Part shown: piece after piece, positions 1 through 64,000 of the stretch | Position numbering within the stretch: the first letter of the stretch is position 1 | How the letters are laid out: each line of letters starts with the position of its first letter | Assembly: GCA_964350165.1 (NCBI GenBank) | Contig: CAYGJA010000002.1 | Span: 119,822 to 183,821 of the forward strand | Source: an uncultured Candidatus Saccharibacteria bacterium | GTDB taxonomy: Bacteria > Patescibacteriota > Minisyncoccia > Phycocordibacterales > UBA1006 | Direction of reading: 5' to 3' | DNA length: 64,000 nt | Notes under the pieces: model-generated | What the model was told of the DNA's origin: nothing | What the model saw: the letters and a program-made list of their open reading frames with translations, nothing else | Databases searched by the model: none | Made by a program: the position numbers and the translations under genes

Positions 1-2
1 TA

Positions 3-491
3 AAATCCCCAAAACTAAAACCTTACCTTCATAAAATAGTCTTGCGTATTCCAATGATTAAGGATCTGATCAAGGAAATAAATACCGCCAGAACCGCTCG
101 CACCCTTTCTTCTCTTTTGAGTTCGGGTGTGACTCTTACTCGAGCCCTTACTATCACCGAAGAAGTACTCCAGCACGTTGATTACAAGCAAGTGCTTCAT
201 GATGCTGGCGATCGTGTAGAGAAGGGGGTCTCTTTGGCTGAAGTGTTTGGTGGATATCCCAAACTATACCCACCTATGATGTCGGAAATGATGGAGGTTG
301 GTGAAGAAACCGGCAACTTGTCGCAAATGCTACTTGATATTGCGGTTTTTTATGAAGAAGAAGTTGAGGCGAAAACAAAAAACCTATCGACTATTATCGA
401 GCCGTTCCTCATGGTGATTATTGGTGGCGCGGTAGGTTTCTTTGCTGTTTCAATGATTCAGCCAATGTATTCAGTGCTCGAGAATTTCTAG
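3..491 (+). CDS. pilC: Type IV pilus/T2SS platform protein PilC/GspF family, C-terminal fragment. The reading frame is open to the window start, so the 5' end lies outside the window.
   Basis: The frame is open from nt 3. The C-terminal hydrophobic segment IIEPFLMVIIGGAVGFFAVSMIQPMY is typical of the GspF/PilC C-terminal domain. Prepilin genes follow immediately. Confidence 0.5.
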   Translation, partial: KSPKLKPYLHKIVLRIPMIKDLIKEINTARTARTLSSLLSSGVTLTRALTITEEVLQHVDYKQVLHDAGDRVEKGVSLAEVFGGYPKLYPPMMSEMMEVGEETGNLSQMLLDIAVFYEEEVEAKTKNLSTIIEPFLMVIIGGAVGFFAVSMIQPMYSVLENF

Positions 492-497
492 AATACT

Positions 498-2279
498 ATG
501 CAAAAAAAAGGTTTTACATTAATAGAAATACTTGTTACCGCCAGCATTTTTGCATTGGTGGGGGTTGGTTTTTATCAGGTATATACCAGTATTATTACCA
601 CCACAAACACGCTTCGCCTTAAAAATATGGCTATTTTTGTAGCTAATTCACAAATCGAGCTTGTGCGTAATGCGGCTTACGGTGATGTTGGGATTGTGGG
701 TGGGCTTCCGACTGGAATTTTTGACCAAGTTATTTCCGTGGACATGAATGGTGTTACTTTTCAGGTGGAAAAAATCATTCGTAGTATTGATGAGCCTTTT
801 GATGGAACAATTGGTGGCCAGCCGGATGATTTATCTCCTGCGGATAATAAATTAGTCCAGGTAACGGTGTCTTGCCCGACTTGTGCTGACTTTAATCCCA
901 TTTCACTTACGGCGCGGGTGGCTCCACGGTACCTAGAGTCTGCCTCTACTAACGGAGCAATGAGGATTCGAGTTTTTGATTCGGGAGGCGTCCCAATTCA
1001 GGGTGCCCGAGTACAAATTGATAACGACGCCGAAGACCCCCCAATATCTTTCGTGGACACCACTAATGATGCTGGTCAATTGTTGATTGTTGATGCTCCT
1101 CCGGGATTGGAGACATATCAGATTAGCGTTTTGAAAGATGGGTTTTCTAGTGAGCGCACGTATGCCGCTGGAGAAGACGGGGTCCTTAATCCGGTAAAAT
1201 TAAACCTCACTGTTGCAACTGGAACCGTGGCGGAGGTTAGCTTTGCAATTGATATTCTTTCAGATTTGAGTCTTTCCAGTGTTACTACTGCATGTGTGGC
1301 AGTTCCCGATCTGGCTTTTACTTTGACCGGTTCAAAATTGCTTAGCAGCGATCCTGATTTATTAAAATACGATACCCCTCACCAAACCAATGGCGGGGGT
1401 ATTTTGACAATCGCAGATTTGGAATGGGATACCTACTCCCTCGTATCTTCGGACGAAACTTACACTATTGTTGGTATGAGTCCAATGAGTCCTTTTTCGG
1501 TTGATCCGGGTCAGAGCGAAGACATTCTTTTGGTGGCCGACGTTAGTGATCCCTACATGTTGACAGTCGCTGTGCTTGGTGACGACACAGGATTGCCTTT
1601 GGCTGGTGCCGAGGTTTCTATTTCTGGTCCTGGTGGTTATAGCGAGCTTCAGATCACAAACGTAGGTACTCAACAACAAGGTGACTGGTCTGGAGGGGGA
1701 GGGCAAGAGAGCTTTGTCCAAGACAATCGCTTCTATGATCAATCGGGAATTGATTACCTTGCAAATCCAGGTCAAATCCAACTACAAGACTCGGGTGGTG
1801 TTTTTGTATCTTCTGGTCAGCTAATTTCGTCTACTTTTGACATGGGTGACGATGGTATTGTTCGTTCTTTTTCTTGGAATCCGTTGATTCAGGTTACGGG
1901 AGAAGATAGTTTGCGGTTTCAGCTGGCATCTAATAACGACAACAGTACTTGGAATTTTATCGGTCCCGATGGAACTTCCAATACCTACTATACCGCCACA
2001 AATCGTACGGTTTATTCTGGTCATGAAGGAGATAGATATATGCGATACAAAGCTTTTCTTTCGACGATGGACGAAGAAAATACTCCCATTTTGGCAAATA
2101 CGTTTTTAACCTTTACCTCTTCTTGTGTTCCTCCTGGGCAGGTGACTTTTATGGGATTACCGCAGGTGGGCAGTTATGATGTGGTCGTGTCTGCCGCTGG
2201 CTATAATCCAGCCACAAGCACAGTATCGATTCAAAATGACTGGCAAGGTGTTACCCTGAGATTAGAGACTCCTTCTTGA
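498..2279 (+). CDS. Large prepilin-type protein (type IV pilin-like / pseudopilin) with an N-terminal cleavage/methylation motif
   Basis: The N-terminus MQKKGFTLIEILVTASIFALVGV is a class III signal: G|FTLIE followed by a hydrophobic helix. At 593 aa it resembles a large minor pilin or tip adhesin. Confidence 0.6.
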   Translation: MQKKGFTLIEILVTASIFALVGVGFYQVYTSIITTTNTLRLKNMAIFVANSQIELVRNAAYGDVGIVGGLPTGIFDQVISVDMNGVTFQVEKIIRSIDEPFDGTIGGQPDDLSPADNKLVQVTVSCPTCADFNPISLTARVAPRYLESASTNGAMRIRVFDSGGVPIQGARVQIDNDAEDPPISFVDTTNDAGQLLIVDAPPGLETYQISVLKDGFSSERTYAAGEDGVLNPVKLNLTVATGTVAEVSFAIDILSDLSLSSVTTACVAVPDLAFTLTGSKLLSSDPDLLKYDTPHQTNGGGILTIADLEWDTYSLVSSDETYTIVGMSPMSPFSVDPGQSEDILLVADVSDPYMLTVAVLGDDTGLPLAGAEVSISGPGGYSELQITNVGTQQQGDWSGGGGQESFVQDNRFYDQSGIDYLANPGQIQLQDSGGVFVSSGQLISSTFDMGDDGIVRSFSWNPLIQVTGEDSLRFQLASNNDNSTWNFIGPDGTSNTYYTATNRTVYSGHEGDRYMRYKAFLSTMDEENTPILANTFLTFTSSCVPPGQVTFMGLPQVGSYDVVVSAAGYNPATSTVSIQNDWQGVTLRLETPS

Positions 2280-2896
2280 TTATGTTTTCTAGATATACCA
2301 ACAAGCATGGTCTGACTTTGGTTGAGCTGGTTCTGGCAGTTGCTATTGGATCACTTATTACTCTTGCGATTTATAATTTTGCCGGAAACACCATTCGTTA
2401 TCAAGATGAATTTAAGGGGCGCCTAGCTATGCTGGATGATGTCCGTCAAGTTTTACGCCCGATGGCTTCGGAGTTGAGGCAAATGCAAGATTCTAGTGTG
2501 GGTGGATATGCAATAGAATTGGTAGCCTCAGACACGATTGTTTTTTTTAGTGATATTTTGGCAAACAATTATCGAGAAAGAGTTCGGTATTTTTTGGAAG
2601 AAGGATCCCTAAAAAAAGGAGTGGTTACTCCTACTGGAAACCCTTTAGCCTATGATTTGAACAACGAAGTGGTCACAACACTCATGAAAAATGTTACCAA
2701 TGTGACTTTTCGTTATTATGATGAATCATATTCAGGGGCAACGGGGCAAGGCGCTCTTGTTCATCCCTTTCCCGCCATCGACGTCCGCATGGTTGAGATT
2801 GATGTTTCTATTGATGACGATGCCAATGTTTTACCAAACCCTTTAGGGCAAGTTAGTGCATTTGCACAATTGCGAAACCTAAAAGATAATTTATAA
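2276..2896 (+). CDS. Prepilin-type N-terminal cleavage/methylation domain protein (minor pilin)
   Basis: The N-terminus contains HGLTLVELVLAVAIGSLITLAIY, a prepilin motif. There is a 4-nt overlap with the upstream gene, indicating an operon. Confidence 0.6.
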   Translation: MIMFSRYTNKHGLTLVELVLAVAIGSLITLAIYNFAGNTIRYQDEFKGRLAMLDDVRQVLRPMASELRQMQDSSVGGYAIELVASDTIVFFSDILANNYRERVRYFLEEGSLKKGVVTPTGNPLAYDLNNEVVTTLMKNVTNVTFRYYDESYSGATGQGALVHPFPAIDVRMVEIDVSIDDDANVLPNPLGQVSAFAQLRNLKDNL

Positions 2897-2898
2897 AC

Positions 2899-4323
2899 AT
2901 GCACCACTTACTTCGATCACAGAATCAAAAAGGAACTGCCCTGGTGACTCTGTTGGTTTTTGTGGGGATTGCTTTGTATATTTCCGTAGCATTTGTTTCT
3001 TGGGCCGGAACTAGTGTCCGTGCTGGGCGGCACTTGGAACAACGAGAACAGGCTTTTCATGTAGCGGAAGCCGGGCTCGAGTATTATCGTTGGTTCTTGG
3101 CTCACTCTGCTATTAATCCAGGAGAAGCGCCTCCGACCCCTGACGAACCTCTTAATGTTTTTGATGCAGAAGGAAATCTGATTGGCTCAGCCACCTTTTC
3201 TATTACCGCCCCAATTGCAGCTTCAACGGTTATTCAGGTTGATGTCACTGGCTCTGTGACCGGAACATCTTCTGGTGTGGATAGAACCTTGCGAAGCAAT
3301 TTGGCTATTCCTTCTTTTGCAAAATATTCCCTGGCTTCTAACAATGATGTTCGCTTGGGAGAAGGAACAGAAGTGTTTGGAGAGCTTCATTCTAATGGGG
3401 GAATACGTTTTGATGGTTTTTCTAACAACATTGTAACGAGTGCCAAAGAATCATATGATGACCCTGATCATACTGGGCCGTTTGAGTTTGGTGTGCATAC
3501 TCACATTAGTCCAGTTGATCCCACACCACCATCAGCTGTTCCTGAGCGACCTGATGTTTTTGGTGCCGGGAGACGATTTCCGGTACCACAAGTAGATTTT
3601 GCCGGTATTACTCAGGATTTATCTAATTTAAAAACAGCTGCTCAGAATGACGGCCTGTATTTTGCTCCTTCGGGCCGCCAGGGTTATCAAATAGAATTTA
3701 ATACTAATGGAACTTTTGATATTTGGGAGGTGAGAAGTGTTTACAGCTTGAGTTCTAATTGTGCTTGGTATTCTGGAGATAGTAGTTCTTGGAGTGTGAG
3801 ACGAACCAGAAATCGACAAACATATACTATGCCGAACAACGGCATTATCTTTGTGGAAGATAACGTTTGGGTACAGGGCCAAATTAATGGTGAGCGAGTA
3901 ACGATTGGCTCTGGTGTTTTCCCTGATACTCCGGCTACTAGGACCAGTATTATCGTTAATGAGGATTTGCTTTACAGCAACTATGATGGAACCGATGCTA
4001 TTGCCTTGATTGCTCAGCAAGACATACACGTTGGTTTTTATTCACAGGACACGCTTCGTATCGATGCGGCTTTGGTGGCTCAGAATGGACGAGTAGGGAG
4101 GCCTTATTATTCCGTCGCTTGTGGTTCATACGCTATTCGTGACGCAATCACTGTAACCGGAATGATTGCCAGCAATGAGCGCTACGGTTTTGCTTATACC
4201 AATGGCACTGGTTATGACCAGCGAGACTTAATTTATGATGCTAATTTGTTGTATTCGCCACCGCCTAATTTTCCACTTACTTCTGATGAATACGAAATTC
4301 TAACCTGGGAAGAATTAGAATAA
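2899..4323 (+). CDS. PilX-like type IV pilus minor pilin/assembly protein
   Basis: The N-terminal TM helix is followed by QAFHVAEAGLEYYRW, which resembles the PilX N-terminal motif. It is the next gene in the same operon. Confidence 0.5.
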   Translation: MHHLLRSQNQKGTALVTLLVFVGIALYISVAFVSWAGTSVRAGRHLEQREQAFHVAEAGLEYYRWFLAHSAINPGEAPPTPDEPLNVFDAEGNLIGSATFSITAPIAASTVIQVDVTGSVTGTSSGVDRTLRSNLAIPSFAKYSLASNNDVRLGEGTEVFGELHSNGGIRFDGFSNNIVTSAKESYDDPDHTGPFEFGVHTHISPVDPTPPSAVPERPDVFGAGRRFPVPQVDFAGITQDLSNLKTAAQNDGLYFAPSGRQGYQIEFNTNGTFDIWEVRSVYSLSSNCAWYSGDSSSWSVRRTRNRQTYTMPNNGIIFVEDNVWVQGQINGERVTIGSGVFPDTPATRTSIIVNEDLLYSNYDGTDAIALIAQQDIHVGFYSQDTLRIDAALVAQNGRVGRPYYSVACGSYAIRDAITVTGMIASNERYGFAYTNGTGYDQRDLIYDANLLYSPPPNFPLTSDEYEILTWEELE

Positions 4324-4345
4324 TCTTGAGTGGTATACTGAGTAA

Positions 4346-7138
4346 ATGTTAGATCCTGGTTCAAATGAGACGCCGCTTTCTTCTCCAAATTTAGAATTGG
4401 AGCAATTACGAGCCCAAGTAGAAAAGCAAGAACAGCAATTGGCAGAATTAGGAGTTCAGCCAGAACGCGCACGGGTGCAGGCCGCAGAGCAGGTGGTGCA
4501 ACAGGTTAGGGCAGAATCAGAGCAGGCCCCTTCCGCTCAAACCCTTCAAAAAGAAGTTAATTCGATTGATGTTGCTCGATATGGGCTTTCTCCAGAGCAA
4601 GACGATGTAATTATCCAACAGTTATTCTCTCTTGCCTCCGAGCGAGGCATCAAGGAAACCTTTGCGGCTATCCAAAAAATGAATAATCCTCACATTGATG
4701 ACGATTTTCATCGTTTTTTAGTGCAGTACCTTATCAATAATGCTCGTTTGCCTGGTATCCCAGCCGGGACCGAATTGTTTCGAGCTATTAATATGTCTCT
4801 TTTTGAGGTTACTCTGCCAGAAGTGCACCCGGGAGAAAAGGGTAAGCAATTGCGAGAATTAATGAATCTCATGGAGCAATTTTATGCGGGAATGCTTTCG
4901 GTTGCTACCGATAGTAGCAACTCAACTCATAATTATTTTACCCTTGAAATTGCCAACACGGCTACCTCCGACCACATTGTTTTTTATTGTGGAGTACCGA
5001 ACACAAAAATGCAGTTGTTTGAAAAACAGATTTTAGGACTGTATCCGGAGGCAAGAATCGAAAGGGTTCCGGATGACTATAATGTTTTTAATCGAGAGGG
5101 GGCAGCAGTAGGGGCTTATGCAAAATCCGTAAAAAGCGATCTGCTTACTATTAAGACCTATGACAAGATAGACCATGATCCATTAGACATTGTTCTTAAC
5201 GTTTTTTCAAAGTTAGACACTTTTGGTGAGGGGGCAGCACTGCAGATTATCGTCCAGCCAGCCGGCGATAAGCATTTTAAAAGAACGAAAAAAGCTCTTG
5301 AAAAAGTAAAAGATGGCCTTAGTGTACAAAAAGCAGAAAGAGAGGTGGACAGTGTGGTGGCGGGAATTTTTAAAATTGGAAAAGAAATAATTATGGGGGC
5401 CAAAAAAGACGAACTTGGCCAAGAGAAAAAGATTGACGAGGCTGCTATACAGTCTATGAATCAAAAAATTGAAAGCACAATTGTGGAAACAAACTTGCGC
5501 ATTGTGGCTTCGTCTCACAACGAAGTTCGAGCAAAAAAAATACTAGGAGACATGCAGTCTGCGTTCAATCAATTTGCCGACACGCAGGGCAATGCCATTC
5601 AGTTTGCTGAATTAACGGGGGCGCTAGAAAAAGATTTGTTTCATCGATTCAGTTATCGTCAATTTTCTCCAAAACAAGCCCTGAACCTTAATCTGCGAGA
5701 ACTGGCTACTATTTTCCATTTTCCTCAGGATGTTGATAATGCTCCCCAGCTGAAGCAGGCAGCCGCCAAAACTGCTCCGGCGGATATGCTCGTTCCAAGC
5801 GAGGGTCTTTACATGGGAAAGAATCAGCATCGAAACCAAGAGCGGAATATTTTTATGACACCCAAGGACAGAGTTCGGCATTTCTATGTTATTGGACAAA
5901 CTGGTACCGGTAAGACTTATTTTCTTCGACATTTGATAAAACAAGATATTGAAAATGGAGAGGGTTGTTGTTTTATTGATCCACACGGGTCTGATGTTGA
6001 CGAGATTTTGTCATATGTTCCCAAGGAAAGAATTGACGATGTTATTTATTTTGATCCTGCTTATGCGCCCAGGCCAATGGGGCTTAATATGCTCGAATAT
6101 GATACTCGTTTTCCAGAGCAAAAAACTTTCGTAGTAGACGAAATGCTAAGTATCTTTAACAAATTATTCGACATGAAGACAGCCGGAGGGCCCATGTTTG
6201 AGCAGTATTTTCGTAATGCCACCATGTTGGTGATTGACGATCCGTCTTCGGGGAACACCCTACTAGAGATTTCGAGGGTTTTGGCCGATGACAAATTTAG
6301 GGAAATGAAGCTTTCGCGATGCCGTAATCCAATCGTGATTCAGTTTTGGCGTGAGGTGGCCAGCAAGGCTGGAGGAGAAGCTTCTTTGCAAAATATTGTT
6401 CCGTACATCACAAGTAAGTTTGACGTATTTTTGTCAAATGAAATTATGCGCCCTATTGTTGGGCAACCAAAATCTGCTTTTAATTTTCGAGATATCATGG
6501 ATAATCGCAAGATTTTGTTAGTTAATCTTTCCAAAGGAAGACTAGGGGAGATAAATGCAAACCTAATTGGACTTATTTTGGTAGGAAAGATTTTGATGGC
6601 GGCTTTGTCTCGAGCAGATACGGCCGACCTTAAAACGCTGGCGCCGTTTTATCTTTACATCGATGAATTTCAGAATGTAACCACAAATTCTATTTCTCAA
6701 ATTCTTTCTGAGGCTCGAAAGTATGGCTTGGGTCTTAATATTGCCCATCAGTTTATTGCTCAGCTTCAGGATGATATTAAAAATGCCGTGTTTGGAAACG
6801 TTGGTTCGGTTGGGGTTTTTCGTATTAGCCCCGACGATGCCGAATACCTCGAACGCAGGTTGGCGCCAACTTTTTCTGCTCAAGACATCATGAAGTTGAC
6901 CATGGGAAATTATTATTTACAGATGCTTGGCAACGGCACACCCTTAAAACCTTTTAATGTGCAGGTTCCAGAGATTATCGGCGGCCGAATGGATATTGTT
7001 CCAAAATTAAAGCAATATTCATATCTAAAATATGGCCGAGATAGAGATCAGGTTGAAAATGAAATTATGGCAAAATATGAAGCCGCTCGAAAACCAGCAG
7101 AACAAGCCCCTGCGCCACCAAATCCTTTTGGTCTATAG
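4346..7138 (+). CDS. P-loop NTPase, HerA/VirB4/TraG(VirD4)-like (AAA_10/DUF87-type), with an N-terminal coiled-coil region
   Basis: It has a Walker A motif (VIGQTGTGKTYFL) followed by FIDPHGSD, which resembles the DPKGE-like motif of TraG/TrwB. It has a Walker B motif (FYLYIDEFQNV). There is no N-terminal TM segment. Confidence 0.45.
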   Translation: MLDPGSNETPLSSPNLELEQLRAQVEKQEQQLAELGVQPERARVQAAEQVVQQVRAESEQAPSAQTLQKEVNSIDVARYGLSPEQDDVIIQQLFSLASERGIKETFAAIQKMNNPHIDDDFHRFLVQYLINNARLPGIPAGTELFRAINMSLFEVTLPEVHPGEKGKQLRELMNLMEQFYAGMLSVATDSSNSTHNYFTLEIANTATSDHIVFYCGVPNTKMQLFEKQILGLYPEARIERVPDDYNVFNREGAAVGAYAKSVKSDLLTIKTYDKIDHDPLDIVLNVFSKLDTFGEGAALQIIVQPAGDKHFKRTKKALEKVKDGLSVQKAEREVDSVVAGIFKIGKEIIMGAKKDELGQEKKIDEAAIQSMNQKIESTIVETNLRIVASSHNEVRAKKILGDMQSAFNQFADTQGNAIQFAELTGALEKDLFHRFSYRQFSPKQALNLNLRELATIFHFPQDVDNAPQLKQAAAKTAPADMLVPSEGLYMGKNQHRNQERNIFMTPKDRVRHFYVIGQTGTGKTYFLRHLIKQDIENGEGCCFIDPHGSDVDEILSYVPKERIDDVIYFDPAYAPRPMGLNMLEYDTRFPEQKTFVVDEMLSIFNKLFDMKTAGGPMFEQYFRNATMLVIDDPSSGNTLLEISRVLADDKFREMKLSRCRNPIVIQFWREVASKAGGEASLQNIVPYITSKFDVFLSNEIMRPIVGQPKSAFNFRDIMDNRKILLVNLSKGRLGEINANLIGLILVGKILMAALSRADTADLKTLAPFYLYIDEFQNVTTNSISQILSEARKYGLGLNIAHQFIAQLQDDIKNAVFGNVGSVGVFRISPDDAEYLERRLAPTFSAQDIMKLTMGNYYLQMLGNGTPLKPFNVQVPEIIGGRMDIVPKLKQYSYLKYGRDRDQVENEIMAKYEAARKPAEQAPAPPNPFGL

Positions 7139-7142
7139 GAGT

Positions 7143-7170
7143 TTGTTGTGGTTAAAATCTTTGCTATACT
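7143..7170 (+). promoter_or_regulatory. Candidate sigma70-type promoter for ndk (-35 TTGTTG, 16-nt spacer, -10 TATACT)
   Basis: The hexamers were read directly. They lie about 40 nt upstream of the ndk ATG. Confidence 0.3.
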
Positions 7171-7209
7171 CCGGCCACTGTAGAACTATTAAGATTTAAC
7201 AATATATTT

Positions 7210-7812
7210 ATGAATCATCCAAAAAAAGAACGAACTTTTGTAATTCTTAAGCCTGATGCAATTCAGCGCTCATTGGTTGGGGAAATTATCGGTCGTTTTG
7301 AAAAAAGTGGACTGAAGATTGTCCACATGGAAATGAAGGTGCTTGACGAAGACCGTTTATGGAAACATTACGACAAAGACGAAGCCTGGTTTGAAAAAAA
7401 AGGACAAAACACTATCGATAATCTCAAGGAAATTGGTCGCGAAATTACAAAAGAGGCGATTGAGTATGGAAAAGATATTATCCGAGGTCTCATTACTTTC
7501 ATGACCGCTGGGCCAGTTGTTATTTTGGTTATAGAGGGTAATAGCGCGGTTGGGATCGTAAAGAAGATGGTTGGAGGTACCGAGCCACTTACTTCTGATG
7601 TGGGAACCATTCGAGGAGACCTTACCCTGGACTCTTACAACATTGCCAATATTGATGCTCGAGCGGTACGAAACCTCGTTCATTGTTCGGATGAACCAGC
7701 CGAAGCGGAAAGAGAAATAGCTTTGTGGGTTGGAGATGATTCAATCGTTAAGTATCGCCACATTAATGAAGCAATGCTTTATGATGTGAACCTGGACGGT
7801 ATTCTCGAATAG
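7210..7812 (+). CDS. ndk: Nucleoside diphosphate kinase, long form with an internal insertion and a C-terminal extension
   Basis: It has the NDK N-terminus (ERTFVILKPDAIQRSLVGEIIGRFEKSGLKIV), LITFMTAGPVVILVIEG and the catalytic His context NLVHCSDEP. Confidence 0.8.
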   Translation: MNHPKKERTFVILKPDAIQRSLVGEIIGRFEKSGLKIVHMEMKVLDEDRLWKHYDKDEAWFEKKGQNTIDNLKEIGREITKEAIEYGKDIIRGLITFMTAGPVVILVIEGNSAVGIVKKMVGGTEPLTSDVGTIRGDLTLDSYNIANIDARAVRNLVHCSDEPAEAEREIALWVGDDSIVKYRHINEAMLYDVNLDGILE

Positions 7813-7990
7813 GTTAATCTGCTATACTGTTACCAGGCTGGTAGGGAATTGAATCTATCAACACTTATGTATCTGAGAGCCTTGATAGGCGGTGTTTAAG
7901 GCACAGCTTTCTGGCACTCACCTGGTTTCCAGGATCAGATTCAATTACGAAGACCAGCCTATCAAAACACCGCCGTAAGGCGGTTTTTTG
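7813..7990 (+). promoter_or_regulatory. Structured intergenic leader RNA candidate (terminator/antiterminator architecture) between ndk and the downstream membrane-protein gene
   Basis: There are long-range complementary arms at 7838-7856 and 7937-7957 and an internal hairpin CCTGG-ttt-CCAGG at 7921-7933. The segment GGCGGTGTTT (7888-7897) is complementary to AAACACCGCC (7965-7974), the 5' strand of the terminator. Confidence 0.35.
7968..7989 (+). terminator. Rho-independent terminator (stem CCGCC / GGCGG, loop GTAA, T6)
   Basis: The terminator sequence caccgccgtaaggcggtttttt was read directly. Confidence 0.7.
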
Positions 7991-8008
7991 TTGGCAATCA
8001 GTTATACT

Positions 8009-8437
8009 ATGAGGGTGAATCATCAGACTATTCTAAAAAAAGGACTTTTTGTGCTGGCTATTGTCGGAATCGCTCAACTGGTTGCTCAAAAAATAGGACT
8101 GTACTGGATATATCCAAACTTTGATATTCCTATGCATTTTTTTGGAGGTGTGTGGTTAGGTTTTTTGGCAACTTGGGCCGTGCTTCGTTTTTCTTTGGTC
8201 AAGCAGATAGATTCCATGATGTATCTGTTTGTTGTCGGGGTAGTTGCTTTTTTGGTTGGGTTCGGTTGGGAGGCTTTTGAATATCTTGTTGATGGCTGGC
8301 TAAGGGTTGGCATGCAGATAAATCTAATAGACACAAAGCTTGATTTGGTCATGGACTTGCTGGGTGCTTACTGCGTAGCCCTTGGGATACTTATTCATAA
8401 TAGAAACAAAAAAGAGTATGTCTTTACAGAACGATAA
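8009..8437 (+). CDS. Small integral membrane protein (about 4 TM helices), function unknown
   Basis: The protein is hydrophobic (LFVLAIVGIAQLV, VWLGFLATWAVL, LFVVGVVAFLVGFGW, LLGAYCVALGIL). The ORF track starts it at TTG 7988. The ATG at 8009 is more likely the true start. Confidence 0.45.
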   Translation: MRVNHQTILKKGLFVLAIVGIAQLVAQKIGLYWIYPNFDIPMHFFGGVWLGFLATWAVLRFSLVKQIDSMMYLFVVGVVAFLVGFGWEAFEYLVDGWLRVGMQINLIDTKLDLVMDLLGAYCVALGILIHNRNKKEYVFTER

Positions 8438-9791
8438 CCCAATCAAGCTTACTTTTGCTGGCGGAGTTGGAACAGTTACTGGTGCTAATTTTATATTAGA
8501 ACATCAGGGTGCACGCTTGATGGTTGATTGCGGAATGGTTCAGGGTTTACCGGATGCAGATGCTCAAAATCGATCTGATTTTGAATATGATCCAGTCGAG
8601 ATTGATGTCGTCGTGATAACTCACGCCCACATGGACCACATTGGAAGATTGCCAAAATTAGTGAGAGATGGTTATCGTGGTCCTATTTACTCAACGGACC
8701 CCACCAAGGATTTGGCGGCCATCATGCTCGAAGACGGTGCTCGTATTGTTGAGGCAGAATCAAAAAAACTAAACCTTGAACCTTGGTATGACCAGTCTGA
8801 TGTTGACAGAACTATTTCTCTGTGGCAAACCATGCCGTATCATGGACAGTCTCTTTTGGCAGAGAAGTTTTCTGTGCGTTTTTTGGATGCTGGCCATGTT
8901 TTGGGTTCGGCCATGGTCGAGGTGACGGTCGGAGGAAAAAAAATCTTGTTTACTGGTGATTTGGGGAATTCTCCGATGCCACTCTTGCGCGATTCTGAAA
9001 TGGCGCCACTGGTCGACTATATCGTTATGGAGAGCGTGTATGGAGATCGTGAGCACGAAGCACGAGATCAGCGTTTACAAAAGCTAGAAAGAACCATTGA
9101 GGAGACAATGCAAGCTGGAGGGGCTTTGATTGTGCCTATTTTTTCACTAGAACGAACGCAAGAGATTTTGTTTGAAATAAACAATCTTGTCGAACAGAAA
9201 AAAATTCCTGTTGTGCCTGTGTTTTTAGATTCACCTCTAGCTATTCGAGTAACAGAGGTATATAAAAAATACAGAAATTATTTTAATAAGGAAGCGGTAG
9301 AGCAGGCAAAAACTGACGATTTGTTTATGTTTCCTGGTTTAAAATTAACCGAAACTAAAGATGAGTCAAAAACCATCAATGACGTTTCAAATCCAAAAAT
9401 AATTATGGCTGGTTCTGGAATGTCTCACGCGGGTAGGGTGATTCATCACGAACGAAGATATTTGCCTGACCCCAACAGCAAAATTCTTTTGGTTGGATAT
9501 CAGGGGGCCGGAACGTTTGGAAGGTTACTGCAATCTAAACCAAAAAAAGTAACCCTGTTTGGTGATTCCGTTCGGGTGCGAGCCGGTATTGAAAGTATCA
9601 AAGGGTATTCTGGCCACAAAGACTTACCTGCTTTGTTGGCTTTTGTGGAACCTGTGGCAGACCATGTTCGGCAAGTTTTTTGTACGATGGGAGAAACAAA
9701 ATCTTCACGTTTTTTGGCTCAGCGTTTGCGAGATTATTATAACGTAAAAGCCGTCGTTCCCACTCTTGGGCAGACTGTTATACTAAAATAA
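8419..9791 (+). CDS. Metallo-beta-lactamase fold, beta-CASP family ribonuclease (RNase J-like)
   Basis: It has the HxHxDH motif (VITHAHMDHIGRLP). The size and downstream motifs fit RNA-metabolising beta-CASP proteins. The start is probably MSLQNDN. Confidence 0.6.
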
Positions 9792-9792
9792 T

Positions 9793-10314
9793 ATGGTTAA
9801 AATGCAAAGCAAAAAAAACATTGCAATCGTAACCCCGTCTTTGTTCCATGAGAAGGTTTCTGCTGACGCAATAGAATCTCTAAAAAAGTCCGGAGAGCAC
9901 CTTGCCTCCAAAGAGTGCGTATTGTTATGTTCTCTGGCAGACAGTGAGGTTCGTTGGACTGCGGAAGCTGCGCAGGTGTCTGGTTGTTTTGGGGTGGCTT
10001 TTTCTCCTGCCGCCAACAAAAAAGAGTCTGAAGAGGTGTATCGAGAACGTAACCCCTGGATTGATTTGGTGATATATACAGGATCTGGCGACGTGAGTCA
10101 TTTGGCGACAATGCTCGAATCAGCAGATGCCTTGCTTTTGCCTGTTTTTCACCCGGTCTTGATTCCGGTTTTAGAAGAATCCTTGCGCCGCTTAACTGCG
10201 GTTACTATTATTACACAGGAGGACAAGGGGAACGTCATGGATCAACTCAGAAAAACCATCGATGCTGTTCTTTTGGAAACGGCAACTATTACTGTTACCG
10301 AGCACCTAGCGTAG
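9793..10314 (+). CDS. Hypothetical protein
   Basis: It is a 173-aa ORF with compact spacing and no recognisable motif. Confidence 0.35.
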   Translation: MVKMQSKKNIAIVTPSLFHEKVSADAIESLKKSGEHLASKECVLLCSLADSEVRWTAEAAQVSGCFGVAFSPAANKKESEEVYRERNPWIDLVIYTGSGDVSHLATMLESADALLLPVFHPVLIPVLEESLRRLTAVTIITQEDKGNVMDQLRKTIDAVLLETATITVTEHLA

Positions 10315-10317
10315 AGG

Positions 10318-11127
10318 CTATATATTTTTGCTTAGATGCAGGGCGCCATATAGACCACCAAAGTCTCCCAGAGTCGCCTGCTTGATGTCCGGCTTTCCAT
10401 TAAAAACCTGAGGCAATTTTTCAAAAGCCGTGATAACAGCCTCAATATCAATGCTAATTTTTTTTGTGATCATAGAGCCACCGAGTATGATTCCCGCAGA
10501 AGACCAGAATAAATTACTGTTATAGATTCCAATAGCCAATTGTTCTGCCAGCTCTTGCCAAGCTTGTTGGGGAATATCAATAATGTTAGTTTTGTATTTT
10601 TCGGCGTTAGCCGTTCCAGAAACAAGCATTTCTAGTGTTGTTTTTGTTTTCCAATCAACAATATGATGACCTGGCTCAAATCCAAAGGTACTTTCGTCAA
10701 TCATTCCGTTCGTAATCTTTACTCCACCTACACCCGTACTAACTGTGATGTATGTCATGATGTCGTACCCCGCCCCGGCTCCATGATGCGCCTCTCCTAG
10801 GCCAACAAGAGCCGTGTCATTCTCTAAAAATACCGGACAAGAAAAATGACTGCTCAGGGTTGCTGCGAGAGGGTAGTGTTCCCAGCTTTTGAGATTTGGT
10901 GCGTGGATAAGTTTGTTTTTTTCTTGGTTGAGAGTGCCGGCAATACCACCAACAACACCTCGGATATTTTTATTGCCAGCCAGCTTTTCAATAAGATTGA
11001 TGAAGTGAAGGGGGCCTTGGCTAGGGTGGTGGTTGGTTTTTTCAATAATGGGATCATCAAAACCTTGTCTATCCTTAGAGAGTGCGACTCGAGTATTAGT
11101 GCCACCAATATCAAACAAAACAAACAT
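10318..11127 (-). CDS. ROK-family sugar kinase (glucokinase-like)
   Basis: It has the N-terminal ATP-binding motif MFVLFDIGGTNTRVAL. It lies in a glycogen/sugar cluster. Confidence 0.6.
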   Translation of the reverse strand: MFVLFDIGGTNTRVALSKDRQGFDDPIIEKTNHHPSQGPLHFINLIEKLAGNKNIRGVVGGIAGTLNQEKNKLIHAPNLKSWEHYPLAATLSSHFSCPVFLENDTALVGLGEAHHGAGAGYDIMTYITVSTGVGGVKITNGMIDESTFGFEPGHHIVDWKTKTTLEMLVSGTANAEKYKTNIIDIPQQAWQELAEQLAIGIYNSNLFWSSAGIILGGSMITKKISIDIEAVITAFEKLPQVFNGKPDIKQATLGDFGGLYGALHLSKNI

Positions 11128-11129
11128 AA

Positions 11130-12098
11130 TTATTGATTACGCAATTTGCTTTTAAAAGATTCAATCATGGGAACTTGCTCTGCTTCTGCATTTGTATTCT
11201 TGGCCACATGCCAAGCCGTCCACATGGCCAGAGTGCAGGCCTTCAGTTTTTTTTCGAGCATGGTTTCTCCGGTTAATAAAAATGAGGAGTGGGTGATGTT
11301 TTTTTGAGCGAGCATTTCGGTGGTAATCTCCATTCTGGTTTTGATTTTAGGGTAATCATCTGTGTCTTTGATAAGTATGAGATGGTGATTTTTGTTTCCA
11401 GAAAACTGGTTACCCACATCAAAGCCGGTAAACTCGTTGTGATTGAGTTCTGGAAAAGTATTACAAAAGGCTGGTATTTTTCCTGTTTCGTTAAGTGTTA
11501 TCTTCCAGTAGTAAGATAATCCAAGGTTTTGGGTGCTGCTGTAAATGAGAGGAGTTTTGTTTCCGATGGTGTCGGCAATTAATTTACCTTGTTTTTCTTC
11601 CTCGTAGGTGTCTTTGTTGGCTAGCGAATTTGCCTCAGAAATTAATTGCTCGTCTCCAATGACCGTCAAAAGAGCTTTGATTTGAGTGCCGAGAGCGGCT
11701 CTCGGCTGGATGCCGGTGCTTGGCATAATAATGCAAGGCAAAGAAAGATCTCTTGCTTGCTTTGCCAGTTCTCCACCAGTCGTGATGACAAGCACTGGGT
11801 ATTTTTTTGCCAATGCTTGTTGTAAAGAAGAAAGTGCTTCTTCGGTGTTTCCGGAATAAGAACTAATAACATAAAGACTTTCTTCCAAGATAGAGGCTGG
11901 CAGTTGAGGCAATCCGTAGTCATGATGTACAAAAAGTGAAAGCATTGGGTTTGCGTATTGGAGAATATCAGCCGCAAGATGAGACCCGCCCATTCCGCAC
12001 ACGATAAGGTGATTTTGATCATTTTTTAAATAATCAAAATTTTGTATTGTCGGTGTATAGCTTAATTGGCTCCAAAAGGTTTCTATCGAGGTCTTCAT
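11130..12098 (-). CDS. Bifunctional phosphoglucose/phosphomannose isomerase (SIS domain)
   Basis: It has LIVCGMGGSHLAADIL (SIS GMGGS motif). The ORF extends to 12179. The internal Met at 12098 avoids overlap with the GH15 gene. Confidence 0.55.
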   Translation of the reverse strand: MKTSIETFWSQLSYTPTIQNFDYLKNDQNHLIVCGMGGSHLAADILQYANPMLSLFVHHDYGLPQLPASILEESLYVISSYSGNTEEALSSLQQALAKKYPVLVITTGGELAKQARDLSLPCIIMPSTGIQPRAALGTQIKALLTVIGDEQLISEANSLANKDTYEEEKQGKLIADTIGNKTPLIYSSTQNLGLSYYWKITLNETGKIPAFCNTFPELNHNEFTGFDVGNQFSGNKNHHLILIKDTDDYPKIKTRMEITTEMLAQKNITHSSFLLTGETMLEKKLKACTLAMWTAWHVAKNTNAEAEQVPMIESFKSKLRNQ

Positions 12099-12114
12099 GT
12101 CATTAGTATAGCGA

Positions 12115-14076
12115 TTATTCGCGGTCCAGTCTTTGACGGGCTTGTATATAGTCCAGAACGGTTCTGATGTATTCAACATGGCTCCAGGTGAGAGGTGTGG
12201 AAGACAGCATATCGCCCGTGGTGGGGTCTAATTGTTCAGAGAGCACACCTGAAGCCCCGGCGTAGTTTGCTGTCCAGCTAAGGTGTTTTTTTGCTTGAGC
12301 TAGATCTGTTTGGGAGGTCGCTTTTTTAATATGATACTGAGCAAACCACAGAGTTGTTATGATCCAAGGGTTTGACTTGCTGGAATGACGCATAAAATAA
12401 CGGTCACCAGCGTAGCGAATAATACCTCCAGTTTTTTCTGGATTAGTTAAAGCTCTCTCTGCCATTGTCATTGCTTTTTCTAGTCTCGAATCATTGGCTG
12501 GCAGTACGCCAAACATAAAAATTCCATAGGCACTGGAAGCGTCAATAGTGTCGTCATGTTGAATTTCTCCAGAAGCAGAGACTAATATTGATTTTCTGAA
12601 GAGGCTTGATTTTTCGTCATAGAGATATTCTATGATTCCATTTTTTACTTCATCCGCGGCCAAAGAAAAAGATTCTGCATCTTTTTCTTTGCCTAGAGTG
12701 CTTGCAAAAAAGACCGCCGCTCGAAGAGCTCCATAGACTGATGCAGCCGTAAAGGTATGGGTGCCGTACTTTTCTTCCCACAAATCATAAGAGGGTCTTG
12801 GCAGTTTAGTTGTGTCGTTTCTAAAGTTTGTCAAAAAACGAGCCGCTGGTTGAATGAGGGAATTATAAAGACTTTCCACAAATTCAAGGTCTTTGTTTGC
12901 TTCGTAATGCTCTTTTAGAGCCACGAGAACAATGGCTGTTTCGTCTTCTTGGATGGGGAGTGTCGCGCGACCATTTCTAACCCAGGGGTGCCAAGAGCTA
13001 CCGAGGGAATGGTCTGGCAGATATTTGTGCATAAAGTAACCCTCAGGGGAAATGACTTGATTGCAGAATTCAAAAAAACGTTGAGATGCTGCTTGGTCTC
13101 CGGTCTTGTCGAGTGCAAGAGCGGCAAAGGCAGCGTCTCTTGGCCACATGTAGCTGTACGTGTCTTTTCCGTTTTGGAGCATGCTTGTGTCTCCCGAAGC
13201 AATGATTGCTCCGCCTTTGTCGACGTGGGCACGAATATAGAAAAGTGATTTCTTGAAAAGTTTGACGTGCAGATCTGACAGGTCTTGAAAGTCAAAAGTG
13301 TAGCGATTGGCCCAGGCGCGCCAGTAGTCTTTGGTTGATTTGATGATATGCTCAGGGCTTTTTTTGAGTACGTAGCCATTTAGGGTTTTTGCTTCTTCTA
13401 TTGATTCGGCCGCACAGAGCCAGTAGTTAATGGTCTCTGGTTTATTTTTTTGTAAGTGTACTTTGACGCCAATCACCGAATCACAAGGACCGTGTTCGAT
13501 TGGGTTTTTTTGCAATTCGCCATCTTCGGCGTCACGAAAACTACCTTCTTTTCCATAGATATTAAAAATACCAGTAGTGTATTCAGTAAAAGGGGTTTGG
13601 TTGATTTCGGCGTTTGCCAAGAAAACACGTCGTCCTTTGTAATGAATCACTGCGTTGGTGTCTGGGTCATAGTAAGCGGTGTCGCCACGGTGGGATTCGT
13701 ACAGCTCAAATTCTTGACCAAAAAAGATACGCACCTCGCGCTCGGTTTCTTGTTGTTGAGAGATGGTTACTTGGCGGAGAAAAATATTTTTTTCATTATA
13801 AACGATGTCGGTAAAATGCAGAGAGAGATCTAGCTTGGTGTTTATTTTTGTCATTACGCCAGCCATGGTGTCGTCCAGGCAATCAATGCGAGTTTGCCAA
13901 TCTTCTTCGTGAAGCCAAGAAAAATTCCCATCAACCCAGACGCCAATACGATGCTGGTTGTGGCTAGAGATGTGATTTTCTAGTCCCACAAAAGGGAAGT
14001 AGAATTCTCTCACATAGCCAAAACGATCTAATCCGACAAAAATATTGCCGTTACCAAGAACGAGCGTTCGTGCCAT
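12115..14076 (-). CDS. Glycoside hydrolase family 15 (glucoamylase/glucodextranase-like)
   Basis: It has the YSYMWPRDAAFAALAL motif (GH15 WPRD region). The size is 653 aa. Confidence 0.6.
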   Translation of the reverse strand: MARTLVLGNGNIFVGLDRFGYVREFYFPFVGLENHISSHNQHRIGVWVDGNFSWLHEEDWQTRIDCLDDTMAGVMTKINTKLDLSLHFTDIVYNEKNIFLRQVTISQQQETEREVRIFFGQEFELYESHRGDTAYYDPDTNAVIHYKGRRVFLANAEINQTPFTEYTTGIFNIYGKEGSFRDAEDGELQKNPIEHGPCDSVIGVKVHLQKNKPETINYWLCAAESIEEAKTLNGYVLKKSPEHIIKSTKDYWRAWANRYTFDFQDLSDLHVKLFKKSLFYIRAHVDKGGAIIASGDTSMLQNGKDTYSYMWPRDAAFAALALDKTGDQAASQRFFEFCNQVISPEGYFMHKYLPDHSLGSSWHPWVRNGRATLPIQEDETAIVLVALKEHYEANKDLEFVESLYNSLIQPAARFLTNFRNDTTKLPRPSYDLWEEKYGTHTFTAASVYGALRAAVFFASTLGKEKDAESFSLAADEVKNGIIEYLYDEKSSLFRKSILVSASGEIQHDDTIDASSAYGIFMFGVLPANDSRLEKAMTMAERALTNPEKTGGIIRYAGDRYFMRHSSKSNPWIITTLWFAQYHIKKATSQTDLAQAKKHLSWTANYAGASGVLSEQLDPTTGDMLSSTPLTWSHVEYIRTVLDYIQARQRLDRE

Positions 14077-14082
14077 GAGGGT

Positions 14083-14463
14083 TTAGAGGTTATACACCTT
14101 GAGGTGTTTCTTTACTGCGGCGAGAGCCCCTTTTTTGTTTTTTGATTTAAGCAGGCTCTTTGCGCATTCTTCGTCACACAGCACTTGCTCTACCCAGAGA
14201 GAAAAATCATTCATATCTCCTTCGGCGTGATAAATATAATGTTCCTCGGCCATTGTCGTCAGTGCTTCCGTTAGATCTATCAAATCGTGTAGCACTGCGC
14301 CATTAATCATCCAGAACGCTTGCTCACCTTGGGCGCGCGTGAGGTCTTTTTTTGTTGTAGATTTCTTTTTGGGGCTAGTTTTTTTGGGAGATATTTTTTT
14401 TACTGCTGACTTTGTTTTTTTGGTCGCTATTTTTGTTTTTTGGGTTTTTTTCTCTTTGGCCAT
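14083..14463 (-). CDS. Small lysine-rich protein (KKT/KKS-rich N-terminus, histone H1-like low complexity), function unknown
   Basis: The sequence MAKEKKTQKTKIATKKTKSAVKKISPKKTSPKKK is followed by a structured C-terminal half. Confidence 0.4.
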   Translation of the reverse strand: MAKEKKTQKTKIATKKTKSAVKKISPKKTSPKKKSTTKKDLTRAQGEQAFWMINGAVLHDLIDLTEALTTMAEEHYIYHAEGDMNDFSLWVEQVLCDEECAKSLLKSKNKKGALAAVKKHLKVYNL

Positions 14464-14474
14464 AACTATAGGGA

Positions 14475-15677
14475 TTATTTGCTAATTGCGTCTACTCTTG
14501 ATTTTACATCGCGAACCGTGTTCATAAAAGCCACATATGCATCATAGGGGGATTCATATGGGGAAAAGTAAGCATGCACGTCACCATCTCGCCACCATTT
14601 AGTGCACATGTAATAAAAATGATCTGAAGTTTGAAGCTTTCTCCAATCTTCGATAAGTTTTTTATTCTTTGTTCCTTTGATGGATTTTTCTAGGGCATAG
14701 ATAGAAGCAATGGCTGCTTTTTGAATATCATTTCCGGTCCAAGCGGTTAGGTCTCGTTCGGTGTCTGCCCAGGTTATGACATTGGGAATATCCACTTCGT
14801 CTTTTGGTGTTAATTCAAGAGCGGTTTCTGTGGTGGTTCGAAAAGTAATATCAGGCCGTTTGAATAATTCACCAGGAAGAGCTTTTAGGAAATGGAAAAC
14901 ACCGGTGTCTTCCCATTGATGTTCACCAAAGGTTTCATAATCCATAAAGAGGTTAATGGTTTCGCCGTTGCCTTGATGGCTTTCAATCCAGGTTGCGTAT
15001 TTTTCGGTTGTGAGGGGCCATTCGCTCCAATTTTGTTCAGAAAAACGAAAAGCAACATCATCTGATAGCCGATAATTCTTGAGCAAGAGTGAAATATTGG
15101 TTGTATCTTGTGGACGATAAACAAAATTGGGTGACCTCCAACCGAGAATCGGATCCCATCCCTCTGTTAATATCCCAACATATCCTGCCTGTTCCGCCCA
15201 TTGTCCTAGTTCGTTATTATAAGAAAGCTCGGTATTTCGAAAAACTTTTGGTTGCACTCCAAATAATTCATTAAGAAGATTGCGATGGAGGGTGACCTGT
15301 TCTTCGAATTCTGGTCGAGAATAGAAAAAAGCCAAAGAGTGGTGATAGGTATCGGCCACCAGATCCACGCGACCAGTTTTTACGAGGTCTTGAAAAGAAG
15401 CAAGAACTTCGGGGGCGTATTCTCGAAATTGCTCCAAGGCAACTCCAGACAAAGATAAAGATACTTTGAATTGAGGGTGTGTTTCGAGTAGTTCTTTTAA
15501 GATGGCATTGGTGGGGAGGTATGATTTTTTGGCGACTTTCTCAACAATCCTTCGATTGTTGAGATCGGTGGCACTGGTGTCATTAAAATAATCATGGTCA
15601 CTCCCAACGTCAAAAATTTTGTATTTTTTAATACGATAGGGCTGATGAACGTGGAGATAAAGACAGATGGAAAGCAT
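14475..15677 (-). CDS. Glycoside hydrolase family 57 (alpha-amylase/branching-enzyme-like)
   Basis: It has the N-terminal LYLHVHQPYR motif, the GH57 hallmark HQP. Confidence 0.6.
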   Translation of the reverse strand: MLSICLYLHVHQPYRIKKYKIFDVGSDHDYFNDTSATDLNNRRIVEKVAKKSYLPTNAILKELLETHPQFKVSLSLSGVALEQFREYAPEVLASFQDLVKTGRVDLVADTYHHSLAFFYSRPEFEEQVTLHRNLLNELFGVQPKVFRNTELSYNNELGQWAEQAGYVGILTEGWDPILGWRSPNFVYRPQDTTNISLLLKNYRLSDDVAFRFSEQNWSEWPLTTEKYATWIESHQGNGETINLFMDYETFGEHQWEDTGVFHFLKALPGELFKRPDITFRTTTETALELTPKDEVDIPNVITWADTERDLTAWTGNDIQKAAIASIYALEKSIKGTKNKKLIEDWRKLQTSDHFYYMCTKWWRDGDVHAYFSPYESPYDAYVAFMNTVRDVKSRVDAISK

Positions 15678-15682
15678 GGCGA

Positions 15683-16933
15683 TTATTTTTTATTAGATTT
15701 TTTCTTTTTTCGAAAGGCCGTTAATACTTTTTCGTAAATATCTTTACAGGTCTTTGCGGCTTTGTCCCAGGTGACTAGACTGGCTTCTGCCTTGCCTAAT
15801 TCTTGTAGTTGACGGGAAAGAGTCGGGTCGTCAAGCACTGCTATTATTCTATCAGCAAGAGCTTCTATGTCCCAGAAATCTACTTTGAGTGCGTGAGAAA
15901 CAACCTCAGAAACACCGGATTGTTTGGATATAATAATGGGTGTTCCTTTTGAAAGTGATTCGAGGGCAACGATTCCGAAAGGTTCAGACACAGAGGGCAT
16001 AATGTATAAATCGGCCGCCTGATAAAGGGCGTGGAGTGCTTGCCCTCGCACAAAACCAGGAAAATATATGTGTTCGGCTATCCCAGCGGCGGCACTATCC
16101 TGCATTATTTGATCAAGCATGTCTCCAGAGCCAGCCATAACAAAGATGGTTTTTGGTCTCACAGAGAGAACTCGTTTGGCAGCTTGAATAAAATAGTCTG
16201 GACCTTTTTGTAGGGTGATTCTGCCTAAAAACAAAACTAAGTCATTTTCTTGTTTAAAATTATGGAGCTGGAGGGCTATGTCTTCGGATGCAAGTTCTTC
16301 TTTGAGGTCTACGCCATTATGCACAACGCTAATTCGATCTTCTGGAATTTGATAATGGTGAGACACTTTCTGCTTAGTAAAATTACTAACAGCGATGATG
16401 TGATCAGAAGACCGTAATCCATGTTGTTCTAGGGCGTGAATAAGAGGGTTGCCCGCTCCGCCGTTGCGATCGTATTCGGTAGCATGAACTTGAGAAATGA
16501 GAGGTTTTCCTGAAACATTTTTGGCAGCTAGGCCAGCCCCAAAACTAAGCCAGTCGTGTGCATGAATAAGATCAAAGTCTTCTTCGGTTGCAATAATGGC
16601 TGCTTGTTCAGCATATTGTTTGACGGCGTCATAGAGGCTGTGTTTGTGGGCCCCTTGAATACCAAGCAAGCGAGACTGATATGATGTTTCGGAATCATAG
16701 GGGAGAAGCCAGCTTTGTACAGGGCGCATAATAATACGCCCTGTACAGGTGTCACCATAGCGAAAGGAAAGCCCCGCAGAATCTTTGACGGGTATGCTTT
16801 GGGGTAGAACAAAGATAATTTCTACATGTTGTTCTCCGAGTGCTTCTGCTAGACCTTTGCAGGCAACACCTAAACCACCGCTGTTATACGGCGGAAATTC
16901 CCAGCCAAACATTAATACCCGACATGATTTCAT
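15683..16933 (-). CDS. Glycogen/starch synthase-like glycosyltransferase (GT4/GT5-type)
   Basis: It has the N-terminus FGWEFPPYNSGGLGVACKGLAEAL (E..P..K.GGL motif) and C-terminal GT-B motifs. Confidence 0.55.
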   Translation of the reverse strand: MKSCRVLMFGWEFPPYNSGGLGVACKGLAEALGEQHVEIIFVLPQSIPVKDSAGLSFRYGDTCTGRIIMRPVQSWLLPYDSETSYQSRLLGIQGAHKHSLYDAVKQYAEQAAIIATEEDFDLIHAHDWLSFGAGLAAKNVSGKPLISQVHATEYDRNGGAGNPLIHALEQHGLRSSDHIIAVSNFTKQKVSHHYQIPEDRISVVHNGVDLKEELASEDIALQLHNFKQENDLVLFLGRITLQKGPDYFIQAAKRVLSVRPKTIFVMAGSGDMLDQIMQDSAAAGIAEHIYFPGFVRGQALHALYQAADLYIMPSVSEPFGIVALESLSKGTPIIISKQSGVSEVVSHALKVDFWDIEALADRIIAVLDDPTLSRQLQELGKAEASLVTWDKAAKTCKDIYEKVLTAFRKKKKSNKK

Positions 16934-16966
16934 CGTACAATTTCATTATATACCAGTCGGGCAAGG

Positions 16967-18010
16967 GTGCTTTGTGGTACCATGCATGAACACATTATGA
17001 TGACAAATCAAGAAGAAAAAGAGTCTATATTTATGGCGCCTTGGTGGAAGCGGTTGCTGAATGGTCTGATTGATTATTCGATAATTTGGTGGCTATCTGT
17101 TCGCTTGGTAGATTATTGTTTTCGGTCTTTTGCTTTTACTAGAGATTTTTTTTGGGTTCAGGTTGTCGTATTGTCTGTAGGGTTGCTTTTTTTAGGTTAT
17201 TTTTTTATTTTCGAGTATTTTTTGGGTTGGACACCTGGGAAATACATCACCCAGACTCGTTTAGTGTATCGAGGAGAAAGAAGTGTTTGGTCAGTTTTGA
17301 AGCGAACAGCTTTGCGCTTGGTGCCATTGGATGTTGTTACTTTTTTAGGGCAACAGTATCCGACCGGTTGGCATGACTTTTTTTCTGATACTGCCGTAGC
17401 AAATCGCATTGCCGATGAGCAATCTTTTGTTCTTACTAAAAAAACAAACACCATTCCGATTTGGAGACGATTAGTGTATCGAACAGTAATTAGCTTCTCT
17501 TTGTTTGTGTTTGTTTTTTTGATGGTCATGCCTCTTATTGTTTTTTATCGCTGGGATCGCGTTCGAATTCTGTCTGTTTCTGATTATGAATGGGGCTTTT
17601 CTGAAATTCTTCCAGGGGTTGCTGTTGCCGTACCTGGAACAAAACGAAACACCAGGCGCGCCTTGGTGGCATTTCGCTTACGTGGTGTACAAATGCTCTT
17701 AGTCAAACAGCTGTCCAATGAGCAGACGCCAGAAACAAAGCTAGAGCAAGACATGTCTGCCGTTTCTCCGCACTCAATGATGCTCGTAAGATTGGCCGAA
17801 TATGAAGAAAAAACAAACGAGCTTGGTGACTTTGTTTGGTATCGATATTCTTTGGAGCAAGCGCCTTTTGTGGCTAATGGTTTCTTTTTCAGGCCGAAAG
17901 AAGCAGATGATTGGTATCAATTTGATTCTCAGGGATTAAAAATTGACGCCCGTGCTGTGTTACGTAAGATTTGGGATCAATTGACAGCTGAACAGTCAAT
18001 TGAGCTGTAG
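16967..18010 (+). CDS. Integral membrane protein, function unknown (possibly RDD-like)
   Basis: It has several hydrophobic helices. The start is uncertain (MTNQ/MAPWW alternatives). Confidence 0.4.
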   Translation: MLCGTMHEHIMMTNQEEKESIFMAPWWKRLLNGLIDYSIIWWLSVRLVDYCFRSFAFTRDFFWVQVVVLSVGLLFLGYFFIFEYFLGWTPGKYITQTRLVYRGERSVWSVLKRTALRLVPLDVVTFLGQQYPTGWHDFFSDTAVANRIADEQSFVLTKKTNTIPIWRRLVYRTVISFSLFVFVFLMVMPLIVFYRWDRVRILSVSDYEWGFSEILPGVAVAVPGTKRNTRRALVAFRLRGVQMLLVKQLSNEQTPETKLEQDMSAVSPHSMMLVRLAEYEEKTNELGDFVWYRYSLEQAPFVANGFFFRPKEADDWYQFDSQGLKIDARAVLRKIWDQLTAEQSIEL

Positions 18011-19098
18011 TCATATTTCCCATATTCATGAACTCGGTCTTTGGCTGGCACTGAGCAGGGGTGAACATGGACTTCTTTTGGGGTTGGTTTGTAGCGAACA
18101 TTCCAGGTGTCAATAGTCTCTTCGTCTCCGACGGTGATGGTTCGAAAAACATTCATAATGGCGCCCGGGGTTCCTTGTTTCATCTCAATAGCAAAACCAG
18201 GTCTGATGGCTAGGTTGGGATAAATAATAGTTGGTATGTCGTTAATTTCTAGATAAGTGGGGGTGACATAAGAAGTGACTACTCTGGCCTGATCGCCACC
18301 CTCGGCCAATACGGATGTTGTTGTTTTTCCGTCTTTGTGATCACCAGAAATACTGCGGCCATCGTTATCTCCCCAAATTTCTACCGTGATACTGGTGTCG
18401 GTGTGGCTAGTGTGAATAATCACACTGTGTTCAGTATTATTCTGAAATTTTAGGTCTGGATTAGGCCAAGAAATAGTTGCTTCAATGCCGGTTGGATAAC
18501 GATCAAATTGCCAGCTATGAGGCTGGTGATAGATGTCTTTTAGGCCCGCCCAATACACCGCGTTATAGAGAGTGGTTGCAAACTGACTTACTCCACCTCC
18601 GACAGTATTCACCATTTCTCCGCCCATAATAGTGCCAGCTGAAGCAAATCCTTTTTCCTCCGTGCGCTCTCCAATGGCTTGATTAAGACTAAAAATCTCT
18701 CCTGGAGCAATGATCGTTCCATCGAGTGTGTCTGCTAGTGTTTGAATATTGGTAACCCTGGTTGCACAACAAGGATGATGAGTGGTAAAGCGACTTACGA
18801 GATGCAGATATTCTGTTGTGCCTGATGCCGAAGAATAAATTAGTTGCATTGGGTTAGAAAAATCGAATTCTTGGTCGAGGATATCTTCGGTGGTGGTGGC
18901 CATGCTCACGGGAGGCGTGATTTCTGGGGCTGGACTGGCGGTGTCAAAAAGGTCTTGGGTTAGGGTGGGAACGGCGGTTGTTTCTAGTGGGGTGTCGTTG
19001 AGCGAATGGTTTTGATTATTTTCTAGAATAAAAAAAAGAATCGCCCCCAGAATTATGAAGATAACGAAAAGAGGGGCTATTTTGCGAGCATTTAGCAT
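17977..19098 (-). CDS. VanW-like domain protein with an N-terminal membrane anchor
   Basis: It has an N-terminal TM helix (IAPLFVIFIILGAILFFIL). Its central region PGEIFSLNQAIGERTEEKGF...GGGVSQFATTLYNAV resembles the VanW family. Confidence 0.45.
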   Translation of the reverse strand: MLNARKIAPLFVIFIILGAILFFILENNQNHSLNDTPLETTAVPTLTQDLFDTASPAPEITPPVSMATTTEDILDQEFDFSNPMQLIYSSASGTTEYLHLVSRFTTHHPCCATRVTNIQTLADTLDGTIIAPGEIFSLNQAIGERTEEKGFASAGTIMGGEMVNTVGGGVSQFATTLYNAVYWAGLKDIYHQPHSWQFDRYPTGIEATISWPNPDLKFQNNTEHSVIIHTSHTDTSITVEIWGDNDGRSISGDHKDGKTTTSVLAEGGDQARVVTSYVTPTYLEINDIPTIIYPNLAIRPGFAIEMKQGTPGAIMNVFRTITVGDEETIDTWNVRYKPTPKEVHVHPCSVPAKDRVHEYGKYDYSSIDCSAVN

Positions 19099-19164
19099 GG
19101 CTTTAGTATAACAGTCAAAAAGTCTGTTGCCATGGTGGATGGGAAATGGTGTTTTTATTGTCGC

Positions 19165-20358
19165 CTAAATTTTGATTTCCAAAAAGCGCTTTTTCCCAAC
19201 CTTGAGAATAATATTGCTGGCAATCTGATCTTCTGACAAAGAAAAGAATTCTCCACCTCTGTATTCTTTGATGGCGCCTGCATTGAGTAGGCGACGAAAG
19301 TCGGTTTTTGAAGAAACGATATCTGTTTGAATAAGTACGTCTGAGAGCATTTGCTCGCTTGTGGCACTAGTCAGTGGAATTTCTTCGGGAATGCCACCGT
19401 CACTAAAAGCTGCCCGCCAGTTTTGCTGCGCTTCTGTAGCTGCCTCTTTATTGTGATACATGGTTACGATTTCTCTGGCTAGTTCGTGCTTGATTTCCAT
19501 AGGGTTCCGGCCAGCTTGGATTTCTTTTTGATAGTTCTCGATATCTGCCATCGATATTCGAGTAAAGAAGGTGAAATAATCAATCAGCAAATCATCACTC
19601 ATGCTCATTACTTTTCCATACATGTCGAGCGAAGTATCGGTAAAGTTGATGGTATTACCCCAGCTAGAAGACATCTTGCGACCATCGAGGCCGTTAATCA
19701 GGGGCCCCATAATAATATTTTGTGGTTGTTGGTCGTAATGTGGTTGCATGTGTCGTCCAGCCAGGAGGTTGAAGCGCTGGTCAGTGCCGCCCAATTCGAC
19801 GTCGGCTTTTACGGCAATACTGTCATAGCCTTGCATGAGCGGGTACAGAACTTCTCGAAGTGATACGCGGGTGCCGGCGTCTAAACGACGCTTGATATTG
19901 TCTCGGGCAATAAAATCAGCCACCGAAAAAAGAGAGGCCTGTTCGCCAATATCCCGGTAATTAAGTGGCTTTAACCATTCTGAATTGTAACGAAGTTCAG
20001 CTTGATCCAGGTCAATAATTTTTCCAATTTGTTCAAAATAATTCGCTTTATTTTTTTCTATGTCTTTTTCGGAAAGCATCGGACGCTCGGCGTCTTTATC
20101 ACTAGTGTCGCCAATAACGCCGGTAAAATCGCCCACAATCAACACGGCCTTGTGTCCCAAATCCATAAAATCACGCAATTTAAGGAGGGGGACTGACCTT
20201 CCAAGGTGGAGGTTAGGGCTGGTGGGGTCAATCCCAAGTTTGATGCGGAGTTGCTGTCCGGACAGCATTTTTTCTCGTAATTCTTCGTACTGAATGACTT
20301 CGGTTACGCCTCGGCTCAGGACACTATCAATAGCTTGGGGGTCTGTATTTACCTTCAT
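19165..20358 (-). CDS. tyrS: Tyrosine--tRNA ligase
   Basis: It has class I motifs GIDPTSPNLHLG (HIGH-like) and KMSSS, and an S4-like C-terminus. Confidence 0.7.
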   Translation of the reverse strand: MKVNTDPQAIDSVLSRGVTEVIQYEELREKMLSGQQLRIKLGIDPTSPNLHLGRSVPLLKLRDFMDLGHKAVLIVGDFTGVIGDTSDKDAERPMLSEKDIEKNKANYFEQIGKIIDLDQAELRYNSEWLKPLNYRDIGEQASLFSVADFIARDNIKRRLDAGTRVSLREVLYPLMQGYDSIAVKADVELGGTDQRFNLLAGRHMQPHYDQQPQNIIMGPLINGLDGRKMSSSWGNTINFTDTSLDMYGKVMSMSDDLLIDYFTFFTRISMADIENYQKEIQAGRNPMEIKHELAREIVTMYHNKEAATEAQQNWRAAFSDGGIPEEIPLTSATSEQMLSDVLIQTDIVSSKTDFRRLLNAGAIKEYRGGEFFSLSEDQIASNIILKVGKKRFLEIKI

Positions 20359-20401
20359 GTTTAGTACTATACACGGATTATATACCCCTTGCTAGCAAAG
20401 A

Positions 20402-21913
20402 TTGGGCTATACTTGGACAATGAAAAATATTCTTAATTCTAGCATCGAGCTCTTTATTGGACGTCGCCGTGAAGAAATTTTTGCTCAACACCAAGAGGCT
20501 GCTGACGTGCAAGAAGAACAGTTGCAACATCTGATACACAAGGGCGCCAAAACCGCCTGGGGCGCAGAGCATGGCTATGGTCACACGATGGAATATTCGG
20601 CTTTTTGCCAGGCAACACCACTGTCTTCGTATGAAGAGTTGCACCCTTGGATTGAGCGAGCCTACGCAGGTGAAAAAGACGTTTTGTGGCCGGGATTGAT
20701 TACAAAATTCGCCAAATCATCAGGCACTACTAATGCTCGTAGCAAATACATTCCCATGACCGAAGAATCGCTCGAGCGTACACATTATCGGGGAGGCAAG
20801 GATATGTGGATTTTGTACTTAGGAAATTATCCTGATTCCGGGGCATTGCTTGGAAAAGCCGTTGGTATCGGGGGGAGCCTGGATGAAGCTCCTCGCCCTG
20901 AAATGCAGGTGGGGGATTTGTCGGCAGTAATGATGGCCAATATGCCTATTTGGGCAGAAATGAGACGAACTCCCGGGCGAGAGATTGCGTTGATGCCTAA
21001 CTGGGATGAAAAGTTGGTAGTGATGGCTGAAGCGTTGCGTGGCGTGAATGTGCGCTCACTGGCTGGTGTTCCTACCTGGACCCTTTTGTTAATTAAAAAA
21101 ATGATTGAACAAGATAATTTGGTGAGTATCTACGATGTTTGGCCAAAACTAGAAGTATTTTTCCATGGGGCAGTGGCCTTTGATCCATATCGAGCTGTTT
21201 TTCGGGAGATATTGGGTTCCGACATGCGTTATTTGGAACTCTACAACGCTTCAGAAGGATTCTTTGGTATTCAGGATGACCCTAACCGTCCTAATGAAAT
21301 GCTCCTGATGCTTGATTATGGGATCTTTTATGAATTTTTGTCCCTGGATGGGGGCGAAATTGTCACCATTGCTGATGTGCAGCTGGGGGTTCCTTATGAA
21401 CTGATTATTACTACCAACGGCGGCCTGTGGCGTTATCGGATTGGGGACGTGGTGGAATTCACTAGCTTGGCGCCGTATCGGGTCAAGATTGGTGGTCGAA
21501 CCAAGCATTTTATCAATGCCTTTGGCGAAGAACTCATGGTTGGCAATGCCGAAGTGGCCGTGGCCGAGGCAGCGCAAGCCACCGGCGCCTTGATTACCGA
21601 ATATACGGCTGGTCCACAGTATATGTCTGGGGACGCCACTTCGGGGCGACACGAATGGGTGTTCGAGTTTGAACGGCAGCCGGATGATATGGAAAAATTT
21701 GTAAGCATTTTGGATAGCAGGCTCCAGGAGATAAATAGTGACTATGCAGCCAAAAGAAAAGGAGACCTGGCCTTGTTGGCGCCTATCGTGCAAACAGTCC
21801 CGCGCGGTACGTTCCGCAAGTTCTTGGAGTCTCGGGGCGAGATTACGGGACGGAATAAGGTACCGCGCTTGGCGAATCATCGAGATTTCTTGGAGCAGTT
21901 GTTGACGGGTTAG
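20402..21913 (+). CDS. GH3 auxin-responsive-promoter family protein (acyl-adenylate-forming enzyme)
   Basis: It has SSGTTNARSKYIPMTEE (GH3 SSGT..G..K.IP motif). The size is about 500 aa. Confidence 0.5.
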   Translation: MGYTWTMKNILNSSIELFIGRRREEIFAQHQEAADVQEEQLQHLIHKGAKTAWGAEHGYGHTMEYSAFCQATPLSSYEELHPWIERAYAGEKDVLWPGLITKFAKSSGTTNARSKYIPMTEESLERTHYRGGKDMWILYLGNYPDSGALLGKAVGIGGSLDEAPRPEMQVGDLSAVMMANMPIWAEMRRTPGREIALMPNWDEKLVVMAEALRGVNVRSLAGVPTWTLLLIKKMIEQDNLVSIYDVWPKLEVFFHGAVAFDPYRAVFREILGSDMRYLELYNASEGFFGIQDDPNRPNEMLLMLDYGIFYEFLSLDGGEIVTIADVQLGVPYELIITTNGGLWRYRIGDVVEFTSLAPYRVKIGGRTKHFINAFGEELMVGNAEVAVAEAAQATGALITEYTAGPQYMSGDATSGRHEWVFEFERQPDDMEKFVSILDSRLQEINSDYAAKRKGDLALLAPIVQTVPRGTFRKFLESRGEITGRNKVPRLANHRDFLEQLLTG

Positions 21914-21981
21914 AAATACTCTGTTGCGGTTTATTGTGAACGACGCTTGGTTTCTGTTAACAAACAAGCTATTCTGGCATC

Positions 21982-23445
21982 ATGAAAGAAAACGCAAAAC
22001 CGCTCTATATCACCACGACCTTGCCGTATGTCAACGCCAAGCCACACATTGGCCACGCTTTGGAATTCATCCAGGCCGACGTGGTTGCTAGGCGAGCCCG
22101 AGCCGCTGGCAGGGAGGTGTTTTTCAATACTGGCGCCGACGAACACGGCCAAAAAATCTGGGAAAAAGCCATGGCTGAAGGGAGAGATGTGCAGGGTTAC
22201 GTTGATTTTTATGCCGAACGACTCAAGGACCTCGAGGGCGCTTTGGGGCTTAGTAATGACACTTTTGTTCGCACTACTTCTCCGGGACACATTGCCGCTG
22301 CGCAACATATTTGGCAATTATCAGCTGTCAGGGGTGATATTTATAAGAAAAAATACAAAGGCCTGTATTGCGTGAGCGATGAGATGTTTCTCAAAGAAAA
22401 AGACCTGGTGAATGGTCGCTGCGTCAATCATCCCGAGATCGAACCAATCGAAGTCGAAGAAGAGAATTATTTCTTTAAGTTTTCAAAGTATCAAGACCAG
22501 TTGTTGGCATATCTAGAACAACCAGGAGTTATTCTTCCGGAGTTTCGTCGCCAAGAGGCGATTAATTTTGTAAAAGAGGGGCTGGAGGATTTTAGTATTT
22601 CGCGGGTCAAAGAAAGGATGGAGTGGGGAATTCCGGTCCCCGGAGATACTGACCACGTTATGTACGTGTGGTTTGACGCTTTGACGAATTATATTTCCAC
22701 ATTAGGTTGGCCGGATGATTCGGAGGGTAATTTTGCCAAATTCTGGCAAGGGGGAGAGCGGCTACAAATGGCGGGCAAGGATCAGATCCGATTCCAGTCA
22801 CTGATGTGGCAGGCTATGCTCATGTCGGCTCAGGTCGAAACCACCGACCAGGTCTTTTATCATGGCTTTATCAACAGTGGCGGCAAAAAAATGAGTAAGT
22901 CGATTGGAAATGTTATTGACCCTATCGAAATCGTCGAAAAATATGGCACCGATGCTCTGCGATACTACCTATTGCGACATATTCATCCTACCGATGACAG
23001 CGATTTGACCTTGGAAAAATTCCATGAAAGCTACACGGCCCACCTGGTAAATGGTATCGGGAATTTGACTAGCCGTATCCTCAATATGGCAGACAAATAC
23101 GGCTTGACTTGGGATTCAGGAGAACAATTTATCGCAAATTGGAATGAAACCGAATCGCAGCCAGCAATGCAGTCTTTTATGAGTGAATATCATTTTAATT
23201 TGGCTATGGACGAAATCTGGAATCTCGTAGGGCAACTAGATAAACAAATAGATGAAGAAAAGCCTTTTATTGTAGCCAAAACAGATAACGAACAAGCCAA
23301 GAATCTGGTGAAGGGATATGTAGACAAACTGGTGCTTATCACCAAAGAACTGTCTCCTTTTTTGCCGGAGACTGTTGTGAAGATGAAAAAAGCCATCCAA
23401 AAACTACAAAAACCAGAAGAGCCACTTTTTGCTCGGATAGACTAA
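21982..23445 (+). CDS. metG: Methionine--tRNA ligase (short form without the C-terminal tRNA-binding domain)
   Basis: It has [16 protein letters not shown] (HIGH), [10 protein letters not shown] and [12 protein letters not shown]. Confidence 0.85.
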
Positions 23446-23567
23446 GAGGGTCTCTGTTTTTTGTCTTTTTTCATCCACTAGACCAGGCGCAGTTTTTTGG
23501 AAAAACGTTATAATGCAAGGGCACGCTTGACCGCAATCTTTTGTGATTGGAATTACTGGCGTGCACT

Positions 23568-25436
23568 ATGTATATGTTGTTGTGGTCAAGAAAAACGATA
23601 CGCATCGGAGCAGCTTTTATTCTGCTTGGTATGTTGGTGCGAAGTTTTATTTTTCCCGCTTCCACTAGTGCGGCCACGGCGGTATTTTTTCCCGAGACTT
23701 GTCTGGGGGGATGGCAGTATGTGGATCATGCAGCGGGCAAGCCAGATTTTAGTGAGCCTTTGTCCGACCAATATTCAGAAGCAACTGCAGCCGTGTTTTC
23801 TTCTGGAGGGTCAGCCCAAATTTTTTGTAGTAATTTTAAGGGAGAAATTCCTGAACATACTTTTCCCGAGGAGGCAGCTGTTCGTTTCAATTGGGATTTT
23901 CGTTATGACGAAGAGCCTTTGATTATCCTCGATCCTTTTGAGGCTGATCAGATGATTGTGGTGAAACCCACTGTTCAGGAAGAAGTTGAAACCGTGGTAA
24001 GCGAAGAATCAGAGGAAGAAATTTCTCCTGAGGCTAAAGGGGTTGCGACGGATGAAGAACCAAAAGAAGAAATAATTGAAGAATCTGCCACGCCAGAACC
24101 TGCCTTAAAGCCGAAGGCAGATGCAACCGAGGTTGAGGTTCTCCCTGAGTCAGGCCCGGTCATCGAGGATGGCTCTGATTCAGAAGAAGTAGTTTGGCAC
24201 CGGGTTGGCAACAAGATTGCCTCGTTTGTGCGGGATTTGATTACCGTACCAGTTGCTCGAGCCCAAGAAGAAACAGATCCAGTGCAAAATCCTGCCACTG
24301 ATGAGGCAGTAGTGATGGACCAAGAAGTCACCATCAGCAATGAACCAGCTTCAGACCCGGTAGTATCCCAAGAATCAGTTGTCGCCAATGATGAACCTAC
24401 CGCAGCCGAATCACCATCACCGGCTGAGACGGTGGATGTCGTCGAGGGGCCAGTCGAGATCGCGCCAGCATCAGAAGAACTAGCTCCAGAAGAAGCTCCT
24501 GCTGGTTCATCATCTAAAGAAGAAAAAGAAGAGGTAATTGTTGTTGACCAAGAATCAGAATTATCTATAGGGGAAGAAACTGACCAGATCGAACCGCTCG
24601 CAACCACCACTGAATCCCAAATTACCGCAGAAGAAAAAGAAAAAGAAAAAGAAAAAGAAAAAGAAGAAGAAGTCGCACCGGCCGAGGTAAAAGGAACTTT
24701 TGATGAGGAATCCCCAGAAGCAGTAATTGAAAGCATTAATTCTCTAGAAGACCTGGGCCAGATGATTATTGCTGCCGAAGAGCGTGCAGCCAGTCAGCCG
24801 GATTACTTCCTGGAGCTTACGTACAGTATCGCTGGTGCCGAGCCAATTGTATTTGGCCAAGCTAGTCTGGCAGATGCAGAGGGAAAATTAGTTCTCTTGC
24901 CCGAAGAGGTTGTAAACAATTGGGGCGAAATCAAGAATCTTCAGATTGGAATTCGGCCCATGTCCGTCTTTCTAGATATTCCAGCGGTATATCTAGAAAG
25001 TATGTCGCTCGAGGTTAGTTACACCGAACCAGTCGAACCAGCCGAAAACCAAAATGCACTTGGGCTGTCGGTCCGGAGCGTAGACAGGGACGTGACAACC
25101 GACCCGAGCGCAACCCACCGGTGCACACTAGATCCTTTTGCCACTAATGTTTCGGAGGTGGATTTTGCAACGGTTGTGCTTCGGCTGGAAAGAGAGGTCG
25201 GATTTGAGTATTCAGTTGAGGTGGGATCATTGCCAGACGGTATTGACGTTGCTTTTGTCAAGAATTCCGAATATTTTTATGCGCCAAAGAAAAAAGAAAC
25301 AGAGATTGAATTGAATATTCACAAGGATCGAGGCGCCAGTCAGGGAAGTTTTAGTATCCCAATTATTTTCACCAAACTAATTGACGAAGGAAAAGAGTCT
25401 GTCGCAATTTGTCAGATGAATGTAATGAACGAATAG
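23568..25436 (+). CDS. Secreted/anchored highly acidic (E-rich) low-complexity protein
   Basis: It has an N-terminal hydrophobic segment, then long E/P/A/S-rich stretches including an (EK)n run. The structured C-terminal region is about 200 aa. Confidence 0.45.
   Translation: MYMLLWSRKTIRIGAAFILLGMLVRSFIFPASTSAATAVFFPETCLGGWQYVDHAAGKPDFSEPLSDQYSEATAAVFSSGGSAQIFCSNFKGEIPEHTFPEEAAVRFNWDFRYDEEPLIILDPFEADQMIVVKPTVQEEVETVVSEESEEEISPEAKGVATDEEPKEEIIEESATPEPALKPKADATEVEVLPESGPVIEDGSDSEEVVWHRVGNKIASFVRDLITVPVARAQEETDPVQNPATDEAVVMDQEVTISNEPASDPVVSQESVVANDEPTAAESPSPAETVDVVEGPVEIAPASEELAPEEAPAGSSSKEEKEEVIVVDQESELSIGEETDQIEPLATTTESQITAEEKEKEKEKEKEEEVAPAEVKGTFDEESPEAVIESINSLEDLGQMIIAAEERAASQPDYFLELTYSIAGAEPIVFGQASLADAEGKLVLLPEEVVNNWGEIKNLQIGIRPMSVFLDIPAVYLESMSLEVSYTEPVEPAENQNALGLSVRSVDRDVTTDPSATHRCTLDPFATNVSEVDFATVVLRLEREVGFEYSVEVGSLPDGIDVAFVKNSEYFYAPKKKETEIELNIHKDRGASQGSFSIPIIFTKLIDEGKESVAICQMNVMNE
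24631..24670 (+). repeat. Simple sequence repeat (GAAAAA)n encoding an (EK)n tract
   Basis: The repeat gaaaaagaaaaagaaaaagaaaaagaaaaaga was read directly, inside the CDS. Confidence 0.8.
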
Positions 25437-25438
25437 CT

Positions 25439-28400
25439 ATGGCAAGAAATACTCTGTCATTCAGGAAAAGTTTGGTGAACTTTTTTTTGCTTGTGACAAT
25501 GTTTGCTCCTTTGGTTTTTTCGGGCTGGCCGCAATCGGGGCTGTTTAATCCCAGTGTTCAGGAAGTACGAGCTGCTGTGGGAGACATCGGTCATTGGGAA
25601 GACTCGATTGGGGGGCAAATTCCAGGGCTGACTTTTGCCGGCTTTGACTTCGACAATGAAATAAGAAATGACGGTATCTATACCAAGCCCAATGATTCGA
25701 CCATTGAGCTCGATGAGGCTGGCGATTATCTGATTATTGCCACAATTCGGGGGACTGATAATTCGAATGGCCGCTATAATCCGCAGGGCCGAGTAGCGCT
25801 GACGTCGGGTTCTGGTACGTTGTATACGTCATACAATACTGGTTATTCTCGTGACAACAGTGAAAACGAGTCCTGGGTCCGAGCCGTAGGGGTGGTAATT
25901 GGCGCTTCAGCCAATGCGCAGATACAGATTCAACGACGCCGCGATACTGACGCACCGACTTCGGGTAGCGTACCAGGTCAATCAGACGTCCAGGTGGTGC
26001 GAATTAATCCCACTAATTACGGTGTCTATGCTATTGGCGGAACGACTGATACATATGCGGGAAGTGCACCATACGGAGCCAACACACCTGATACCGTTGA
26101 TATTACGGCCGTGACGGCCGAGTCTAGCACTTCGGCCATCGAAGGCAACACCACCACCGAGACCGTGACGGTAAAAGGTGATAATAAGCGCTATCTGGTT
26201 GCTTGGTCGGTGTCGGGGGATACGGGGGGAGTTCGTACCCAGCGTATCGGGCATTTGGAATATGATGGCGTCGATGATTTGGCAACCCGGTCATATTGCT
26301 ACCAGAGGCAGGCTTCGGATGAGTACTGTGGCTTGGGGGCAATTGATATTATTGAGACTTCTACCGCAGACAGGGCTATTCAGGTTGAAGTATATATCGG
26401 AGATGGAGCTGCATCTGACCAGGGTGGGGCAGAAAATACGGGGTCTTGGGTTGCCGACGGTAATGGACAGCTGGTGATTCTGGAGCTTCCGGATTCATTA
26501 GAAGTGTTTCGCGCTCATGATTCGATTGGTTTGCAGGATATTACTAGCGCAGTGACATTGAATGCTGCTCGGGATGTTGATTTTAACGATGCCAATAGCT
26601 TTACCAAGGCTAGCAATACAGCGATTGACGTCACCTACCCAGCCGATATTTTTGCTTTTGGGAATGTCTGGACGGCTCGAAACAATGTTGGCTCTGGATT
26701 ACGCCTAACTGCTTATGGTCGAATTACTATTAATGGTGTGGAACAATCAGTGGGTGAACACGGGAATTATACTCGTGGAGACCAATCCACTTCCGGAACC
26801 TTTGGAGGAGTATTTTCTCCCGCTGGAATATTCACTATCGGAACAGCTGGTCATGATATTGGGATCAATATGGATCCTTTGGCTGGCACAGAAGGTGGAG
26901 GGGCCGACCGTACTCAGGCCGGCACGGTGGGATTTTTTGCTCTCAATCTAGACACTTTGTTGCCTCCGGCTTTTGAGCAATCTGCTTATCGATTTTTTGC
27001 CAATACTAACTCTGCCGATGTTGGGTCAGCTCTGGCTGTTCAGGATTCGGCTGCTACGCTGGCAACTACTGGTGATGCTTTTCGGTTGCGAACTTTGATC
27101 CATGTATCAGATGCTCCACTGCGACCGAGTTTGCAGGATTTCAAGCTCCAATTTGCGGAAAAAAGTGGAACCTGTGATACCAGCTTTACCGGAGAAAGCT
27201 ATGCTGACGTCACTGGCGCGACGGTAATTGCTTTTAATAATAACGCCACTCCAGCTGATGGTGACAACTTGACTGCCAATGCCAGTGACCCAACTCATGG
27301 CGGGCATACGATTGTTAACCAAGACTACGAAGAAGCGAATAACTTTACCAATAGTGTGGCTGCCATCCCGGCTGGTCAAGACGGTAAATGGGATTTTTCG
27401 TTGATTGATAATGGGGCTACAGCCAATACTTCATATTGTTTTCGCATTGTGGAAGCAGATAACACTCAACTAAGTACTTACACCGTAATACCAGAAGTAA
27501 TTACGGCTTCAGCTGGGGGCTCTCCTGATATTGCTCAGATTCACTATCGCTGGCGTGGTGATACTGAGGGCGAAACAGGAACTACTTGGGCTTTTGCCGA
27601 AGATGCAACCTCAACCAGTCTAGTCAAGCAAACGCCCACAAGACTTCGTTTTGCAATCAGTAACGAAGGGACAGCTGATACGGGTAATATTGAATACCAG
27701 CTAGAGGTGTCGGGTGCGAATCCGAGTTCGTGCTCGGTGGCTAGTTATCAGGCCGTCACTGCTGGGGGAGAGACTCATTGGGACATGGCGACTAGCACTA
27801 ATTTTACGAATTCTGATCCTACCACAAATAATTCAGGGATTACTGACGAAAACACTACGTTCGTAGCGGGTGATATTATGGATACTTCAGATACAACGGG
27901 AGTTATTGATCTGACCTCGACTCAGCACACTCAGGTAGAGTTTTCGATAGAGGCAAACACCAGTGCCACAAACGGTGGAACGTATTGTTTTCGTTTGACT
28001 AACGCCGGATCAACTACTAATTTTTCTTATGATCAATATGCTGCGGCGACTCTGGAAACATTGCCTGACGTAACAGTGTCTACTGAGGGTACGCAGGTGG
28101 CAACGGTCGATGCCGGTTCCTCTGGTAATAATATGGGTGCCAAGTTTGTAATTACTGATACTGCTGGGAATTCTCCAAATGTTACAACGCTGGTCTTTGC
28201 TGAAAACGGAACCATTGATAGTGTTAATGATATTTCTTCCATTTTTGTGCGAGCCGAAAGTGATACCAGTGATCCATACGATTGTGCTAGTGAATCTTAT
28301 GATGGGACCGAATATTCCTATGGGCCGGCCGATATTGATGGTTTTAACAGTGCTGGAGGAACGGCTTCTTTTACTGATTCTTTTTCTATTAGTCCAACTT

Positions 28401-31400
28401 CGGCTATGTGTGTGTATGTTCGTCTGGGGATTGGAGTGGGTGCTTCGCCAGGCGAAACCATTGAACTTCAAATTACCGATCCATCGACCGATGTTGTTGT
28501 TTCTTCTGGAACCGTAGGCCCCAGTACTCCTGTTTTGTTGCCGGGAACCACGGTGGTTTCAGGGCTTCCTGATCTAGATCAAATTCGTTATCGATGGTTG
28601 TACGACAATGAAGACGAAAATGAAGCAGACGTTATTGCGGCCGAAAATGCAACCAATACGGCGGTTATCAAAAACGATATTCAAAGGTTGCGTTTTATGG
28701 TGTCCAATGAGGGTTCGGGCACCTCTGGTAGCACCACTTATCGGCTCGAAGTATCCGAAGCCAACCCCTCGTCTTGTTCGGCTGGTACCTACGAACGAGT
28801 GTCTACTGATGCTGATTGGGATTTGGGAAATTCTTTAGAATTTAGTGATGGCGCGGCCACGGCGGACTCCGGCAGTTATCTTACCAATGAAAACACCACC
28901 TTTGTGGCGGGTGAACAAAAAGATACCAGTGATACTACTAGCGGTATCACGCTTACATCCACCGAATTCACTGAAATAGAATATGCCATCAAGCCAACTA
29001 CAGCTGCTACTGATGGTGGAAATTATTGTTTTCGCCTCACTAATGCTGGTACGGCTCTAGATACCTATACCCAGTATGCTATTGCTGCGGTCAAATCTAC
29101 AGCTACTAATATATATCGTTCGGTGGGTACAAATCAATCAAATTTAAACGTTGCTGGTGCAACAATTACAATTGCCACGAGTACGGTTACTTTTTCAACT
29201 GACCCAACTAGTGGCTCCGGAAATATTGGGGTGGGAGATGTTATTCAGTATCAAGATGGAGGTGCGGGTCAGTATTATTTGGCTTTTATTACAGGCAGAA
29301 CTTCTGCAACCGAATATACTGTGACAAATTATTCCGGTGGACTTCCGCATAAGGTTGCTGCCGGTGAGACGGCTCTGGTATATCGTGTCTACGACCACGC
29401 TGCGGGATGGGAGGCAAACACTCTCAGCCAAGAAAATGCAAACATTGATGCAACTGTTGATGATTACGTTATTTTGCCTTCAACTAATCTGACTGATTAC
29501 AACTATGTAATGAAGGTTCCACTCTATAAAGATGGGGTAGATAATGAATACCTCAGTCTTGCTGGTTGGACGACTAGTGCCAGCAATTATATTCACCTCT
29601 TTACTCCGATTGCCTCTAGTGAGGTCGGCACAAGTCAGCGGCACACGGGAATAGCGGGGACGGGGTATGTATATGCGAGAACAGGGGCGCCGGGCGCTGG
29701 CACCAGCAGTCACATTAACGTAACTGTGCCTTTTGTTCGTATCGAAGGAATAGAATTGGACGGTTCTTTTTTCCGAGGAGGAGAAAATGTGAACGGTATC
29801 TTGTTTAATGCAGCTGGGTCTTCTGATTTGAGACTCACCAATTCTATTCTTCACGATATATCGGGAGACGATTGCTGTGACGAGGACGCCAGCCTCGTGA
29901 ACGCAGTTGCGGTGCAAAGCTCGGCTGATACCGTAAGAATTGCCAATAATATTATTTACGACATCTCGAGCTCTTCTGCTCATGCCAGTAGTGATGTTGC
30001 AGGAATCAAATTGAGTAATAGTGCCGGGAATGTTTACGTCTACAGCAACACTATTTTTGACATCACTCAGACGAGTGTTTCTGGTGGTGATGCGCGTGGA
30101 ATATATGAGACATCTATTTCTTCTTATCTTCTCAAGAATAATTATGTGGGTGGAACAGTTGCCTCTAATGGTTCTTCTGTGGAATCAGACTATGTTGGTG
30201 ATTTTGCTTCAGGTTCAACCAATAATGTCTCTTCGGATGCGACAGCGGGAGACGACGTTGATCAGGTAAACGAAATAACGGGACAGAATAGTTATGCAAA
30301 TTACTTTAGAGATGTGGACCCAGGGGAGGAGGACTTGCGATTAAAATCTAATTCGAATACTTTATGGGGATCGTACGGCGCAGACTTGGATGTTGACGGG
30401 AATATTGCCATTACCACCGACATCGAAGGAGAGGCTCGCGATGGTACTAATCCGGATATTGGCGCAGACGAGGCCGTGAACGTGGCTGATTTGCAACAAT
30501 TGCACTATCGTTGGGGCACGGATGATGGTCGGGAAAGCTGGTATAGCTCGAGCTGGCAACATCGAGTTAGTGTCAATATTCCTGGTACAAATCTCGTTGC
30601 TCCAATGGCCGATTTCCCCATCTACGTCGATCTCTCCGATCTCCCCACCGCTTTCTTCGAAACCGTCCAAACAGACGGAGACGATATTCGAATCACCGAC
30701 GGAGACGGAGTAACCGAACTTCCTTTTGAACTTGTCTCTATAAATACCGGCACCCAAACAGGAGAACTTCACTTCAAAGCAGATTTGTTCACTGGAACAG
30801 TTAACAATTTCTACATCTACTACGGCAACGCATCTGCTACTGGCTACGCCACCACCGACACGTATGGTGCGGAGAATGTGTGGACCAATGGATATTCGGG
30901 AGTATGGCACTTAGGTGAAACAGTAACAGACGAACAAACTTCCGGAGTTCACTACGACTCCACTTCCAATAGTCTGGACGGCTCCCAAAACAACAACGCC
31001 ACCCTAGCTGCCGGAAAACTAGGACAAGCCCAAAATTTCGATGGTACCAGTGACGCTATCACCATCGCAGACAACGATGCCCTCACTCCTGTTGGTGACG
31101 CCACTTATTCATACTGGGCATACCTAGAAACCCTCAATACCAGCAACGACGGTGTTTTCTTATACAAAATGCACTCGGTTGCTCCTTGGTACAGCTACAT
31201 TATTGAATTCGATGGTAATGGTACAGATCACCAAATAGCCAACTATCTAGACACTAACGAATCCAATAATCAAGCCGGCTCCACGGCTACCACCTCGGCT
31301 GGTGCCTGGTTCTCTGTGAATGCCGTCCGCGAGAGTGACACCTGGAAGTATTACCTCAACTCAGCCGCCACTGGTTGGACCAGTGCTCTGACCACCGACA

Positions 31401-33577
31401 TGTTCAACAGTGATGGCAACCTGGTGGTTGGTGCTGGATATGGAGGCACCCAGAACGAAATCGATGGCTACATGGACGAATTGAGGATTAGTAGCGTGGC
31501 TCGAACGGCCGATTGGATTGCGGCGGAGTACAATAATCAGAATACAGCGAATGGGTTTTATGTGGTTGGATTTCACGAGACCGATTGGGCTGATTGGGGG
31601 TATCGAACAAGTATCATCATTGATGCTGATCGGGTAACCTCTACACTTATTAATTTCCCGGTGTATGTCGATTTGTCAGATTTACCAAGTGGTTTTTGGA
31701 CGAATGTTCAGGCCGATGGTGATGATATTCGTATTACCAATGCCGACGGTGAGGAAATGCCAATCGAATTAGTCTCTATTACGGACAGTGGCACCACAGG
31801 TACAGGGGAACTGCATTTCAAGGCAGATTCTCTCTCGTCTTTGGTCGACACTATTTTCTACATCTACTACGGCAACGCATCTGCTACTGGCTACGCCACC
31901 ACCAACACGTATGGTGCGGAGAATGTGTGGACTGATTATTACGCAGTGTTTCATTTGAATGAAAATGTAAACACAGCCTCTGGTGGGTATGCCAATAGTG
32001 CTGGTGGTGGTGATGGTACCGGAACAGGCATGGCAGAAGCAGCTGTTGCTGGAGCGCTGGGCGGCGGACAAGCCCAGGCTTTTGCTGCTGGCGCAGATTA
32101 TATTAGTTTTACGGAGACTTTAACTAGTGAGGATACCGTAACCATGAGTGCTTGGGCGTATCCAACAGAAACACAGCCTGCATATGTAGGGATTTTGGAA
32201 AGTAGAACTGATAATTTCGTTGGTCTGCTTGATAGTGGCGCCGGAACTGATATGTTGACTACTGCTTGGAATGGTGGCGCTGGAGAATATGATGCAAATA
32301 CTGGCTTAACCTGGTCACAAAATGAATGGCAGTTTTTTGCGGGCGTGGTAGACGATAATACGACCGTACGAACCTATCTCAATGACCAATTTTTCGATGT
32401 GGTCAGTGCGAGCAACACAAGATCTCCGGCTCTTTGGTATATAGGTGTTGACCCGATTTCAGCCGGCACTAGAGATTGGCGTGGTTATCTGGACGAAGTT
32501 CGTATTGCAAAAGAAGTGAGAAGCGCGGATTGGTTGCAGGCTGAATATCTAAACCAAGGAACACCCGAAGCTTTTTACACGGTTGGCGCCCACACGGTGG
32601 TGACACAAACAAATTCCTGGCTAGAAAATGAAGACACTTTGGCGGAAATAACGATCGGGGATATTGCTCACCTGCGATTATTGGTTTCGAATGAAGGGTC
32701 TGCACCATCGGGAGATGTGCAGTATCTATTGCAGGTTTCCGAACCAAATCCAGCTAGCTGTGCTACTGCCAGCTCGTGGGATAGCGTGACGGTAGATAGC
32801 CACTGGAATCTGGCCGATACTGCTTTTTATGAAGATATGGACAATTCGTATGATGTCGCCAGTGGTCTTACGAACGAAAATACAGCCTTTGTCAAAGGTT
32901 GGATAATGGAAAGCAGTGATACTTCGAGTAAGGTCGATCTAACTACTACGGAATTCACCGAACTCAAATACAGCTTGACCCCCACCGCTGACGCAACTAC
33001 CGGGGCAACCTATTGTTTTCGAGTGATTGATAATGGAGTAACTACGAATTTTACTCATAGTGTGTATGGTCAAGCTTCTGTTGCCGGGGGTGCCCAAACC
33101 ATAAGTTTTAGCATCTCGGATTCAACTATTGGTTTCGGGACACTTACCTCTGCCTTTACTCGTTTTGCAACGGGGGACACCCTAGGCACCACCACCACAT
33201 CAAGCGCACACACACTAACTGCTTCTACTAATGCCTCTAGTGGATACTCAATAATTGTTGAGGGTGCAACACTTACAGACGGCTCATACACTATTGATGC
33301 TATTGGCGGAGTGGCCACAACTTCGCAGTCAGGAATAGAGCAGTTTGGGGTTCGGTATACCGCTAGTGGAGGTAGCGGTAGTGTCGCTAGCCCTTATAAT
33401 GGTGCCACGACTTATGCTTATGATGGAGTATCGAATGCTGATGTTGTTGCTAGTTTGGGGGCCGGGGACGGAGTCGCAACTATTTACTCTGCTTACTATA
33501 TTGCAAACATTGCCGATCTTACAGAAGGTGGGACTTACTCGACACAAATTCAGTACACCATAACTGCAAACTACTAA
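25439..33577 (+). CDS. Giant (2712 aa) cell-surface protein with repeated about-350-aa modules, two DUF2341-like plus LamG-like lectin modules, a beta-helix region and a C-terminal domain shared with the next gene
   Basis: It has a signal/anchor N-terminus. There are four copies of a module beginning IHYRWRGD. There are two copies of ADFPIYVDLSDLP...DGDDIRITD...YIYYGNASATGY (DUF2341-like). Each is followed by ...DELRISSVARTADWIAAEYNNQ / DEVRIAKEVRSADWLQAEYLNQ (LamG-like jellyroll ending). A beta-helix region follows (NSILHDISGDD, ANNIIYDIS, SNTIFDIT). Confidence 0.6.
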   Translation: MARNTLSFRKSLVNFFLLVTMFAPLVFSGWPQSGLFNPSVQEVRAAVGDIGHWEDSIGGQIPGLTFAGFDFDNEIRNDGIYTKPNDSTIELDEAGDYLIIATIRGTDNSNGRYNPQGRVALTSGSGTLYTSYNTGYSRDNSENESWVRAVGVVIGASANAQIQIQRRRDTDAPTSGSVPGQSDVQVVRINPTNYGVYAIGGTTDTYAGSAPYGANTPDTVDITAVTAESSTSAIEGNTTTETVTVKGDNKRYLVAWSVSGDTGGVRTQRIGHLEYDGVDDLATRSYCYQRQASDEYCGLGAIDIIETSTADRAIQVEVYIGDGAASDQGGAENTGSWVADGNGQLVILELPDSLEVFRAHDSIGLQDITSAVTLNAARDVDFNDANSFTKASNTAIDVTYPADIFAFGNVWTARNNVGSGLRLTAYGRITINGVEQSVGEHGNYTRGDQSTSGTFGGVFSPAGIFTIGTAGHDIGINMDPLAGTEGGGADRTQAGTVGFFALNLDTLLPPAFEQSAYRFFANTNSADVGSALAVQDSAATLATTGDAFRLRTLIHVSDAPLRPSLQDFKLQFAEKSGTCDTSFTGESYADVTGATVIAFNNNATPADGDNLTANASDPTHGGHTIVNQDYEEANNFTNSVAAIPAGQDGKWDFSLIDNGATANTSYCFRIVEADNTQLSTYTVIPEVITASAGGSPDIAQIHYRWRGDTEGETGTTWAFAEDATSTSLVKQTPTRLRFAISNEGTADTGNIEYQLEVSGANPSSCSVASYQAVTAGGETHWDMATSTNFTNSDPTTNNSGITDENTTFVAGDIMDTSDTTGVIDLTSTQHTQVEFSIEANTSATNGGTYCFRLTNAGSTTNFSYDQYAAATLETLPDVTVSTEGTQVATVDAGSSGNNMGAKFVITDTAGNSPNVTTLVFAENGTIDSVNDISSIFVRAESDTSDPYDCASESYDGTEYSYGPADIDGFNSAGGTASFTDSFSISPTSAMCVYVRLGIGVGASPGETIELQITDPSTDVVVSSGTVGPSTPVLLPGTTVVSGLPDLDQIRYRWLYDNEDENEADVIAAENATNTAVIKNDIQRLRFMVSNEGSGTSGSTTYRLEVSEANPSSCSAGTYERVSTDADWDLGNSLEFSDGAATADSGSYLTNENTTFVAGEQKDTSDTTSGITLTSTEFTEIEYAIKPTTAATDGGNYCFRLTNAGTALDTYTQYAIAAVKSTATNIYRSVGTNQSNLNVAGATITIATSTVTFSTDPTSGSGNIGVGDVIQYQDGGAGQYYLAFITGRTSATEYTVTNYSGGLPHKVAAGETALVYRVYDHAAGWEANTLSQENANIDATVDDYVILPSTNLTDYNYVMKVPLYKDGVDNEYLSLAGWTTSASNYIHLFTPIASSEVGTSQRHTGIAGTGYVYARTGAPGAGTSSHINVTVPFVRIEGIELDGSFFRGGENVNGILFNAAGSSDLRLTNSILHDISGDDCCDEDASLVNAVAVQSSADTVRIANNIIYDISSSSAHASSDVAGIKLSNSAGNVYVYSNTIFDITQTSVSGGDARGIYETSISSYLLKNNYVGGTVASNGSSVESDYVGDFASGSTNNVSSDATAGDDVDQVNEITGQNSYANYFRDVDPGEEDLRLKSNSNTLWGSYGADLDVDGNIAITTDIEGEARDGTNPDIGADEAVNVADLQQLHYRWGTDDGRESWYSSSWQHRVSVNIPGTNLVAPMADFPIYVDLSDLPTAFFETVQTDGDDIRITDGDGVTELPFELVSINTGTQTGELHFKADLFTGTVNNFYIYYGNASATGYATTDTYGAENVWTNGYSGVWHLGETVTDEQTSGVHYDSTSNSLDGSQNNNATLAAGKLGQAQNFDGTSDAITIADNDALTPVGDATYSYWAYLETLNTSNDGVFLYKMHSVAPWYSYIIEFDGNGTDHQIANYLDTNESNNQAGSTATTSAGAWFSVNAVRESDTWKYYLNSAATGWTSALTTDMFNSDGNLVVGAGYGGTQNEIDGYMDELRISSVARTADWIAAEYNNQNTANGFYVVGFHETDWADWGYRTSIIIDADRVTSTLINFPVYVDLSDLPSGFWTNVQADGDDIRITNADGEEMPIELVSITDSGTTGTGELHFKADSLSSLVDTIFYIYYGNASATGYATTNTYGAENVWTDYYAVFHLNENVNTASGGYANSAGGGDGTGTGMAEAAVAGALGGGQAQAFAAGADYISFTETLTSEDTVTMSAWAYPTETQPAYVGILESRTDNFVGLLDSGAGTDMLTTAWNGGAGEYDANTGLTWSQNEWQFFAGVVDDNTTVRTYLNDQFFDVVSASNTRSPALWYIGVDPISAGTRDWRGYLDEVRIAKEVRSADWLQAEYLNQGTPEAFYTVGAHTVVTQTNSWLENEDTLAEITIGDIAHLRLLVSNEGSAPSGDVQYLLQVSEPNPASCATASSWDSVTVDSHWNLADTAFYEDMDNSYDVASGLTNENTAFVKGWIMESSDTSSKVDLTTTEFTELKYSLTPTADATTGATYCFRVIDNGVTTNFTHSVYGQASVAGGAQTISFSISDSTIGFGTLTSAFTRFATGDTLGTTTTSSAHTLTASTNASSGYSIIVEGATLTDGSYTIDAIGGVATTSQSGIEQFGVRYTASGGSGSVASPYNGATTYAYDGVSNADVVASLGAGDGVATIYSAYYIANIADLTEGGTYSTQIQYTITANY
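30811..30886 (+). repeat. Intragenic direct repeat copy 1 (about 75 nt, near-identical to 31858-31931)
   Basis: The sequence ctacatctactacggcaacgcatctgctactggctacgccaccacc(g/a)acacgtatggtgcggagaatgtgtggac appears twice, 1047 nt apart. Confidence 0.85.
31858..31931 (+). repeat. Intragenic direct repeat copy 2
   Basis: See copy 1. It is embedded in a diverged about-1 kb tandem duplication, 30541-31560 versus 31585-32590. Confidence 0.85.
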
Positions 33578-33580
33578 GCT

Positions 33581-33607
33581 TATTCACAGTAATTGAATAG
33601 TTTTTTT
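33581..33607 (+). terminator. Rho-independent terminator after the giant gene (TATTCA-cagtaat-TGAATA, T7)
   Basis: It was read directly and lies immediately after the TAA stop at 33575-33577. Confidence 0.65.
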
Positions 33608-33635
33608 GAGAAAGACTAACTATAGAGGTTATAAT
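33606..33635 (+). promoter_or_regulatory. Candidate sigma70 promoter (-35 TTGAGA, 17-18 nt spacer, -10 TATAAT) for the downstream surface-protein genes
   Basis: The hexamers were read directly, about 40 nt upstream of the ATG at 33677. Confidence 0.4.
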
Positions 33636-33676
33636 GGGGCCATGTGTTTACGCGCACATCTCTTATTCGGAATAGC

Positions 33677-34726
33677 AAAATTATAATGACCAAATATATT
33701 AAAAAAATCACAGCGATTGGTCTGGTTGTTGCTTCGATTGTGGCAATGACACCTCGGCCAGCTTTTGCGGCTGCTTTGACAGGCCTGTCTGACAACATGT
33801 CTAGCCAAAAGATAGGAACAGCCTCTAATCACACGATTGCATTTGTGACTCCTTCTGGGGTTGGTGCTGGAGAAACCATAACCGTAACTTTTCCATCTGG
33901 TTTCACCATTGGTTCAGTTGATAATACTGACATTGACGTTACAGGGAGCACTGCGGGGGAATTAACTTTGGGGGCTACTGCTTCGGCTGGTACTTGGGGA
34001 GCTGCTTTCTCTAGTCAGACGTTGACCATTACTTCTGGAACGGGCACCATCGCTCCTGGAGAAACGGTAACCATCGAAATCGGTACGCATGCCACAGCTG
34101 GCGCAACGGGAGATCAACAAATCACCAACCATGCTTCTGCTTCTACGTATTCGATTACGATAGCGGGCACCTTTGGTGACACTGGTTCTATCCTCATTCC
34201 TATTCTAAATGACGACCAAGTCAATATTACAGCCGAAGTTGGTCAGACCCTTACATTCTCTATTTCTGACACTACGATTGGTTTTGGGACGCTTACTTCT
34301 GGCAATGCGCGTTATGCCAGTGGTGATGCTTTGGGAACCACTACTACTGCTGCTCCCGCTCATAACTTGATTGTTGGAACAAATGCTTCTAGTGGTTACA
34401 ACGTTACTTACGAAGGCGCTACTCTTACTTCGGGATCAGACACCATTACCGCGGCTACGATTTCTGGCGATGCCAATGGTACCCCTGGTACTGAGCAGTT
34501 TGCTATTTCCTATGATACGGACGGAGACGCAACTATTGCATCTGGTTATGAACAAGCCAGTGACAACTACAATTTCGTAGTCAGTACCGCCACCACTTTT
34601 GCTTCCGAGACCTCAGCTTCAGCTAATGAGACCATTGGTGCTTACTACATTGCAAACATCGCCACCCTCACAGAGGCTGGTTCGTACAGCACAACCCTTA
34701 CTTACACCGCTACTGCTAACTACTAA
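33677..34726 (+). CDS. Secreted protein whose C-terminal half is homologous to the C-terminus of the upstream giant protein
   Basis: It has a signal peptide (MTKYIKKITAIGLVVASIVAMTPRPAFAA). Its C-terminal half (about 160 aa, FSISDTTIGFGTLTS...YYIANIATLTEAGSYSTTLTYTATANY) aligns with the giant's C-terminal 160 aa (FSISDSTIGFGTLTS...YYIANIADLTEGGTYSTQIQYTITANY). Confidence 0.55.
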   Translation, partial: KIIMTKYIKKITAIGLVVASIVAMTPRPAFAAALTGLSDNMSSQKIGTASNHTIAFVTPSGVGAGETITVTFPSGFTIGSVDNTDIDVTGSTAGELTLGATASAGTWGAAFSSQTLTITSGTGTIAPGETVTIEIGTHATAGATGDQQITNHASASTYSITIAGTFGDTGSILIPILNDDQVNITAEVGQTLTFSISDTTIGFGTLTSGNARYASGDALGTTTTAAPAHNLIVGTNASSGYNVTYEGATLTSGSDTITAATISGDANGTPGTEQFAISYDTDGDATIASGYEQASDNYNFVVSTATTFASETSASANETIGAYYIANIATLTEAGSYSTTLTYTATANY

Positions 34727-34772
34727 TGCAGGTATTATTGCGGTCAAAGGATGGCAATAGTACAATATCGTT

Positions 34773-35795
34773 ATGTTTAAACTAAGTCTCGCCAAATGGG
34801 TCCTCCTATCTGGAATGTTTGCCGTGTGTTTGCTTGGATGGAATCAGGCCCAAGCCTTAACGATTGGACCAGCCAAAGTAGAGATAGAGGTAGACGCCGG
34901 CAATGTCGTGCGAGACAAAATGACTCTTATTAATGATGAGGAGCGAGAGGTGACGTATTACTCACTGGCAGAGCTCTTTGAAGCTCAAGGCGAAGGGGGG
35001 ACTCCTAATTTTGTGGCTTCCGAAACCGGGCTATCGTCTTGGATAGAGACCGTAGATAAAATCACTCTGCAACCTAACGAAACCGTTGAGGTTCCTTATA
35101 CAATTCGAGTGCCGGTTGACGCTGATCCGGGGGGGCACTTTGCGGCTCTTTTTTGGACGACCCTTGCCCCTGATGCTGGCCAAGATGGCGGGCAAGTTAT
35201 GCTTGGTTCAAAAATCGGCATGCTTATCCTGCTTCGCGTTAACGGTGAAGTAGAAGAGGGTGGTGGTGTGTTGGAATTTTCTACTCTTGGAGACAAAAAG
35301 TTGTTTACGTCGCTACCTATCAAATTTTTCTATCGTTTTCAGAATGACGGCGGAGATAGATTGCGTCCTATTGGAGACATTACAGTTCGAAACATATTTG
35401 GTGGAAAGGCCTCTGTTTTGAATGCTAATCCAACCGAAGGTAATATTTTGCCGGGCAGTGTTCGTAAGTACGAGATCCTCTGGAGTGAAAAAACAAAAGA
35501 AGCTAATTATATTCATACGGAAAAACAAGACGAATCCAAAGGCTATTTTGCTGCTGTAAAATCTCAGTGGTCTAACTTTTTGTTCGGATACTACTCAGCT
35601 CATATTGCAATTGCTTATGGCGAAGAAGATTTGGTAGATAACGAAAAATATTCTTTTTTTATAATTCCTTGGCAGCTGCTAAGCTTAGTCTTCAGTATTC
35701 TAGTATTGGTTGGTTTTGGTGGAAGAACCCTGTTGGTGCGCTACAACCGCATGATTATTGCGCAGGCCAAAAAAGGAGCAAGTCGTAAAAAATAA
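34773..35795 (+). CDS. Cell-surface protein with a signal peptide and a C-terminal TM anchor plus basic tail (CscA/DUF916-like architecture)
   Basis: It has a signal peptide (LLSGMFAVCLLGWNQAQA) and a C-terminus (LSLVFSILVLVGFGGRTLLV) followed by the basic tail QAKKGASRKK. Confidence 0.4.
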   Translation: MFKLSLAKWVLLSGMFAVCLLGWNQAQALTIGPAKVEIEVDAGNVVRDKMTLINDEEREVTYYSLAELFEAQGEGGTPNFVASETGLSSWIETVDKITLQPNETVEVPYTIRVPVDADPGGHFAALFWTTLAPDAGQDGGQVMLGSKIGMLILLRVNGEVEEGGGVLEFSTLGDKKLFTSLPIKFFYRFQNDGGDRLRPIGDITVRNIFGGKASVLNANPTEGNILPGSVRKYEILWSEKTKEANYIHTEKQDESKGYFAAVKSQWSNFLFGYYSAHIAIAYGEEDLVDNEKYSFFIIPWQLLSLVFSILVLVGFGGRTLLVRYNRMIIAQAKKGASRKK

Positions 35796-35802
35796 AAATT
35801 AT

Positions 35803-36270
35803 ATGAGGTCTTTTTCGCTATGGTGGCTTCAAAAATTGCTATTACTGGCACTTATCTTTTTTGCGTTCACAGCTGTTGGTGTTGTGCGGGCGGGTACCAT
35901 TGTTGATTCGGGGGATGTTATTATCACAGCTCAGGTTGGAGTCATTAATCCCGGTGGTGGTGGTGCCACTGGTGATGATGGTGACACTGGTGGAGGAGGG
36001 GGAGGAATTACTGGAAGTGTTGGGTTTATTATTTTCCCTAAAATTATCGAAACACTCAAACCTTTTCCCGACATTGTTTTTGGCCCTGTTCCAAAATTTT
36101 GCTCGCGAAGAGCTGACTTAAATTGTGACGGAGCTGTCAATATTATTGACTTCTCAATCCTTATTTACTGGTTTGATCGTTTGCCAGTTCCAGAGCGGGT
36201 CGATCTAAATCGTGACGGAAAGGTAGATATTGCTGATTTCAGCGTAATGGCTTTTTATTGGACAAATTAA
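35803..36270 (+). CDS. Dockerin-type (duplicated Ca-binding loop) domain protein with a Gly-rich linker
   Basis: The C-terminus has two 22-residue segments, DLNCDGAVNIIDFSILIYWF and DLNRDGKVDIADFSVMAFYW, matching the dockerin repeat pattern D.N.DG.VN..D. It has an N-terminal signal/TM. Confidence 0.6.
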   Translation: MRSFSLWWLQKLLLLALIFFAFTAVGVVRAGTIVDSGDVIITAQVGVINPGGGGATGDDGDTGGGGGGITGSVGFIIFPKIIETLKPFPDIVFGPVPKFCSRRADLNCDGAVNIIDFSILIYWFDRLPVPERVDLNRDGKVDIADFSVMAFYWTN

Positions 36271-36274
36271 GAAT

Positions 36275-37255
36275 ATGAAAACCTTTGTAACGCTAAAAAA
36301 TAATAATAAGGTCTTAATACTAGTTTGTGCTGTGTTTTTTTTGATTTTCCCAACGACGGCTTATGGCTCTAGCGAAGAAATTAACCTAGAAATCAAATCT
36401 ACTGTTTCTGAGGTCGGCGTTGGACAAGATTTGGTGGTAAGTGTTTTTGTGCAAAATCCATCCGCTCGACCAATCAATGCGATAGACACAACGCTCCTCA
36501 TTCCAAAAAATTATTTTGAAATCAAGGAGCTTTGGCTCGGTGATTCTGTAGTACCGCTTTGGCTAGAAGACCCCGAAATAAAAGAAACAGAATCAGCTTG
36601 GCTTGTTCCTTTGTCTGGGGTTATACCTGGTGGAACCACGATAGATGACGCGGAGATTGTTCGTGTCGTATTAACGTCACAGTCTCTTTTGGGTGCCGCT
36701 TCCATCAGACTACTGTCTCCCAAGATTTTTTTACATAACCGAACTGCTGATGTTTTAGAATTGCAAACGATATATGCGGAGATAAATGTGGCGACTCTTG
36801 AGGATGCCGGCCTTATTCAAGAAATTACTGCGATTGATAAGATTCCTCCAGAGCCTTTTGTTCCGATTGTTGCAAGTGATCCCGCTTTGTATGAGGGTGA
36901 TTATTTTCTTATGTTTCAGACAATAGACAGGCAGTCCGGGGTCAGCCACTTTGAATTAATTGAAAGTGATATTTATTATGAAGAAGATGTTTTGATTCAG
37001 GATGAGAATCTTTGGTGGAAACGAGTGGAGAATCCTTATCAATTAGTTGATCAATCTTTGTCTAGTTATATCTATATTAAGGCTGTCGATCGACACGGCA
37101 ATGCTCGAGTGGTGGTTATTCCGCCCACTAATAATCTGAAAAAAAACACAGCATACCCTATAATGAAAGGAGTAATTACTCTGGTCGCCTTATTTGGTTT
37201 ATTGTTCGTTTGGAAAAAAAAGACACAGCATGTGGAAAAGAATGAAGATGAATAG
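36275..37255 (+). CDS. Cohesin-like domain surface protein with a C-terminal TM anchor
   Basis: It has a signal peptide. Its N-terminal domain (LEIKSTVSEVGVGQDLVVSVFVQNPSARPINAIDTTLLIPKNYFEIKELWLGDSV) is cohesin-like. Its C-terminus (VITLVALFGLLFVWKKK) is a TM anchor. Confidence 0.45.
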   Translation: MKTFVTLKNNNKVLILVCAVFFLIFPTTAYGSSEEINLEIKSTVSEVGVGQDLVVSVFVQNPSARPINAIDTTLLIPKNYFEIKELWLGDSVVPLWLEDPEIKETESAWLVPLSGVIPGGTTIDDAEIVRVVLTSQSLLGAASIRLLSPKIFLHNRTADVLELQTIYAEINVATLEDAGLIQEITAIDKIPPEPFVPIVASDPALYEGDYFLMFQTIDRQSGVSHFELIESDIYYEEDVLIQDENLWWKRVENPYQLVDQSLSSYIYIKAVDRHGNARVVVIPPTNNLKKNTAYPIMKGVITLVALFGLLFVWKKKTQHVEKNEDE

Positions 37256-39275
37256 AACAACCCTTGTCCTTTTTCTACTGGCATCAGTTTTTTTTCTGTT
37301 GCCTTATTTTGCCAAAGCGGCGACACTTGAAATAAGTCCACAATCTGGAGAGTTCCCGGTGGGGAGCACCTTTACCGCCAAGGTATACATAAATACCGAA
37401 GGAGAAGAAATAAACGCTCTCGATGTTTCGATTGATTTCCCAGCCGACAAGATACAGCTTGTTTCCCCAAACACCTCTTTGTCTGTGGTTGACGTATGGG
37501 CTAGTCAGCCAAAGTTTAACAATAATACTGGGAGCATTAGTTTTCAGGGAGGTATTCCAAACGGCCTCAGTACTTCGCGGGGGCTGATTAGTGAATTAAC
37601 TTTTCGCGTAAAATCTACTGGGCGAGCAGCTATTATTTTTGATAGTTCGAGTAATGTGTATCTTAATGACGGAGAAGCTACTCCTGCTTCTACTAATTTT
37701 CAAAATAGCCTGTTAACACTAACCTTGCCACCACCAGCGGGCCCAATTGTCTCGACAAGTCAACATCGACAAGGAGTTTGGAGTAAAGACAATAATATTT
37801 TTTTTGAATGGTCGGGGGAATATGAGGGTTATAGTTTGGTCCTGGATCGTAGTCCGGTTACCGTTCCTGACAATGTTGTTGATACCACAGATAATTCGAT
37901 TGCTTACAGAGATTTGGTCGATGGTGTTCATTTTTTTCATATTAAAGCCCTGCGGGGTGGTGTGTGGGGAGGGGTAACTCATTATGAGGTTAATATTGAT
38001 GCCACCAGTCCTGCCTTGTTTGATATTGAATTTTTACCCTCTGCTCGAACCTCAGCCCTTCGGCCGACGATTTCTTTTTTAACTTCGGATAGAAACTCAG
38101 GTATTAATTTTTACGAGATCAGCATCATTCCTTTGTCGGGTAGAGTTGCCGACGGCAGTCAATATGGTTTTATCGAAGCGACCAGCCCGTATATTCCAGA
38201 GAGACTTGAGCCAGGCTCTTATGATGTTATTGTTCGCGCTTATGACAAAGCCGGAAATGTCACTGAGGTAAAACAAAAATTGAGAATTGTGCAAGGTTTT
38301 ATCAGTTTGATTTCTCGTGAGGGGGTTGTGATTCGCGATGTTGCCACCGTGCCCTGGTTTGTTTTGTGGATACTCCTCCTTTTGCTTGTAGCGGCAATTG
38401 CTCGAGAGATTTATATTGCAAGAAAATTAGAGCGTGTGTATCAAGAACACAAAAAAGACAAGGAAGATCCAAAAAAAGTTAGTGAGGCACTCAAAGAACT
38501 AAAGGCATATCAGAAGAAATACGGACATCTCGTGATATTTTTTGCGATAACTGTTTCTGTGCTGACTTTCTTTGATTTCAATTCGGCTCATGCTCAAGAG
38601 ATGGACTCTTCTCAGATGGCGACACCAATAATCACCAGTTGGTCTGAAACGGTCACCAATGATGAAATTTTTTACGTTCGTGGCTATTCTTCGCGAGCAG
38701 CTGAAGCTACAGTGCTTTACTTGCAAGACAGAAATACCGGATCTGTTCAGACTTTTGAAATTGACATTAGCGAAGGCGGAGACTGGTTTTATCGACATGG
38801 TACTTTTTTGCGACCAGGCGACTATGGAATCTGGGTCCAAGCCAGATTTGGCGATGAGTTATCCGCCCCAAGCTCTGAACGGATTGTTAGGGTAAGTAAA
38901 GAAGCTTTATCCTTCGGTCTGTCTAGGCTTAGTTTGGGGGCAGTGTATTTGATTATTACGGTGCTCCTGATTTTGCTTCTTTTCTTTTTTGCCTGGTACG
39001 CGACTCGCATAAAAAGAAAAGCGAGGTTAGGTTATGAGCGATATTTGGAAGAAATAAAAGAAGCAGAAGAATCGGTGCGTCGAGGTTTTGCCATTCTTCG
39101 TCGCGACCTGCATCGTGAACTCAAGAGCCTTCGAGCTCAGATTGAAAATCACACCATTACCCCCGAGGAGTTGATGGAAAAAGAACAGTTACTGTTGGAT
39201 GACTTGCGGCACATAGAACAAAAGATTGGTAAGGAAGTTTGGGATATAGAGATTGAGGCTGAAAAAAACAAATAA
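37230..39275 (+). CDS. Cohesin-like domain protein with Ig/FN3-like middle domains, two TM segments and a C-terminal cytoplasmic coiled coil
   Basis: Its N-terminus LEISPQSGEFPVGSTFTAKVYINTEGEEINALDVSIDFPADKIQLVSPNTS...SISFQGGIPNG...LISELTFRVKSTGRAAIIF matches the cohesin pattern strongly. It has TM helices (VPWFVLWILLLLLVAAIA, LGAVYLIITVLLILLLFFFAWY). Its C-terminus is charged and helical. Confidence 0.55.
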   Translation: MWKRMKMNRTTLVLFLLASVFFLLPYFAKAATLEISPQSGEFPVGSTFTAKVYINTEGEEINALDVSIDFPADKIQLVSPNTSLSVVDVWASQPKFNNNTGSISFQGGIPNGLSTSRGLISELTFRVKSTGRAAIIFDSSSNVYLNDGEATPASTNFQNSLLTLTLPPPAGPIVSTSQHRQGVWSKDNNIFFEWSGEYEGYSLVLDRSPVTVPDNVVDTTDNSIAYRDLVDGVHFFHIKALRGGVWGGVTHYEVNIDATSPALFDIEFLPSARTSALRPTISFLTSDRNSGINFYEISIIPLSGRVADGSQYGFIEATSPYIPERLEPGSYDVIVRAYDKAGNVTEVKQKLRIVQGFISLISREGVVIRDVATVPWFVLWILLLLLVAAIAREIYIARKLERVYQEHKKDKEDPKKVSEALKELKAYQKKYGHLVIFFAITVSVLTFFDFNSAHAQEMDSSQMATPIITSWSETVTNDEIFYVRGYSSRAAEATVLYLQDRNTGSVQTFEIDISEGGDWFYRHGTFLRPGDYGIWVQARFGDELSAPSSERIVRVSKEALSFGLSRLSLGAVYLIITVLLILLLFFFAWYATRIKRKARLGYERYLEEIKEAEESVRRGFAILRRDLHRELKSLRAQIENHTITPEELMEKEQLLLDDLRHIEQKIGKEVWDIEIEAEKNK

Positions 39276-39349
39276 AGCTTTGTGTCAAGTGGAAAAAAAG
39301 ATTGATGTGCTAGGATACGGATGTTTATTCAGCCATAATGATTTTTGAT

Positions 39350-39976
39350 ATGAAAACTTTTCGTAGACTTATTGTTGTTCTGATTTTGGCTTTAGCTTTT
39401 TTGGCGTTTGCGTTTGGATATTTTTTGTCAGGCAAAACAAGGGCTGACTTGCCTGTTGTTGTGAACGAAGCAACTAGTACGATTGCTTTCGAGGAAGATT
39501 TGTCTGACGAATCGACTGAAGACGAGGGGGTAATGATTGTTTTAGAAAAAAATGACCCTCCTGTTGTTCAAGAGGCGGAAGAAGAACTAGAAGGAAGTGT
39601 GGTGAGCGAAAAAAAAGATATTCCACCTTTAGAAAATACACCTTACGTAGAAGAGAGCGAGGACAGGGAGGCCTCATTAATGACTCTTCGAGCTGGTGCG
39701 TATGAATTTGTTGCGGGGAATAGCCTTATGACTGTTATTGTCAAAAACAGTCAGTATGTGGGTTTTGATGATGGTTGCAACGTTGGTTTTGGCTCACTTG
39801 TTTGGCATTCCGAAACTTCATCTTGGAATATCGTCGCATATGGTCACACACAAAAGAAATGTGCAGACAAAGAAAATCTGGTGGCCCTAATCGACAAGAA
39901 CACAAAAATAGAATCTAAAAACCAAGGACTCTGGCTAGATCTTGGGGCAAAGAATTTCGTTGCTCTTACAGAGTAA
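39350..39976 (+). CDS. Secreted acidic hypothetical protein
   Basis: It has a signal/TM (LIVVLILALAFLAFAFGYFL) and an acidic region. Confidence 0.4.
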   Translation: MKTFRRLIVVLILALAFLAFAFGYFLSGKTRADLPVVVNEATSTIAFEEDLSDESTEDEGVMIVLEKNDPPVVQEAEEELEGSVVSEKKDIPPLENTPYVEESEDREASLMTLRAGAYEFVAGNSLMTVIVKNSQYVGFDDGCNVGFGSLVWHSETSSWNIVAYGHTQKKCADKENLVALIDKNTKIESKNQGLWLDLGAKNFVALTE

Positions 39977-39983
39977 TGATGTA

Positions 39984-40472
39984 TTAATTTTTCCAAAGAC
40001 CCAGGCTGGCTGCTTTGGCTTTTTCCTCTGAGCTTAAAAATTGTTCTTGATGAATGGTATTGGGTGCTATTGATAGCGTTTTTGCCCAGCCTTGCTCAAT
40101 CATGTAGTTGTTGACAAAAATATCGTCGCTATAAATATAGGAAAGCGTACGCCCGTATTTGTCATAAGTGTCTTTTCCTGGCTTTGCAACTACTGTTTTT
40201 CCCAGAACTAGATTGGTCAGCACTTCTTTTGCTTCTTGATAACCGACTTCTCCTTTTTCGGGGGTGTCGATACCGATGAGTCTAATAGATTCAGAATTGC
40301 TTTTTATCGTGTCTCCATCAATGACTTCGGTCACCAGAAGCATTCGCTGTGATTCTGATTGCCTGGTATTTTCCTGGGGAAAAGGGTTTGTTGTAACAAC
40401 AACGACTCCTAGTAGCGAAAAAATAAAGACGATAATGGATTTCAATATTTTTTTATTTGTCAGTCGTTGCAT
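39984..40472 (-). CDS. Thermonuclease (staphylococcal nuclease-like, SNase domain), secreted
   Basis: It has VIDGDTIKSNSESIRLIGIDTPEKGE...YGRTLSYIY and an N-terminal signal anchor. Confidence 0.6.
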   Translation of the reverse strand: MQRLTNKKILKSIIVFIFSLLGVVVVTTNPFPQENTRQSESQRMLLVTEVIDGDTIKSNSESIRLIGIDTPEKGEVGYQEAKEVLTNLVLGKTVVAKPGKDTYDKYGRTLSYIYSDDIFVNNYMIEQGWAKTLSIAPNTIHQEQFLSSEEKAKAASLGLWKN

Positions 40473-40486
40473 GTCGCTAGTATATA

Positions 40487-41182
40487 ATGACTATCATGAA
40501 AAAGTTTTTATGGCTTGGTGGAATTCTTGTCGTCTTTTTAGGTACGGCGCTTATTTTTCGGAGTGATGGTACTATTATAACCAGTATGGAAAACGAACCG
40601 AAAGATTTTGTTGGTCCAGATGGCGTTGTTTTTGAGGTTGCAACCCTTGCTGGCGGATGTTTTTGGTGTATTGAGGCTCCCTTTCAAAACACAGATGGCG
40701 TTTTGGACGTTGTGTCTGGATATGCTGGCGGCACAAAAGAGACGGCAACCTATGCCCAGGTTTCTGGTGGAAAAACAAATCATCGCGAAGCGGTGCAGGT
40801 TTTTTTTGATCCAAAAAAAATAAGCTACCAAGATATTTTAGATTTGTTTTGGAGACAAATTGATCCAACTGATGATGGGGGGCAGTTTGCCGACAGAGGC
40901 CCTCAATATAGGACTGCAATTTTTACACATTCCAAGCAGCAAGCAGAGCAAGCGAATATTTCGAAGCTAGCTTTGCAGGATTCTCAAAAATTCGAAACAG
41001 ATGTTGTTACTGAAGTATTGCCGTACACTACTTTTTTTCTTGCTGAAGACTATCATCAAGATTATTTTAAAAAAGCAAAAGACCACTATGAGCAATATAA
41101 AAAAGCCTCTGGTCGATCTGGTTTTCTAGAAGAGAACTGGGCCAAAGATGCCGCTTTGGAGTATTCAAAAAAAGATAATTAG
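40487..41182 (+). CDS. msrA: Peptide methionine sulfoxide reductase MsrA, with a signal/anchor
   Basis: It has the LAGGCFWCIEAPFQ active-site motif and ...REAVQVFFDP.... Confidence 0.8.
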   Translation: MTIMKKFLWLGGILVVFLGTALIFRSDGTIITSMENEPKDFVGPDGVVFEVATLAGGCFWCIEAPFQNTDGVLDVVSGYAGGTKETATYAQVSGGKTNHREAVQVFFDPKKISYQDILDLFWRQIDPTDDGGQFADRGPQYRTAIFTHSKQQAEQANISKLALQDSQKFETDVVTEVLPYTTFFLAEDYHQDYFKKAKDHYEQYKKASGRSGFLEENWAKDAALEYSKKDN

Positions 41183-41234
41183 ATTTATTTTGTTTGCACA
41201 AATAAGACTTTGTTGAGGGTGATATAATTCATTC

Positions 41235-43973
41235 ATGAACAGATTTCTGGTGGTAAAATTTTTTGTACTAATACTGCTTTTTGTACCCTTGCTTGGACAG
41301 GCGCAGATATCTAATGGTACCTATGAACTGGAGTCCTCGGTTGTGTCTGCTGGTGGAGGCACCTTAAGTGTTGGAAATTATCAAATCGATGTTGTCACAG
41401 GAGAAACCTTCATTGGGCGAGTCACAAATGCTGTCTACGATATTTTTGTTGGTTTTCTAAAGCCAACAACCGCTTGTTCAGACGGTGTAGATAATGATGG
41501 TGATGGTTTTGTTGATTTGCTTGATACTGGTTGTGCTGATGCTGATGATGATAATGAGTACGTTTCTTCTGGGGGTAGCGGGGGTAACACTACTCCAACC
41601 GAGCCCACCGGAACAAACAACCCTACCGATCCCGAAACGTTTGCATGTAATCTTGTTGCAAACCCTTCCGTTATCCAAGAGGGAGAGCAGAGTCAATTGA
41701 TATGGTCTGGTTCTGGGTTGGCAAGTTCGGGGCACACCATTACTGGATTGGGGGTTGTTCCATCCGCTGGAGTAGCCAGTGTTTCTCCTACCACTACCAC
41801 GGACTATATCGGAAATTTTATTGATACAAGGGGAGACACGCTTACCTGTAGTTATCGTATAGAGGTGCAAGACTCCAGTGCTGGTTTTGTTGACTTCTCT
41901 CCGTCTACCTATCAATTAATCGAAAACATAAGAGAGCACCTTGTTGTTTTGGAGCGGCAGGGAGGTTCTTCTGGGGCAGTTTCGGTGTTAGTCGACATAG
42001 CGGGTTCTCCCATTGCTCAAGCTGGAGCTGATTTTATTTTTATCCCAACCGTTGTCACCTGGCAGGCAGGAGAGCAAGGTACAAAAACCGTTCAGTTTTC
42101 GGTGATTGATGACAATTTGATTGAGGGGCCAGAGTTTGTCGAACTTCAATTAAAAAATATTGCCGGTGCTCTGTATGGAGCCAATCGATCAGCAACCATT
42201 CAGATAGTAGACGATGAGGTTGTTCTGGCTGATCCAGTTCTTACTCTGGTGACTACCGTTGATAATCGTGGTGTCGGAACTCGAGCTGCACATACTTTTG
42301 GTTTGACATTAAACGGCTCCACGGTTACAAGCGGTCAATCTGTATCTGTTCCCAAAAATACCGAGCTTGTGATCGAAGGGCAAAATGAAACTGACTATCG
42401 GGTGTCATCTGTTACTGGTTCTTCTTTTTGTCCGGAAAGATTAGGGGAAACCTTTGAGCTTCCTGAAGGGGTAAATGTTGTCTGTCGTATTAATTATGAA
42501 TATACAGGTAATCCAAATCCAGAAGAAACTGACCCTGATCCAGAAACCGATCCCGACAACGGCCCTGACCCTGATCCAAAAATAGAAGTAGACATTGATT
42601 TGGGTAGCGGTTCAGTTAGTCAGATTACTCTGGTTGAAGCTACTTTGCGTATCAGTGAAGCAACTGGTCAAGCGGTTATTGCCCTAGAGCGTTCAGGCTC
42701 ATTGGCTTTGCCGGTTGAGGCAAACTTGATGCTCATACCAGGTACCGCACTCTTGGGGGCTGACTATGGGCAGACTGACTCTGTGGTCAGGTGGGGGGAG
42801 AAAGAGGGGGGCGTAAAAACCTTGGTTATTCCTATTTCTGTTGATGATATTCCGGAAGTTGACGAGTATTTTACGGTGGCATTGTCATCATTGACTTCTG
42901 GTATTTTTGGGCGAAATACTCGAACGCGGGTGACCATCTCTGATGATACCCCCGAGGAGGTCGCCAGCGATCAGGCTACTGGCGCAGTTTTGACTCAACT
43001 GGAAACGTTTGTCGAGAGCCCAACAATAAAGAGCGCCATTGTTACTACTGCCGCAACAAGTCTTTCTGTCGGGGTGACTGCTTTTGTGACCAGCGTGGCT
43101 GTTAACCCGGGCATGTTTGCGGACCTATTGTCTTTGCCGTTTCGGCTGTATTCTTTGCTGTTGTCGTTTTTTGGTATCCGAAAAAAAAATCGACCATGGG
43201 GAGTTGTGTTTGATAGTTTTACCAAACAGCCTCTTGATCCAGCTCATGTGATTATTCGAAATGAAGCTGGTCAAGAAATAGCGACTTCGATTACTGACTT
43301 GGATGGTAGATATGGTTTTTTGGTAAATGCTGGTAAGTATCGAATAGAGGCGGGGAAGACTCATTATACTTTTCCTTCTGTTCAGCTGGCTGGAAAAACC
43401 AGCGACGAATTGTATGACCGCTTGTATTTTGGTGAAGAAATTACGGTTGCCACTGACGGCGAGGTTTTGCTTCACAATATTCCGATGGACCCAGAGCAAG
43501 AAGATTGGAACCAGAAAGCAAAGATTGCCATGGGGGTAACTCGTTTTTACAATAAACATAGCGTAGCCATTGCTCTGGTGACCGACGTACTTTTTTACGT
43601 CGGTGTGACAATGGCAACGGTTGCAACAATCATTGCTCCCGCTCGATATAACATCATCATACTCATCGCTTATGGTGTTCTAATGATTTTGCGTGTCATT
43701 GGATTGAAAATTAAAAGTCATGGTCGAGTAATCGAGGCCAAGACAGGTGATCCTATTCCTGGTGCCGTCTTAAAATTTTTCTCACAACGAACTGGAATTC
43801 AGGTTGCCAAGCGTACGACTGACAGCATGGGGCGCTACTACGCTCTTATAAATAAAGGGGTTTATCGGGTAGACATAGAGACAACCTTACCTGATGGTTC
43901 GGTGCAAAAAATTGGCAGTTTTCAGAATTTAAAAACAAAAAAAGGAATCATTCGAAAGTTCTTTAAATTATAA
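41235..43973 (+). CDS. Large (912 aa) surface protein with a TSP3-like Ca-binding Cys motif, Calx-beta-like domains, C-terminal TM segments and carboxypeptidase-regulatory-like domains
   Basis: It has a signal peptide. It has CSDGVDNDGDGFVDLLDTGCADADDDNE and a Calx-beta-like ...FVELQLKNIAGALYGANRSATIQIVDDE. It has TM helices near residues 780-830 and DLDGRYGF / DSMGRYYA motifs. Confidence 0.5.
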   Translation: MNRFLVVKFFVLILLFVPLLGQAQISNGTYELESSVVSAGGGTLSVGNYQIDVVTGETFIGRVTNAVYDIFVGFLKPTTACSDGVDNDGDGFVDLLDTGCADADDDNEYVSSGGSGGNTTPTEPTGTNNPTDPETFACNLVANPSVIQEGEQSQLIWSGSGLASSGHTITGLGVVPSAGVASVSPTTTTDYIGNFIDTRGDTLTCSYRIEVQDSSAGFVDFSPSTYQLIENIREHLVVLERQGGSSGAVSVLVDIAGSPIAQAGADFIFIPTVVTWQAGEQGTKTVQFSVIDDNLIEGPEFVELQLKNIAGALYGANRSATIQIVDDEVVLADPVLTLVTTVDNRGVGTRAAHTFGLTLNGSTVTSGQSVSVPKNTELVIEGQNETDYRVSSVTGSSFCPERLGETFELPEGVNVVCRINYEYTGNPNPEETDPDPETDPDNGPDPDPKIEVDIDLGSGSVSQITLVEATLRISEATGQAVIALERSGSLALPVEANLMLIPGTALLGADYGQTDSVVRWGEKEGGVKTLVIPISVDDIPEVDEYFTVALSSLTSGIFGRNTRTRVTISDDTPEEVASDQATGAVLTQLETFVESPTIKSAIVTTAATSLSVGVTAFVTSVAVNPGMFADLLSLPFRLYSLLLSFFGIRKKNRPWGVVFDSFTKQPLDPAHVIIRNEAGQEIATSITDLDGRYGFLVNAGKYRIEAGKTHYTFPSVQLAGKTSDELYDRLYFGEEITVATDGEVLLHNIPMDPEQEDWNQKAKIAMGVTRFYNKHSVAIALVTDVLFYVGVTMATVATIIAPARYNIIILIAYGVLMILRVIGLKIKSHGRVIEAKTGDPIPGAVLKFFSQRTGIQVAKRTTDSMGRYYALINKGVYRVDIETTLPDGSVQKIGSFQNLKTKKGIIRKFFKL

Positions 43974-44036
43974 GAAAAAAGTCTAAAATTAACACTGACT
44001 GGTGTTCTGTTTGCAAAGAATGGTATTATAATTTTT

Positions 44037-47000
44037 ATGAAGAAAATACTTTTTTTACCCAAGAAATTTGGATTTATTACTGGCGGATTCCTTTTGTTGG
44101 CCCTCTTTTTAGCTGTTCCTGGAGGTTTTTTGCAGGCTCAAGGTACTGCAATAGTTGACTCGCTTACGCTGGTTAATGCTCAGAATGCAGCAGATGTTTT
44201 GACTGTGGACCCCGGAGAAGTAATACTTCCCAGCGAGACGGGGGGTAGGAATTATACCTTTCGTGCCAATACGGCGGGAACTATTGGTAGTGTCCGTTTT
44301 GTATTGAGTGGTCCTCTTAATACTATATTCGTAGCAAACACAAAGCCTTATATGTTGGCGGGAATAGACTCCAGTGGTTATTACAATGGGCTTAGTTTTC
44401 CTGACGGAACCTATACCTTAACAGCAACGCCCTATACTGGCCCTGGTGCTACTGGTTCTTCGGGGGTATCTCTTTCGAGAACGTTTACGGTTGGTAATAG
44501 TGCTCCTGCTTCAACAGGAGGAACTCAAACCACTATTGATTTCTCAGTAAATGATTTGGTTGAGCTCATTCAGGTAACACCCCTATACGACCAACCGGGT
44601 GGTGCTTTTTTATACAACGGGCAGAGCGATCTAACTGCGCAGATTGTAAATACTTCTGTTGTTCGCAACGGTGTTCCTTGGTGGAACATCCAGATGTGGG
44701 ACGGAAAAATTGGCTGGGTGCCGCAAACGTACTTAACTTTAGCTGCTGTTAATACTGACACCACCCCACCAGCCACCCCAACCCTCAACACTTCCGTCTC
44801 GGGAACAACCGTTAACCTAAATTGGAATGCGGTTACCGACCCAAGTTCAGTGGCCTATGAAGTCCAAAAAGACGGAGTAAATCTAATCACCAACTTAACC
44901 ACTACTTCATACGTTGCCACCAATCTTTCTGCTGGAAACCACGTCTTTCGAATTCGAGCCAAAGATGGCTCCAATAACTATTCTGGTTGGAGTAGTAAGA
45001 CTGTGACGATTAGTGCGCCGGGGCCGGTCACAACTCCAACCCCAACTCCAACCGATCCAACACCAGTTCCTACCGATCCAACACCAACAGATTCTGTGCC
45101 ACCAGTTGTTACCGGACACCAAGCTCCTGGTCTGATTCAAGCAGAAGATTTTTCAGCAGCTTCGGACGCTACCCCTGGAAATAGTGGCTTGGCTTTTGGG
45201 GGAATAACTAATAGTGCTAATCCTAATGTTGACATTGAGGCAACAACCGATACTGCTGGAGGTCACAATGTGGGTTGGACAAATGTTGGGGAAACTCTCA
45301 GTTACGAAATTACGGTTGCCGAAACTGGAACATACACCGTTGAGTATCGTCTCTCAAGTATTTTTGCTCAAAAAAACAGGTTCCAGGTTCTGCTTGATGG
45401 GGCCATCGTTCATACCGTGGCCGTGCCAAGCACCGGGGGGTGGCAATCTTGGGCAACCGTGTCCAAGACGCTTAACCTCACCGCTGGGCAACATACACTT
45501 CGTTTGAATATTATTGAAAGTGGCTGGAATATTAACTGGATAAAATTCACGAAACAAACAGGTACCACTGCTCCTGACCCAACCCCACTTCCAACAGCTC
45601 CTTCTACTCAGTTTTCTGTAGGCGATTGTGTGATTACTACCGCAACCTCTCTTAATATTAGAAACACTCCTAATGGCACGGTTCTTGGCCAGTTGCTACC
45701 AGGGGTCATTGCCTCGGTGGTTCAGAATAGTCAGAATGGTACCACTGTTGGTGGATATACTTGGTGGAATATTGAAACCAGTTCACTCACTGGCTGGGCT
45801 GCTGAAGAATACCTGGTTGATAGCGCTTGCGTTCCTGTTCCAGTCTCTGACACCACCCCACCAGCTACCCCAACCCTTAACACTTCCGTCTCGGGAACAA
45901 CCGTTAACCTAAATTGGAATGCGGTTACCGACCCAAGTTCAGTGGCCTATGAAGTCCAAAAAGACGGAGTAAATCTAATCACCAACTTAACCACTACTTC
46001 ATACGTTGCCACCAATCTTTCTGCTGGAAACCACGTCTTTCGAATTCGAGCCAAAGATGGCTCCAATAACTATTCTGGTTGGAGTAGTAAGACTGTGACG
46101 ATTAGTGCGCCGGGGCCGATAGTAAACACAGGGCCGATTGTGAAAGGTGGTATGGTAACAACGCAAGGTTCTGGGTCTATGCAGCTTTATGGAGACGCTG
46201 GTGCTAATCCTATCGACACCATCGTTTCTGGAATTAGTGGAATTGTTACCCATGATTGTTTGGAAAATGGAGCAACCTATTGCCGAGTCGTTTTCGATAA
46301 TGGCCAAGATGGCTGGCTAGACGATTCTTATTTGGTGCACACCGGATCATCTCCGGTTCCAACAGGACCAACGACGGTTGCTTCACAATTTTCTAGTGGG
46401 CAATGTGTGCAGGTGACGGCAAGCTCGCTTAATGTCCGAAGTGCCCCTGGAACAAGCGCGTCCTTTTTGGGTAGCCAGACTCTGAACAGTAAAGGAACTG
46501 TTTTGGCAAATTCAAACACAAACCCTTCTTCGGCCAATGGATTTATCTGGAGACAGATTGATTTCTTGCAAGGAGTCGATGGTTATGTGGCTGAGCAGTA
46601 CCTAGACCCTGCAACTAATTGTTCTATGCCAGCACCTGCCCCGGTTCCTGTTGTTGATGTCACTGCGCCACCGGTTCCTTCGTTCTCAAGCTCATCTCCA
46701 AATACTAACGCTATAACACTCTCTTGGAGTTCTGTAGAAAGTGGCGCTGTGTATGAGATACGTCGGGGCACCACCATTGTGGCTTCTTCTTTGACCAATC
46801 TCTCACATACAGTATCTGGTTTGGCTTCAGGAACTTCTTATACTTTCCAGATTAGAGCAAAAGATGCTGCTGGAAATACTTCTGCGTGGTCCGCTTCCTT
46901 GACTGTAGATACCCTATCTGTTGTTACGAATCCAGCACCGCCTACTTCGAATGGGGGAACGGTTGGGGTTCCGGTGACACAATGTTCTGACGGTGTGGAC

Positions 47001-48596
47001 AACGATTCTGATGGGCTGGTTGATTATCCAAACGATCCTGGTTGTGCATCGCCAAACGATGACAACGAGGATAATGTTGCGGTCCCGCCTACGGGAAATG
47101 TCATCAACGTCAGTAGCGGTGGGAGTATCGCCAACGCTATCGCCAGTGTCACATCGACTCCGGTTACCATTTATCTTGCTCCTGGCACCTACAATGTTGG
47201 CTCAGGTATCACACTTCCAGATGGAGTGAGTCTAGTCGGTTCGGGTGTTGATAAGACGACTATCACCAGCAACATAACGTATCAATCTGACATCTACACC
47301 ATTCAGCAGGCTGGTGCAGGAGCTCAGGGAGTGTTGATTACCACCGGAAGCAACCAAGTAATCCGAGACCTAACACTTGATGGTAATAATAAAAATATTT
47401 CAATAGCGATTCGTACAGCGCCGGGCAGTCCTGCTCCAACCAATGTTTCTAATGTAGAGATGTACAATCTACACATTAAAGAATTCTATACTTCGGGTGT
47501 TGTCTTGACCCAGATAAGTAATAGTAGTTTGCACGACACTACTTTCTACGACAACTCTTGGACTTCAAACAACAATGATGGCTACACAACTGCTTCGATT
47601 GTTTGGCACAGTACAACAGATGTTGATGTTTACAACGTCGACATTCTCGAACGAGAACAGCGCAGTGGCCACATCGGAGGAGGTAGCGGTATGGACGCTA
47701 TTCCTTTGCCTCCTACATACGGCAACACTCTGACAAGAACTCGCTTCTTTAATTCACGTGTGTTTGTCGACCCATTCTCTCCTTGGGGTGGTGGTGTAAA
47801 CAGTAATATTGCGCACGAATGGTGGGGAACCGAATTGATAGATTCTGAGATATTCAACAATACCTACAACAACAACCTGAGCTTGGTCTTTGAACACGCG
47901 GGTCCTCAGGGCGTGCCGTCGGTGAAGGTCTACAACAACAATTTCTTCCTTAGTGACGTCAAGTCTTGGGGCGTAGAGGTAACGAGACATGACGTAGAGC
48001 TCTACAATAATTACTTCGACACTGGTCTGGTTGGTACTCCTGTGTTTGCCAACTGGGATGGAGGTTTCCGGCCCGAAAATACCAATATTCATGGCAACCT
48101 TATCAGAATAAGACAGGGCTATACCAACTGGATAAGTTCAGTCATAACCTTTGCTGGTGGATTCAAAAACATGAACTTTACCAACAATACAGTGCATGTT
48201 GATACGAGTGCTGAGGTTACAATGCTTGCTTTGTATGGCCAGGGTACAATTGTTGACTCTCACTTTGATAACAATCTGTTCTATCGAAGTATTCCAAAAA
48301 GCGGTGGTGGAGTTGATCCCTTCTTGCACCTGGAACCCTACGGTTGTTCTACGCCGGCTACGTTTGGAATTCAGAACGTGACTCTGCGTAATAACTTGTT
48401 TGACGGCATAAACAAAGACGCGTTCCGTACCACCTGTAATTCGACCAAGACCGGAGATTTGATGCAATCAGGCAACATCAACGCCTCGGCTCAATTGAAT
48501 CTATCTGGATCTCGCTATGGTTCCTACTACACCCCGCTATCTACGAGTCCAGCTGTTGGAGGTGGTCTTGATGGATCAAACATCGGAGCTTTCTAG
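44037..48596 (+). CDS. Giant (1519 aa) surface protein with SH3b x3-4, FN3 x2 (near-identical), a CBM6-like domain, a TSP3-like Cys motif and a C-terminal right-handed beta-helix
   Basis: It has a signal/TM (GGFLLLALFLAVPGG). It has SH3b-like WWNIQMWDGKIGWVPQTYL, TWWNIETSSLTGWAAEEYL and FIWRQIDFLQGVDGYVAEQYL. FN3 VNLNWNAVTDPSSVAYEVQKDG occurs twice. It has a CBM-like HTLRLNIIESGWNINWIKF and a beta-helix repeat region NNN/YNN. Confidence 0.55.
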   Translation: MKKILFLPKKFGFITGGFLLLALFLAVPGGFLQAQGTAIVDSLTLVNAQNAADVLTVDPGEVILPSETGGRNYTFRANTAGTIGSVRFVLSGPLNTIFVANTKPYMLAGIDSSGYYNGLSFPDGTYTLTATPYTGPGATGSSGVSLSRTFTVGNSAPASTGGTQTTIDFSVNDLVELIQVTPLYDQPGGAFLYNGQSDLTAQIVNTSVVRNGVPWWNIQMWDGKIGWVPQTYLTLAAVNTDTTPPATPTLNTSVSGTTVNLNWNAVTDPSSVAYEVQKDGVNLITNLTTTSYVATNLSAGNHVFRIRAKDGSNNYSGWSSKTVTISAPGPVTTPTPTPTDPTPVPTDPTPTDSVPPVVTGHQAPGLIQAEDFSAASDATPGNSGLAFGGITNSANPNVDIEATTDTAGGHNVGWTNVGETLSYEITVAETGTYTVEYRLSSIFAQKNRFQVLLDGAIVHTVAVPSTGGWQSWATVSKTLNLTAGQHTLRLNIIESGWNINWIKFTKQTGTTAPDPTPLPTAPSTQFSVGDCVITTATSLNIRNTPNGTVLGQLLPGVIASVVQNSQNGTTVGGYTWWNIETSSLTGWAAEEYLVDSACVPVPVSDTTPPATPTLNTSVSGTTVNLNWNAVTDPSSVAYEVQKDGVNLITNLTTTSYVATNLSAGNHVFRIRAKDGSNNYSGWSSKTVTISAPGPIVNTGPIVKGGMVTTQGSGSMQLYGDAGANPIDTIVSGISGIVTHDCLENGATYCRVVFDNGQDGWLDDSYLVHTGSSPVPTGPTTVASQFSSGQCVQVTASSLNVRSAPGTSASFLGSQTLNSKGTVLANSNTNPSSANGFIWRQIDFLQGVDGYVAEQYLDPATNCSMPAPAPVPVVDVTAPPVPSFSSSSPNTNAITLSWSSVESGAVYEIRRGTTIVASSLTNLSHTVSGLASGTSYTFQIRAKDAAGNTSAWSASLTVDTLSVVTNPAPPTSNGGTVGVPVTQCSDGVDNDSDGLVDYPNDPGCASPNDDNEDNVAVPPTGNVINVSSGGSIANAIASVTSTPVTIYLAPGTYNVGSGITLPDGVSLVGSGVDKTTITSNITYQSDIYTIQQAGAGAQGVLITTGSNQVIRDLTLDGNNKNISIAIRTAPGSPAPTNVSNVEMYNLHIKEFYTSGVVLTQISNSSLHDTTFYDNSWTSNNNDGYTTASIVWHSTTDVDVYNVDILEREQRSGHIGGGSGMDAIPLPPTYGNTLTRTRFFNSRVFVDPFSPWGGGVNSNIAHEWWGTELIDSEIFNNTYNNNLSLVFEHAGPQGVPSVKVYNNNFFLSDVKSWGVEVTRHDVELYNNYFDTGLVGTPVFANWDGGFRPENTNIHGNLIRIRQGYTNWISSVITFAGGFKNMNFTNNTVHVDTSAEVTMLALYGQGTIVDSHFDNNLFYRSIPKSGGGVDPFLHLEPYGCSTPATFGIQNVTLRNNLFDGINKDAFRTTCNSTKTGDLMQSGNINASAQLNLSGSRYGSYYTPLSTSPAVGGGLDGSNIGAF
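44755..45026 (+). repeat. 272-nt intragenic direct repeat copy 1 (FN3-encoding), near-identical to 45847-46118
   Basis: I saw only 2 mismatches over about 272 nt on direct comparison. Confidence 0.85.
45847..46118 (+). repeat. 272-nt intragenic direct repeat copy 2
   Basis: See copy 1. The copies are 1092 nt apart. Confidence 0.85.
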
Positions 48597-48643
48597 AGAA
48601 AGACCTCATCCGGTTTTTCCGCTTAGATAAAAAGAAAATATAA

Positions 48644-48681
48644 AAGCAGCACGGAAAATCTTTCCAGTGTTGCTTTTATTT
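48644..48681 (+). terminator. Rho-independent terminator after the 1519-aa gene (AAGCAGCAC-loop-GTGTTGCTT, T-rich)
   Basis: It was read directly. Confidence 0.6.
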
Positions 48682-48805
48682 AGCGACTGAAACAACAGAA
48701 GAATCAGCACCAACATCATCTGATTCAACTGGAACAGAGTAAAAACGCTAGAATGTTTGGTTCAAGATGGTAGGGTTAGGGTAAATCTCTAATTAAAATT
48801 AAATT

Positions 48806-49969
48806 ATGGAATTAAAATTAGGGGGGCAAAACTATGTCCCCAACGATGCTTTTGCTAGAAAAATACAGGCAGAGGCAAAAAAAATAATTCAGCAGGCTCG
48901 GCCCTGGCGCCTTGAGCTTGTATTATGGAGAAACTTGTTAATCGGGCTTATTTTCTTTTTGACACCTATCGTACTGATGTGTCTGAATTTTCTTAATTGG
49001 TGGCTGGTTCCTGTGTATATCCTTTCTCTGGGAGAAGGCTTTGTATGGATTGGGACCTCCCAGCATCACGGAAGTCACGGGGCTTTCGCCGCTGTGGGTA
49101 GTAAGAAAAGAAAAAAAAAGATAAACAGTTTTGTAGCGCACCTGATTCTTGTGGTCGGGCTGTGGATTGATAACTGGATGACAGAACACGTAGTTCTGCA
49201 CCATGGCAATACGAACATCTATGGAAAAGATGCTGACTTGGGGTCCGGAGAGTCAGCTGGGCTAGCGTTTAGCGTGTACACAAAACTAACCAAACCCTTT
49301 CGTCAACGTAATCGTTGGTGGGTAAAGTTGCTATACGCACTTACTTTTGTCAGTTGGATTTGGATTGCTGATGATAGAAGATTGAGGCGATATTACGGCT
49401 ATCACGGACGCGCCTTGGTGCGTAAAGATAAGACTTTGTCCTGGCACCTCTGGAGACTTTGGGGATATAAGATTTGTTACTTCTTGGTTATCATCGGGCT
49501 ACCCATCTTTTTGGGGTCCACCTGGTACTTAGTCTTGATAACCTGGCTGGGGTGTTGGGTTTATGCAGGATTAGATCTGATGCCCGTGTTCCAGGCTGCG
49601 CATTGTACTAGCCTGGTAAAGCACCACGACGGGCAAGTCGCCGAGAAGGAAAAAGTTAGTTTTTCTCGTCATGCTATAGAAACTACCGCCAACTTTCACT
49701 GGCCTGGGATTTGGGGAAAAGTCTTGAGTCATAAGTATGGAATGCTTACTCATCAGATAGAACACCACATTTGGCCTACGGTAAGCCCGGTGTTATATTC
49801 TGTTTTGGCCAAAATGGTCAAAAAAGAGGTTGATATCTGGAATCAGGATCACCCTGATGACCAAATTCTATATCAAGACCTCCTATACAAGGAGGCCAAG
49901 GAAGCACACTTCAAGCATGTAGAACAAATTCCGCTAATTAAAGCCGCAGAATTTCAGACGGTGGCTTGA
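48806..49969 (+). CDS. Membrane fatty-acid desaturase family protein
   Basis: It has the three His boxes HHGSHGAF, HVVLHHGNTNI and QIEHHIWP, and multiple TM helices. Confidence 0.55.
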   Translation: MELKLGGQNYVPNDAFARKIQAEAKKIIQQARPWRLELVLWRNLLIGLIFFLTPIVLMCLNFLNWWLVPVYILSLGEGFVWIGTSQHHGSHGAFAAVGSKKRKKKINSFVAHLILVVGLWIDNWMTEHVVLHHGNTNIYGKDADLGSGESAGLAFSVYTKLTKPFRQRNRWWVKLLYALTFVSWIWIADDRRLRRYYGYHGRALVRKDKTLSWHLWRLWGYKICYFLVIIGLPIFLGSTWYLVLITWLGCWVYAGLDLMPVFQAAHCTSLVKHHDGQVAEKEKVSFSRHAIETTANFHWPGIWGKVLSHKYGMLTHQIEHHIWPTVSPVLYSVLAKMVKKEVDIWNQDHPDDQILYQDLLYKEAKEAHFKHVEQIPLIKAAEFQTVA

Positions 49970-49989
49970 TTGATATGTTTAGTTCAAAA

Positions 49990-50029
49990 AAGCAATGCAG
50001 GAAATTATTCCGGCATTGCTTTTATTTTT
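49990..50029. terminator. Bidirectional rho-independent terminator between convergent genes (AAGCAATGC-loop-GCATTGCTT, T-tract)
   Basis: It has a perfect 9-bp stem with T-runs on both sides. Confidence 0.65.
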
Positions 50030-51317
50030 GGGCGGCAATATAGCCAGTGGTCCAACAGAGTTGGAGAGAATATCCGCCAGATGGTCGATTGACATGGAGA
50101 ATGTCGCCGGTGAGATACAGATTGCTATAGAGTTTTGACTGCATGGTTCTGGTGTCTACTTCTGACAGAGGAACCCCACCATCAGATATTACCGCGCGAT
50201 CCATCCCCATTAGTCCTTCTACTTCTAGAGAGAGTCCTTTGAGTCCTTGGACAAGGGCCTTGCGTTCTTCTTTGCTAATACTGTGCACGGGTGTGTCTGG
50301 ACGAGGTGCTCCGGGTAGGTTCAGGGTTGTATCCGCCAGACCTCTCGGACAGATATCAGCTACGACGTTTTTAAAAAATTTGTTTTTGTTGGTTTCAAAA
50401 ATATTTAGAATTTTTTTATCCAAAGAAGCATGGTCTGTGTCAGGATAGCAGTCGATGGTTGCGGTTACTGGTCCCATCTCGAGGAGCTCGTTAATATCAT
50501 AAGCGCTGTTGAGAATAAGCGGCCCCGATAAACCAAAATGAGTAAAGAGAATTTTTCCGGTTTTAGAAAAAGCCTTCTTGTTTTGAGAATAAAAAGTAAT
50601 CTTCATAAAAGAAAGACTGGTGCCAGAAAGTTCCTTGACCCAGCGGTCTTGGACTCGAAGAGGAACAATGTTTGGGTTTGGTTCTGAAATAGTGTGGCCT
50701 AATAATTTGAGCCAAGCAAAGCCGTCGCCAGTGGAACCAGTCTCGGGATGTGATACGCCCCCAGTTGCGATGAGGTAGCGTTTTGCTGTAAAGAGCCCTT
50801 GTTTGGAATTGACTACCGTTATTTTTTTCTCCTTATTATCAGCCCTTATTTCGTAGACGGGGTTATCGGTATAAATATCTACGTTGTATTTTTTAATTTC
50901 CTGCAATAGGGTTCGGTATACATCCAAGGCTTTTTGGCTGGCGGGGAACACACGCTGGCGAGCTTCGGTGACCAGAGGAAGGCCTCTGTTTTCAAAATAA
51001 TCAAAAGTGTCCTGAACACCAAAGCGAGCAAAAGCAGAATGAAGAAATTTGCCAGCTTCGCCATATTTTTTGAGTAGTTCTCGAGTGTCGAATGTGGCGT
51101 TGGTGATATTACAGCGTCCACCACCACTGATTTTTAATTTTTTACCAAGCTCGCTGTTCTTTTCCAAAAGGGCTACTTTTTGTCCCAAAGAACCAGCCAC
51201 AGCAGCTGCCATCATGCCAGAGGCACCTCCACCAACAATAACAAGGTCGTATGTTTTTGTGCGAGCATTCATCACTGGCGCTACTGTATCAGTTGGCTTA
51301 GAAATCTCAAGGGCCAC
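50022..51317 (-). CDS. HI0933-family FAD-dependent flavoprotein (BaiN/aminoacetone-oxidase-like)
   Basis: It has YDLVIVGGGASGMMAA...LLEKN...GKKLKISGGGRCNITN, the hallmark HI0933 N-terminus. Confidence 0.7.
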   Translation of the reverse strand: MALEISKPTDTVAPVMNARTKTYDLVIVGGGASGMMAAAVAGSLGQKVALLEKNSELGKKLKISGGGRCNITNATFDTRELLKKYGEAGKFLHSAFARFGVQDTFDYFENRGLPLVTEARQRVFPASQKALDVYRTLLQEIKKYNVDIYTDNPVYEIRADNKEKKITVVNSKQGLFTAKRYLIATGGVSHPETGSTGDGFAWLKLLGHTISEPNPNIVPLRVQDRWVKELSGTSLSFMKITFYSQNKKAFSKTGKILFTHFGLSGPLILNSAYDINELLEMGPVTATIDCYPDTDHASLDKKILNIFETNKNKFFKNVVADICPRGLADTTLNLPGAPRPDTPVHSISKEERKALVQGLKGLSLEVEGLMGMDRAVISDGGVPLSEVDTRTMQSKLYSNLYLTGDILHVNRPSGGYSLQLCWTTGYIAAQK

Positions 51318-51332
51318 TGGGGCTGGAGTGAT

Positions 51333-52982
51333 TTAATTATCTATTTCTTGGGCCGGAGGAACGCCTAGTTTTTCGAGTGCGAAACGTGTTTTTGTGAAGA
51401 CACCACCTGCCTCTTTTAGTTTTTTGTAGTGTCTGGAATGAGTCTCGAGGAGGTTTTTTATTTGGGGATTCACTCCGGTAACAAAGACTGATATGTTTTT
51501 GTTTTGAAGTATTTCAATAATGGAGTCCAATCCTGCTGCGCCTTCTAGATCCATAAAAGCAACACTACGAAGCCTGAGTATGATGTTGCTTATGTTTGCA
51601 TCAATTTGCTCAAGGCGAAGAAGGTGGGGTTCGGTATTGAGATGGGACAGCACTCCTCGAATTGAATACACAAGAATGTCGTAATCAGCATGGGTCGAGA
51701 ATTTTTTTTCGTTAGCAATGTGAATTTTTTTGCTACTAGTGCTGGAATTATGGGTTGCATCGTAGGATCCCTTGGATACTTTTTCTGCAAAAACCAAAAG
51801 ACCAATAACGCTTCCAATCAAAATACCAAGAGCAGGGTTTTTGTAGAGAGTAATGCCGGCTACAAGCAGTCCAATTCCAAGCGCGTACTTGTCATGGTTG
51901 TAATACAAGAGAAATTCTTTTGCCTGAACCATTCCGATGGCAACATAAAAAAGAATAGCCGCAATTACGGGCATAGGAATAAATTTAAAGAGATTGAAAA
52001 ACAAAAGTGTTATCAGGGCAACAAACAGGGCCTTGAGAGCCGCAGAGGCTCTGTTTTGGGCTCCGGTGTTGATGTTGAGCATGGTTGGGCCCAATACGCC
52101 AGTGGCGGGCATACCTCCAGCCAAACCAGAAACAATATTGGCCAAAGACAAACCGAACATTTCTTTTTTTTCATTGTGACGAGTTCCGGTTGCCTTGTCT
52201 GCTATTTTTGCAGAGAGCATGGTTTCTAATATTCCCACGACGGCAATAGTGATGGCTGGCACCAATAGTCCCCACTGAAATGAAACAAAGTTTGGTAAAT
52301 TAAAAAGTTGGGTTTCCAAATTTCCATAAGCACCTTGAAGTGTTGAGAGGGTAAAGCCAAGGTGTCCTTGAGTTATCAACCAACCTAAAAAAATACCAAA
52401 TGGAGTCACTAGAAGAATACTTGGTGTTTTTTTAAAAAATCTCTTTGCGGCAAACAAGAGTACAAGAAAAACAAAAAAGACTATCGTAGAGGCAAGATCA
52501 AGTTGCGGTATGTTTTGGAGGCTCTCGGCTATGTTTTGTAGCAGAGATTCGTGCTGGGGAAGCTCTGCTAATCCAAGGGCTGCGTTGATTTGAGTTCCAG
52601 CGATAATAGCTGCAATACCTAGTGTAAAACCAAAAATAGCCCCTCCAGGAATAAACTTGAGAAATCGTTGCACATTCAAGAGATAACCAGCAAGCATAAA
52701 GAACCCTGCAATAATGGTGACAATGGGAATGGCGCCAACGCCAAACTCAAGCGCTACAACGGTCAAGATTCCCGCAAAAGCTCCGGCTGGTGAAATAACG
52801 TTAAAATTACTCCCTCCGATTAGTGCGGCGGTCATACCAGCCCAGGCAGAGGTTATCAATCCCATGATGGGAGTACCTCCAGAAGCAATAGCAAAAGAAA
52901 TAGAGAGAGGAACAGAGACAACGGCGATAGAGAGACCGGATTTCCAGTTGAGAAGTAGGTTTTTGGTTATTTTTTCGAACAT
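51333..52982 (-). CDS. SulP-family anion permease with a C-terminal STAS domain
   Basis: It has MFEKITKNLLLNWKSGLSIAVVSVPLSISFAIASGGTP (SulP N-terminal signature). It has about 10-12 TM helices and a STAS-like C-terminus. The ORF is open to 53033, and the internal Met at 52982 is preferred. Confidence 0.65.
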   Translation of the reverse strand: MFEKITKNLLLNWKSGLSIAVVSVPLSISFAIASGGTPIMGLITSAWAGMTAALIGGSNFNVISPAGAFAGILTVVALEFGVGAIPIVTIIAGFFMLAGYLLNVQRFLKFIPGGAIFGFTLGIAAIIAGTQINAALGLAELPQHESLLQNIAESLQNIPQLDLASTIVFFVFLVLLFAAKRFFKKTPSILLVTPFGIFLGWLITQGHLGFTLSTLQGAYGNLETQLFNLPNFVSFQWGLLVPAITIAVVGILETMLSAKIADKATGTRHNEKKEMFGLSLANIVSGLAGGMPATGVLGPTMLNINTGAQNRASAALKALFVALITLLFFNLFKFIPMPVIAAILFYVAIGMVQAKEFLLYYNHDKYALGIGLLVAGITLYKNPALGILIGSVIGLLVFAEKVSKGSYDATHNSSTSSKKIHIANEKKFSTHADYDILVYSIRGVLSHLNTEPHLLRLEQIDANISNIILRLRSVAFMDLEGAAGLDSIIEILQNKNISVFVTGVNPQIKNLLETHSRHYKKLKEAGGVFTKTRFALEKLGVPPAQEIDN

Positions 52983-53082
52983 GACAACAAGAGATTGGCT
53001 CCTTATTTTTATTTTGCCAATAAGTAAAAACAATATCAGTCCCAGTCCTTAAACACAAGAAAGCAACAATCAAAGCGGTGTT

Positions 53083-53991
53083 TTATTTGTTGATATCAAT
53101 GAGATTGTTCGCAATTGCTTGAGTCAGCTCTTCTTCGGTAATTTTTGTCGCATTTGGATCCGTCAACAAGCGTTTCCAAGGAGCCGTTTTGTCAAAATCA
53201 TATGAGCCATAAATAAGAACAGGGGTGCCGTTCTCTATTTTGGCACTTCCGTCTGGAGTGAGCGTCCATTCATTTATCCATCGATAAAGCCAGCGAGCGT
53301 CTTGTGCATAAAAGCGCACACAAGAATGACTTGCCGGATATCCAGGTAATGTGTATTGGTGCAAAGATATCCCTTTTTTGTTGTCTATGTTGATATTCCA
53401 TTTTAATATCCAAGAATCATCAACCGTGCTTACCACTTTCTCTCCTTTCCAGTTTGCAAAATAAAGCCCATTTGCAGTAGGGGTTGCTTGTTTTCCAGAG
53501 CTTACCGGACCACTGCGTACAAGCACGCCATTCTCATAAAAACCAAAAGCCTGTGTGCGCTGTGACACGATGACTAGCTTTGGAATATCTTGCGCTGTGC
53601 TTATATCTGCAGGCATAAATTCCCATAAAGTTGGATTCTTAAAAGAAGTGGGGGCGATAAGTGTCGTGTTGACGCCGAGATGTCTGTCGTCGATACGATT
53701 GATTGCTAGAATGGTAGCAACATTTTTTGATCCGAACTTTTTTGCAAGCTCTGCTCCTGGCCGCTCGCTTACGATGGTAATTTCCTGAAAAAAAATCTCT
53801 GGAATTTTTTCTGCAAGCGCCTTTTCTTTTTCAGGCAATTTTGAGGCGGGGAGAGTGGGTGCTTTGGATGGCGACACATGAGAGCTGGTGTCACCCAAAA
53901 CCAAAGGATCTGGTTTTGGAGGAGAAAACTGAAAATAAGAGAATATTCCTATCCCGGCAAGAAATAAAACCAGGATAAGTATTCGCTTCAT
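53083..53991 (-). CDS. L,D-transpeptidase (YkuD domain) with an N-terminal membrane anchor
   Basis: Its catalytic region is ISLHQYTLPGYPASHSCVRFY (SH[GS]C[VI]R motif). Its N-terminal TM is ILILVLFLAGIGIFSYF. Confidence 0.55.
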   Translation of the reverse strand: MKRILILVLFLAGIGIFSYFQFSPPKPDPLVLGDTSSHVSPSKAPTLPASKLPEKEKALAEKIPEIFFQEITIVSERPGAELAKKFGSKNVATILAINRIDDRHLGVNTTLIAPTSFKNPTLWEFMPADISTAQDIPKLVIVSQRTQAFGFYENGVLVRSGPVSSGKQATPTANGLYFANWKGEKVVSTVDDSWILKWNINIDNKKGISLHQYTLPGYPASHSCVRFYAQDARWLYRWINEWTLTPDGSAKIENGTPVLIYGSYDFDKTAPWKRLLTDPNATKITEEELTQAIANNLIDINK

Positions 53992-54085
53992 CTGTTAATT
54001 ATACCACAAATTACAGATAATTTCAATAATATCTTCACAAAAATACGAAGAGGAAATATTTGGCGACGACGGGCTTGGAGAAGGG

Positions 54086-54598
54086 TTGTATAATGATTTT
54101 GTGAAAAAAATAGTAGTAATGGGCTGTGCGGCTTCAGGAAAAACCACTTTGGCGAAAAAAATAAGCAAAATTATTGATGTTCCGGTTTATCACTTGGACA
54201 GTATTTTTTGGGTGAAAAAAGGAGGAATCAAGCAGGATTTGTTTCTGGAAAAAATCACAAAATTGATGCAGAGGGAAGGATGGGTTATAGAGGGTGATTT
54301 TTCTCGATCAATCACTTTTGAGCCACGTTTACATGCGGCTGATATCATAATTTATTATGATCTTTCTAAGATTATTATTTACTGGCGCCTCTTGAAGCGG
54401 CTTGTAAAAAATTTCTCCAAAGTGCGCGCAGAGATGCCAGGCAACAATACAGAGCTCTCTATATTTATTCCAACCGCAAAACATATTTGGAATTTTCGCT
54501 CAACAAAAGCCCTGGAAAAGATTGAGGAATATAAAAATGCTAAAAAGGTTTTTATTTTAAAAACCCTAAAAGACGAAAAAAAGCTCTTCGCTGGATAA
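54086..54598 (+). CDS. Small P-loop ATPase (topology-modulation protein/adenylate-kinase-like)
   Basis: It has the Walker A motif VVMGCAASGKTTLAKK. The size is 170 aa. Confidence 0.5.
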   Translation: MYNDFVKKIVVMGCAASGKTTLAKKISKIIDVPVYHLDSIFWVKKGGIKQDLFLEKITKLMQREGWVIEGDFSRSITFEPRLHAADIIIYYDLSKIIIYWRLLKRLVKNFSKVRAEMPGNNTELSIFIPTAKHIWNFRSTKALEKIEEYKNAKKVFILKTLKDEKKLFAG

Positions 54599-54713
54599 TG
54601 TCTTTGATGGGTGGGGGTGTGTAGAAAATTAAAGCGAATATGGTTATGGTTTTTTTTGATAGTACAAAATCAAAAATTACGAGTAACAGCATAGTCGGAA
54701 GGCAACAACAATG

Positions 54714-56366
54714 CTAAGACTTATCTGAAAATAAATAGTCTCTTTCATCAACATAACTACCTTTTGGGTACAGAAGATTTCGATACTTCTCGAGTAGTGC
54801 TTTTACCTCATATTGCAGACTCCCCTGAATCTCTTTTTCATAGATACTCCTTAAATCTGAAGTGGCTTGATTTTTAAGATCGATATTTTGTTCATCCCGA
54901 ACATAAAGTACTCCCGAGTTGTAGTGTTTAGTTCTTTCATTAACATGATTACGATGCTCCGTAATCTTTATCATTACCGAACCTAGGCCTTCAGATTTCT
55001 CACTATCTTGTATGTCAACAAATTTATTCTCTAACCAATCGCTATACCCGTGTTTTTGTAAGAGATCCTTAAACTCTTGTGTGAATTGTTGGCCAATTTT
55101 CTGGTGTTTTAACTCTTCTCGTTGGTATGTTGCGTGAACGAGAAGAGAAAGTATCATTTGAGCATTTTTAATATCCTCAATGCTTCCACATAACAACATG
55201 TCGGTTCGCCCAGCAAAGTGTGGCGTTAAGCTCTTTCCATCAGCACCAGGAACGAAGTGTTTTCCAACAACAACCTGACCAGCATCGTAAATGGTTACAC
55301 CATTTATCCCTTGGTTGTGATCAAGAAAAGCAGGAGTGTACTGTAAGGTTTTTGTGCGACTCAACATAAAGGCAAGTGTTGCAATACCGCAACCTTCATT
55401 GTCAAGACGTTGCGGAATGCACGCTTGATAATAAGACTCAGGATCAGTATTTATTCCAGAGCTTTTTTTCTTTTTTTCTAACACCGCAAGACAAAGTTCG
55501 ATCATTTCAGCATTAGCTACAGGATTAGCGACAAAACATGTATCTTGTCCATGTGCAACGAAGCCACCGGTTTTTTTAAGAAAATGACTCAAGGAAGAAT
55601 TTTGACCGGTATGAGCTTTAAGCCCTATGGGCAATAAGGTTTTATCAAACAAAGCTCGCTCAAGCTTTTCTTTTGAAGCTTCCTTAATGACTTCTTTAAT
55701 CTCTCGATCTAGTTCGTTAGTTTCCTTAAAGAAATTCCTTATTGCTTGCTCGGCATACTGCTTGATTCTTTCTTTGCTCTCGAAGACGCTTGATTTGTTT
55801 TTTTCTAGAAAGAGCTTTAGAAATTGAATTTGGTCAAAAGTTATACGATATCCCTTTGAGATATCTTCAAATAGGGTCTTTTGCAGCCCTTGTTCAATAC
55901 CTTGATTATCTAGCATTTTTTCTGTTGTAATTAACTCATCTTTGTGCGGAATTGCTTGTTGATCTTGAAGCAATCCAAAAACATTGCCCAGACTAGAAAC
56001 TCCTCTTATCTCTGAAAGATAATTAAGCCAAAATTTATGCAAAAAACTATACGTCTCGTCAGAATGAGCTAATTTTTGAAATAATGTTTCAGAGACAGTG
56101 GTTGCGTTTTTTATTCTAGTAAAACAATCACCCAGATCAGAAACTACTTTTGTCTTTGAAAGATAATCAAGCCAAAATTTATGAAGGTTTTCATACACCT
56201 GGTCACTTTTCAGTATTGACCGATATTTGTCTTCACCAAACAAGTGCCCCAACGAGCTAGAGTTTTTTATTGTTGAAAGGGTATCACAAAACTCACGCAC
56301 CAAAGCCTCATTTTCTGGTGTTTCATACTGATTATTCCTTTGTGGCTCAGCAAAAGACTCACTCAT
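54714..56366 (-). CDS. Hypothetical 550-aa protein with an N-terminal tandem approximately-45-aa repeat, possibly effector-like
   Basis: The repeats YENLHKFWLDYLSKTKVVSDLGDCF and YSFLHKFWLNYLSEIRGVSSLGNVF match at both protein and DNA level. The C-terminal half contains spaced Cys/His residues (DTCFVANP, EGCGIATLAF, MLLCGSIEDI). Confidence 0.4.
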   Translation of the reverse strand: MSESFAEPQRNNQYETPENEALVREFCDTLSTIKNSSSLGHLFGEDKYRSILKSDQVYENLHKFWLDYLSKTKVVSDLGDCFTRIKNATTVSETLFQKLAHSDETYSFLHKFWLNYLSEIRGVSSLGNVFGLLQDQQAIPHKDELITTEKMLDNQGIEQGLQKTLFEDISKGYRITFDQIQFLKLFLEKNKSSVFESKERIKQYAEQAIRNFFKETNELDREIKEVIKEASKEKLERALFDKTLLPIGLKAHTGQNSSLSHFLKKTGGFVAHGQDTCFVANPVANAEMIELCLAVLEKKKKSSGINTDPESYYQACIPQRLDNEGCGIATLAFMLSRTKTLQYTPAFLDHNQGINGVTIYDAGQVVVGKHFVPGADGKSLTPHFAGRTDMLLCGSIEDIKNAQMILSLLVHATYQREELKHQKIGQQFTQEFKDLLQKHGYSDWLENKFVDIQDSEKSEGLGSVMIKITEHRNHVNERTKHYNSGVLYVRDEQNIDLKNQATSDLRSIYEKEIQGSLQYEVKALLEKYRNLLYPKGSYVDERDYLFSDKS

Positions 56367-56377
56367 GGTTAAATGTA

Positions 56378-56581
56378 TTAAGCAGGTATTCTCTCTGGTT
56401 CTTTTTCCGGCACTGGTTCTACTTTTTCCGGCACCGCCTCTGGTTCTTCTAGGGGCTGCTCTAGAGGCAAAGGATCTTCTTGAGGTTCCTGAAAAGGTAT
56501 TTGTTTTGGAATTCCTGGCTGTTCGGCAATGGGATTAAACCACTCATAAATTTTTTTGGATGTTGTTGCTTGTTCAGACAT
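56378..56581 (-). CDS. Small Pro/Glu-rich ORF immediately upstream of 54714-56366 in another frame, possibly a detached N-terminus
   Basis: It encodes a PEKVEPVPEKEPERIPA low-complexity sequence. There is an 11-nt gap to the next ATG and no RBS. Confidence 0.25.
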   Translation of the reverse strand: MSEQATTSKKIYEWFNPIAEQPGIPKQIPFQEPQEDPLPLEQPLEEPEAVPEKVEPVPEKEPERIPA

Positions 56582-56800
56582 AATGTTGGGATTATTAGCT
56601 TATATATCTATACATAATACCATTATAGATACGCCAAAAAAATAATAATGACACAAAACCACAAAAATCACCTGAGAGGGTGGTTTTTGTGTTGAGGCTG
56701 AAGAATAAGGTGCTAGGTATCTTTTTATAGACATTTCTACTAACAACTAAAAACAAAAAAAGATGATTGAAGGATCTTGAGTTTGAACAATTCAAATACC

Positions 56801-58213
56801 CTACAATGAATAATGAGAATTTTTAATATCGCGTTTCCAAAGCGACATGGGTCTGGTGAGTAAGAAGTACATAATTTCTTGCGGTGTATAGTGATCTTGT
56901 ACCGAATATAGCGCATCTAAACCACTGGTAACAATTGTCCGAAAGTGTTCTTTTTCGCGACTGCTTTCCAGGAGCTCTTCTTTTTTTTGTATGTAAAACT
57001 GCATTGCTTGTTTGATGAAAGAGGGTCTATCGCCCGCCGCAAGACGTGCGAATATTTCATCGCGCATGTTGTCTATTTGCTCGGTCTCACCTCTGTTTCT
57101 TGGGCGCACCTCGCCATTGTGCATCGCCGGCTTTGACCCCCCCCGCCAATCTTTATACGATAATTCAAGCTCATGAAATACGGCATGCATCTGTTCGTGG
57201 TCTATTGTGTTTTGAATTTGACGCTGGAAATAAGGCTTGGATTTTTCCTGTGTTGTTGCATTTATCAGTATTGTTGGTATGAAATCATCTTTATGTTTTG
57301 TGTAAAAAAAGACACCATGTGTGGAACCTTTTTTATTTTCTAGTGCGCAATAGTCTTTTTCTGTTTTTACCATTACCATCAATGAAAAAGGAGTTTTTTT
57401 AAACTCTATTGACTCAGGGTCGAGTGAATTTCTTAATTCAATAGCTTTGTCGTTAGGAATTTCTTGATTTGTCCTTTTTATTACATCTAGGATAAAATCA
57501 ATCTTTGGGATTTCTTTTTGCATAGCAGAATAGCTTCTATAAAAAGAGTCCATTTTTGTGTGGGCATATTTCTGTAATGTAATCGTCGTTTGATTAAAAA
57601 ATTCTACCTCACCATTCTTTTGTTGAGTTATAACATTAAAGGCATTATCTACTAAATCATGCAAAAAAACTGATGTTATTGTCTCGGGGTTACGCTGATA
57701 TTGATTTTTAATTGCAGAAATAGCGTTTTCTGCTGCTCTTTCTAGAGAGTTGCGATATTGCTCTACTGCACTTTTAACTTTACAGAGAACTTCTTCGCGC
57801 AAGGCTGGGGTGATGTTGCGAATACTTGCTGGTAGTCGGATGATTTCCCAGAAATGCTCCTGAATAAAAGCCCTCTGTTGTTGAAGATCTAATTTCTGGA
57901 TGTTTTGCAGTATTCTTTCTTTTTCACGTAGCCGGTGTTCGAGCTCAGCTTTTTCTTCTCGTTTTTTTTGTAGAGCCACAAAGACTTCTTTTGCTTTTTC
58001 GTACCGTTCTGCTTGTCGCTCCGTGAGTCTCTGATAATAATCCAAAGACTCTTCTTCTATAATAGCTCTTCTATTTTGACGATTAAATTGATGAAAAGGT
58101 TCAATCATGTTTTTAGTTTGATGTGAATCTGTAAAACAAATTGTACCATTTAAAATGAACATCGTGAGCGTTATATGGATCTCCGCCGACTGGTGGAGAT
58201 CGAACCTAAACAA
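56801..58213 (-). CDS. Hypothetical 470-aa protein with an HExxH motif and an N-terminal coiled coil, possibly a zinc-metallopeptidase-like effector
   Basis: It has TIDHEQMHAVFHE (HEQMH). It has the coiled-coil sequence EKAKEVFVALQKKREEKAELEHRLREKERILQNIQKLDLQQQ. Confidence 0.35.
   Translation of the reverse strand: MFRFDLHQSAEIHITLTMFILNGTICFTDSHQTKNMIEPFHQFNRQNRRAIIEEESLDYYQRLTERQAERYEKAKEVFVALQKKREEKAELEHRLREKERILQNIQKLDLQQQRAFIQEHFWEIIRLPASIRNITPALREEVLCKVKSAVEQYRNSLERAAENAISAIKNQYQRNPETITSVFLHDLVDNAFNVITQQKNGEVEFFNQTTITLQKYAHTKMDSFYRSYSAMQKEIPKIDFILDVIKRTNQEIPNDKAIELRNSLDPESIEFKKTPFSLMVMVKTEKDYCALENKKGSTHGVFFYTKHKDDFIPTILINATTQEKSKPYFQRQIQNTIDHEQMHAVFHELELSYKDWRGGSKPAMHNGEVRPRNRGETEQIDNMRDEIFARLAAGDRPSFIKQAMQFYIQKKEELLESSREKEHFRTIVTSGLDALYSVQDHYTPQEIMYFLLTRPMSLWKRDIKNSHYSL
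58176..58210. repeat. Cassette-boundary repeat R1 (ggatctccgccgactggtggagatcgaacctaaac), overlapping the PLD gene stop codon
   Basis: It is a member of the GGTTCGAACCTAAAT repeat family. It has a hairpin GATCTCC-N10-GGAGATC. Confidence 0.7.
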
Positions 58214-59240
58214 GATAAATCAGCATTTCTACGGCAGCACCTGTAAGTTTGTCCCACCAGGAGAGAGGGTGATCGGCGGGCTGGTATGCGCGAGCTCGGG
58301 CTAGCCAGTCGGAAACAATTTTCTTTAGACGGACTACGGTTTCTCGATTATTGAGCTCGATGCCGACCTCAGCGTTAAGGCGAAAAGAAAAAACATCTAA
58401 ATTTTGTGAGCCAACCAAGGCGGTTTTGGAATCGATAGTAATTGTCTTGGCATGATTCATGTCCTTGGAAAGATAGATTTCGGCACCAAATTTGTGGGCT
58501 TTGTTGAGAAAATAGATGTTAATGGCATCAATGCTTTCTTGATCAGTTCGGCTGGGAACCAAAAGGATAACGCGAATCCCCCGCAGGCAAGCCTGGTGGA
58601 TTTCTGCCAAGATGTATCGCTTGGGAGCAAAATACGGCGTTGTGATGATAATTTCATGTTCTGCCTCTACAAAATAGCGATGGTAGTCTTGCTGGAGATG
58701 ATGAATCTGAAGGGCGGGGAAGTGTTCGCTTATTTTTGCTCGAGCACGCCCCAGTAAGGTGGTGTTTTTTAGCGCGAGCACTTCCGGGTTTTTTCCTCCT
58801 GCCCAATGATAATCGCACACAAACATATTGGTCAGTCTCTGGATAAGATGCTTGTTTGTAGTTGAGATAGCCAAATCGGCCCAATTTTTTGCTGATTCGT
58901 GAATGTTGACACCACCTGTAAAGACAATTTCCTGGTCAACAATGATGATTTTTCGATGTAGCCGATGTCGATAGCGACTTGCCAAGTGAAGCTCGGCTCC
59001 TGCTTTTTCAAGCTTCTGTTGTTGAAGCTTTGGAAATGCACGACTGCCAAAACCGTCTAACACCAAAACCACTCGCACTCCTGATTCGGCTTTGGATCGA
59101 AGCAGGCTAACAAAGTCGTATTCAGGTGTATCCGGCAAGAAAATATACATCTCAATAAGAATGTATTCCTTTGCGCTCGCCAAGGTGTGGTACATATGTT
59201 TCCAAGCCTTGTGTGACTTGGTATAAAAACGATAGCTCAT
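58206..59240 (-). CDS. Phospholipase D-family protein (two HKD motifs, cardiolipin-synthase/PLD-like)
   Basis: It has HRKIIIVDQEIVFTGGVN and NHAKTITIDSKTALVGSQN. Confidence 0.65.
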   Translation of the reverse strand: MSYRFYTKSHKAWKHMYHTLASAKEYILIEMYIFLPDTPEYDFVSLLRSKAESGVRVVLVLDGFGSRAFPKLQQQKLEKAGAELHLASRYRHRLHRKIIIVDQEIVFTGGVNIHESAKNWADLAISTTNKHLIQRLTNMFVCDYHWAGGKNPEVLALKNTTLLGRARAKISEHFPALQIHHLQQDYHRYFVEAEHEIIITTPYFAPKRYILAEIHQACLRGIRVILLVPSRTDQESIDAINIYFLNKAHKFGAEIYLSKDMNHAKTITIDSKTALVGSQNLDVFSFRLNAEVGIELNNRETVVRLKKIVSDWLARARAYQPADHPLSWWDKLTGAAVEMLIYLV

Positions 59241-59331
59241 ATTTCTAGGCTAAGTATACCAATAGATTAGAAAGACATAGTCAACGTGCATTCGCGAAGC
59301 AATCAAAAAGCTGAATATACCAGCTATCAAT

Positions 59332-59357
59332 CAACTGGCTGGGGTTCGAACCTAAAT
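59332..59357. repeat. Cassette-boundary repeat R2 (caactggctggggttcgaacctaaat), overlapping the stop of 59352-60038
   Basis: It has the perfect 10-bp palindrome GGTTCGAACC. Confidence 0.75.
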
Positions 59358-60038
59358 ATCAATATGCGGCGCAGTGTTGCCCTTAAAGTCCCGTGGATAT
59401 TCTTCTACTTGGACATTAAAAGATGTTGTGTGGCCAGCAAAATAGACTGTCACTTTTGCATCCCCTCGACCAACGATAATAGGAGATGCTGTAAAGCTGG
59501 GTGGTGAATCTTGGCTGGTGCGAGTGTCTGTGATTTGGAAAGACAAGACTCGTGTGTTTGAGGACTCTAGGGCCAGAGGGGTGTCTGGGTTAATTTGTGA
59601 CACATATCGCGCAAAGCCGTCAAAAGAAGGCGCACCGTTAGCTTGTTCAATACGGAGTTCGGGGCCAAATCTACCCCAGTTTTGCTCCACAAAGAATTGA
59701 TTGCTTGAAGGCTTATTTTTGTTGTCGACAAGACTAATAAGCATGTTTTGTCCACATTTAGCTTTTATGTATCGTCTGGAAACCGTGCAGACAGAAATCT
59801 TAGAAAACGCCGGGTTGGGCTCTTGGTTTAGGTTCAAATTAAGCGGATTAAATATCTCGACTACTGGTCGGGGGGCGGGCAAGATTCGTATGTGATTAGC
59901 GTATACATAGCCTATCCATGGAATCACGGAAAAGCTGATTAGGACGAATGTGAAAAATATCTTGGTAAATTTTTGCTCTTTGTCAGGAGTGGGCAAGTCG
60001 GCGACCTTCTGTTCAGGTGGCAACAAGTCGTTTGTCAT
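59352..60038 (-). CDS. Signal-anchored secreted hypothetical protein
   Basis: Its N-terminal TM is IFFTFVLISFSVIPWIGYVYA. It has no recognisable domain. Confidence 0.4.
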   Translation of the reverse strand: MTNDLLPPEQKVADLPTPDKEQKFTKIFFTFVLISFSVIPWIGYVYANHIRILPAPRPVVEIFNPLNLNLNQEPNPAFSKISVCTVSRRYIKAKCGQNMLISLVDNKNKPSSNQFFVEQNWGRFGPELRIEQANGAPSFDGFARYVSQINPDTPLALESSNTRVLSFQITDTRTSQDSPPSFTASPIIVGRGDAKVTVYFAGHTTSFNVQVEEYPRDFKGNTAPHIDI

Positions 60039-60105
60039 AAAATTATTTTACCATAAGTCTAATCGAGCCAATCAAGAGGTTCTTGTAAAATAGAAGCCAA
60101 ATCGG

Positions 60106-60138
60106 ATCTCTGCCAACTGGCTGGGGTTCGAACTTAGA
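60106..60138. repeat. Cassette-boundary repeat R3 (atctctgccaactggctggggttcgaacttaga)
   Basis: It shares 25 of 26 nt with R2 and R4. Confidence 0.75.
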
Positions 60139-60179
60139 ATAAGAGACAGATCGCTAGATTAGTTTTTCAGCTCATCAAT

Positions 60180-60548
60180 TTGTGCAACAATGAGTCTATG
60201 AAAATTAACACTTTTTCAAAAATAGTCTTGGTCGTGAACATCGTGGCTCTCATTGGCACAGCCTTCCTGTCTTTTAGCCCGTTGCTACTTGTTTTGGTTG
60301 CCCTTAGTTTATATATAATTTTTTCGAAAGAATTATCAGCAAAGTTCCTTTCATTTTTCTCGTATAGCATGAGTTTGGGCTATATCGCCGTATTAGTGAT
60401 GTCAGTCGTGAGGGAGCCGAATATTCTTAGCGCTTACATTGGAGATTATTCTTTGTCCGTGACAGCATTTTTTTACATCAAACAGATCTTGATTATATTC
60501 TTGATTATCGGTTTTTTGTTTGTTGCCCGAATGTTTAGAAAGAAATAA
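60180..60548 (+). CDS. Small integral membrane protein (3-4 TM helices), unknown function
   Basis: It is hydrophobic (IVLVVNIVALIGTAFLSFSPLLLVLVALSLYIIF...). Confidence 0.4.
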   Translation: MCNNESMKINTFSKIVLVVNIVALIGTAFLSFSPLLLVLVALSLYIIFSKELSAKFLSFFSYSMSLGYIAVLVMSVVREPNILSAYIGDYSLSVTAFFYIKQILIIFLIIGFLFVARMFRKK

Positions 60549-60578
60549 ACATCATGCACTTCATGAACGTTAAATCGT

Positions 60579-60611
60579 AGCTCTGCCAACTGGCTGGGGT
60601 TCGAACTTAGA
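60579..60611. repeat. Cassette-boundary repeat R4 (agctctgccaactggctggggttcgaacttaga)
   Basis: It is near-identical to R3. Confidence 0.75.
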
Positions 60612-60658
60612 AGCCTGGAGTCCTTGCAGGTGATGTGTCTTGTTGCTATAAGTAAGTC

Positions 60659-61555
60659 ATGAAAATAAGCTCAAAAATCAAACTAATAATCGGATTACTT
60701 GGGATTGTTGCGGTCGTGCTCTTTGTGTCTAGAGAAGGTTCAAGCATGTCTATGTGGGATCAGTCTAATGTTGCCGGGCCATCCGAAACCATACAAGAAA
60801 GCAGTGCAAAGGACAGGAGAGGGGACTCCAATGAGCCGCTAACGAATACTGTTGTCCTCGTCGATAAGCCACTGGACCAAGATGGTTTTACTGTTTTCCC
60901 AATAACCAAGGCAATGTATGACGAGATCCCTGCGTTTGAGTATCAGCATCAGTTTGCGCAACCATATATGGATGAGTGCCTTGACGCGATCGGGGGCACG
61001 TCCGCATACCTGCGCTGTGTTGAGGGATTTGAGATCGTAAAATATCAAGAGTACGCACGACGAGAGGGAGACTGTTTGATAATTGCCCTAAGAGAGGCGG
61101 GGTCGTTAGAGATTTGTGATCGCAATACGCCTTCTAATCCTGAAAGTTATTACTATGCTACATATATGCCTAAATTAGGGCACGTTTACTTAACGCAGGG
61201 CAACGAATATAGCAGTTACACCTACGTATCTGAAAAAGGAAATGAGATCGCAGTATCTTCAGAGCTGCTCCACCCGATACCTGAAACTAGTTATTATATT
61301 GAAAATCGCATAGATAACGGAGAGTCACGGTACGGATGGAATGGGGTTCGGATTAGGCAACTGCACGAGGGGGTACTGTCTACTGTTTTTGAGTTTAATC
61401 CATTTGATTATGGTGAGACATATGCATTTGAGCGCATTAAATTTGTTGAGCCCGGCAAGTTTTTGTTTAAAAAGTCGCCCGCACCAGAGTATTTAGACCC
61501 AGGGCCGATTGATTGGTTATATGGCGAGGTGAGCTATAAAGTAAAGGCTGAATAG
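60659..61555 (+). CDS. Secreted hypothetical protein (signal anchor; Cys-containing)
   Basis: Its N-terminus is IKLIIGLLGIVAVVLFVS. It has no recognisable domain. Confidence 0.4.
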   Translation: MKISSKIKLIIGLLGIVAVVLFVSREGSSMSMWDQSNVAGPSETIQESSAKDRRGDSNEPLTNTVVLVDKPLDQDGFTVFPITKAMYDEIPAFEYQHQFAQPYMDECLDAIGGTSAYLRCVEGFEIVKYQEYARREGDCLIIALREAGSLEICDRNTPSNPESYYYATYMPKLGHVYLTQGNEYSSYTYVSEKGNEIAVSSELLHPIPETSYYIENRIDNGESRYGWNGVRIRQLHEGVLSTVFEFNPFDYGETYAFERIKFVEPGKFLFKKSPAPEYLDPGPIDWLYGEVSYKVKAE

Positions 61556-61597
61556 CCATTCAAGATAGGAGAATCATCTGATATTTTGCCCTATATA

Positions 61598-61677
61598 ACG
61601 TTCACGACGTTCAGACGTTCACAAAAACCCTAGCGCTAAGGATGCTCCGCGGATTGAGGAGGGTTCGAACCTAAATA
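61598..61677. repeat. Cassette-boundary repeat R5, full-length 80-nt form, overlapping the stop of 61671-62306
   Basis: The sequence is aACGTTCAcgACGTTCAgACGTTCAcaaaaaCCCTAGCGCTAAGGatgCTCCGCGGattgaGGAGGGTTCGAACCtaaat. It contains three 9-bp direct repeats plus the palindromes TAGCGCTA, CCGCGG and GGTTCGAACC. Confidence 0.8.
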
Positions 61678-62306
61678 CTCAGCACTTGTACATAAAAAGT
61701 CTTTTGGAGGATATGGAGTAGCTCCCTAGATCTAGCAATTTGACGGTCGGCATACTCACCAATAGCGCCTTCAATTGGTGCTGTAATTGTAAAATCTCGA
61801 AAGAAGGCCTCCTTGTCAGATTCTGAAACCTCTGACCAAAAAGTTTTTGGTAAGCCAAATTTGCCGTCACGGTGACGCATTATTCTTTGTGTAAGTCTCT
61901 GTAAATAAATATCTTTGCTGTCGGGAAAAAGGAATAAAAACTCGTAATCTCCTGAGTGGGGGTCTAGGATTTTATGTACGGTCGGTGGGTGCTTGATCGG
62001 GCACTCAACAACTACTCTTGAGCCGGCACTATTTATCGCTTGCTGGGCCTGGCGTAGATAATGTTCCATCCATACCTCTTTGCCTTCCCCGCGGTTAACT
62101 CTTTTAAAGGTGTCTCCCGGTTCAAGATTGTATTTCTCAACGATCTCATTTTGGATCATTTGGTCAAGGTCGACCAGGACATATGAGAACTCTTTCCTCA
62201 ATTTCTCGGCAAAAGTGCTTTTGCCCACAGCAGTAGTGCCGTATAGATAGATAACTTTTGGTGAACGGCCGGTGTTGAGTTGCGCGAGATATTCTTGAGT
62301 TTTCAT
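61671..62306 (-). CDS. P-loop kinase-like protein (AAA/zeta-toxin/gluconokinase-like fold)
   Basis: It has the Walker A motif VIYLYGTTAVGKSTFAEKL. The size is 211 aa. Confidence 0.45.
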   Translation of the reverse strand: MKTQEYLAQLNTGRSPKVIYLYGTTAVGKSTFAEKLRKEFSYVLVDLDQMIQNEIVEKYNLEPGDTFKRVNRGEGKEVWMEHYLRQAQQAINSAGSRVVVECPIKHPPTVHKILDPHSGDYEFLFLFPDSKDIYLQRLTQRIMRHRDGKFGLPKTFWSEVSESDKEAFFRDFTITAPIEGAIGEYADRQIARSRELLHILQKTFYVQVLSI

Positions 62307-62325
62307 ATCCTCATCATACCACCCT

Positions 62326-62404
62326 AACGTTCACGACGTTCAGACGTTCACACAGACCCTAGCGGTAAGGATGCTCCCCGTACTAGACAAGTTCCGAACT
62401 TTGG
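62326..62404. repeat. Cassette-boundary repeat R6, full-length form with a degenerate 3' end
   Basis: The sequence aacgttcacgacgttcagacgttcacacagaccctagcggtaaggatgctccccgtactagacaagttccgaactttgg is about 80% identical to R5. Confidence 0.75.
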
Positions 62405-62454
62405 ATTGGATAGAAATTGAGAAGGGATTTCAGTTATTTAGAATGCATAACGAA

Positions 62455-63492
62455 TTATTCAAGACAGTTCTCCAGTAGTTTCAGTTTGGAATTAGTTAAA
62501 TCAATTTCTATCTCAATTCCATTAGGCAGTACTATTTGGGGGTCAGTATGACCAAACTCGGCATTTGTGACTATTGGCAGGTCGGATTGACCGAACTCAA
62601 TTGAAACGACTTCCTTGACTGCTTCGTCTAGCTCCTCTTTTTCTTCGTCCGAATAGTTTCGGGCACGTGCAAAAATGATGCCGTTTATTTTTCCGAAAAC
62701 ACCCTGAACGCCGTAATTTCTTAACATCCATTTTACTGACGAGATAGAAGGTTTTTCTTCTGAAGTCTCAAAAAACAGTATTTTATCATTCCAAAAGTCA
62801 TCATTAGGATAGAAGGTTGTGCTTTTTATAAACTCTAGCACCTCAATACATCCTCCAAAGAGCTTTCCTGATACGACACCTGATCCCTGAATGGTCCTCA
62901 TTCCTTCGTCTTCCTTCAGCTCTTTCGTTTTGCCTAGGTTCTCTTCCTTATGCCAGTCGAGGTAACCGTCACAATACTGACCAAAGTGAGGATATTCGTA
63001 AGTGTCTGAGGGGCTAAACAAAATATCGTATACATGTTGCTTGAAAGCATCTGGCAAGCTTTCCATCTGTGAAAAACCTGCCATTACTGATGGACCATTG
63101 AAGGTCACTAGGCCTAATTGATTTATGTAGGTGAGCAGTGTTGTCGTATCTGAATAGCCCATAAGTATCTTGGGGTTATTTGCAATTACTTCTTTATCCA
63201 AAAATGGCAAAATACGTACAGAGTCATCTCCTCCAATTGAAACCAGGATAGCATTCACTTCTTTGTCAGCAAAAGCATCGTTGATGTCTTTTGCCCTAAG
63301 CTTTGCGTTGGCTAAGCTTGGGTCGCCAACAGCACGAGTGGATGGATATTCTTTAATATTCAGCCCCCACTCCTTGAGAACCTTAAGCCCATTTTCATAT
63401 ACAGCAGGAAAAGTGTTCGGACCTGCCCACGAGGGCGAGAGTACTGCGACGGTGTCGCCAGGATTTAGTTTTTTTGGCTTTTTGTAATTCAT
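62455..63492 (-). CDS. S66-family LD-carboxypeptidase (MccF/LdcA-like)
   Basis: It has PGDTVAVLSPSWAGP and the nucleophile context MGYSDTTTLLTY. Confidence 0.55.
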   Translation of the reverse strand: MNYKKPKKLNPGDTVAVLSPSWAGPNTFPAVYENGLKVLKEWGLNIKEYPSTRAVGDPSLANAKLRAKDINDAFADKEVNAILVSIGGDDSVRILPFLDKEVIANNPKILMGYSDTTTLLTYINQLGLVTFNGPSVMAGFSQMESLPDAFKQHVYDILFSPSDTYEYPHFGQYCDGYLDWHKEENLGKTKELKEDEGMRTIQGSGVVSGKLFGGCIEVLEFIKSTTFYPNDDFWNDKILFFETSEEKPSISSVKWMLRNYGVQGVFGKINGIIFARARNYSDEEKEELDEAVKEVVSIEFGQSDLPIVTNAEFGHTDPQIVLPNGIEIEIDLTNSKLKLLENCLE

Positions 63493-63532
63493 TTCCTGAT
63501 TATATCAAAGTTCTGAGTCCTGTTGGGGTATA

Positions 63533-63563
63533 CAAAAAGACCCTTATGAATAGGGGTCTTTTT
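63533..63563. terminator. Bidirectional hairpin terminator (AAAGACCC-ttatgaata-GGGGTCTTTTT)
   Basis: It was read directly and lies between R7 and the LD-carboxypeptidase gene start. Confidence 0.55.
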
Positions 63564-63600
63564 GATGGCTCCGCGGACTGAGCAGGGTTCGAACCTAAAT
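63564..63600. repeat. Cassette-boundary repeat R7 (gatggctccgcggactgagcagggttcgaacctaaat), overlapping the GNAT gene stop
   Basis: It has the hairpin GCTC-N9-GAGC followed by GGTTCGAACCTAAAT. Confidence 0.75.
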
Positions 63601-64000
63601 CAACTCTTTTTCCATGATGGTTAATGTGTAGGTTGGACGTTTTTTTGTCCCAACCTCTATATACCCTTGTTTTTCATAATAGGCAGGAAGTCCTTTCTCA
63701 TTCATGGCTGTTAGCTGTATTTTTGCAAAACCTTCCTGCTTAGCGGATTCCTCTGCTGCTCTGAGTAGTTTTTTGCCGATACCTTGTGAGCGATAAGTAG
63801 GGAGGCTGGCCATTTGGCTGAGATACGCCGTTCCATCCTGGTCTTCGTATTGGACAGAGCCAGCTATTTTTTGATCCACTTTGGCCACAAAGAGTCGAAC
63901 ATCCTTGGATCGAACTCTTTCTGCATAATCTTCAGGAAAGTGAGGCTTTGAGATTGGCCCTTGGTTTTCGTGGTTTACCGTGTAGGCAAGTGTTAGAAAT
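63595..64000 (-). CDS. GNAT-family N-acetyltransferase (the N-terminus extends beyond the window end)
   Basis: It has RSQGIGKKLLRAAEESAKQEGFAKIQL (acetyl-CoA binding motif). The frame remains open upstream of the annotated Met to position 64000 (…RSKDVRLFVAKVDQKIAG…). Confidence 0.6.
   Translation of the reverse strand, partial: FLTLAYTVNHENQGPISKPHFPEDYAERVRSKDVRLFVAKVDQKIAGSVQYEDQDGTAYLSQMASLPTYRSQGIGKKLLRAAEESAKQEGFAKIQLTAMNEKGLPAYYEKQGYIEVGTKKRPTYTLTIMEKELI

What the first reader, a model, noticed from the sequence alone, without database searches (positions are those of the whole stretch)
23547..48596. About 25 kb cell-surface mega-locus encoding two giant multidomain proteins plus anchoring/scaffold proteins, a candidate host-attachment apparatus
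The locus contains contiguous genes for several surface proteins:
- an acidic secreted protein;
- a 2712-aa protein with lectin-like LamG and DUF2341 modules and a beta-helix;
- a paralogous C-terminal-domain protein;
- a signal/TM-anchored protein;
- dockerin and cohesin-like proteins;
- a 912-aa Calx-beta adhesin;
- a 1519-aa SH3b/FN3/CBM/beta-helix protein.

All have signal peptides or anchors, and strong terminators follow the two giants. In small-genome CPR-like bacteria such giant proteins are prime candidates for episymbiotic host-cell attachment, and this particular domain combination is not a described system. Secreted nuclease and MsrA genes sit inside the locus.
Basis: partly seen in the sequence, partly recalled or inferred. 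Interest (0 to 1): 0.7.

Follow-up and report, generated by a model that had tools for sequence, protein, structure and literature searches.

The report
Pam-type pilus operon with giant adhesin
The first 15.7 kb of this "mega-locus" is a seven-gene operon, conserved across many ultra-small CPR bacteria, that most likely builds a thin surface fibre: a 2,712-residue sticky tip, a shaft of small subunits, and a predicted plug-and-socket anchor in the cell membrane. The remaining 9 kb is unrelated surface-protein genes.

Summary
The genes, most of the domains and the N-terminal hydrophobic signals are real. The locus is not one 25-kb apparatus, and its core is no longer undescribed.

Window 23568-39275 is a tightly packed operon found in the same order in up to 80 Patescibacteria genomes: variable large protein, pilin(s), membrane-anchored chaperone, dockerin protein, then two cohesin-like membrane proteins. 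An acidic secreted protein lies upstream in about a quarter of them.

The shared C-terminal domain of the giant and of the 346-aa protein passes NCBIfam's curated "Pam pilus pilin" model. Pam pili were solved by cryo-EM in a 2026 preprint. The 340-aa protein models as two Ig-like domains plus a C-terminal membrane helix. Its best structural matches are enterococcal WxLIP and chaperone-usher chaperones.

A conserved donor-strand motif lies just before the C-terminal domain in pilins. It is absent from the giant. It recurs at the N-terminus of the dockerin protein, followed by poly-glycine.

From this I infer: the giant is an acceptor-only tip adhesin, the pilin forms the shaft, and the dockerin protein is a donor-only terminator that docks on the cohesin-like anchors.

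The nuclease, MsrA, the 912-aa and the 1519-aa genes are not conserved neighbours.

Verdict: a new variant of a just-described system.

The parts
23568..25436 (+). 622-aa acidic (pI 4.1) secreted protein; semi-conserved upstream accessory of the operon, function unknown
   Evidence: N-terminal hydrophobic segment. Its N- and C-terminal regions recur upstream of the large CTD protein in 18 of 80 related loci. No Pfam, NCBIfam or PDB sequence match. Only 2 nt separate it from the giant gene.
25439..33577 (+). 2712-aa giant protein; predicted acceptor-only tip adhesin. It comprises a signal peptide, a conserved ~500-aa head, three copies of a ~170-aa beta domain, a beta-helix-like stretch, 2x (DUF2341-like + LamG) and a Pam pilin C-terminal domain.
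   Evidence: The donor motif is absent upstream of its CTD (sequence THSVYGQASVAGGAQTISFSISD).
25439..26938 (+). Giant residues 1-500: signal peptide plus a head domain with no family match
   Evidence: Residues ~10-700, which include this head, are 53-70% identical to the N-termini of 1541-1962-aa proteins P0242-P0255. At least one of these, P0242 on locus L083, is encoded in a UGA=Gly (code 25) CPR genome and also precedes a small CTD protein and a chaperone homologue. No Pfam hit.
30536..32638 (+). Giant residues ~1700-2400: two tandem DUF2341-like + Laminin_G_3 (concanavalin-like lectin) modules
   Evidence: Pfam Laminin_G_3 at E 1e-13 and 2e-17; DUF2341 at 17.4 bits, below cutoff. 27-29% identity over ~700 aa to DUF2341/LamG proteins P0256, P0258 and P0260.
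33095..33574 (+). Giant residues 2553-2712: Pam pilin C-terminal (truncated Ig-like, strand-acceptor) domain
   Evidence: NCBIfam NF058581 at 64.8 bits, cutoff 55. 54% identical to the pilin's CTD. In 150 of the 150 best library representatives this domain sits at the extreme C-terminus of proteins 120-2748 aa long.
33576..33635 (+). Intergenic signals: weak AT-rich hairpin plus T-run, then a promoter-like site (TTGAGA-18-TATAAT, 33606-33635) ahead of the pilin gene
   Evidence: These are consensus matches only; function was not tested.
33686..34726 (+). 346-aa pilin (shaft subunit): signal peptide, N-terminal beta-sandwich domain, linker and Pam pilin C-terminal domain
   Evidence: NF058581 at 66.9-67.2 bits. 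AF2 model pLDDT 94.2, all-beta, two domains. More than 1000 homologues, with source names Kerfeld-, Nomurabacteria and Paceibacterota.
34205..34240 (+). Pilin residues 174-185, LNDDQVNITAEV: predicted donor (linker) strand
   Evidence: The motif I(I/L)xDDxVx(V/I)(T/S)A(T/E)V is conserved directly upstream of the CTD in pilins: PSSM score >20 in 83 of 84, strict core regex in 59 of 84. It is found in only 4 of 62 large or CTD-only proteins. No regular secondary structure is assigned to residues 175-188 in the monomer model.
34773..35795 (+). 340-aa membrane-anchored chaperone (PamC/D-like, WxLIP-like): signal peptide, two Ig-like domains and a C-terminal TM helix
   Evidence: AF2 pLDDT 91, helix at residues 300-339. 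Foldseek top hits are WxLIP 9i1y/9i25 (E 1e-10), followed by RbmA and a CEP192 domain and then, from rank 9, CU chaperones CsuC, CfaA, Caf1M and EcpB (E 1e-9 to 1e-7). 288 homologues.
35803..36270 (+). 155-aa dockerin protein: signal peptide, short strand DVIITAQV (35914-35937), Gly-rich linker and a C-terminal type I dockerin. Predicted donor-only terminator/adaptor.
   Evidence: Pfam Dockerin_1 at 32.1 bits. Family alignment A4. The N-terminal motif occurs in 58 of 68 family members against 26 of 2535 background ORFs, and 49 of the 58 are followed by poly-Gly. The window copy lacks the two central Ig-like domains of its ~300-aa homologues.
36275..37255 (+). 326-aa protein: signal peptide, cohesin-like domain, Ig-like domain and C-terminal TM helix. 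Predicted membrane anchor that receives the dockerin.
   Evidence: TM at 295-313. The family profile hits Ruminococcus cohesins 5aoz and 5m2o at E 2e-4 and 5e-4. Pfam Cohesin in 3 of 34 members. Present in 64 of 80 loci, directly after the dockerin gene.
37242..39275 (+). 677-aa protein: signal peptide, cohesin-like N-domain related to the 326-aa protein, Ig-like domains, TM segments and a charged C-terminal tail. Second predicted anchor.
   Evidence: Reciprocal phmmer hits with the 326-aa protein. The profile hits Ig-like domains of 2yn3 and 6m3a. TM-like segments. Present in 61 of 80 loci.
39338..39976 (+). 212-aa acidic membrane-anchored protein; not a conserved neighbour
   Evidence: no family match.
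39984..40472 (-). 162-aa staphylococcal-nuclease homologue with an N-terminal anchor; not part of the conserved operon
   Evidence: Pfam SNase E 6e-21. On the opposite strand, and absent from all 80 related loci.
40487..41182 (+). 231-aa MsrA with an N-terminal hydrophobic segment; not part of the conserved operon
   Evidence: Pfam PMSR E 3e-59. MsrA homologues occur only sporadically near related loci, 3 of 80 and always upstream.
41235..43973 (+). 912-aa surface protein (2x Calx-beta, CarboxypepD_reg, C-terminal TM region); independent of the operon except for a shared anchor module
   Evidence: Its residues 590-911 match the C-terminal part of the third anchor gene in L018 and L063 at 199-249 bits.
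44037..48596 (+). 1519-aa secreted glycan-binding protein (Y_Y_Y-like, CBM6/35, 2x SH3_3, fn3, pectate-lyase-like beta-helix); not a conserved neighbour
48640..48686 (+). Strong intrinsic terminator after the 1519-aa gene
   Evidence: -19.9 kcal/mol, z -6.4, followed by UUUUAUUU.

Best explanation
Window 23568-39275 is a Pam-type pilus operon: a chaperone-assisted, usher-less, donor-strand-exchange fibre of CPR/Patescibacteria. It belongs to a widespread variant that the Pam preprint does not describe.

Proposed mechanism:
1. All components are exported by Sec.
2. The 340-aa chaperone stays tethered in the membrane by its C-terminal helix and caps the open groove of the pilin C-terminal domains.
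3. The 2712-aa protein has the acceptor domain but no donor strand, so it can only start a fibre. It therefore sits at the distal tip and presents its lectin-like modules (LamG, DUF2341-like, beta-helix-like and a novel head) to a target surface, probably host-cell glycans.
4. The 346-aa pilin has both a donor linker strand and an acceptor domain, and polymerises head-to-tail beneath the tip. Its gene has its own promoter-like site.
5. The dockerin protein has only a donor-like strand on a poly-glycine tether, so it ends the chain.
6. Its C-terminal dockerin plugs into the cohesin-like domain of the two membrane-anchored proteins, fixing the fibre to the cell.

Shown here: family membership of the C-terminal domain, the fold of the chaperone, conservation of the operon, and the distribution of the motif. 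Inferred: polymerisation, the order of subunits, cohesin-dockerin anchoring and host binding.

The 3' 9 kb (212-aa protein, SNase, MsrA, 912-aa and 1519-aa proteins) is a separate set of exported proteins.
For: **Family membership**
- NCBIfam NF058581 'Pam pilus system pilin subunit' passes its curated cutoff of 55 bits for the giant (64.8 bits) and for the pilin (66.9 bits). It also hits all 65 aligned pilin homologues.
- The Pam preprint defines pilins as NTD + linker donor strand + truncated-Ig CTD. It describes PapD/FimC-like chaperones with a C-terminal TM helix, a tip subunit that lacks the linker, and a terminator with an N-terminal strand.

**Structure models**
- The pilin model (pLDDT 94) has two beta domains joined by a stretch with no assigned secondary structure.
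- The chaperone model (pLDDT 91) has two Ig-like domains plus a TM helix. It matches WxLIP and then CU chaperones CsuC, CfaA, Caf1M and EcpB.

**Operon conservation**
- The order L-P(1-3 copies)-C-D-p326-p693 recurs in 80 Patescibacteria loci. Counts out of 80: L 63, P 68, D 66, p326 64, p693 61. Most of the missing genes are explained by contig ends.
- Gene spacing in the window runs from -14 to 108 nt.

**Donor motif**
- The motif is conserved just upstream of the CTD in pilins (PSSM >20 in 83 of 84; strict regex in 59 of 84) and found in only 4 of 62 L-class proteins.
- It occurs in the first 75 residues of 58 of 68 dockerin proteins against 26 of 2535 other ORFs. In 49 of the 58 it is followed by poly-Gly.
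- The chaperone family has a similar 'GQVSVGAK' at the end of domain 1.

**Anchor**
- The dockerin passes the Pfam cutoff.
- The p326 family profile hits solved cohesins at E 2e-4.

**Tip diversity**
- L-class proteins range from 190 to 2390 aa in the loci. 33 of the 150 best library representatives are 1000 aa or longer and 10 are 2000 aa or longer. The CTD is always at the extreme C-terminus.
Against: - No filament has been seen for this variant, and no complex prediction could be run, so strand insertion, subunit order and cohesin-dockerin pairing are all inferred.
- The CTD scores are only ~10 bits above the cutoff, and PamT matches far below its own cutoff (21 bits against 240).
- The chaperone has no NCBIfam or Pfam hit, and its TM-scores to known chaperones are modest (0.4-0.56).
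- The pilin has no cysteines, whereas PamA and PamB have 2-3 cysteine pairs.
- No RbmA-like PamR could be shown, and no ATP-synthase, CorB or MFS neighbourhood is present.
- Cohesin similarity is weak.
- The window's dockerin protein is a truncated version (155 aa against ~300 aa).
Confidence: 0.68

Rival explanations
1. A WxL-cluster-like, non-filamentous surface display complex. As proposed for Firmicute WxL loci, the small and the large protein would each be held singly at the cell surface by the membrane-anchored WxLIP-like protein through one strand insertion, with no polymerisation.
For: - The best structural matches of the 340-aa protein are WxLIP alone and WxLIP bound to a long WxL protein (9i1y and 9i25, E 1e-10).
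- The gene logic matches the published WxL cluster: one small and one large protein sharing a C-terminal domain, plus a DUF916/DUF3324-type protein with a TM helix.
- UniRef names one homologue 'DUF916 domain-containing'.
Against: - The C-terminal domain has no Trp-x-Leu motifs; the pilin contains a single Trp in total.
- Pfam DUF916 and DUF3324 do not hit, even at E 10.
- The domain passes the Pam pilin model.
- A conserved donor-type motif present in pilins, absent from the large proteins and reused at the N-terminus of a third protein is hard to explain without chain formation.
- Pilin genes are often duplicated 2-3 times.
Confidence: 0.17
2. One reading: all 25 kb form one integrated host-attachment apparatus in which both giants, the Calx-beta protein, the nuclease and MsrA work together.
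For: - All genes but one are on the same strand and all products are exported.
- The 912-aa protein shares a C-terminal anchor module with the third anchor gene of two related loci.
- There is no strong terminator between 39275 and 48596.
Against: - In 80 related loci SNase, the 912-aa and the 1519-aa genes do not recur next to the operon. MsrA homologues appear in only 3 of 80 loci, always upstream of the operon rather than in the window's position.
- The SNase gene is on the opposite strand.
- The 1519-aa protein has no pilin C-terminal domain or dockerin that would connect it to the fibre.
Confidence: 0.07
3. A cellulosome-like polysaccharide-binding or -degrading complex assembled on cohesin scaffolds.
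For: - Dockerin and cohesin-like domains lie in adjacent genes.
- LamG, CBM6/35 and pectate-lyase-like domains occur nearby.
Against: - Only one protein carries a dockerin, and it has no catalytic domain.
- No glycoside hydrolase is attached to any dockerin.
- The dockerin gene is always embedded between the chaperone and the anchor genes of the pilin operon.
Confidence: 0.05

Closest known systems
Pam pili of Ca. Mycosynbacter amalyticus (Troman et al., bioRxiv 10.64898/2026.03.03.709456; NCBIfam NF058581/NF058579)
   Same: - Restricted to CPR.
- The pilin C-terminal domain passes the curated Pam model.
- The pilin has two domains joined by a conserved linker.
- The chaperone is PapD-like with a C-terminal TM helix.
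- There is no usher.
- It has an acceptor-only tip subunit and a donor-only terminator in principle.
   Different: - The tip here is a 2712-aa multidomain lectin-like protein, not a single-domain PamT.
- There is one pilin and one chaperone, instead of PamA/B/E and PamC/D.
- The predicted terminator is a dockerin protein plus two cohesin-like TM anchors, instead of an RbmA-like PamR. The preprint never mentions dockerin, cohesin or adhesin.
- The pilin has no cysteines.
- There is no ATP-synthase or CorB neighbourhood.
- The source names on homologues are Kerfeld-, Magasanik-, Nomura-, Kaiser- and Gracilibacteria and Paceibacterota, rather than the Saccharimonadia and Microgenomatia emphasised in the preprint.
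WxL clusters of Firmicutes (small WxL + large WxL + WxLIP = DUF916-DUF3324-TM; Hassan et al. 2023, PMC10599100; PDB 9i1y, 9i25)
   Same: - The cluster logic is the same: small and large proteins share a C-terminal domain, and the large one carries N-terminal binding domains.
- The partner protein has two Ig-like domains plus a C-terminal TM helix, and is the best structural match.
- A strand of the partner is predicted to insert into the shared domain.
   Different: - No WxL motifs.
- No Pfam DUF916, DUF3324 or WxL hits.
- WxL proteins are thought to be displayed singly on peptidoglycan, not polymerised.
- No dockerin/cohesin genes are described in WxL clusters.
Chaperone-usher pili (archaic Csu, CFA/I, Caf1, Pap/Fim)
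   Same: - Ig-like subunits with an incomplete fold, completed by a donated strand.
- A two-domain chaperone.
- A tip adhesin that accepts but does not donate (PapG/FimH logic).
- A terminator that donates but cannot accept (PapH logic).
   Different: - No outer-membrane usher, because the host is a monoderm.
- The chaperone is membrane-tethered.
- The donor strand is an internal linker, not an N-terminal extension, except in the dockerin protein and in rare ~190-aa mini-pilins such as those in L041.
Cellulosome cohesin-dockerin anchoring
   Same: A type I dockerin with two Ca-binding repeats, and cohesin-like modules on membrane- or surface-anchored scaffolds in adjacent genes.
   Different: The dockerin is carried by a pilus-operon protein, not by an enzyme. 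The cohesin similarity is remote. The predicted use is to anchor a fibre, not an enzyme complex.

Membership tests
Pam pilus system (CPR) | [quoted passage not shown] | tested here: met
   Giant 64.8 bits and pilin 66.9-67.2 bits, cutoff 55. 65 of 65 aligned homologues hit.
Pam pilus system (CPR) | Pilin built as an N-terminal beta-sandwich, a conserved linker (donor) strand and a C-terminal domain | tested here: met
   The AF2 model (pLDDT 94.2) has strands at 32-174, no assigned secondary structure at 175-188, and strands at 189-344. Linker residues D176, D177, V179 and V185 are invariant or nearly so. No superposition on PamA/PamB coordinates was possible.
Pam pilus system (CPR) | PapD/FimC-like chaperone that keeps a C-terminal transmembrane helix | tested here: met
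   The AF2 model (pLDDT 91) has two beta-sandwich domains plus a helix at 300-339. Foldseek hits WxLIP, CsuC, CfaA, Caf1M and EcpB at E 1e-10 to 1e-7. There is no sequence-model hit.
Pam pilus system (CPR) | Tip subunit with an acceptor domain but no linker strand (PamT-like) | tested here: met
   The giant lacks the donor motif upstream of its CTD, as do 58 of 62 L-class proteins. It is not a PamT orthologue: NF058579, which hit only the 360-aa pilin ORF, scored 21 bits against a cutoff of 240, and the giant matched only NF058581.
Pam pilus system (CPR) | RbmA-like PamR terminator: N-terminal strand, two FnIII domains and a C-terminal TM helix in one protein | tested here: inconclusive
   No single protein combines these features. 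The donor-like strand is on the dockerin protein, while the TM helices are on the cohesin-like p326 and p693 proteins.
Pam pilus system (CPR) | Assembly into a filament by donor-strand exchange | not testable with these tools
   This needs multimer prediction or cryo-EM. Only the motif distribution supports it.
Pam pilus system (CPR) | Conserved neighbourhood of ATP synthase, CorB and MFS genes | tested here: not met
   None of the larger flanking ORFs scanned in the 64-kb window has such a domain.
WxL cluster (Firmicutes) | [quoted passage not shown] | tested here: not met
   The pilin has one Trp in total, and the CTD ends ...YSTTLTYTATANY. Apparent WxL motifs in relatives P0242-P0255 are artefacts of UGA read as Trp in code-25 genomes.
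WxL cluster (Firmicutes) | WxLIP = DUF916 + DUF3324 + TM helix | tested here: inconclusive
   The best structural match is WxLIP 9i1y/9i25, but Pfam gives 0 families at E<=10.
WxL cluster (Firmicutes) | Cluster of one small and one large protein sharing the C-terminal domain, next to the interacting protein | tested here: met
Chaperone-usher pili | Outer-membrane usher | tested here: not met
   No usher-like ORF is present in the operon or in the 80 related loci. All operon proteins are accounted for.
Sortase-dependent Gram-positive pili | LPXTG sorting signal on the pilins | tested here: not met
   No LPXTG-like motif lies in the last 60 residues of any of the 12 proteins.
Cellulosome | Type I dockerin and matching cohesin | tested here: inconclusive
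   Dockerin is met at 32.1 bits, cutoff 22.9. Cohesin is only remote: profile against PDB cohesins at E 2e-4, and Pfam Cohesin in 3 of 34 members.
Cellulosome | Dockerins borne by carbohydrate-active enzymes | tested here: not met
   The only dockerin protein has no catalytic domain.

The most novel reading that the evidence does not exclude
This operon represents a previously unrecognised, very widespread class of CPR surface fibre, with several linked features.
- A donor-strand-exchange pilus would be fixed to the cell by a cohesin-dockerin plug: a donor-only dockerin terminator docking on cohesin-like membrane anchors.
- The fibre would be tipped by hypervariable adhesins of up to ~2,700 residues that determine host or substrate specificity.
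- The system would be homologous both to Pam pili and to Firmicute WxL clusters. That would imply that WxL clusters are also chaperone-assisted strand-exchange assemblies, and that this monoderm machinery predates the split between CPR and Firmicutes.
Probability: 0.35. Interest if true: 0.78.

Novelty: new variant of a known kind. Interest (0 to 1): 0.6.

Why it matters
How uncultured CPR bacteria find and hold their hosts is a central open question, and until 2026 only type IV pili were implicated.

This locus shows that the newly described Pam principle extends well beyond the lineages where it was reported. The principle is usher-less, chaperone-assisted strand exchange. Relatives of the chaperone were found in at least 153 stretches from species-representative genomes, and the tip domain defines 438 protein clusters at 50% identity.

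The operon gives a concrete, testable parts list. An acceptor-only giant adhesin is the likely specificity determinant. A single shaft pilin follows. A cohesin-dockerin anchor, not proposed before for any pilus in the papers searched, completes it.

The hypervariable tip proteins could serve as markers for host range in metagenomes. The structural link to enterococcal and Listeria WxL virulence clusters suggests a shared assembly mechanism worth testing in tractable Firmicutes.

Full report
**1. What is in the sequence**

Twelve ORFs fill 23547-48596. Eleven are on the + strand, with spacings from -14 to 108 nt. The staphylococcal-nuclease gene is on the - strand.

- two Laminin_G_3 domains in the giant;
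- a type I dockerin in the 155/170-aa protein;
- SNase and MsrA;
- two Calx-beta plus CarboxypepD_reg domains in the 912-aa protein;
- CBM6/35, two SH3_3, fn3 and a pectate-lyase-like beta-helix in the 1519-aa protein.

DUF2341 is below its cutoff at 17.4 bits. The giant's beta-helix appears only through homologues.

All twelve products have an N-terminal hydrophobic segment, and several also have C-terminal TM helices. This rests on a hydropathy heuristic.

A strong terminator follows the 1519-aa gene (-19.9 kcal/mol, z -6.4). The hairpin after the 2712-aa gene is no better than shuffled sequence (-4.3 kcal/mol, z -0.28). It is followed by an 11/12 promoter-like site in front of the next gene.

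Two independent Logan assemblies are 100% identical to window 31874-44816 and 32597-36144, so that part is not an assembly chimera.

**2. The key identification**

The giant and the next protein share a C-terminal domain: 54% identity over 163 residues, E 2e-26. NCBIfam recognises this domain in both as NF058581, 'Pam pilus system pilin subunit' (64.8 and 66.9 bits, cutoff 55). The same model hits all 65 aligned homologues of the small protein.

The name led to a 2026 preprint, bioRxiv 10.64898/2026.03.03.709456. Cryo-EM of filaments from the CPR bacterium Ca. Mycosynbacter amalyticus showed the following:
- The linker of one subunit completes the C-terminal domain of its neighbour (donor-strand exchange).
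- The operon encodes PapD/FimC-like chaperones that retain a C-terminal TM helix (PamC and PamD).
- It also encodes a tip subunit without a linker (PamT) and a membrane-anchored terminator with an N-terminal strand (PamR).

**3. Tests of that reading**

*Chaperone.* The 340-aa 'signal/TM-anchored protein' has 288 homologues. Modelled with 58 of them, it reaches pLDDT 91 and shows two beta-sandwich domains followed by a helix at residues 300-339.

Foldseek against the PDB gives two groups of relevant matches:
- WxLIP of Enterococcus faecium, alone and bound to a long WxL protein (9i1y and 9i25, E 1e-10);
- from rank 9, after RbmA and a CEP192 domain, chaperone-usher chaperones CsuC, CfaA, Caf1M and EcpB (E 1e-9 to 1e-7).

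This is the expected chaperone fold and topology. No sequence model recognises the protein.

*Pilin.* The 346-aa protein has more than 1000 homologues, with source names such as Kerfeldbacteria, Nomurabacteria and Paceibacterota. Its model reaches pLDDT 94.2. It has two all-beta domains (strands 32-174 and 189-344) joined by a stretch with no assigned secondary structure.

Fold searches returned only generic Ig-like proteins. No Pam structure appeared in the PDB copy. The pilin fold is therefore compatible with Pam but is not discriminating.

**4. Conservation and the limits of the unit**

A scan of species-representative genomes with the chaperone alignment found 153 relatives. I analysed the 80 best loci, all MAGs. 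Most carry Patescibacteria-type names, although some records are labelled otherwise (for example Gammaproteobacteria or Bacillota).

Profile and phmmer searches of all ORFs in these loci give one dominant gene order:
- a protein of variable length that ends in the Pam C-terminal domain but lacks the pilin N-domain ('L', present in 63 of 80 loci);
- one to three pilins ('P', 68 of 80);
- the chaperone;
- a ~300-aa protein ending in a dockerin ('D', 66 of 80);
- a ~300-aa homologue of the window's 326-aa protein (64 of 80);
- a ~580-aa homologue of the 693-aa ORF (61 of 80).

Most absences coincide with contig ends. A relative of the acidic 622-aa protein lies upstream in 18 of 80 loci.

SNase, the 212-aa, the 912-aa and the 1519-aa genes are not recurrent neighbours, and MsrA homologues occur only sporadically (3 of 80 loci, always upstream). 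The one link is that residues 590-911 of the 912-aa protein match the C-terminal part of the third anchor gene in two loci.

The functional unit is therefore 23568-39275, not 23547-48596.

**5. Who donates and who accepts**

I lined up the 30 residues before the C-terminal domain. Every pilin shows a conserved I(I/L)xDDxVx(V/I)(T/S)A(T/E)V. In the window this is LNDDQVNITAEV, residues 174-185. The L-class proteins, including the giant (…THSVYGQASVAGG|QTISFSISD), show unrelated sequence at that position.

A PSSM built from the motif scores above 20 in 83 of 84 pilins and in 1 of 68 L-class proteins.

The 7-residue core [VIL]x[VILF][STEG]AxV is distributed as follows:
- just upstream of the C-terminal domain in 59 of 84 pilins and 4 of 62 L proteins;
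- within the first 75 residues of 58 of 68 dockerin proteins, directly after the signal peptide, and followed by a poly-glycine run in 49 of the 58;
- within the first 75 residues of only 26 of 2535 other ORFs in the same loci.

The window's dockerin protein reads …VDSGDVIITAQVGVINPGGGG…. The chaperone family has a related 'GQVSVGAK' in a low-confidence loop at the end of its first domain. That is the position of the strand donated by chaperone-usher chaperones; this last point comes from my own knowledge of PapD-type chaperones.

This three-way pattern is the logic of a polar strand-exchange fibre: L is acceptor only, P is both donor and acceptor, and D is donor only. L must be distal and D must terminate the chain.

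**6. The anchor**

The D family ends in a canonical two-repeat dockerin (Pfam 32.1 bits).

The two following genes encode proteins with related N-terminal domains (reciprocal phmmer hits). A profile of the 326-aa family hits solved Ruminococcus flavefaciens cohesins at E 2e-4 to 5e-4, and Pfam Cohesin hits 3 of 34 members. Both proteins carry TM helices.

I infer that the dockerin of the terminator docks on these cohesin-like membrane proteins. They would then play the role assigned to the TM helix of PamR. This step is not shown.

The Pam preprint contains no mention of dockerin, cohesin, WxL or adhesin. Full-text searches found no paper that connects cohesin-dockerin pairs with CPR pili, or WxL clusters with donor-strand exchange.

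**7. The giant**

Its 2712 residues are a mosaic:
- Residues ~10-500 are a head with no family match. Residues ~10-700, which include it, are 53-70% identical to the N-termini of 1541-1962-aa proteins.
- At least one of those proteins, P0242 on L083, is encoded with UGA=Gly and sits before a small C-terminal-domain protein and a chaperone homologue.
- Three copies of a ~170-aa beta domain lie at about 512-687, 1048-1213 and 2401-2552. In other L proteins this domain usually precedes the C-terminal domain directly.
- Residues 1221-1609 are a beta-helix-like stretch.
- Residues 1700-2400 are two DUF2341-like plus LamG modules.
- Residues 2553-2712 are the Pam C-terminal domain.

L-class proteins in the 80 loci range from 190 to 2390 aa. 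In an exhaustive search of 1.84 billion representatives, the giant's C-terminal domain finds 438 clusters. Among the best 150 the domain is always at the extreme C-terminus, 33 proteins are 1000 aa or longer, 10 are 2000 aa or longer, and the longest is 2748 aa.

Giant tips are thus a recurrent feature, and the window's copy is near the upper end. The operon core is conserved while the tip is hypervariable. That is what one expects of a specificity-determining adhesin, though binding itself is inferred from the lectin-like domains only.

**8. Relation to WxL clusters**

[quoted passage not shown] AlphaFold predicts that a WxLIP hairpin inserts into the WxL domain (PMC10599100).

The gene logic and the best structural match of the chaperone are the same here. 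However, the C-terminal domain has no WxL motifs, and Pfam DUF916 and DUF3324 do not hit. My first impression of WxL motifs in relatives was an artefact of UGA translated as Trp.

I therefore treat 'works like a WxL cluster' as plausible, 'is a WxL cluster' as not met, and common ancestry as an open possibility.

**9. Verdict**

- It is wrong about the extent of the unit and about the system being undescribed.
- The best-supported reading (confidence about 0.68) is a Pam-type strand-exchange pilus operon with a giant acceptor-only tip adhesin.
- The cohesin-dockerin anchoring, about 0.5 on its own, is the genuinely new and testable element.
- The main rival (about 0.17) is a non-polymerising WxL-like display complex.
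- Novelty: a new variant of a known kind.

Noticed in passing
window 498-2279 and 4346-7138: A 593-aa type IV pilin-like protein (N-terminal methylation motif plus CarboxypepD_reg) and a 930-aa TrwB/VirD4-like coupling protein lie upstream. The genome therefore also encodes T4P- and T4SS-type surface machinery, separate from the Pam-type operon.
   Followed up: no
window 54000-58000: GC drops to 0.37, against 0.42-0.48 elsewhere. The two large ORFs there, 54714-56366(-) and 56801-58213(-), have no Pfam match. This may be a foreign island.
   Followed up: no
L083:10001-18150 (JGI 3300025126 Ga0210025_1000338): This is a UGA=Gly (code 25) CPR contig with 74 in-frame UGA codons in an 1840-aa gene. 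That gene's first ~700 residues are 58% identical to the window giant's head. It is followed by a 241-aa protein with a weak Pam C-terminal-domain hit and a 543-aa chaperone homologue. The head domain is thus shared between genomes that use different genetic codes. Database translations of these proteins carry spurious tryptophans.
   Followed up: partly
window 41235-43973 (residues 590-911); L018:8572-10794; L063:7271-8887: The C-terminal ~310 residues of the 912-aa Calx-beta protein (CarboxypepD_reg, TM region and tail) match the C-terminal part of the cohesin-like third anchor gene in two related loci at 199-249 bits. This suggests a shuffled membrane-anchor module.
   Followed up: partly
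window 35803-36270 versus alignment A4: The window's dockerin protein (155 aa) lacks the two central Ig-like domains found in its ~300-350-aa homologues. It keeps only the signal peptide, the donor-like strand, the Gly-rich linker and the dockerin. Some homologues also have a Cys-rich insert (GEQCDGSNLGG…CTFNTS) after the strand.
   Followed up: partly
L041:8504-9079 and L041:9318-9899: Two ~190-aa proteins consist only of a signal peptide, the donor motif (VTQDVNISATV and VDQNVSITATV) and the C-terminal domain. These mini-pilins have an N-terminal donor strand, as in chaperone-usher pilins.
   Followed up: no
window 39984-40472(-) and 40487-41182: The SNase and MsrA genes are divergently arranged, and both products carry N-terminal hydrophobic anchors. 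This points to an extracytoplasmic nuclease and an extracytoplasmic methionine-sulfoxide reductase.
   Followed up: no
window 20402-21913: A 503-aa protein matches all three domains of the GH3 family (acyl-acid amido synthetase, 'auxin-responsive GH3') directly upstream of MetRS.
   Followed up: no
window 34773-35795 (residues 130-150); alignment A1: The chaperone family consensus 'GQVSVGAK' resembles the pilin donor core. It lies in the only low-pLDDT loop of the model (68-71), at the end of domain 1, so it is a candidate for the strand that caps the pilin groove.
   Followed up: partly

What the first reader, a model, noticed from the sequence alone, without database searches (positions are those of the whole stretch)
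33097..34726. About 160-aa C-terminal domain shared between the 2712-aa giant and the adjacent 360-aa protein
The giant's last about 160 aa (FSISDSTIGFGTLTSAF…YYIANIADLTEGGTYSTQIQYTITANY) and the C-terminal half of the downstream protein (FSISDTTIGFGTLTSGN…YYIANIATLTEAGSYSTTLTYTATANY) align along their length with high identity. The upstream parts are unrelated. A shared C-terminal module ending in an aromatic-rich Y/T-rich strand suggests a common anchoring or sorting domain, analogous to WxL, S-layer-homology or secretion-signal domains, and possibly domain shuffling.
Basis: seen in the sequence. Interest (0 to 1): 0.55.

Follow-up and report, generated by a model that had tools for sequence, protein, structure and literature searches.

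The report
Pam-pilus domain mounts giant adhesin
The domain shared by the 2,712-residue giant and its small neighbour is the subunit-joining domain of the recently described Pam pilus of CPR (Patescibacteria) bacteria, and the giant most likely sits as an adhesin at the tip of a fibre built from the small protein.

Summary
The two C-terminal stretches are 54% identical over 162 residues (E 7e-36; z = 28.8 against shuffles), and all 13 family-invariant columns are kept.

Both copies score above the curated cutoff of NCBIfam NF058581, CPR_Pam_pilin_C. This is the donor-strand-accepting C-terminal domain (CTD) of Pam pili, described in a 2026 cryo-EM preprint.

The 346-residue protein is a complete pilin: signal peptide, β-sandwich N-domain, conserved linker strand (DDQVNITAEV) and CTD. 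The giant has the CTD but no linker. It can therefore accept a strand but not donate one, which points to the pilus tip.

The downstream genes fit this reading:
- a membrane-anchored PapD/WxLIP-like chaperone;
- a dockerin protein whose mature N-terminus copies the pilin linker strand;
- two cohesin-domain membrane proteins.

This gene order recurs in most of 86 CPR loci. The linker-less CTD proteins there range from 243 to more than 3,291 residues.

The domain itself is known. Three things are not in the preprint: giant tip fusions, a proposed dockerin–cohesin tether at the base, and the chaperone's resemblance to Firmicute WxLIP. All mechanistic steps are inferred from sequence and predicted structure.

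The parts
25409..33577 (+). Giant secreted protein. It is 2722 aa from TTG, and the probable start is the ATG at 25439, giving 2712 aa. It has an N-terminal signal-like segment, four 'YCFR' Ig-like modules, two Laminin_G_3 (ConA-like lectin) regions and a C-terminal Pam CTD. It is the candidate pilus-tip adhesin.
   Evidence: ORF. Pfam Laminin_G_3 E 8e-26. YCFR modules at residues 676, 859, 1206 and 2535. The signal-like N-terminus (MARNTLSFRKSLVNFFLLVTMFAPLVFSG) is read directly from the sequence.
33098..33574 (+). Giant's C-terminal Pam pilin domain (CTD, 159 aa). It is an acceptor only: no linker (donor) strand precedes it.
   Evidence: NF058581 scores 71.1 bits against a cutoff of 55 (68.4 bits). 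My CTD HMM matches positions 15-174 only, and positions 1-14 (the linker) are absent.
33606..33635 (+). Sigma-70-like promoter match (TTGAGA-18-TATAAT, 11 of 12) in the 108-nt gap between the giant's stop codon and the pilin ATG.
   Evidence: It is the best-scoring site in 23300-39600; sequence. It is a consensus match only, and the total number of sites in the region is not above the shuffled expectation.
33686..34726 (+). Pam-type structural pilin of 346 aa: signal peptide, beta-sandwich N-domain, linker strand, CTD.
   Evidence: P0001 is 100% identical and 346 aa. AF2 gives pLDDT 93.9 with two beta domains. NF058581 scores 66.9-70.5 bits.
34211..34246 (+). Pilin linker (donor) strand DDQVNITAEVGQ, lying between the N-domain and the CTD.
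   Evidence: The family consensus from 106 pilins is DIIADDQVNVTATVDPTI. In the AF2 monomer it is unpaired coil and the lowest-confidence part of the mature protein (residues 175-188, pLDDT 84-89). Its role is inferred from the PamA/PamB cryo-EM structures.
34247..34723 (+). Pilin CTD, the second copy of the shared domain.
34773..35795 (+). Membrane-anchored PapD/WxLIP-like two-domain protein of 340 aa. It is the candidate pilus chaperone (PamC/PamD analogue).
35803..36270 (+). Dockerin protein. The ORF runs from TTG 35758 and the probable start is the ATG at 35803. It consists of a signal peptide, a donor-strand-like motif, a Gly-rich spacer and a type I dockerin. It is the candidate pilus terminator and base adaptor.
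   Evidence: Pfam Dockerin_1 scores 32.1 bits against a cutoff of 22.9. For the N-terminal motif see the next part.
35908..35943 (+). SGDVIITAQVGV, a copy of the pilin linker strand motif immediately after the dockerin protein's signal peptide.
   Evidence: Across 65 dockerin proteins the linker PSSM median is 4.3, against -6.5 for 662 control ORFs (Mann-Whitney p = 3e-30). 58% score above the control 95th percentile. In most of the printed top-scoring examples the best window lies immediately after the signal peptide.
36275..37255 (+). Cohesin-family N-domain, then an Ig-like region, then a C-terminal transmembrane helix (326 aa). It is a candidate membrane anchor for the dockerin protein.
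   Evidence: A family profile built without window sequences scores E 4.3e-17 over the whole domain. 13 of 22 family members hit Pfam Cohesin, best E 1.6e-8, and no other Pfam family is hit. The TM segment GVITLVALFGLLFVW is read from the sequence.
37194..39275 (+). Second cohesin-family membrane protein (693 aa from TTG; the probable start is an ATG at 37230-37248), with transmembrane segments.
   Evidence: The jackknifed family profile scores E 6.5e-41.

Best explanation
The shared ~160-residue module is the Pam-type pilin C-terminal domain. It is an incomplete Ig-like beta domain whose missing strand is supplied in trans by the next subunit.

Window 25409-39275 encodes a whole Pam-like pilus operon of a CPR (Patescibacteria) bacterium. 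The proposed roles are:

1. The 346-aa protein is the shaft pilin. Its linker strand (DDQVNITAEV) inserts into the CTD of the subunit ahead of it, and its own CTD accepts the linker of the subunit behind it.
2. The giant carries the CTD but no linker strand, so it can only be the first, distal subunit. Its ~2,550-residue N-terminal region, which contains lectin-like domains, is thereby held at the pilus tip as an adhesin. This is functionally like FimH/PapG or PamT, but on a far larger scale.
3. The 340-aa membrane-anchored PapD/WxLIP-like protein caps CTD grooves before assembly.
4. The dockerin protein has a linker-like strand at its mature N-terminus and no CTD. It fills the last pilin's groove and so ends the fibre. 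Its dockerin then binds the cohesin domains of the two membrane-anchored proteins, tethering the pilus to the cell.

Shown here: the homology of both copies to the Pam CTD model; the presence or absence of the linker; the predicted fold of the chaperone; the linker-like motif in dockerin proteins; the conservation of the operon.

Inferred: donor-strand exchange itself, the tip position of the giant, and the dockerin-cohesin tether.
For: CTD identity
- All ten CTDs tested, from giants, small linker-less proteins and pilins of six loci, score 60-85 bits on NF058581 against a cutoff of 55.
- The Pam preprint shows by cryo-EM that PamA and PamB polymerise by inserting the inter-domain linker strand into the neighbour's CTD. 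It proposes a CTD-only tip (PamT), TM-anchored PapD-like chaperones, and a strand-plus-TM terminator.

Pilin anatomy
- The AF2 model has pLDDT 93.9 with two beta domains.
- The linker, residues 175-188, is unpaired in the monomer.

Linker dichotomy
- In the loci examined, pilins match my CTD HMM from position 1-2.
- Every giant matches only from position 14-17.
- Among the 150 nearest representatives, none of the 33 proteins of at least 1000 aa has the linker. 26 of the 47 proteins of 261-420 aa do.

Operon conservation (86 loci)
- 84 have the chaperone, 62 a dockerin protein and 60 cohesin proteins.
- 55 have a linker-less CTD protein immediately upstream of the first pilin. These range from 243 to more than 3291 aa, and 23 are at least 1000 aa.

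Chaperone
- The model has a C-terminal TM helix.

Terminator
- Dockerin proteins match the linker PSSM far better than controls do (p = 3e-30). In the printed examples the match usually lies just after the signal peptide and is followed by a Gly- or Pro-rich spacer.

Cohesin family.

Promoter
- The best sigma-70-like site of the region lies directly before the pilin gene. This fits a need for far more pilin than tip protein.
Against: - No structure of any complex was computed or seen, so the open groove of the CTD could not be inspected.
- The chaperone has no NCBIfam hit, and its Pfam WxLIP hits are below threshold.
- In a single locus the dockerin N-terminal motif is not statistically distinctive. 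It ranks joint third (tied at 23) in the window scan. The case rests on recurrence across loci.
- 9 of 70 loci with visible upstream sequence have no linker-less CTD protein, and 12 have one only downstream.
- The window's own cohesin-like domains do not hit Pfam Cohesin individually.
- Filaments have been seen only in Ca. Mycosynbacter amalyticus, a distant relative.
Confidence: 0.65

Rival explanations
1. Surface-display anchor, as in the WxL model. The CTD is a docking module that binds stably to the membrane-anchored WxLIP-like protein, which supplies the missing strand. On this view the giant and the 346-aa protein are each displayed directly on the cell envelope and are not joined into a fibre with the giant at its tip.
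For: - The neighbour is WxLIP-like in fold and weakly in sequence.
- In Firmicute WxL clusters a small and a large protein share a C-terminal domain.
- AF2 there predicts a WxLIP strand completing the WxL sandwich, and the published reading is anchoring (PMC10599100).
Against: - The CTD passes the Pam pilin model, not WxL.
- The pilin family keeps a highly conserved linker strand, and the dockerin proteins copy it. A pure anchor model does not explain this.
- Homologous two-domain pilins form fibres in cryo-EM.
- The consistent split between linker-bearing and linker-less proteins fits ordered assembly.
Confidence: 0.2
2. The family forms a non-pilus assembly in these lineages, for example a surface layer or sheath of strand-swapped subunits. 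The giant would be one of several accessory proteins plugged into that lattice.
For: - Only one organism's filaments have been imaged.
Against: - A subunit with one donor and one acceptor gives linear polymers.
- The operon has single tip-like and terminator-like components.
Confidence: 0.1
3. The similarity is a compositional artefact of T/S/G/A-rich sequence, or a recent local duplication with no function.
For: Both stretches are rich in T, S, G and A.
Against: - z = 28.8 against shuffles and E 7e-36 with composition correction.
- All 13 invariant family columns are kept.
- There are 433 representative proteins with the domain.
- Nucleotide identity is about 59%.
Confidence: 0.01

Closest known systems
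Pam pilus of Candidatus Mycosynbacter amalyticus (PamA/PamB/PamE pilins, PamT tip, PamC/PamD chaperones, PamR terminator). Sources: bioRxiv 10.64898/2026.03.03.709456; NCBIfam NF058581 and NF058579.
   Same: - The C-terminal pilin domain passes the curated HMM.
- The pilin has two domains joined by an inter-domain linker strand.
- All parts carry signal peptides.
- The chaperone is PapD-like with a C-terminal TM helix.
- There is no usher or trans-envelope machine in the operon.
- The system is restricted to CPR bacteria.
   Different: - The tip protein here is a 2,712-aa multi-domain giant, whereas PamT is a single domain. It scores 38.9 bits on the PamT model against a cutoff of 240.
- No PamR-like protein is present. 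Its two roles (N-terminal strand and TM anchor) appear to be split between a dockerin protein and cohesin-TM proteins.
- The lineages are mostly labelled Paceibacteria/Parcubacteria-type (Kerfeld-, Nomura-, Kaiser-, Doudnabacteria and others), not the Saccharimonadia and Microgenomatia stressed in the preprint.
- The preprint mentions neither WxL/DUF916 nor cohesin/dockerin.
Chaperone-usher pili of Gram-negative bacteria (Fim/Pap; two-domain tip adhesins FimH and PapG).
   Same: - The proposed assembly is by donor-strand complementation and exchange.
- The tip adhesin is a binding region fused to a pilin domain that accepts a strand but donates none.
- A dedicated terminator subunit ends the fibre.
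   Different: - There is no outer-membrane usher.
- The donor strand is an internal linker and not an N-terminal extension.
- The pilin has an extra N-domain.
- The chaperone is membrane-anchored.
- The adhesin is about ten times larger.
- The proposed tether is non-covalent cohesin-dockerin binding.
WxL gene clusters of Firmicutes (small WxL, large WxL with a C-terminal WxL domain, and WxLIP = DUF916 + DUF3324 + TM). Sources: PMC10599100, PMC9772566; PDB 9i1y.
   Same: - The cluster logic is the same: a small and a large secreted protein share a C-terminal beta domain, next to a two-Ig-domain protein with a C-terminal TM helix.
- AF2 in that literature predicts a WxLIP strand completing the WxL sandwich.
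   Different: - The shared domain here has no Trp-x-Leu motifs and no Pfam WxL hit.
- WxL is described as a peptidoglycan anchor, not a pilin.
- The Pfam WxLIP_PGBD hits are weak and below threshold.
- WxL clusters usually carry an LPXTG protein and not cohesin/dockerin proteins.
Cellulosome-type cohesin-dockerin pairs.
   Same: - The dockerin passes the Pfam threshold.
- 13 of 22 members of the neighbouring N-domain family hit Pfam Cohesin.
- The two are encoded side by side.
   Different: - No enzymes or scaffoldins are involved.
- The proposed role is tethering a pilus base.
- Binding was not tested.

Membership tests
Pam pilin C-terminal domain (NCBIfam NF058581, CPR_Pam_pilin_C) | Score at or above the curated cutoff of 55 bits | tested here: met
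   Giant CTD 68.4 and 71.1 bits; pilin 66.9 and 70.5 bits. Eight further CTDs from five other loci score 60-85 bits.
Pam pilin C-terminal domain (NCBIfam NF058581, CPR_Pam_pilin_C) | Domain lies at the extreme C-terminus of a secreted CPR protein | tested here: met
   All 150 best representatives end within a few residues of the domain's end. Named sources are CPR groups. Signal peptides are read from the sequence.
Pam pilin C-terminal domain (NCBIfam NF058581, CPR_Pam_pilin_C) | Truncated Ig-like fold with an open groove that accepts a neighbour's strand | tested here: inconclusive
Pam structural pilin (PamA/PamB/PamE architecture) | Signal peptide + beta-sandwich N-domain + single linker strand + CTD | tested here: met
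   Met for the 346-aa protein: AF2 shows about ten N-domain strands, an unpaired linker at 175-188, and the CTD. The linker is conserved in 106 pilins. Not met for the giant, which lacks the linker.
Pam structural pilin (PamA/PamB/PamE architecture) | Sequence relationship of the whole protein to PamA or PamB of M. amalyticus | not testable with these tools
   WP_260763287.1 and WP_260763280.1 could not be fetched. No PDB sequence hit.
PamT tip pilin (NCBIfam NF058579, equivalog) | Score at or above the cutoff of 240 bits | tested here: not met
   The giant's CTD scores 34.8-38.9 bits. Pilins score about the same (34-45 bits), so the hit reflects only the shared CTD.
PamT tip pilin (NCBIfam NF058579, equivalog) | CTD without a donor linker strand (acceptor only) | tested here: met
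   The giant matches the CTD HMM only from position 15. None of 33 proteins of at least 1000 aa has the linker.
PamC/PamD chaperone | Two-domain PapD/FimC-like fold | tested here: met
PamC/PamD chaperone | C-terminal transmembrane helix and N-terminal signal peptide | tested here: met
   Helix 300-339 in the model. The hydrophobic segments are read from the sequence.
PamR terminator/anchor | One protein with an N-terminal donor strand, RbmA-like FnIII domains and a C-terminal TM helix | tested here: not met
   No such single protein is present. The strand-like motif is on the dockerin protein, which has no TM helix. The TM helices are on the cohesin-family proteins.
WxL domain (Pfam PF13731) / WxL cluster | Two Trp-x-Leu motifs and a match to the Pfam WxL model | tested here: not met
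   There is no Trp in either copy (sequences). No WxL hit at E <= 1, and none in 53 family members at E <= 0.1.
WxL domain (Pfam PF13731) / WxL cluster | Adjacent WxLIP (DUF916 + DUF3324 + TM) | tested here: inconclusive
Classical chaperone-usher pilus | Outer-membrane usher and an N-terminal-extension donor strand | tested here: not met
   No usher-like protein is found among the operon genes (Pfam and NCBIfam). The conserved strand is internal.
Cohesin-dockerin pair | Dockerin and cohesin domains recognised by curated models | tested here: met
   Dockerin_1 scores 32.1 bits against 22.9. Cohesin is met at family level only: 13 of 22 members, best E 1.6e-8. The window's own domains join the family at E 6.5e-41 and 4.3e-17.
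Cohesin-dockerin pair | Physical binding of the two modules | not testable with these tools
   No complex prediction or experiment was possible.

The most novel reading that the evidence does not exclude
Many CPR bacteria outside Saccharimonadia build a modular pilus with three features.

1. Interchangeable adhesins, from a bare domain up to proteins of more than 3,000 residues, are mounted on the tip through an acceptor-only Pam CTD.
2. The base is closed by a strand-only subunit and held to the membrane non-covalently by a dockerin-cohesin pair.
3. The chaperone is a true homologue of Firmicute WxLIP.

The third point would imply that WxL clusters of enterococci, listeriae and lactobacilli are strand-complementation assemblies of the same ancestry, and not simple peptidoglycan anchors.
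Probability: 0.3. Interest if true: 0.8.

Novelty: new variant of a known kind. Interest (0 to 1): 0.6.

Why it matters
Most CPR bacteria are thought to live attached to other microbes, and how they find and hold hosts is largely unknown.

If giant surface proteins are mounted on Pam pili through this domain, their function becomes testable. It would explain how an ultra-small cell can project a very large, variable binding protein far from its surface. It would also give a simple sequence rule for picking candidate host-recognition proteins out of thousands of uncultured genomes: a C-terminal Pam domain with no linker strand, encoded just upstream of a pilin.

The proposed dockerin-cohesin tether would be a new way to fix a pilus to a cell.

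The resemblance to WxLIP raises the possibility that the poorly understood WxL loci of Gram-positive gut bacteria and pathogens work by the same strand-exchange principle.

Tried and rejected
- Pfam on the shared domain and on 53 family members found no meaningful family: no WxL, SLH or pilin model.
- A PDB sequence search with the pilin, the chaperone and the chaperone profile found nothing relevant.
- Foldseek of the pilin model against the PDB returned only generic two-Ig adhesins with low TM scores.
- The AFDB libraries were not available, so the WxL domain could not be compared by fold.
- The word-indexed homologue search with the giant's CTD returned only proteins of 107-331 aa and no giants. 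The exhaustive representative search corrected this.
- I checked whether giants are closer to PamT than pilins are. They are not: 27-50 bits in both classes.
- I scanned single loci for the linker 12-mer. Within one locus the dockerin match is not distinctive. Only the multi-locus PSSM test is significant.
- I tested whether the chaperone carries a linker-like strand. The signal is weak (p = 3e-4; 31 of 98 best hits fall at 'GQVSVGAK', HMM positions 130-149) and absent in the window's own protein. I treat this as inconclusive.
- BLASTP of the giant against itself found no internal repeats at E 1e-4.
- Literature searches found no paper that links WxL with donor-strand pili, or cohesin/dockerin with CPR pili.
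- The organism could not be named.

Full report
**Observation**

The giant ORF (25409..33577) and the next ORF (33644..34726) lie on the + strand. With 33098-33574 and 34247-34723 the two stretches align over their whole length:
- 87 of 162 positions are identical and 6 are gap positions, with E 7e-36 under composition-based statistics.
- A shuffle test gives a Smith-Waterman score of 356 against 67 +/- 10, so z = 28.8.
- All 13 invariant CTD columns of a 53-member family alignment are kept in the giant.
- Nucleotide identity is about 59%, and there are only two copies in the window.

**What the domain is**

Pfam has no model for it. NCBIfam does. Both copies pass NF058581, CPR_Pam_pilin_C (cutoff 55 bits): 68.4 and 71.1 bits for the giant, 66.9 and 70.5 bits for the small protein.

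The model name led to a 2026 preprint (bioRxiv 10.64898/2026.03.03.709456). It reports the following:
- Cryo-EM of filaments from Ca. Mycosynbacter amalyticus shows two pilins, PamA and PamB.
- Each pilin has a beta-sandwich N-domain, a single linker strand and a truncated Ig-like C-terminal domain. [quoted passage not shown]
- From AlphaFold models the authors propose a CTD-only tip (PamT), PapD/FimC-like chaperones with a C-terminal TM helix (PamC and PamD), and a terminator with an N-terminal strand and a TM helix (PamR).

**The small protein is a complete pilin**

- Its closest database match (P0001) is 100% identical and 346 aa long, so translation probably starts at the ATG at 33686.
- More than 878 homologues of about 350 aa exist. 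Every named one comes from a CPR group.
- AF2 on a 53-sequence alignment gives pLDDT 93.9: a signal helix, an N-domain of about ten strands, an unpaired segment at 175-188, and a seven-strand CTD.
- The unpaired segment is the linker. In 106 pilins from the fetched loci its consensus is DIIADDQVNVTATVDPTI, which makes it one of the most conserved stretches of the protein.

**The giant has the acceptor but not the donor**

I built an HMM from the pilin alignment starting at the linker.
- Pilins match it from position 1-2.
- The window's giant matches only from position 15.
- Giants in Nomurabacteria CP060223.1 (3335 aa), CP060230.1 (2540 aa), JBFOMN010000215.1 (3974 aa) and a JGI contig (5666 aa) match only from position 15-16.
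- The residues before the giant's CTD (…NFTHSVYGQASVAGGAQ) are the end of the preceding 'YCFR' Ig-like module, not a DDxVxVTATV strand.

An exhaustive phmmer search of 1.84 billion representatives with the giant's CTD found 433 proteins at E <= 1e-3.
- In all 150 listed, the domain is at the extreme C-terminus.
- Protein lengths run from 120 to 2748 aa.
- None of the 33 proteins of at least 1000 aa has the linker, whereas 26 of the 47 proteins of 261-420 aa do.

A subunit that can accept a strand but cannot donate one can only occupy the distal end of such a fibre. This is the logic of FimH and PapG in chaperone-usher pili (established knowledge) and of PamT in the preprint. The giant's N-terminal ~2,550 residues contain two ConA-like lectin regions (Laminin_G_3, E 8e-26), which fits an adhesin.

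**The rest of the operon**

The 340-aa protein (34773..35795):
- It has about 290 homologues of the same size.
- Its AF2 model (pLDDT 91.5) shows a signal peptide, two beta-sandwiches and a C-terminal helix at 300-339.
- 23 of 54 family members hit Pfam WxLIP_PGBD (DUF916) weakly.

The next gene encodes a dockerin protein (Dockerin_1, 32.1 bits against 22.9). Immediately after its signal peptide comes SGDVIITAQVGV, which resembles the pilin linker DDQVNITAEVGQ. The same relation holds in four other independent loci. Within one locus this is not distinctive. A PSSM of the linker was then applied to 65 dockerin proteins and to 662 control ORFs:
- The medians are 4.3 and -6.5 (Mann-Whitney p = 3e-30).
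- 58% of the dockerin proteins score above the control 95th percentile.
- In most of the printed top-scoring examples the best window sits right after the signal peptide and is followed by a Gly- or Pro-rich spacer.

The two following genes encode membrane-anchored proteins that share an N-terminal domain:
- A profile built without window sequences finds both (E 6.5e-41 and 4.3e-17) and nothing else in the window.
- 13 of 22 family members hit Pfam Cohesin (best E 1.6e-8), and no other family is hit.
- The weak PDB profile hits are mostly cellulosomal cohesins.

I therefore propose two things. The dockerin protein is a strand-only terminator. It is held at the membrane by cohesin-dockerin binding. 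Together these would be a split version of PamR. This step is inference.

**Conservation**

A scan of one genome per GTDB species gave 80 loci. Their titles name Kerfeld-, Nomura-, Doudna-, Kaiser-, Taylor-, Uhr-, Falkow-, Peri- and Parcubacteria, Paceibacterota and Microgenomatus, plus many automatically labelled MAGs.

Over 86 non-duplicate loci with a linker-bearing pilin:
- 84 have the chaperone downstream.
- 62 have a dockerin protein and 60 have cohesin proteins.
- 55 have a linker-less CTD protein directly upstream of the first pilin, ranging from 243 to more than 3291 aa, with 23 of at least 1000 aa.
- Of the 70 loci with at least 1.5 kb of upstream sequence visible, 12 have such a protein only downstream and 9 have none.

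The best sigma-70-like site of the 16-kb region (11 of 12 matches) lies in the gap before the pilin gene. This would allow far more pilin than tip protein to be made. It is a consensus match only.

**Comparison with known systems**

The shared domain is a member of the Pam pilin CTD family, because the curated threshold is met. The system is a variant of the Pam pilus, not a copy of it:
- The tip is a giant and not a PamT equivalog (38.9 bits against 240).
- No PamR-type protein is present.
- The preprint mentions neither WxL/DUF916 nor cohesin/dockerin.

The system works like a chaperone-usher pilus, but without an usher and with an internal donor strand.

The cluster logic also mirrors Firmicute WxL clusters. 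Those hold a small WxL protein, a large WxL protein with the domain at its C-terminus, and WxLIP. AF2 predicts that a WxLIP strand completes the WxL sandwich (PMC10599100, PMC9772566). Membership in the WxL family fails, because the domain has no WxL motifs and no Pfam hit. Homology of the chaperone to WxLIP is plausible but not established.

**Limits**

- No complex could be predicted.
- Model coordinates could not be inspected.
- The AFDB libraries were offline.
- The tip position of the giant and the dockerin-cohesin tether are therefore well-motivated inferences, not findings.

**Verdict**

The domain is already known from 2026. The giant tip fusion, the split terminator-anchor and the WxLIP resemblance make this a new variant of a known kind, of moderate to high interest.

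Noticed in passing
window 33606-33635: The best sigma-70-like promoter match of the whole 23300-39600 region (TTGAGA-18-TATAAT, 11 of 12) lies in the 108-nt gap between the giant's stop codon and the pilin ATG. This suggests separate, stronger transcription of the pilin. It also argues that the GTG at 33644 is not the start codon.
   Followed up: partly
window 23547-25436: A 629-aa ORF lies immediately upstream of the giant and overlaps its start. It has an N-terminal hydrophobic segment and a long, very acidic E/P/A/V-rich middle. It has no Pfam or NCBIfam hit, and its relation to the pilus operon is unknown.
   Followed up: partly
window 41235-43973 and 44037-48596: Two more large secreted proteins lie just downstream of the operon. 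One is 912 aa with Calx-beta and CarboxypepD_reg domains. The other is 1519 aa with CBM6/CBM35, SH3_3, fn3 and a pectate-lyase-like beta-helix. Neither carries the Pam CTD.
   Followed up: partly
L010, L011, L015, L062, L068, L070, L074, L086 (e.g. L011 12192-13331): A variant operon type. A divergent linker-less CTD protein of 355-373 aa (only 34-41 bits on my CTD HMM) lies after the first chaperone, followed by one to three further chaperone paralogues. No dockerin or cohesin gene was detected in most of these loci (L015, L068 and L074 are exceptions), and no CTD-bearing giant lies directly upstream.
   Followed up: no
L009 15621-17789; L020 15627-17776; L025 7032-9178; L027 16719-18892: Some loci carry a second pilin-plus-chaperone pair after the cohesin genes. 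This suggests more than one shaft pilin type, as with PamA and PamB.
   Followed up: no
window 34773-35795, residues ~130-150; chaperone family HMM positions 130-149: The chaperone's lowest-confidence loop is followed by a strand (family consensus GQVSVGAKxGxLxLLRV) that weakly resembles the pilin linker. 31 of 98 chaperones have their best linker-PSSM window there (p = 3e-4 overall). It may be the strand that caps the CTD groove. The window's own protein does not score.
   Followed up: partly
giant residues 676, 859, 1206, 2535 (window ~27434, 27983, 29024, 33011); P0289-P0425: A 'YCFR…DTY…YPEITTA' Ig-like module occurs four times in the giant. Its last copy sits directly before the CTD. The same module directly precedes the CTD in many otherwise different proteins of 300-2500 aa, as if module plus CTD form a conserved stalk.
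   Followed up: partly
window 20402-21913: A GH3-family (acyl acid amido synthetase-like) protein with all three Pfam GH3 domains (N-domain E 2e-47) is encoded next to methionyl-tRNA synthetase in this small CPR-type genome.
   Followed up: no
window 35758-36270 compared with L002-L009 dockerin proteins: The window's dockerin protein is unusually short: 155-170 aa against 278-312 aa elsewhere. It lacks the Ig-like (Big_6/Big_13) middle region and keeps only the strand motif, a Gly-rich spacer and the dockerin.
   Followed up: no

What the first reader, a model, noticed from the sequence alone, without database searches (positions are those of the whole stretch)
35803..39275. Dockerin-type protein adjacent to two cohesin-like anchored proteins, a possible cohesin-dockerin surface scaffold
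The gene 35803-36270 ends with two 22-residue Ca-binding segments (DLNCDGAVNIIDFSILIYWF / DLNRDGKVDIADFSVMAFYW), the canonical duplicated dockerin fold. The next two genes have N-terminal domains with the cohesin sequence pattern (…ISP.SG.F.VG.TFT..V.I.T.GEEINALD..I.F….L..VS…GSISFQGGIPNG…). Both are membrane anchored. The second has two TM helices and a cytoplasmic coiled-coil tail, which is unusual for cohesins and suggests transmembrane coupling. A cognate cohesin-dockerin pair encoded side by side suggests a self-assembling surface scaffold, cellulosome-like but with unknown cargo.
Basis: partly seen in the sequence, partly recalled or inferred. Interest (0 to 1): 0.7.

Follow-up and report, generated by a model that had tools for sequence, protein, structure and literature searches.

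The report
Dockerin adaptor anchoring pilus to cohesins
A small secreted protein carries a copy of a pilus subunit's linking strand at one end and a dockerin plug at the other, and sits next to two membrane proteins with matching cohesin sockets, so it probably caps a newly described type of CPR-bacterial pilus and clips it to the cell membrane; the three-gene set is conserved across many Patescibacteria.

Summary

The "cellulosome-like scaffold with unknown cargo" reading is not supported. The order dockerin protein, G4, G5 recurs in 62 of 64 evaluable Patescibacteria loci, and G4 and G5 are sometimes fused. The three upstream genes are a Pam/WxL-type donor-strand pilus set: giant lectin adhesin G0, pilin G1 and a WxLIP/PapD-like membrane chaperone G2.

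The mature N-terminus of G3 (DVIITAQVG) copies the donor strand of pilin G1 (QVNITAEVG). In related loci the dockerin protein is a whole pilin whose acceptor domain is replaced by a dockerin.

Best model (about 0.6): G3 is a chain-terminating adaptor that plugs the last pilin and docks the fibre onto the G4/G5 cohesins. Binding itself is inferred, not shown. I found no published description. I rate it a new variant of known kinds.

The parts
25409..33577 (+). G0: giant (about 2722 aa, start codon uncertain) surface adhesin. It has two ConA-like lectin (Laminin_G_3) domains and a C-terminal Pam-pilin acceptor domain (aa about 2589-2722). It lacks the consensus donor strand. Proposed tip adhesin.
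   Evidence: NF058581 CPR_Pam_pilin_C scores 64.8 bits, above the cut-off of 55. Laminin_G_3 E 8e-26. The segment before the C-terminal domain is 'vygqasvaggaq' instead of DD.V.[IV]T[AG].V.
33644..34726 (+). G1: Pam-type shaft pilin (360 aa). N-terminal beta-sandwich, linker/donor strand DDQVNITAEVGQ (aa 190-201, nt 34211-34246), and C-terminal acceptor domain (aa 205-360).
   Evidence: NF058581 scores 66.9 bits, above the cut-off of 55. The linker motif is conserved in pilins of related loci. The best sigma-70-like site in the region, 33606-33635, lies just upstream.
34773..35795 (+). G2: membrane-anchored two-domain Ig-like chaperone of the WxLIP/PapD type (a PamC/D analogue). Signal peptide, two beta-sandwiches, C-terminal TM (aa about 293-323).
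   Evidence: AF2 pLDDT 90.2. Foldseek top hits are E. faecium WxLIP 9i1y/9i25 (E 1e-10), then chaperone-usher chaperones CsuC, CfaA, Caf1M, DraB. 9 of 40 family members weakly hit PF06030 WxLIP_PGBD. TM.
35803..36270 (+). G3: 155-aa adaptor. Signal peptide (aa 1-30, cleavage VRA|GT inferred), donor-strand mimic, Gly-rich linker, Pro/hydrophobic spacer, C-terminal dockerin.
35908..35943 (+). G3 aa 36-47, SGDVIITAQVGV: a copy of the pilin linker/donor strand, six residues after the predicted signal-peptide cleavage site.
   Evidence: It is the best non-self match in the whole six-frame window to G1's linker 15-mer, rank 1 of 53,112, although the runner-up scores 28 against 29. Its score is in the top 2.4% of ORF N-termini. 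The same relationship holds in L009, L036, L051, L074, L090 and L091, and inside the longer dockerin proteins of L010 and L092.
36109..36264 (+). G3 dockerin module: two Ca-binding loop-helix repeats.
   Evidence: PF00404 scores 32.4 bits, above GA 22.9. PDB dockerin 2y3n_B E 3.5e-4. Local HMM E 2e-28. It is the only dockerin in the window.
36275..37255 (+). G4: 326-aa membrane-anchored cohesin protein. Signal peptide, cohesin (nt 36386-36790), one Ig-like (Big_13-type) domain, C-terminal TM (aa 292-314, nt 37148-37216). It is a truncated paralogue of the N-terminal half of G5.
   Evidence: hhalign to the G5 family gives probability 100%, E 2.7e-40. The profile hits solved cohesins 5aoz_A and 5m2o_A at E 4-6e-5. 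TM. It is fused to G5 in P0023, P0013 and P0113.
37230..39275 (+). G5: 677-681 aa polytopic cohesin protein. Signal peptide; cohesin (nt 37314-37733); two Ig/FN3-like domains (aa 173-375); TM1 (nt 38352-38417); basic cytoplasmic loop; TM2 (nt 38526-38585); second Ig-like ectodomain (nt 38628-38897); TM3 (nt 38931-39005); conserved cytoplasmic helical tail (nt 39006-39272).

Best explanation
The finding is the membrane-proximal half of one six-gene operon (G0-G5, 25409-39275) that builds and anchors a Pam/WxL-type donor-strand pilus.

G1 pilins polymerise by inserting their linker strand (DDQVNITAEVGQ) into the incomplete C-terminal Ig-like domain of the neighbouring subunit. The membrane-anchored WxLIP/PapD-like chaperone G2 assists this. 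The giant lectin-bearing G0 has the acceptor domain but no consensus donor strand, so it sits at the tip.

G3 is a minimal terminator-adaptor. After signal-peptide removal it presents a copy of the pilin donor strand (DVIITAQVG) but has no acceptor domain. It can therefore fill the groove of the last pilin and stop growth. Through a flexible Gly-rich linker, its C-terminal Ca-dependent dockerin then binds the cohesin domains displayed by the membrane proteins G4 and/or G5. This ties the fibre non-covalently to the cytoplasmic membrane.

Shown here: domain identities, folds, topology, synteny, fusion, strand mimicry, and the pilin-to-dockerin domain swap in relatives. Inferred: strand complementation by G3, dockerin-cohesin binding, the tip and base assignments, and any role of G5's conserved cytoplasmic tail.
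For: (1) Dockerin and both cohesins are verified.

(2) Among 64 loci with at least 3 kb upstream of G5, a dockerin protein is present in 63, a G4-like protein (or fusion) in 63, and both in 62. The dockerin is C-terminal in 77 of 82. G4-G5 fusions keep a TM hairpin that leaves both cohesins outside.

(3) G0 and G1 pass NCBIfam's Pam pilin C-domain cut-off. G2 folds like WxLIP and chaperone-usher chaperones and has a C-terminal TM, as described for PamC/D (bioRxiv 10.64898/2026.03.03.709456).

(4) The G3 mature N-terminus is the best non-self match in the window to the G1 linker strand. The same pairing occurs in L009, L036, L051 and L074. It also appeared in three loci fetched afterwards as a test: L090 DDEVSITADVGQ / SVSVSAIVG, L091 DDEVSVTADVGQ / DTVSVTAVV, and L092.

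(5) In L010, L015 and L092 the dockerin protein is a pilin-like N-terminal domain followed by a dockerin in place of the acceptor domain. L010 and L092 also keep a recognisable donor strand (DDQITVIAQVG, DDKVNVTAQV). L015's N-terminal domain is homologous to G1's (blastp 4e-7), but no matching strand was identified there.

(6) The N-terminal class of the dockerin protein co-varies perfectly with the type of upstream genes: 38 class B loci without G2/Pam genes, 16 class A loci with them, 0 mixed, Fisher p 1.7e-11, not corrected for phylogeny.

(7) Dockerin distances correlate with G5-cohesin (r 0.37) and G4-cohesin (r 0.44) distances more than with the rest of G5 (r 0.19). Partial Mantel p<=5e-4.

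(8) Functional precedents. PamR's N-terminal strand is predicted to terminate and anchor Pam pili. CscD in Firmicute WxL clusters is a tiny protein with 40-60 mature residues before an LPxTG anchor.
Against: No complex was predicted or measured, so cohesin-dockerin binding and strand insertion are inferences. PF00963 does not hit the window's own G4 or G5, and the G5 family profile finds no solved cohesin by sequence alone.

For the window alone the strand similarity is modest: top 2.4% of background N-termini, and the runner-up 15-mer scores 28 against 29.

Most cassettes (class B, 38 loci) have no Pam pilins, so the core job of the triad is broader than anchoring this pilus.

G5 is far more conserved than a passive anchor needs, including an invariant-rich cytoplasmic tail.

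Some giant adhesins in relatives keep a strand-like segment before the acceptor domain (L091 'aevtataq'), so the tip assignment is not secure.

Partial Mantel tests are liberal, and the loci are phylogenetically non-independent.
Confidence: 0.6

Rival explanations
1. General docking platform. G4/G5 form a conserved transmembrane station to which several different dockerin-bearing adaptors attach different surface appendages. The Pam-type pilus is only one client. G5's second ectodomain and conserved cytoplasmic coiled-coil do more than anchor, for example assembly control or signalling. This extends the best explanation rather than excluding it.
For: The triad is present with two unrelated upstream module types. 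L073 and L069 carry two dockerin proteins ahead of one G4-G5 pair. There are two cohesins per cassette. G5 is 40-49% identical across class-level lineages, with invariant cytoplasmic residues. There are 866 50%-identity clusters at E<=1e-30.
Against: No cytoplasmic partner or enzymatic domain was identified. The only PDB sequence hint for the tail (ATP synthase subunit b, E 0.07) is not significant. The function of the class B adaptors is unknown.
Confidence: 0.2
2. One reading: a cellulosome-like, self-assembling scaffold that recruits dockerin-tagged enzymes or other cargo encoded elsewhere in the genome.
For: The cohesin and dockerin modules are genuine and structurally closest to type I cellulosomal and non-cellulosomal cohesins. 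Only 64 kb of the genome could be searched for other dockerins.
Against: There is one cohesin per protein and no scaffoldin. None of about 80 syntenic dockerin proteins showed a recognisable catalytic module when their sequences were read; their N-termini are pilin strands, pilin domains, Ig-like spacers or the 55-aa class B domain. They were not scanned against Pfam. The dockerin gene is invariably glued to the cohesin genes rather than dispersed.
Confidence: 0.07
3. The cohesin-like and dockerin-like modules do not bind each other. The cohesin folds are structural spacers of a surface protein family. The dockerin is a Ca-binding module that contacts something else, such as cell wall, S-layer or host. 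The resemblance of G3's N-terminus to the pilin strand is convergent beta-strand composition.
For: No binding data exist. The window proteins miss the Pfam cohesin model. The strand match in the window alone is only moderately unusual.
Against: Near-universal adjacency. Dockerin-cohesin co-divergence. Repeated, position-specific strand mimicry in nine loci, plus whole-pilin-to-dockerin chimeras. The cohesin is the most conserved part of G5, with mean distance 0.44 against 0.54 for the rest.
Confidence: 0.13

Closest known systems
Pam pilus of Candidatus Mycosynbacter amalyticus (PamA/B pilins, PamC/D membrane chaperones, PamT tip, PamR terminator-anchor; bioRxiv 10.64898/2026.03.03.709456)
   Same: G0 and G1 carry the Pam pilin C-domain above NCBIfam's cut-off. 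G2 is a two-domain PapD-like chaperone with a C-terminal TM, like PamC/D. Termination by an N-terminal strand on an anchoring protein is the same logic proposed for PamR.
   Different: No PamR-like single-chain anchor is present. The anchor is split into a soluble strand-plus-dockerin adaptor (G3) and membrane cohesin proteins (G4, G5). The preprint does not mention cohesin or dockerin. It places Pam pilins mainly in Saccharimonadia and Microgenomatia, whereas these loci are from Nomura-, Specht- and Veblenbacteria-type genomes. The tip here is a 2722-aa lectin adhesin, not a single-domain PamT.
Type I cohesin-dockerin pairs of cellulosomes and non-cellulosomal pairs (e.g. 6kgc, 4uyp, 1ohz, 2vn5; Archaeoglobus fulgidus 2xdh; Clostridium perfringens 2w1n/2vo8)
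   Different: No scaffoldin and no enzymes. The cohesins sit on integral membrane proteins, one of them polytopic with a cytoplasmic tail. The dockerin's partner domain is a pilin donor strand. The system is proposed to anchor a fibre, not to organise catalysis.
csc / WxL clusters of Firmicutes (CscA = WxLIP DUF916-DUF3324-TM, CscB small WxL, CscC large WxL with lectin domains, CscD tiny LPxTG protein; PMC1534035, PMC10599100)
   Same: Same four-part logic. The membrane-anchored two-Ig WxLIP is G2's best structural match. There is a small subunit, a large subunit with N-terminal ConA-like lectin domains and the shared C-terminal domain, and a very short anchoring protein.
   Different: No Pfam WxL-domain match appeared in the scans of G0 or G1 (E<=0.001 and E<=1 respectively). 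G2 is below Pfam thresholds for PF06030. The short anchoring protein ends in a dockerin rather than an LPxTG sortase signal, and needs two extra cohesin genes.
PapH-type terminator/anchor subunits of chaperone-usher pili (from established knowledge of P pili)
   Same: A subunit that can donate a strand but cannot accept one, which ends polymerisation at the cell-proximal end.
   Different: PapH is a full pilin fold retained at an outer-membrane usher. G3 has no pilin fold at all and is proposed to be held by a cohesin-dockerin joint on the cytoplasmic membrane of a monoderm-like cell.

Membership tests
Dockerin type I (PF00404) | Score above the Pfam gathering threshold, with two tandem Ca-binding loop (D-x-N-x-D-G-x-x-x-x-x-D) plus helix segments | tested here: met
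   32.4 bits against GA 22.9. Both loops are present at aa 104-115 and 133-144. Alignment over both repeats to solved dockerin 2y3n_B.
Dockerin type I (PF00404) | Ca-dependent binding to a cohesin | not testable with these tools
Only indirect support exists: synteny and co-divergence.
Cohesin (PF00963) | Sequence match of the window proteins to the Pfam model | tested here: not met
   No PF00963 hit for G4 or G5 at E<=1.
Cohesin (PF00963) | Family-level sequence match | tested here: met
   20 of 37 G5 orthologues hit PF00963, best 2e-8. The G4 family profile hits solved cohesins at E 4e-5. G4 and G5 families align with hhalign E 2.7e-40.
Cohesin (PF00963) | Nine-stranded jelly-roll beta-sandwich superposable on solved cohesins | tested here: met
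Cellulosome / scaffoldin system | Scaffoldin with multiple cohesins recruiting dockerin-tagged enzymes | tested here: not met
   One cohesin per protein. One dockerin in 64 kb. No recognisable catalytic module was seen when about 80 syntenic dockerin proteins were read; they were not Pfam-scanned.
Pam pilus system (NCBIfam NF058581 / NF058579; bioRxiv 10.64898/2026.03.03.709456) | Pilin with the Pam C-terminal truncated Ig-like acceptor domain | tested here: met
   G1 66.9 bits and G0 64.8 bits against a cut-off of 55.
Pam pilus system (NCBIfam NF058581 / NF058579; bioRxiv 10.64898/2026.03.03.709456) | Membrane-anchored PapD/FimC-like chaperone in the operon | tested here: met
   G2 model pLDDT 90. 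Hits to WxLIP and to CsuC, CfaA, Caf1M and DraB. C-terminal TM.
Pam pilus system (NCBIfam NF058581 / NF058579; bioRxiv 10.64898/2026.03.03.709456) | PamT single-domain tip pilin and PamR (two FnIII plus TM) terminator | tested here: not met
   PamT model scores 21 bits against a cut-off of 240. No NCBIfam match for G2, G3 or G4. The proposed terminator here is G3 plus G4/G5.
Pam pilus system (NCBIfam NF058581 / NF058579; bioRxiv 10.64898/2026.03.03.709456) | Filament assembled by donor-strand exchange | not testable with these tools
   Only the conserved linker motif DD.V.[IV]T[AG].V, about 8 aa before the acceptor domain, was seen.
WxL / Csc cluster | WxLIP (DUF916/PF06030 plus DUF3324) protein above threshold, and WxL-domain proteins | tested here: inconclusive
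   G2 itself has no Pfam hit. 9 of 40 relatives hit PF06030 weakly, best 8e-4. The best structural match is WxLIP 9i1y/9i25. No Pfam WxL-domain match appeared for G0 or G1.

The most novel reading that the evidence does not exclude
The dockerin protein / G4 / G5 triad is a Patescibacteria-wide 'socket' for surface appendages. Interchangeable adaptors present either a pilin donor strand (class A) or a 55-aa S-x-N-F domain (class B) at one end and a common dockerin at the other. They plug different fibres and giant adhesins into one conserved polytopic membrane platform. The platform's invariant cytoplasmic coiled-coil couples the state of the appendage (load, host contact) to the cell interior. 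This would be the first cohesin-dockerin joint used as a pilus anchor, and a candidate transmembrane link in episymbiont-host attachment.
Probability: 0.2. Interest if true: 0.85.

Novelty: new variant of a known kind. Interest (0 to 1): 0.7.

Why it matters
CPR/Patescibacteria are mostly uncultured episymbionts, and their attachment to hosts is the central open question of their biology. The Pam pilus was described only in 2026, and how such fibres are fixed to a cell without outer membrane or usher is unresolved; the preprint only proposes PamR.

This locus suggests a different and widespread solution: a pilin-derived terminator that carries a dockerin, and membrane cohesins that receive it. 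That gives cohesin-dockerin modules, long known outside cellulosomes but with largely unknown roles, a concrete non-catalytic function.

It also extends Pam-type pili to Paceibacteria-type lineages and ties them structurally to the WxL/Csc clusters of Firmicutes. It yields directly testable pairs of small domains: the G3 dockerin with the G4/G5 cohesins, and the G3 strand with the G1 C-terminal domain.

Tried and rejected
Direct sequence searches of G4 and G5 against PDB chains found nothing relevant. The G5 family profile also found no cohesin by sequence. Fold comparison was needed.

NCBIfam gave no family for G2, G3, G4, G5 or G6, nor for the small membrane proteins of class B loci.

Four full-text searches for cohesin/dockerin in CPR, Patescibacteria or pili found no description of this cassette (and 45 for the Pam preprint).

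A simple regular expression for the donor strand was too strict: 3 of 25 class A N-termini. A BLOSUM score against pilin linkers was used instead.

I looked for a conserved acceptor domain at the C-termini of class B giant proteins and found only low-complexity Gly/Pro/Glu tails, so class B remains unexplained.

The weak similarity of G5's tail to ATP synthase subunit b (E 0.07) was rejected as not significant.

The promoter/terminator scan was not above shuffled expectation.

The afdb50 fold library was unavailable. The organism name could not be recovered; the cluster look-up carries no names.


Full report
**1. What is in the sequence.**
The flagged interval holds three co-directional, tightly packed genes.
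- G3, 35803-36270, 155 aa.
- G4, 36275-37255, 326 aa.
- G5, 37230-39275, 677-681 aa, overlapping the end of G4.

They are the tail of a longer + strand run: G0 25409-33577 (2722 aa), G1 33644-34726 (360 aa), G2 34773-35795 (340 aa), then G3, G4, G5. G2 and G3 are 7 nt apart, and G3 and G4 are 4 nt apart.

**2. Dockerin.**
G3 scores 32.4 bits on PF00404, above the gathering threshold of 22.9. G3 aligns over both repeats to the solved dockerin 2y3n_B, E 3.5e-4. It is the only dockerin found in a six-frame scan of the 64-kb window.

**3. Cohesins.**
PF00963 does not hit G4 or G5 at E<=1, and direct PDB sequence searches are empty. The domains are cohesins all the same.
- G5 belongs to a full-length family of about 680 aa, 40-49% identical across Patescibacteria.
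- 20 of 37 sampled members hit PF00963 (best 2e-8), and 31 of 37 hit Big_13.
- NCBI labels several members 'cohesin domain-containing protein'.
- An AlphaFold2 model built on a 37-sequence alignment has pLDDT about 90 in the ectodomains.
- Residues 30-165 of that model match solved cohesins with Foldseek TM 0.72-0.78.

G4 is a truncated paralogue of G5. hhalign of the two families gives probability 100%, E 2.7e-40, aligning G4's cohesin and single Ig-like domain to G5's cohesin and its last Ig-like domain. The G4 family profile hits Ruminococcus flavefaciens cohesin structures at E 4-6e-5.

**4. Topology.**
G4 has a signal peptide and one C-terminal TM. G5 has a signal peptide and three TM segments. 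The order is:
- cohesin and two Ig/FN3-like domains outside;
- TM1;
- a basic loop (net +5);
- TM2, which looks like an internal signal peptide (...FNSAHA|QE);
- a second Ig-like ectodomain;
- TM3;
- about 90 aa of conserved cytoplasmic helix (EAEESVRRGFA.LRRD...).

**5. The triad is a conserved cassette.**
A pattern-limited scan of one genome per GTDB species found 177 genomes encoding a G5 relative, and 80 loci were fetched. By record title they come from Nomura-, Jorgensen-, Kaiser-, Harrison-, Lloyd-, Specht-, Brenner-, Staskawicz-, Veblen-, Vogel-, Buchanan-, Doudna-, Zambryski- and Niyogibacteria and others. A few TPA records carry other labels (uncultured Gammaproteobacteria, Bdellovibrionales); I read these as mis-binned, without testing that.

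Among 64 loci with at least 3 kb upstream, a dockerin protein lies just upstream in 63, a G4-like protein (or a fusion) in 63, and both in 62. The dockerin is C-terminal in 77 of 82 such proteins.

In some genomes G4 and G5 are one 950-980-aa protein. The G4 TM and the G5 signal peptide are kept as a hairpin around a KKKR loop, so both cohesins stay outside.

An exhaustive HMMER search of 1.84 billion representatives finds 866 50%-identity clusters at E<=1e-30.

Dockerin divergence correlates with divergence of the G5 cohesin (r 0.37) and the G4 cohesin (r 0.44) more than with the rest of G5 (r 0.19). Partial Mantel p<=5e-4. This test is liberal, so it is supportive only.

**6. What lies upstream.**
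G1 and the C-terminus of G0 pass NCBIfam's cut-off for the 'Pam pilus system pilin subunit' C-domain. That family comes from a 2026 preprint on Ca. Mycosynbacter amalyticus. In that work pilins polymerise by donating the linker strand between their two domains to the truncated Ig-like C-terminal domain of the neighbour. TM-anchored PapD-like chaperones (PamC/D) assist, and an N-terminal strand on the membrane protein PamR is predicted to terminate and anchor the fibre.

G2 models at pLDDT 90 as two beta-sandwiches plus a C-terminal TM. Its best PDB matches are Enterococcus faecium WxLIP (9i1y, 9i25), followed by chaperone-usher chaperones. Some relatives weakly hit PF06030.

G0 carries two ConA-like lectin domains. 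G0, G1 and G2 therefore mirror both the pam operon and the Firmicute csc/WxL clusters: a large lectin-bearing subunit, a small subunit and a membrane WxLIP.

**7. The link between the two halves.**
G1's linker strand, eight residues before its acceptor domain, reads DDQVNITAEVGQ. G3's predicted mature N-terminus reads GTIVDSGDVIITAQVGVINPGGGG.

The G3 segment is the best non-self match to the G1 linker 15-mer among 53,112 windows of the six-frame translation, although the runner-up is close at 28 against 29.

Scored against six pilin linkers from different loci, the best 12-mer in the dockerin protein's first 80 residues falls exactly at the mature N-terminus in each locus tested. Its background rank is 2.4% (window), 0.09% (L009), 0% (L036), 6.8% (L051) and 4.9% (L074).

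As a prospective test I fetched the three closest relatives' loci. All have the same six-gene order and the same relationship:

| Locus | Pilin linker strand | Dockerin protein N-terminus |
|---|---|---|
| L090 | DDEVSITADVGQ | SGSVSVSAIVG |
| L091 | DDEVSVTADVGQ | SDTVSVTAVV |
| L092 | (see below) | (see below) |

In L092 and L010 the dockerin protein is a complete pilin-like N-terminal domain plus the donor strand (SDDKVNVTAQV in L092; DDQITVIAQVGAPGGGG in L010), followed by a spacer and a dockerin where the acceptor domain should be. In L015 the dockerin protein likewise has an N-terminal domain homologous to G1's (blastp 4e-7) ahead of Ig-like spacers and a dockerin, but I did not identify a matching strand there.

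This gives a clear series, from pilin with a dockerin in place of the acceptor domain, down to bare donor strand plus dockerin, which is G3.

Shaft pilins of about 360 aa carry the consensus DD.V.[IV]T[AG].V. The large adhesins with the acceptor domain (G0; L051 990 aa; L009 592 aa) do not.

**8. Model.**
- G0 is the tip and is acceptor only.
- G1 is the shaft and is both donor and acceptor.
- G3 is the base and is donor only. Once inserted it leaves no groove, so it ends polymerisation.
- The G3 dockerin then docks on the G4/G5 cohesins.

Functionally this is PamR split into a soluble adaptor and membrane receptors. It is also CscD (a protein of 90-140 aa with 40-60 mature residues before LPxTG) with the sortase signal replaced by a dockerin.

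The domain identities, synteny, fusion and strand mimicry are shown. Binding, strand insertion and polarity are inferred.

**9. Limits and the wider cassette.**
Only 16 of 57 classifiable loci are of this 'class A' type. In 38 'class B' loci the dockerin protein instead starts with a 55-aa domain (S-x-N-F ... GFLYFP). In those loci the upstream genes are a 1.2-3.6-kaa protein and two families of small membrane proteins. No Pam or G2 genes are present and no locus is mixed (Fisher p 1.7e-11, uncorrected). I found no acceptor-like domain in those giants.

The core role of the triad is therefore broader than Pam pili. G5's high conservation and cytoplasmic tail hint at more than passive anchoring.

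**10. Novelty.**
The Pam preprint does not mention cohesin or dockerin. Full-text searches found no description of this cassette. Public annotation stops at 'cohesin domain-containing protein' or 'hypothetical'.

I rate it a new variant of known kinds: donor-strand pili combined with cohesin-dockerin joints. Confidence is 0.95 in the observation and about 0.6 in the mechanism.

Noticed in passing
Loci L001, L005-L008, L026, L030, L042, L060, L066, L082 and others (class B cassettes): In 38 loci the dockerin protein starts with a conserved 55-aa domain of three S-x-[NS]-F strands ending in GFLYFP. It follows a 1.2-3.6-kaa surface protein with a low-complexity Gly/Pro/Glu tail. Two families of small N-terminally anchored proteins also lie upstream (motifs '...PTVATV.DPE.LKDQPFF...KVLIY' and '...YQAVFL.NGQVYFGKL...LVKLG.ELHGP'). 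None has a Pfam or NCBIfam family. Their role and the partner of the 55-aa domain are unknown.
   Followed up: partly
window 41235-43973 (+): This 912-aa protein has an N-terminus that weakly matches the class B 55-aa domain (E 7e-4, aa 30-79). That is followed by an acidic double-disulfide repeat, two Calx-beta domains, CarboxypepD_reg domains and a hydrophobic C-terminal region. A similar gene follows G5 in L090. It may be another client or relative of the same surface system.
   Followed up: partly
window 25409-35795 (G0-G2), compared with PDB 9i1y/9i25: The giant adhesin, small pilin and membrane chaperone trio parallels the Firmicute csc/WxL clusters (large lectin WxL protein, small WxL protein, WxLIP). 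G2's best structural match is WxLIP rather than a Gram-negative chaperone. This suggests that Pam pili and WxL clusters are related systems. The Pam preprint compares only with Pap/Fim.
   Followed up: partly
window 38526-38585 (G5 TM2); one search hits P0261, P0284, P0292 and others: G5's second TM looks like an internal signal peptide with an AHA cleavage motif. The database holds forms of about 400-470 aa that cover only the N-terminal half of G5. G5 may itself be a fusion of two membrane-anchored units, as G4-G5 fusions are. Some short forms may be fragments.
   Followed up: no
window 36097-36123 (G3 aa 99-107, FCSRRADLNCDG) and dockerins of related loci: A cysteine 3-7 residues before the first Ca loop pairs with a cysteine at loop position 4 in 23 of 78 syntenic dockerins. 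A second pattern (C-D-x-N-x-D-x-x-C) occurs in 6. These are probably lineage-specific disulfide clamps on the dockerin.
   Followed up: partly
window 498-2896 and 4346-7138 (+): Two proteins carry the prokaryotic N-terminal methylation (type IV pilin) motif, and a 930-aa TrwB/VirD4-like coupling ATPase lies nearby. The same genome therefore also encodes type IV pilin-like components.
   Followed up: no
window 44037-48596 (+): This 1519-aa surface protein has CBM6/CBM35, SH3, FN3 and pectate-lyase-like domains. It contains an exact internal duplication of a segment of about 90 aa (DTTPPATPTLNTSVSG...KTVTISAPGP occurs twice).
   Followed up: no
window 33606-33635 (+): The best sigma-70-like site of the region (TTGAGA-18-TATAAT, 11 of 12) lies immediately upstream of pilin gene G1. 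This fits separate high expression of the shaft pilin, although the scan as a whole is not above shuffled expectation.
   Followed up: no
L073 and L069: These two loci carry two dockerin proteins (in L073 one class B and one class A) ahead of a single G4-G5 pair. This is consistent with several adaptors sharing one pair of cohesin receptors.
   Followed up: no
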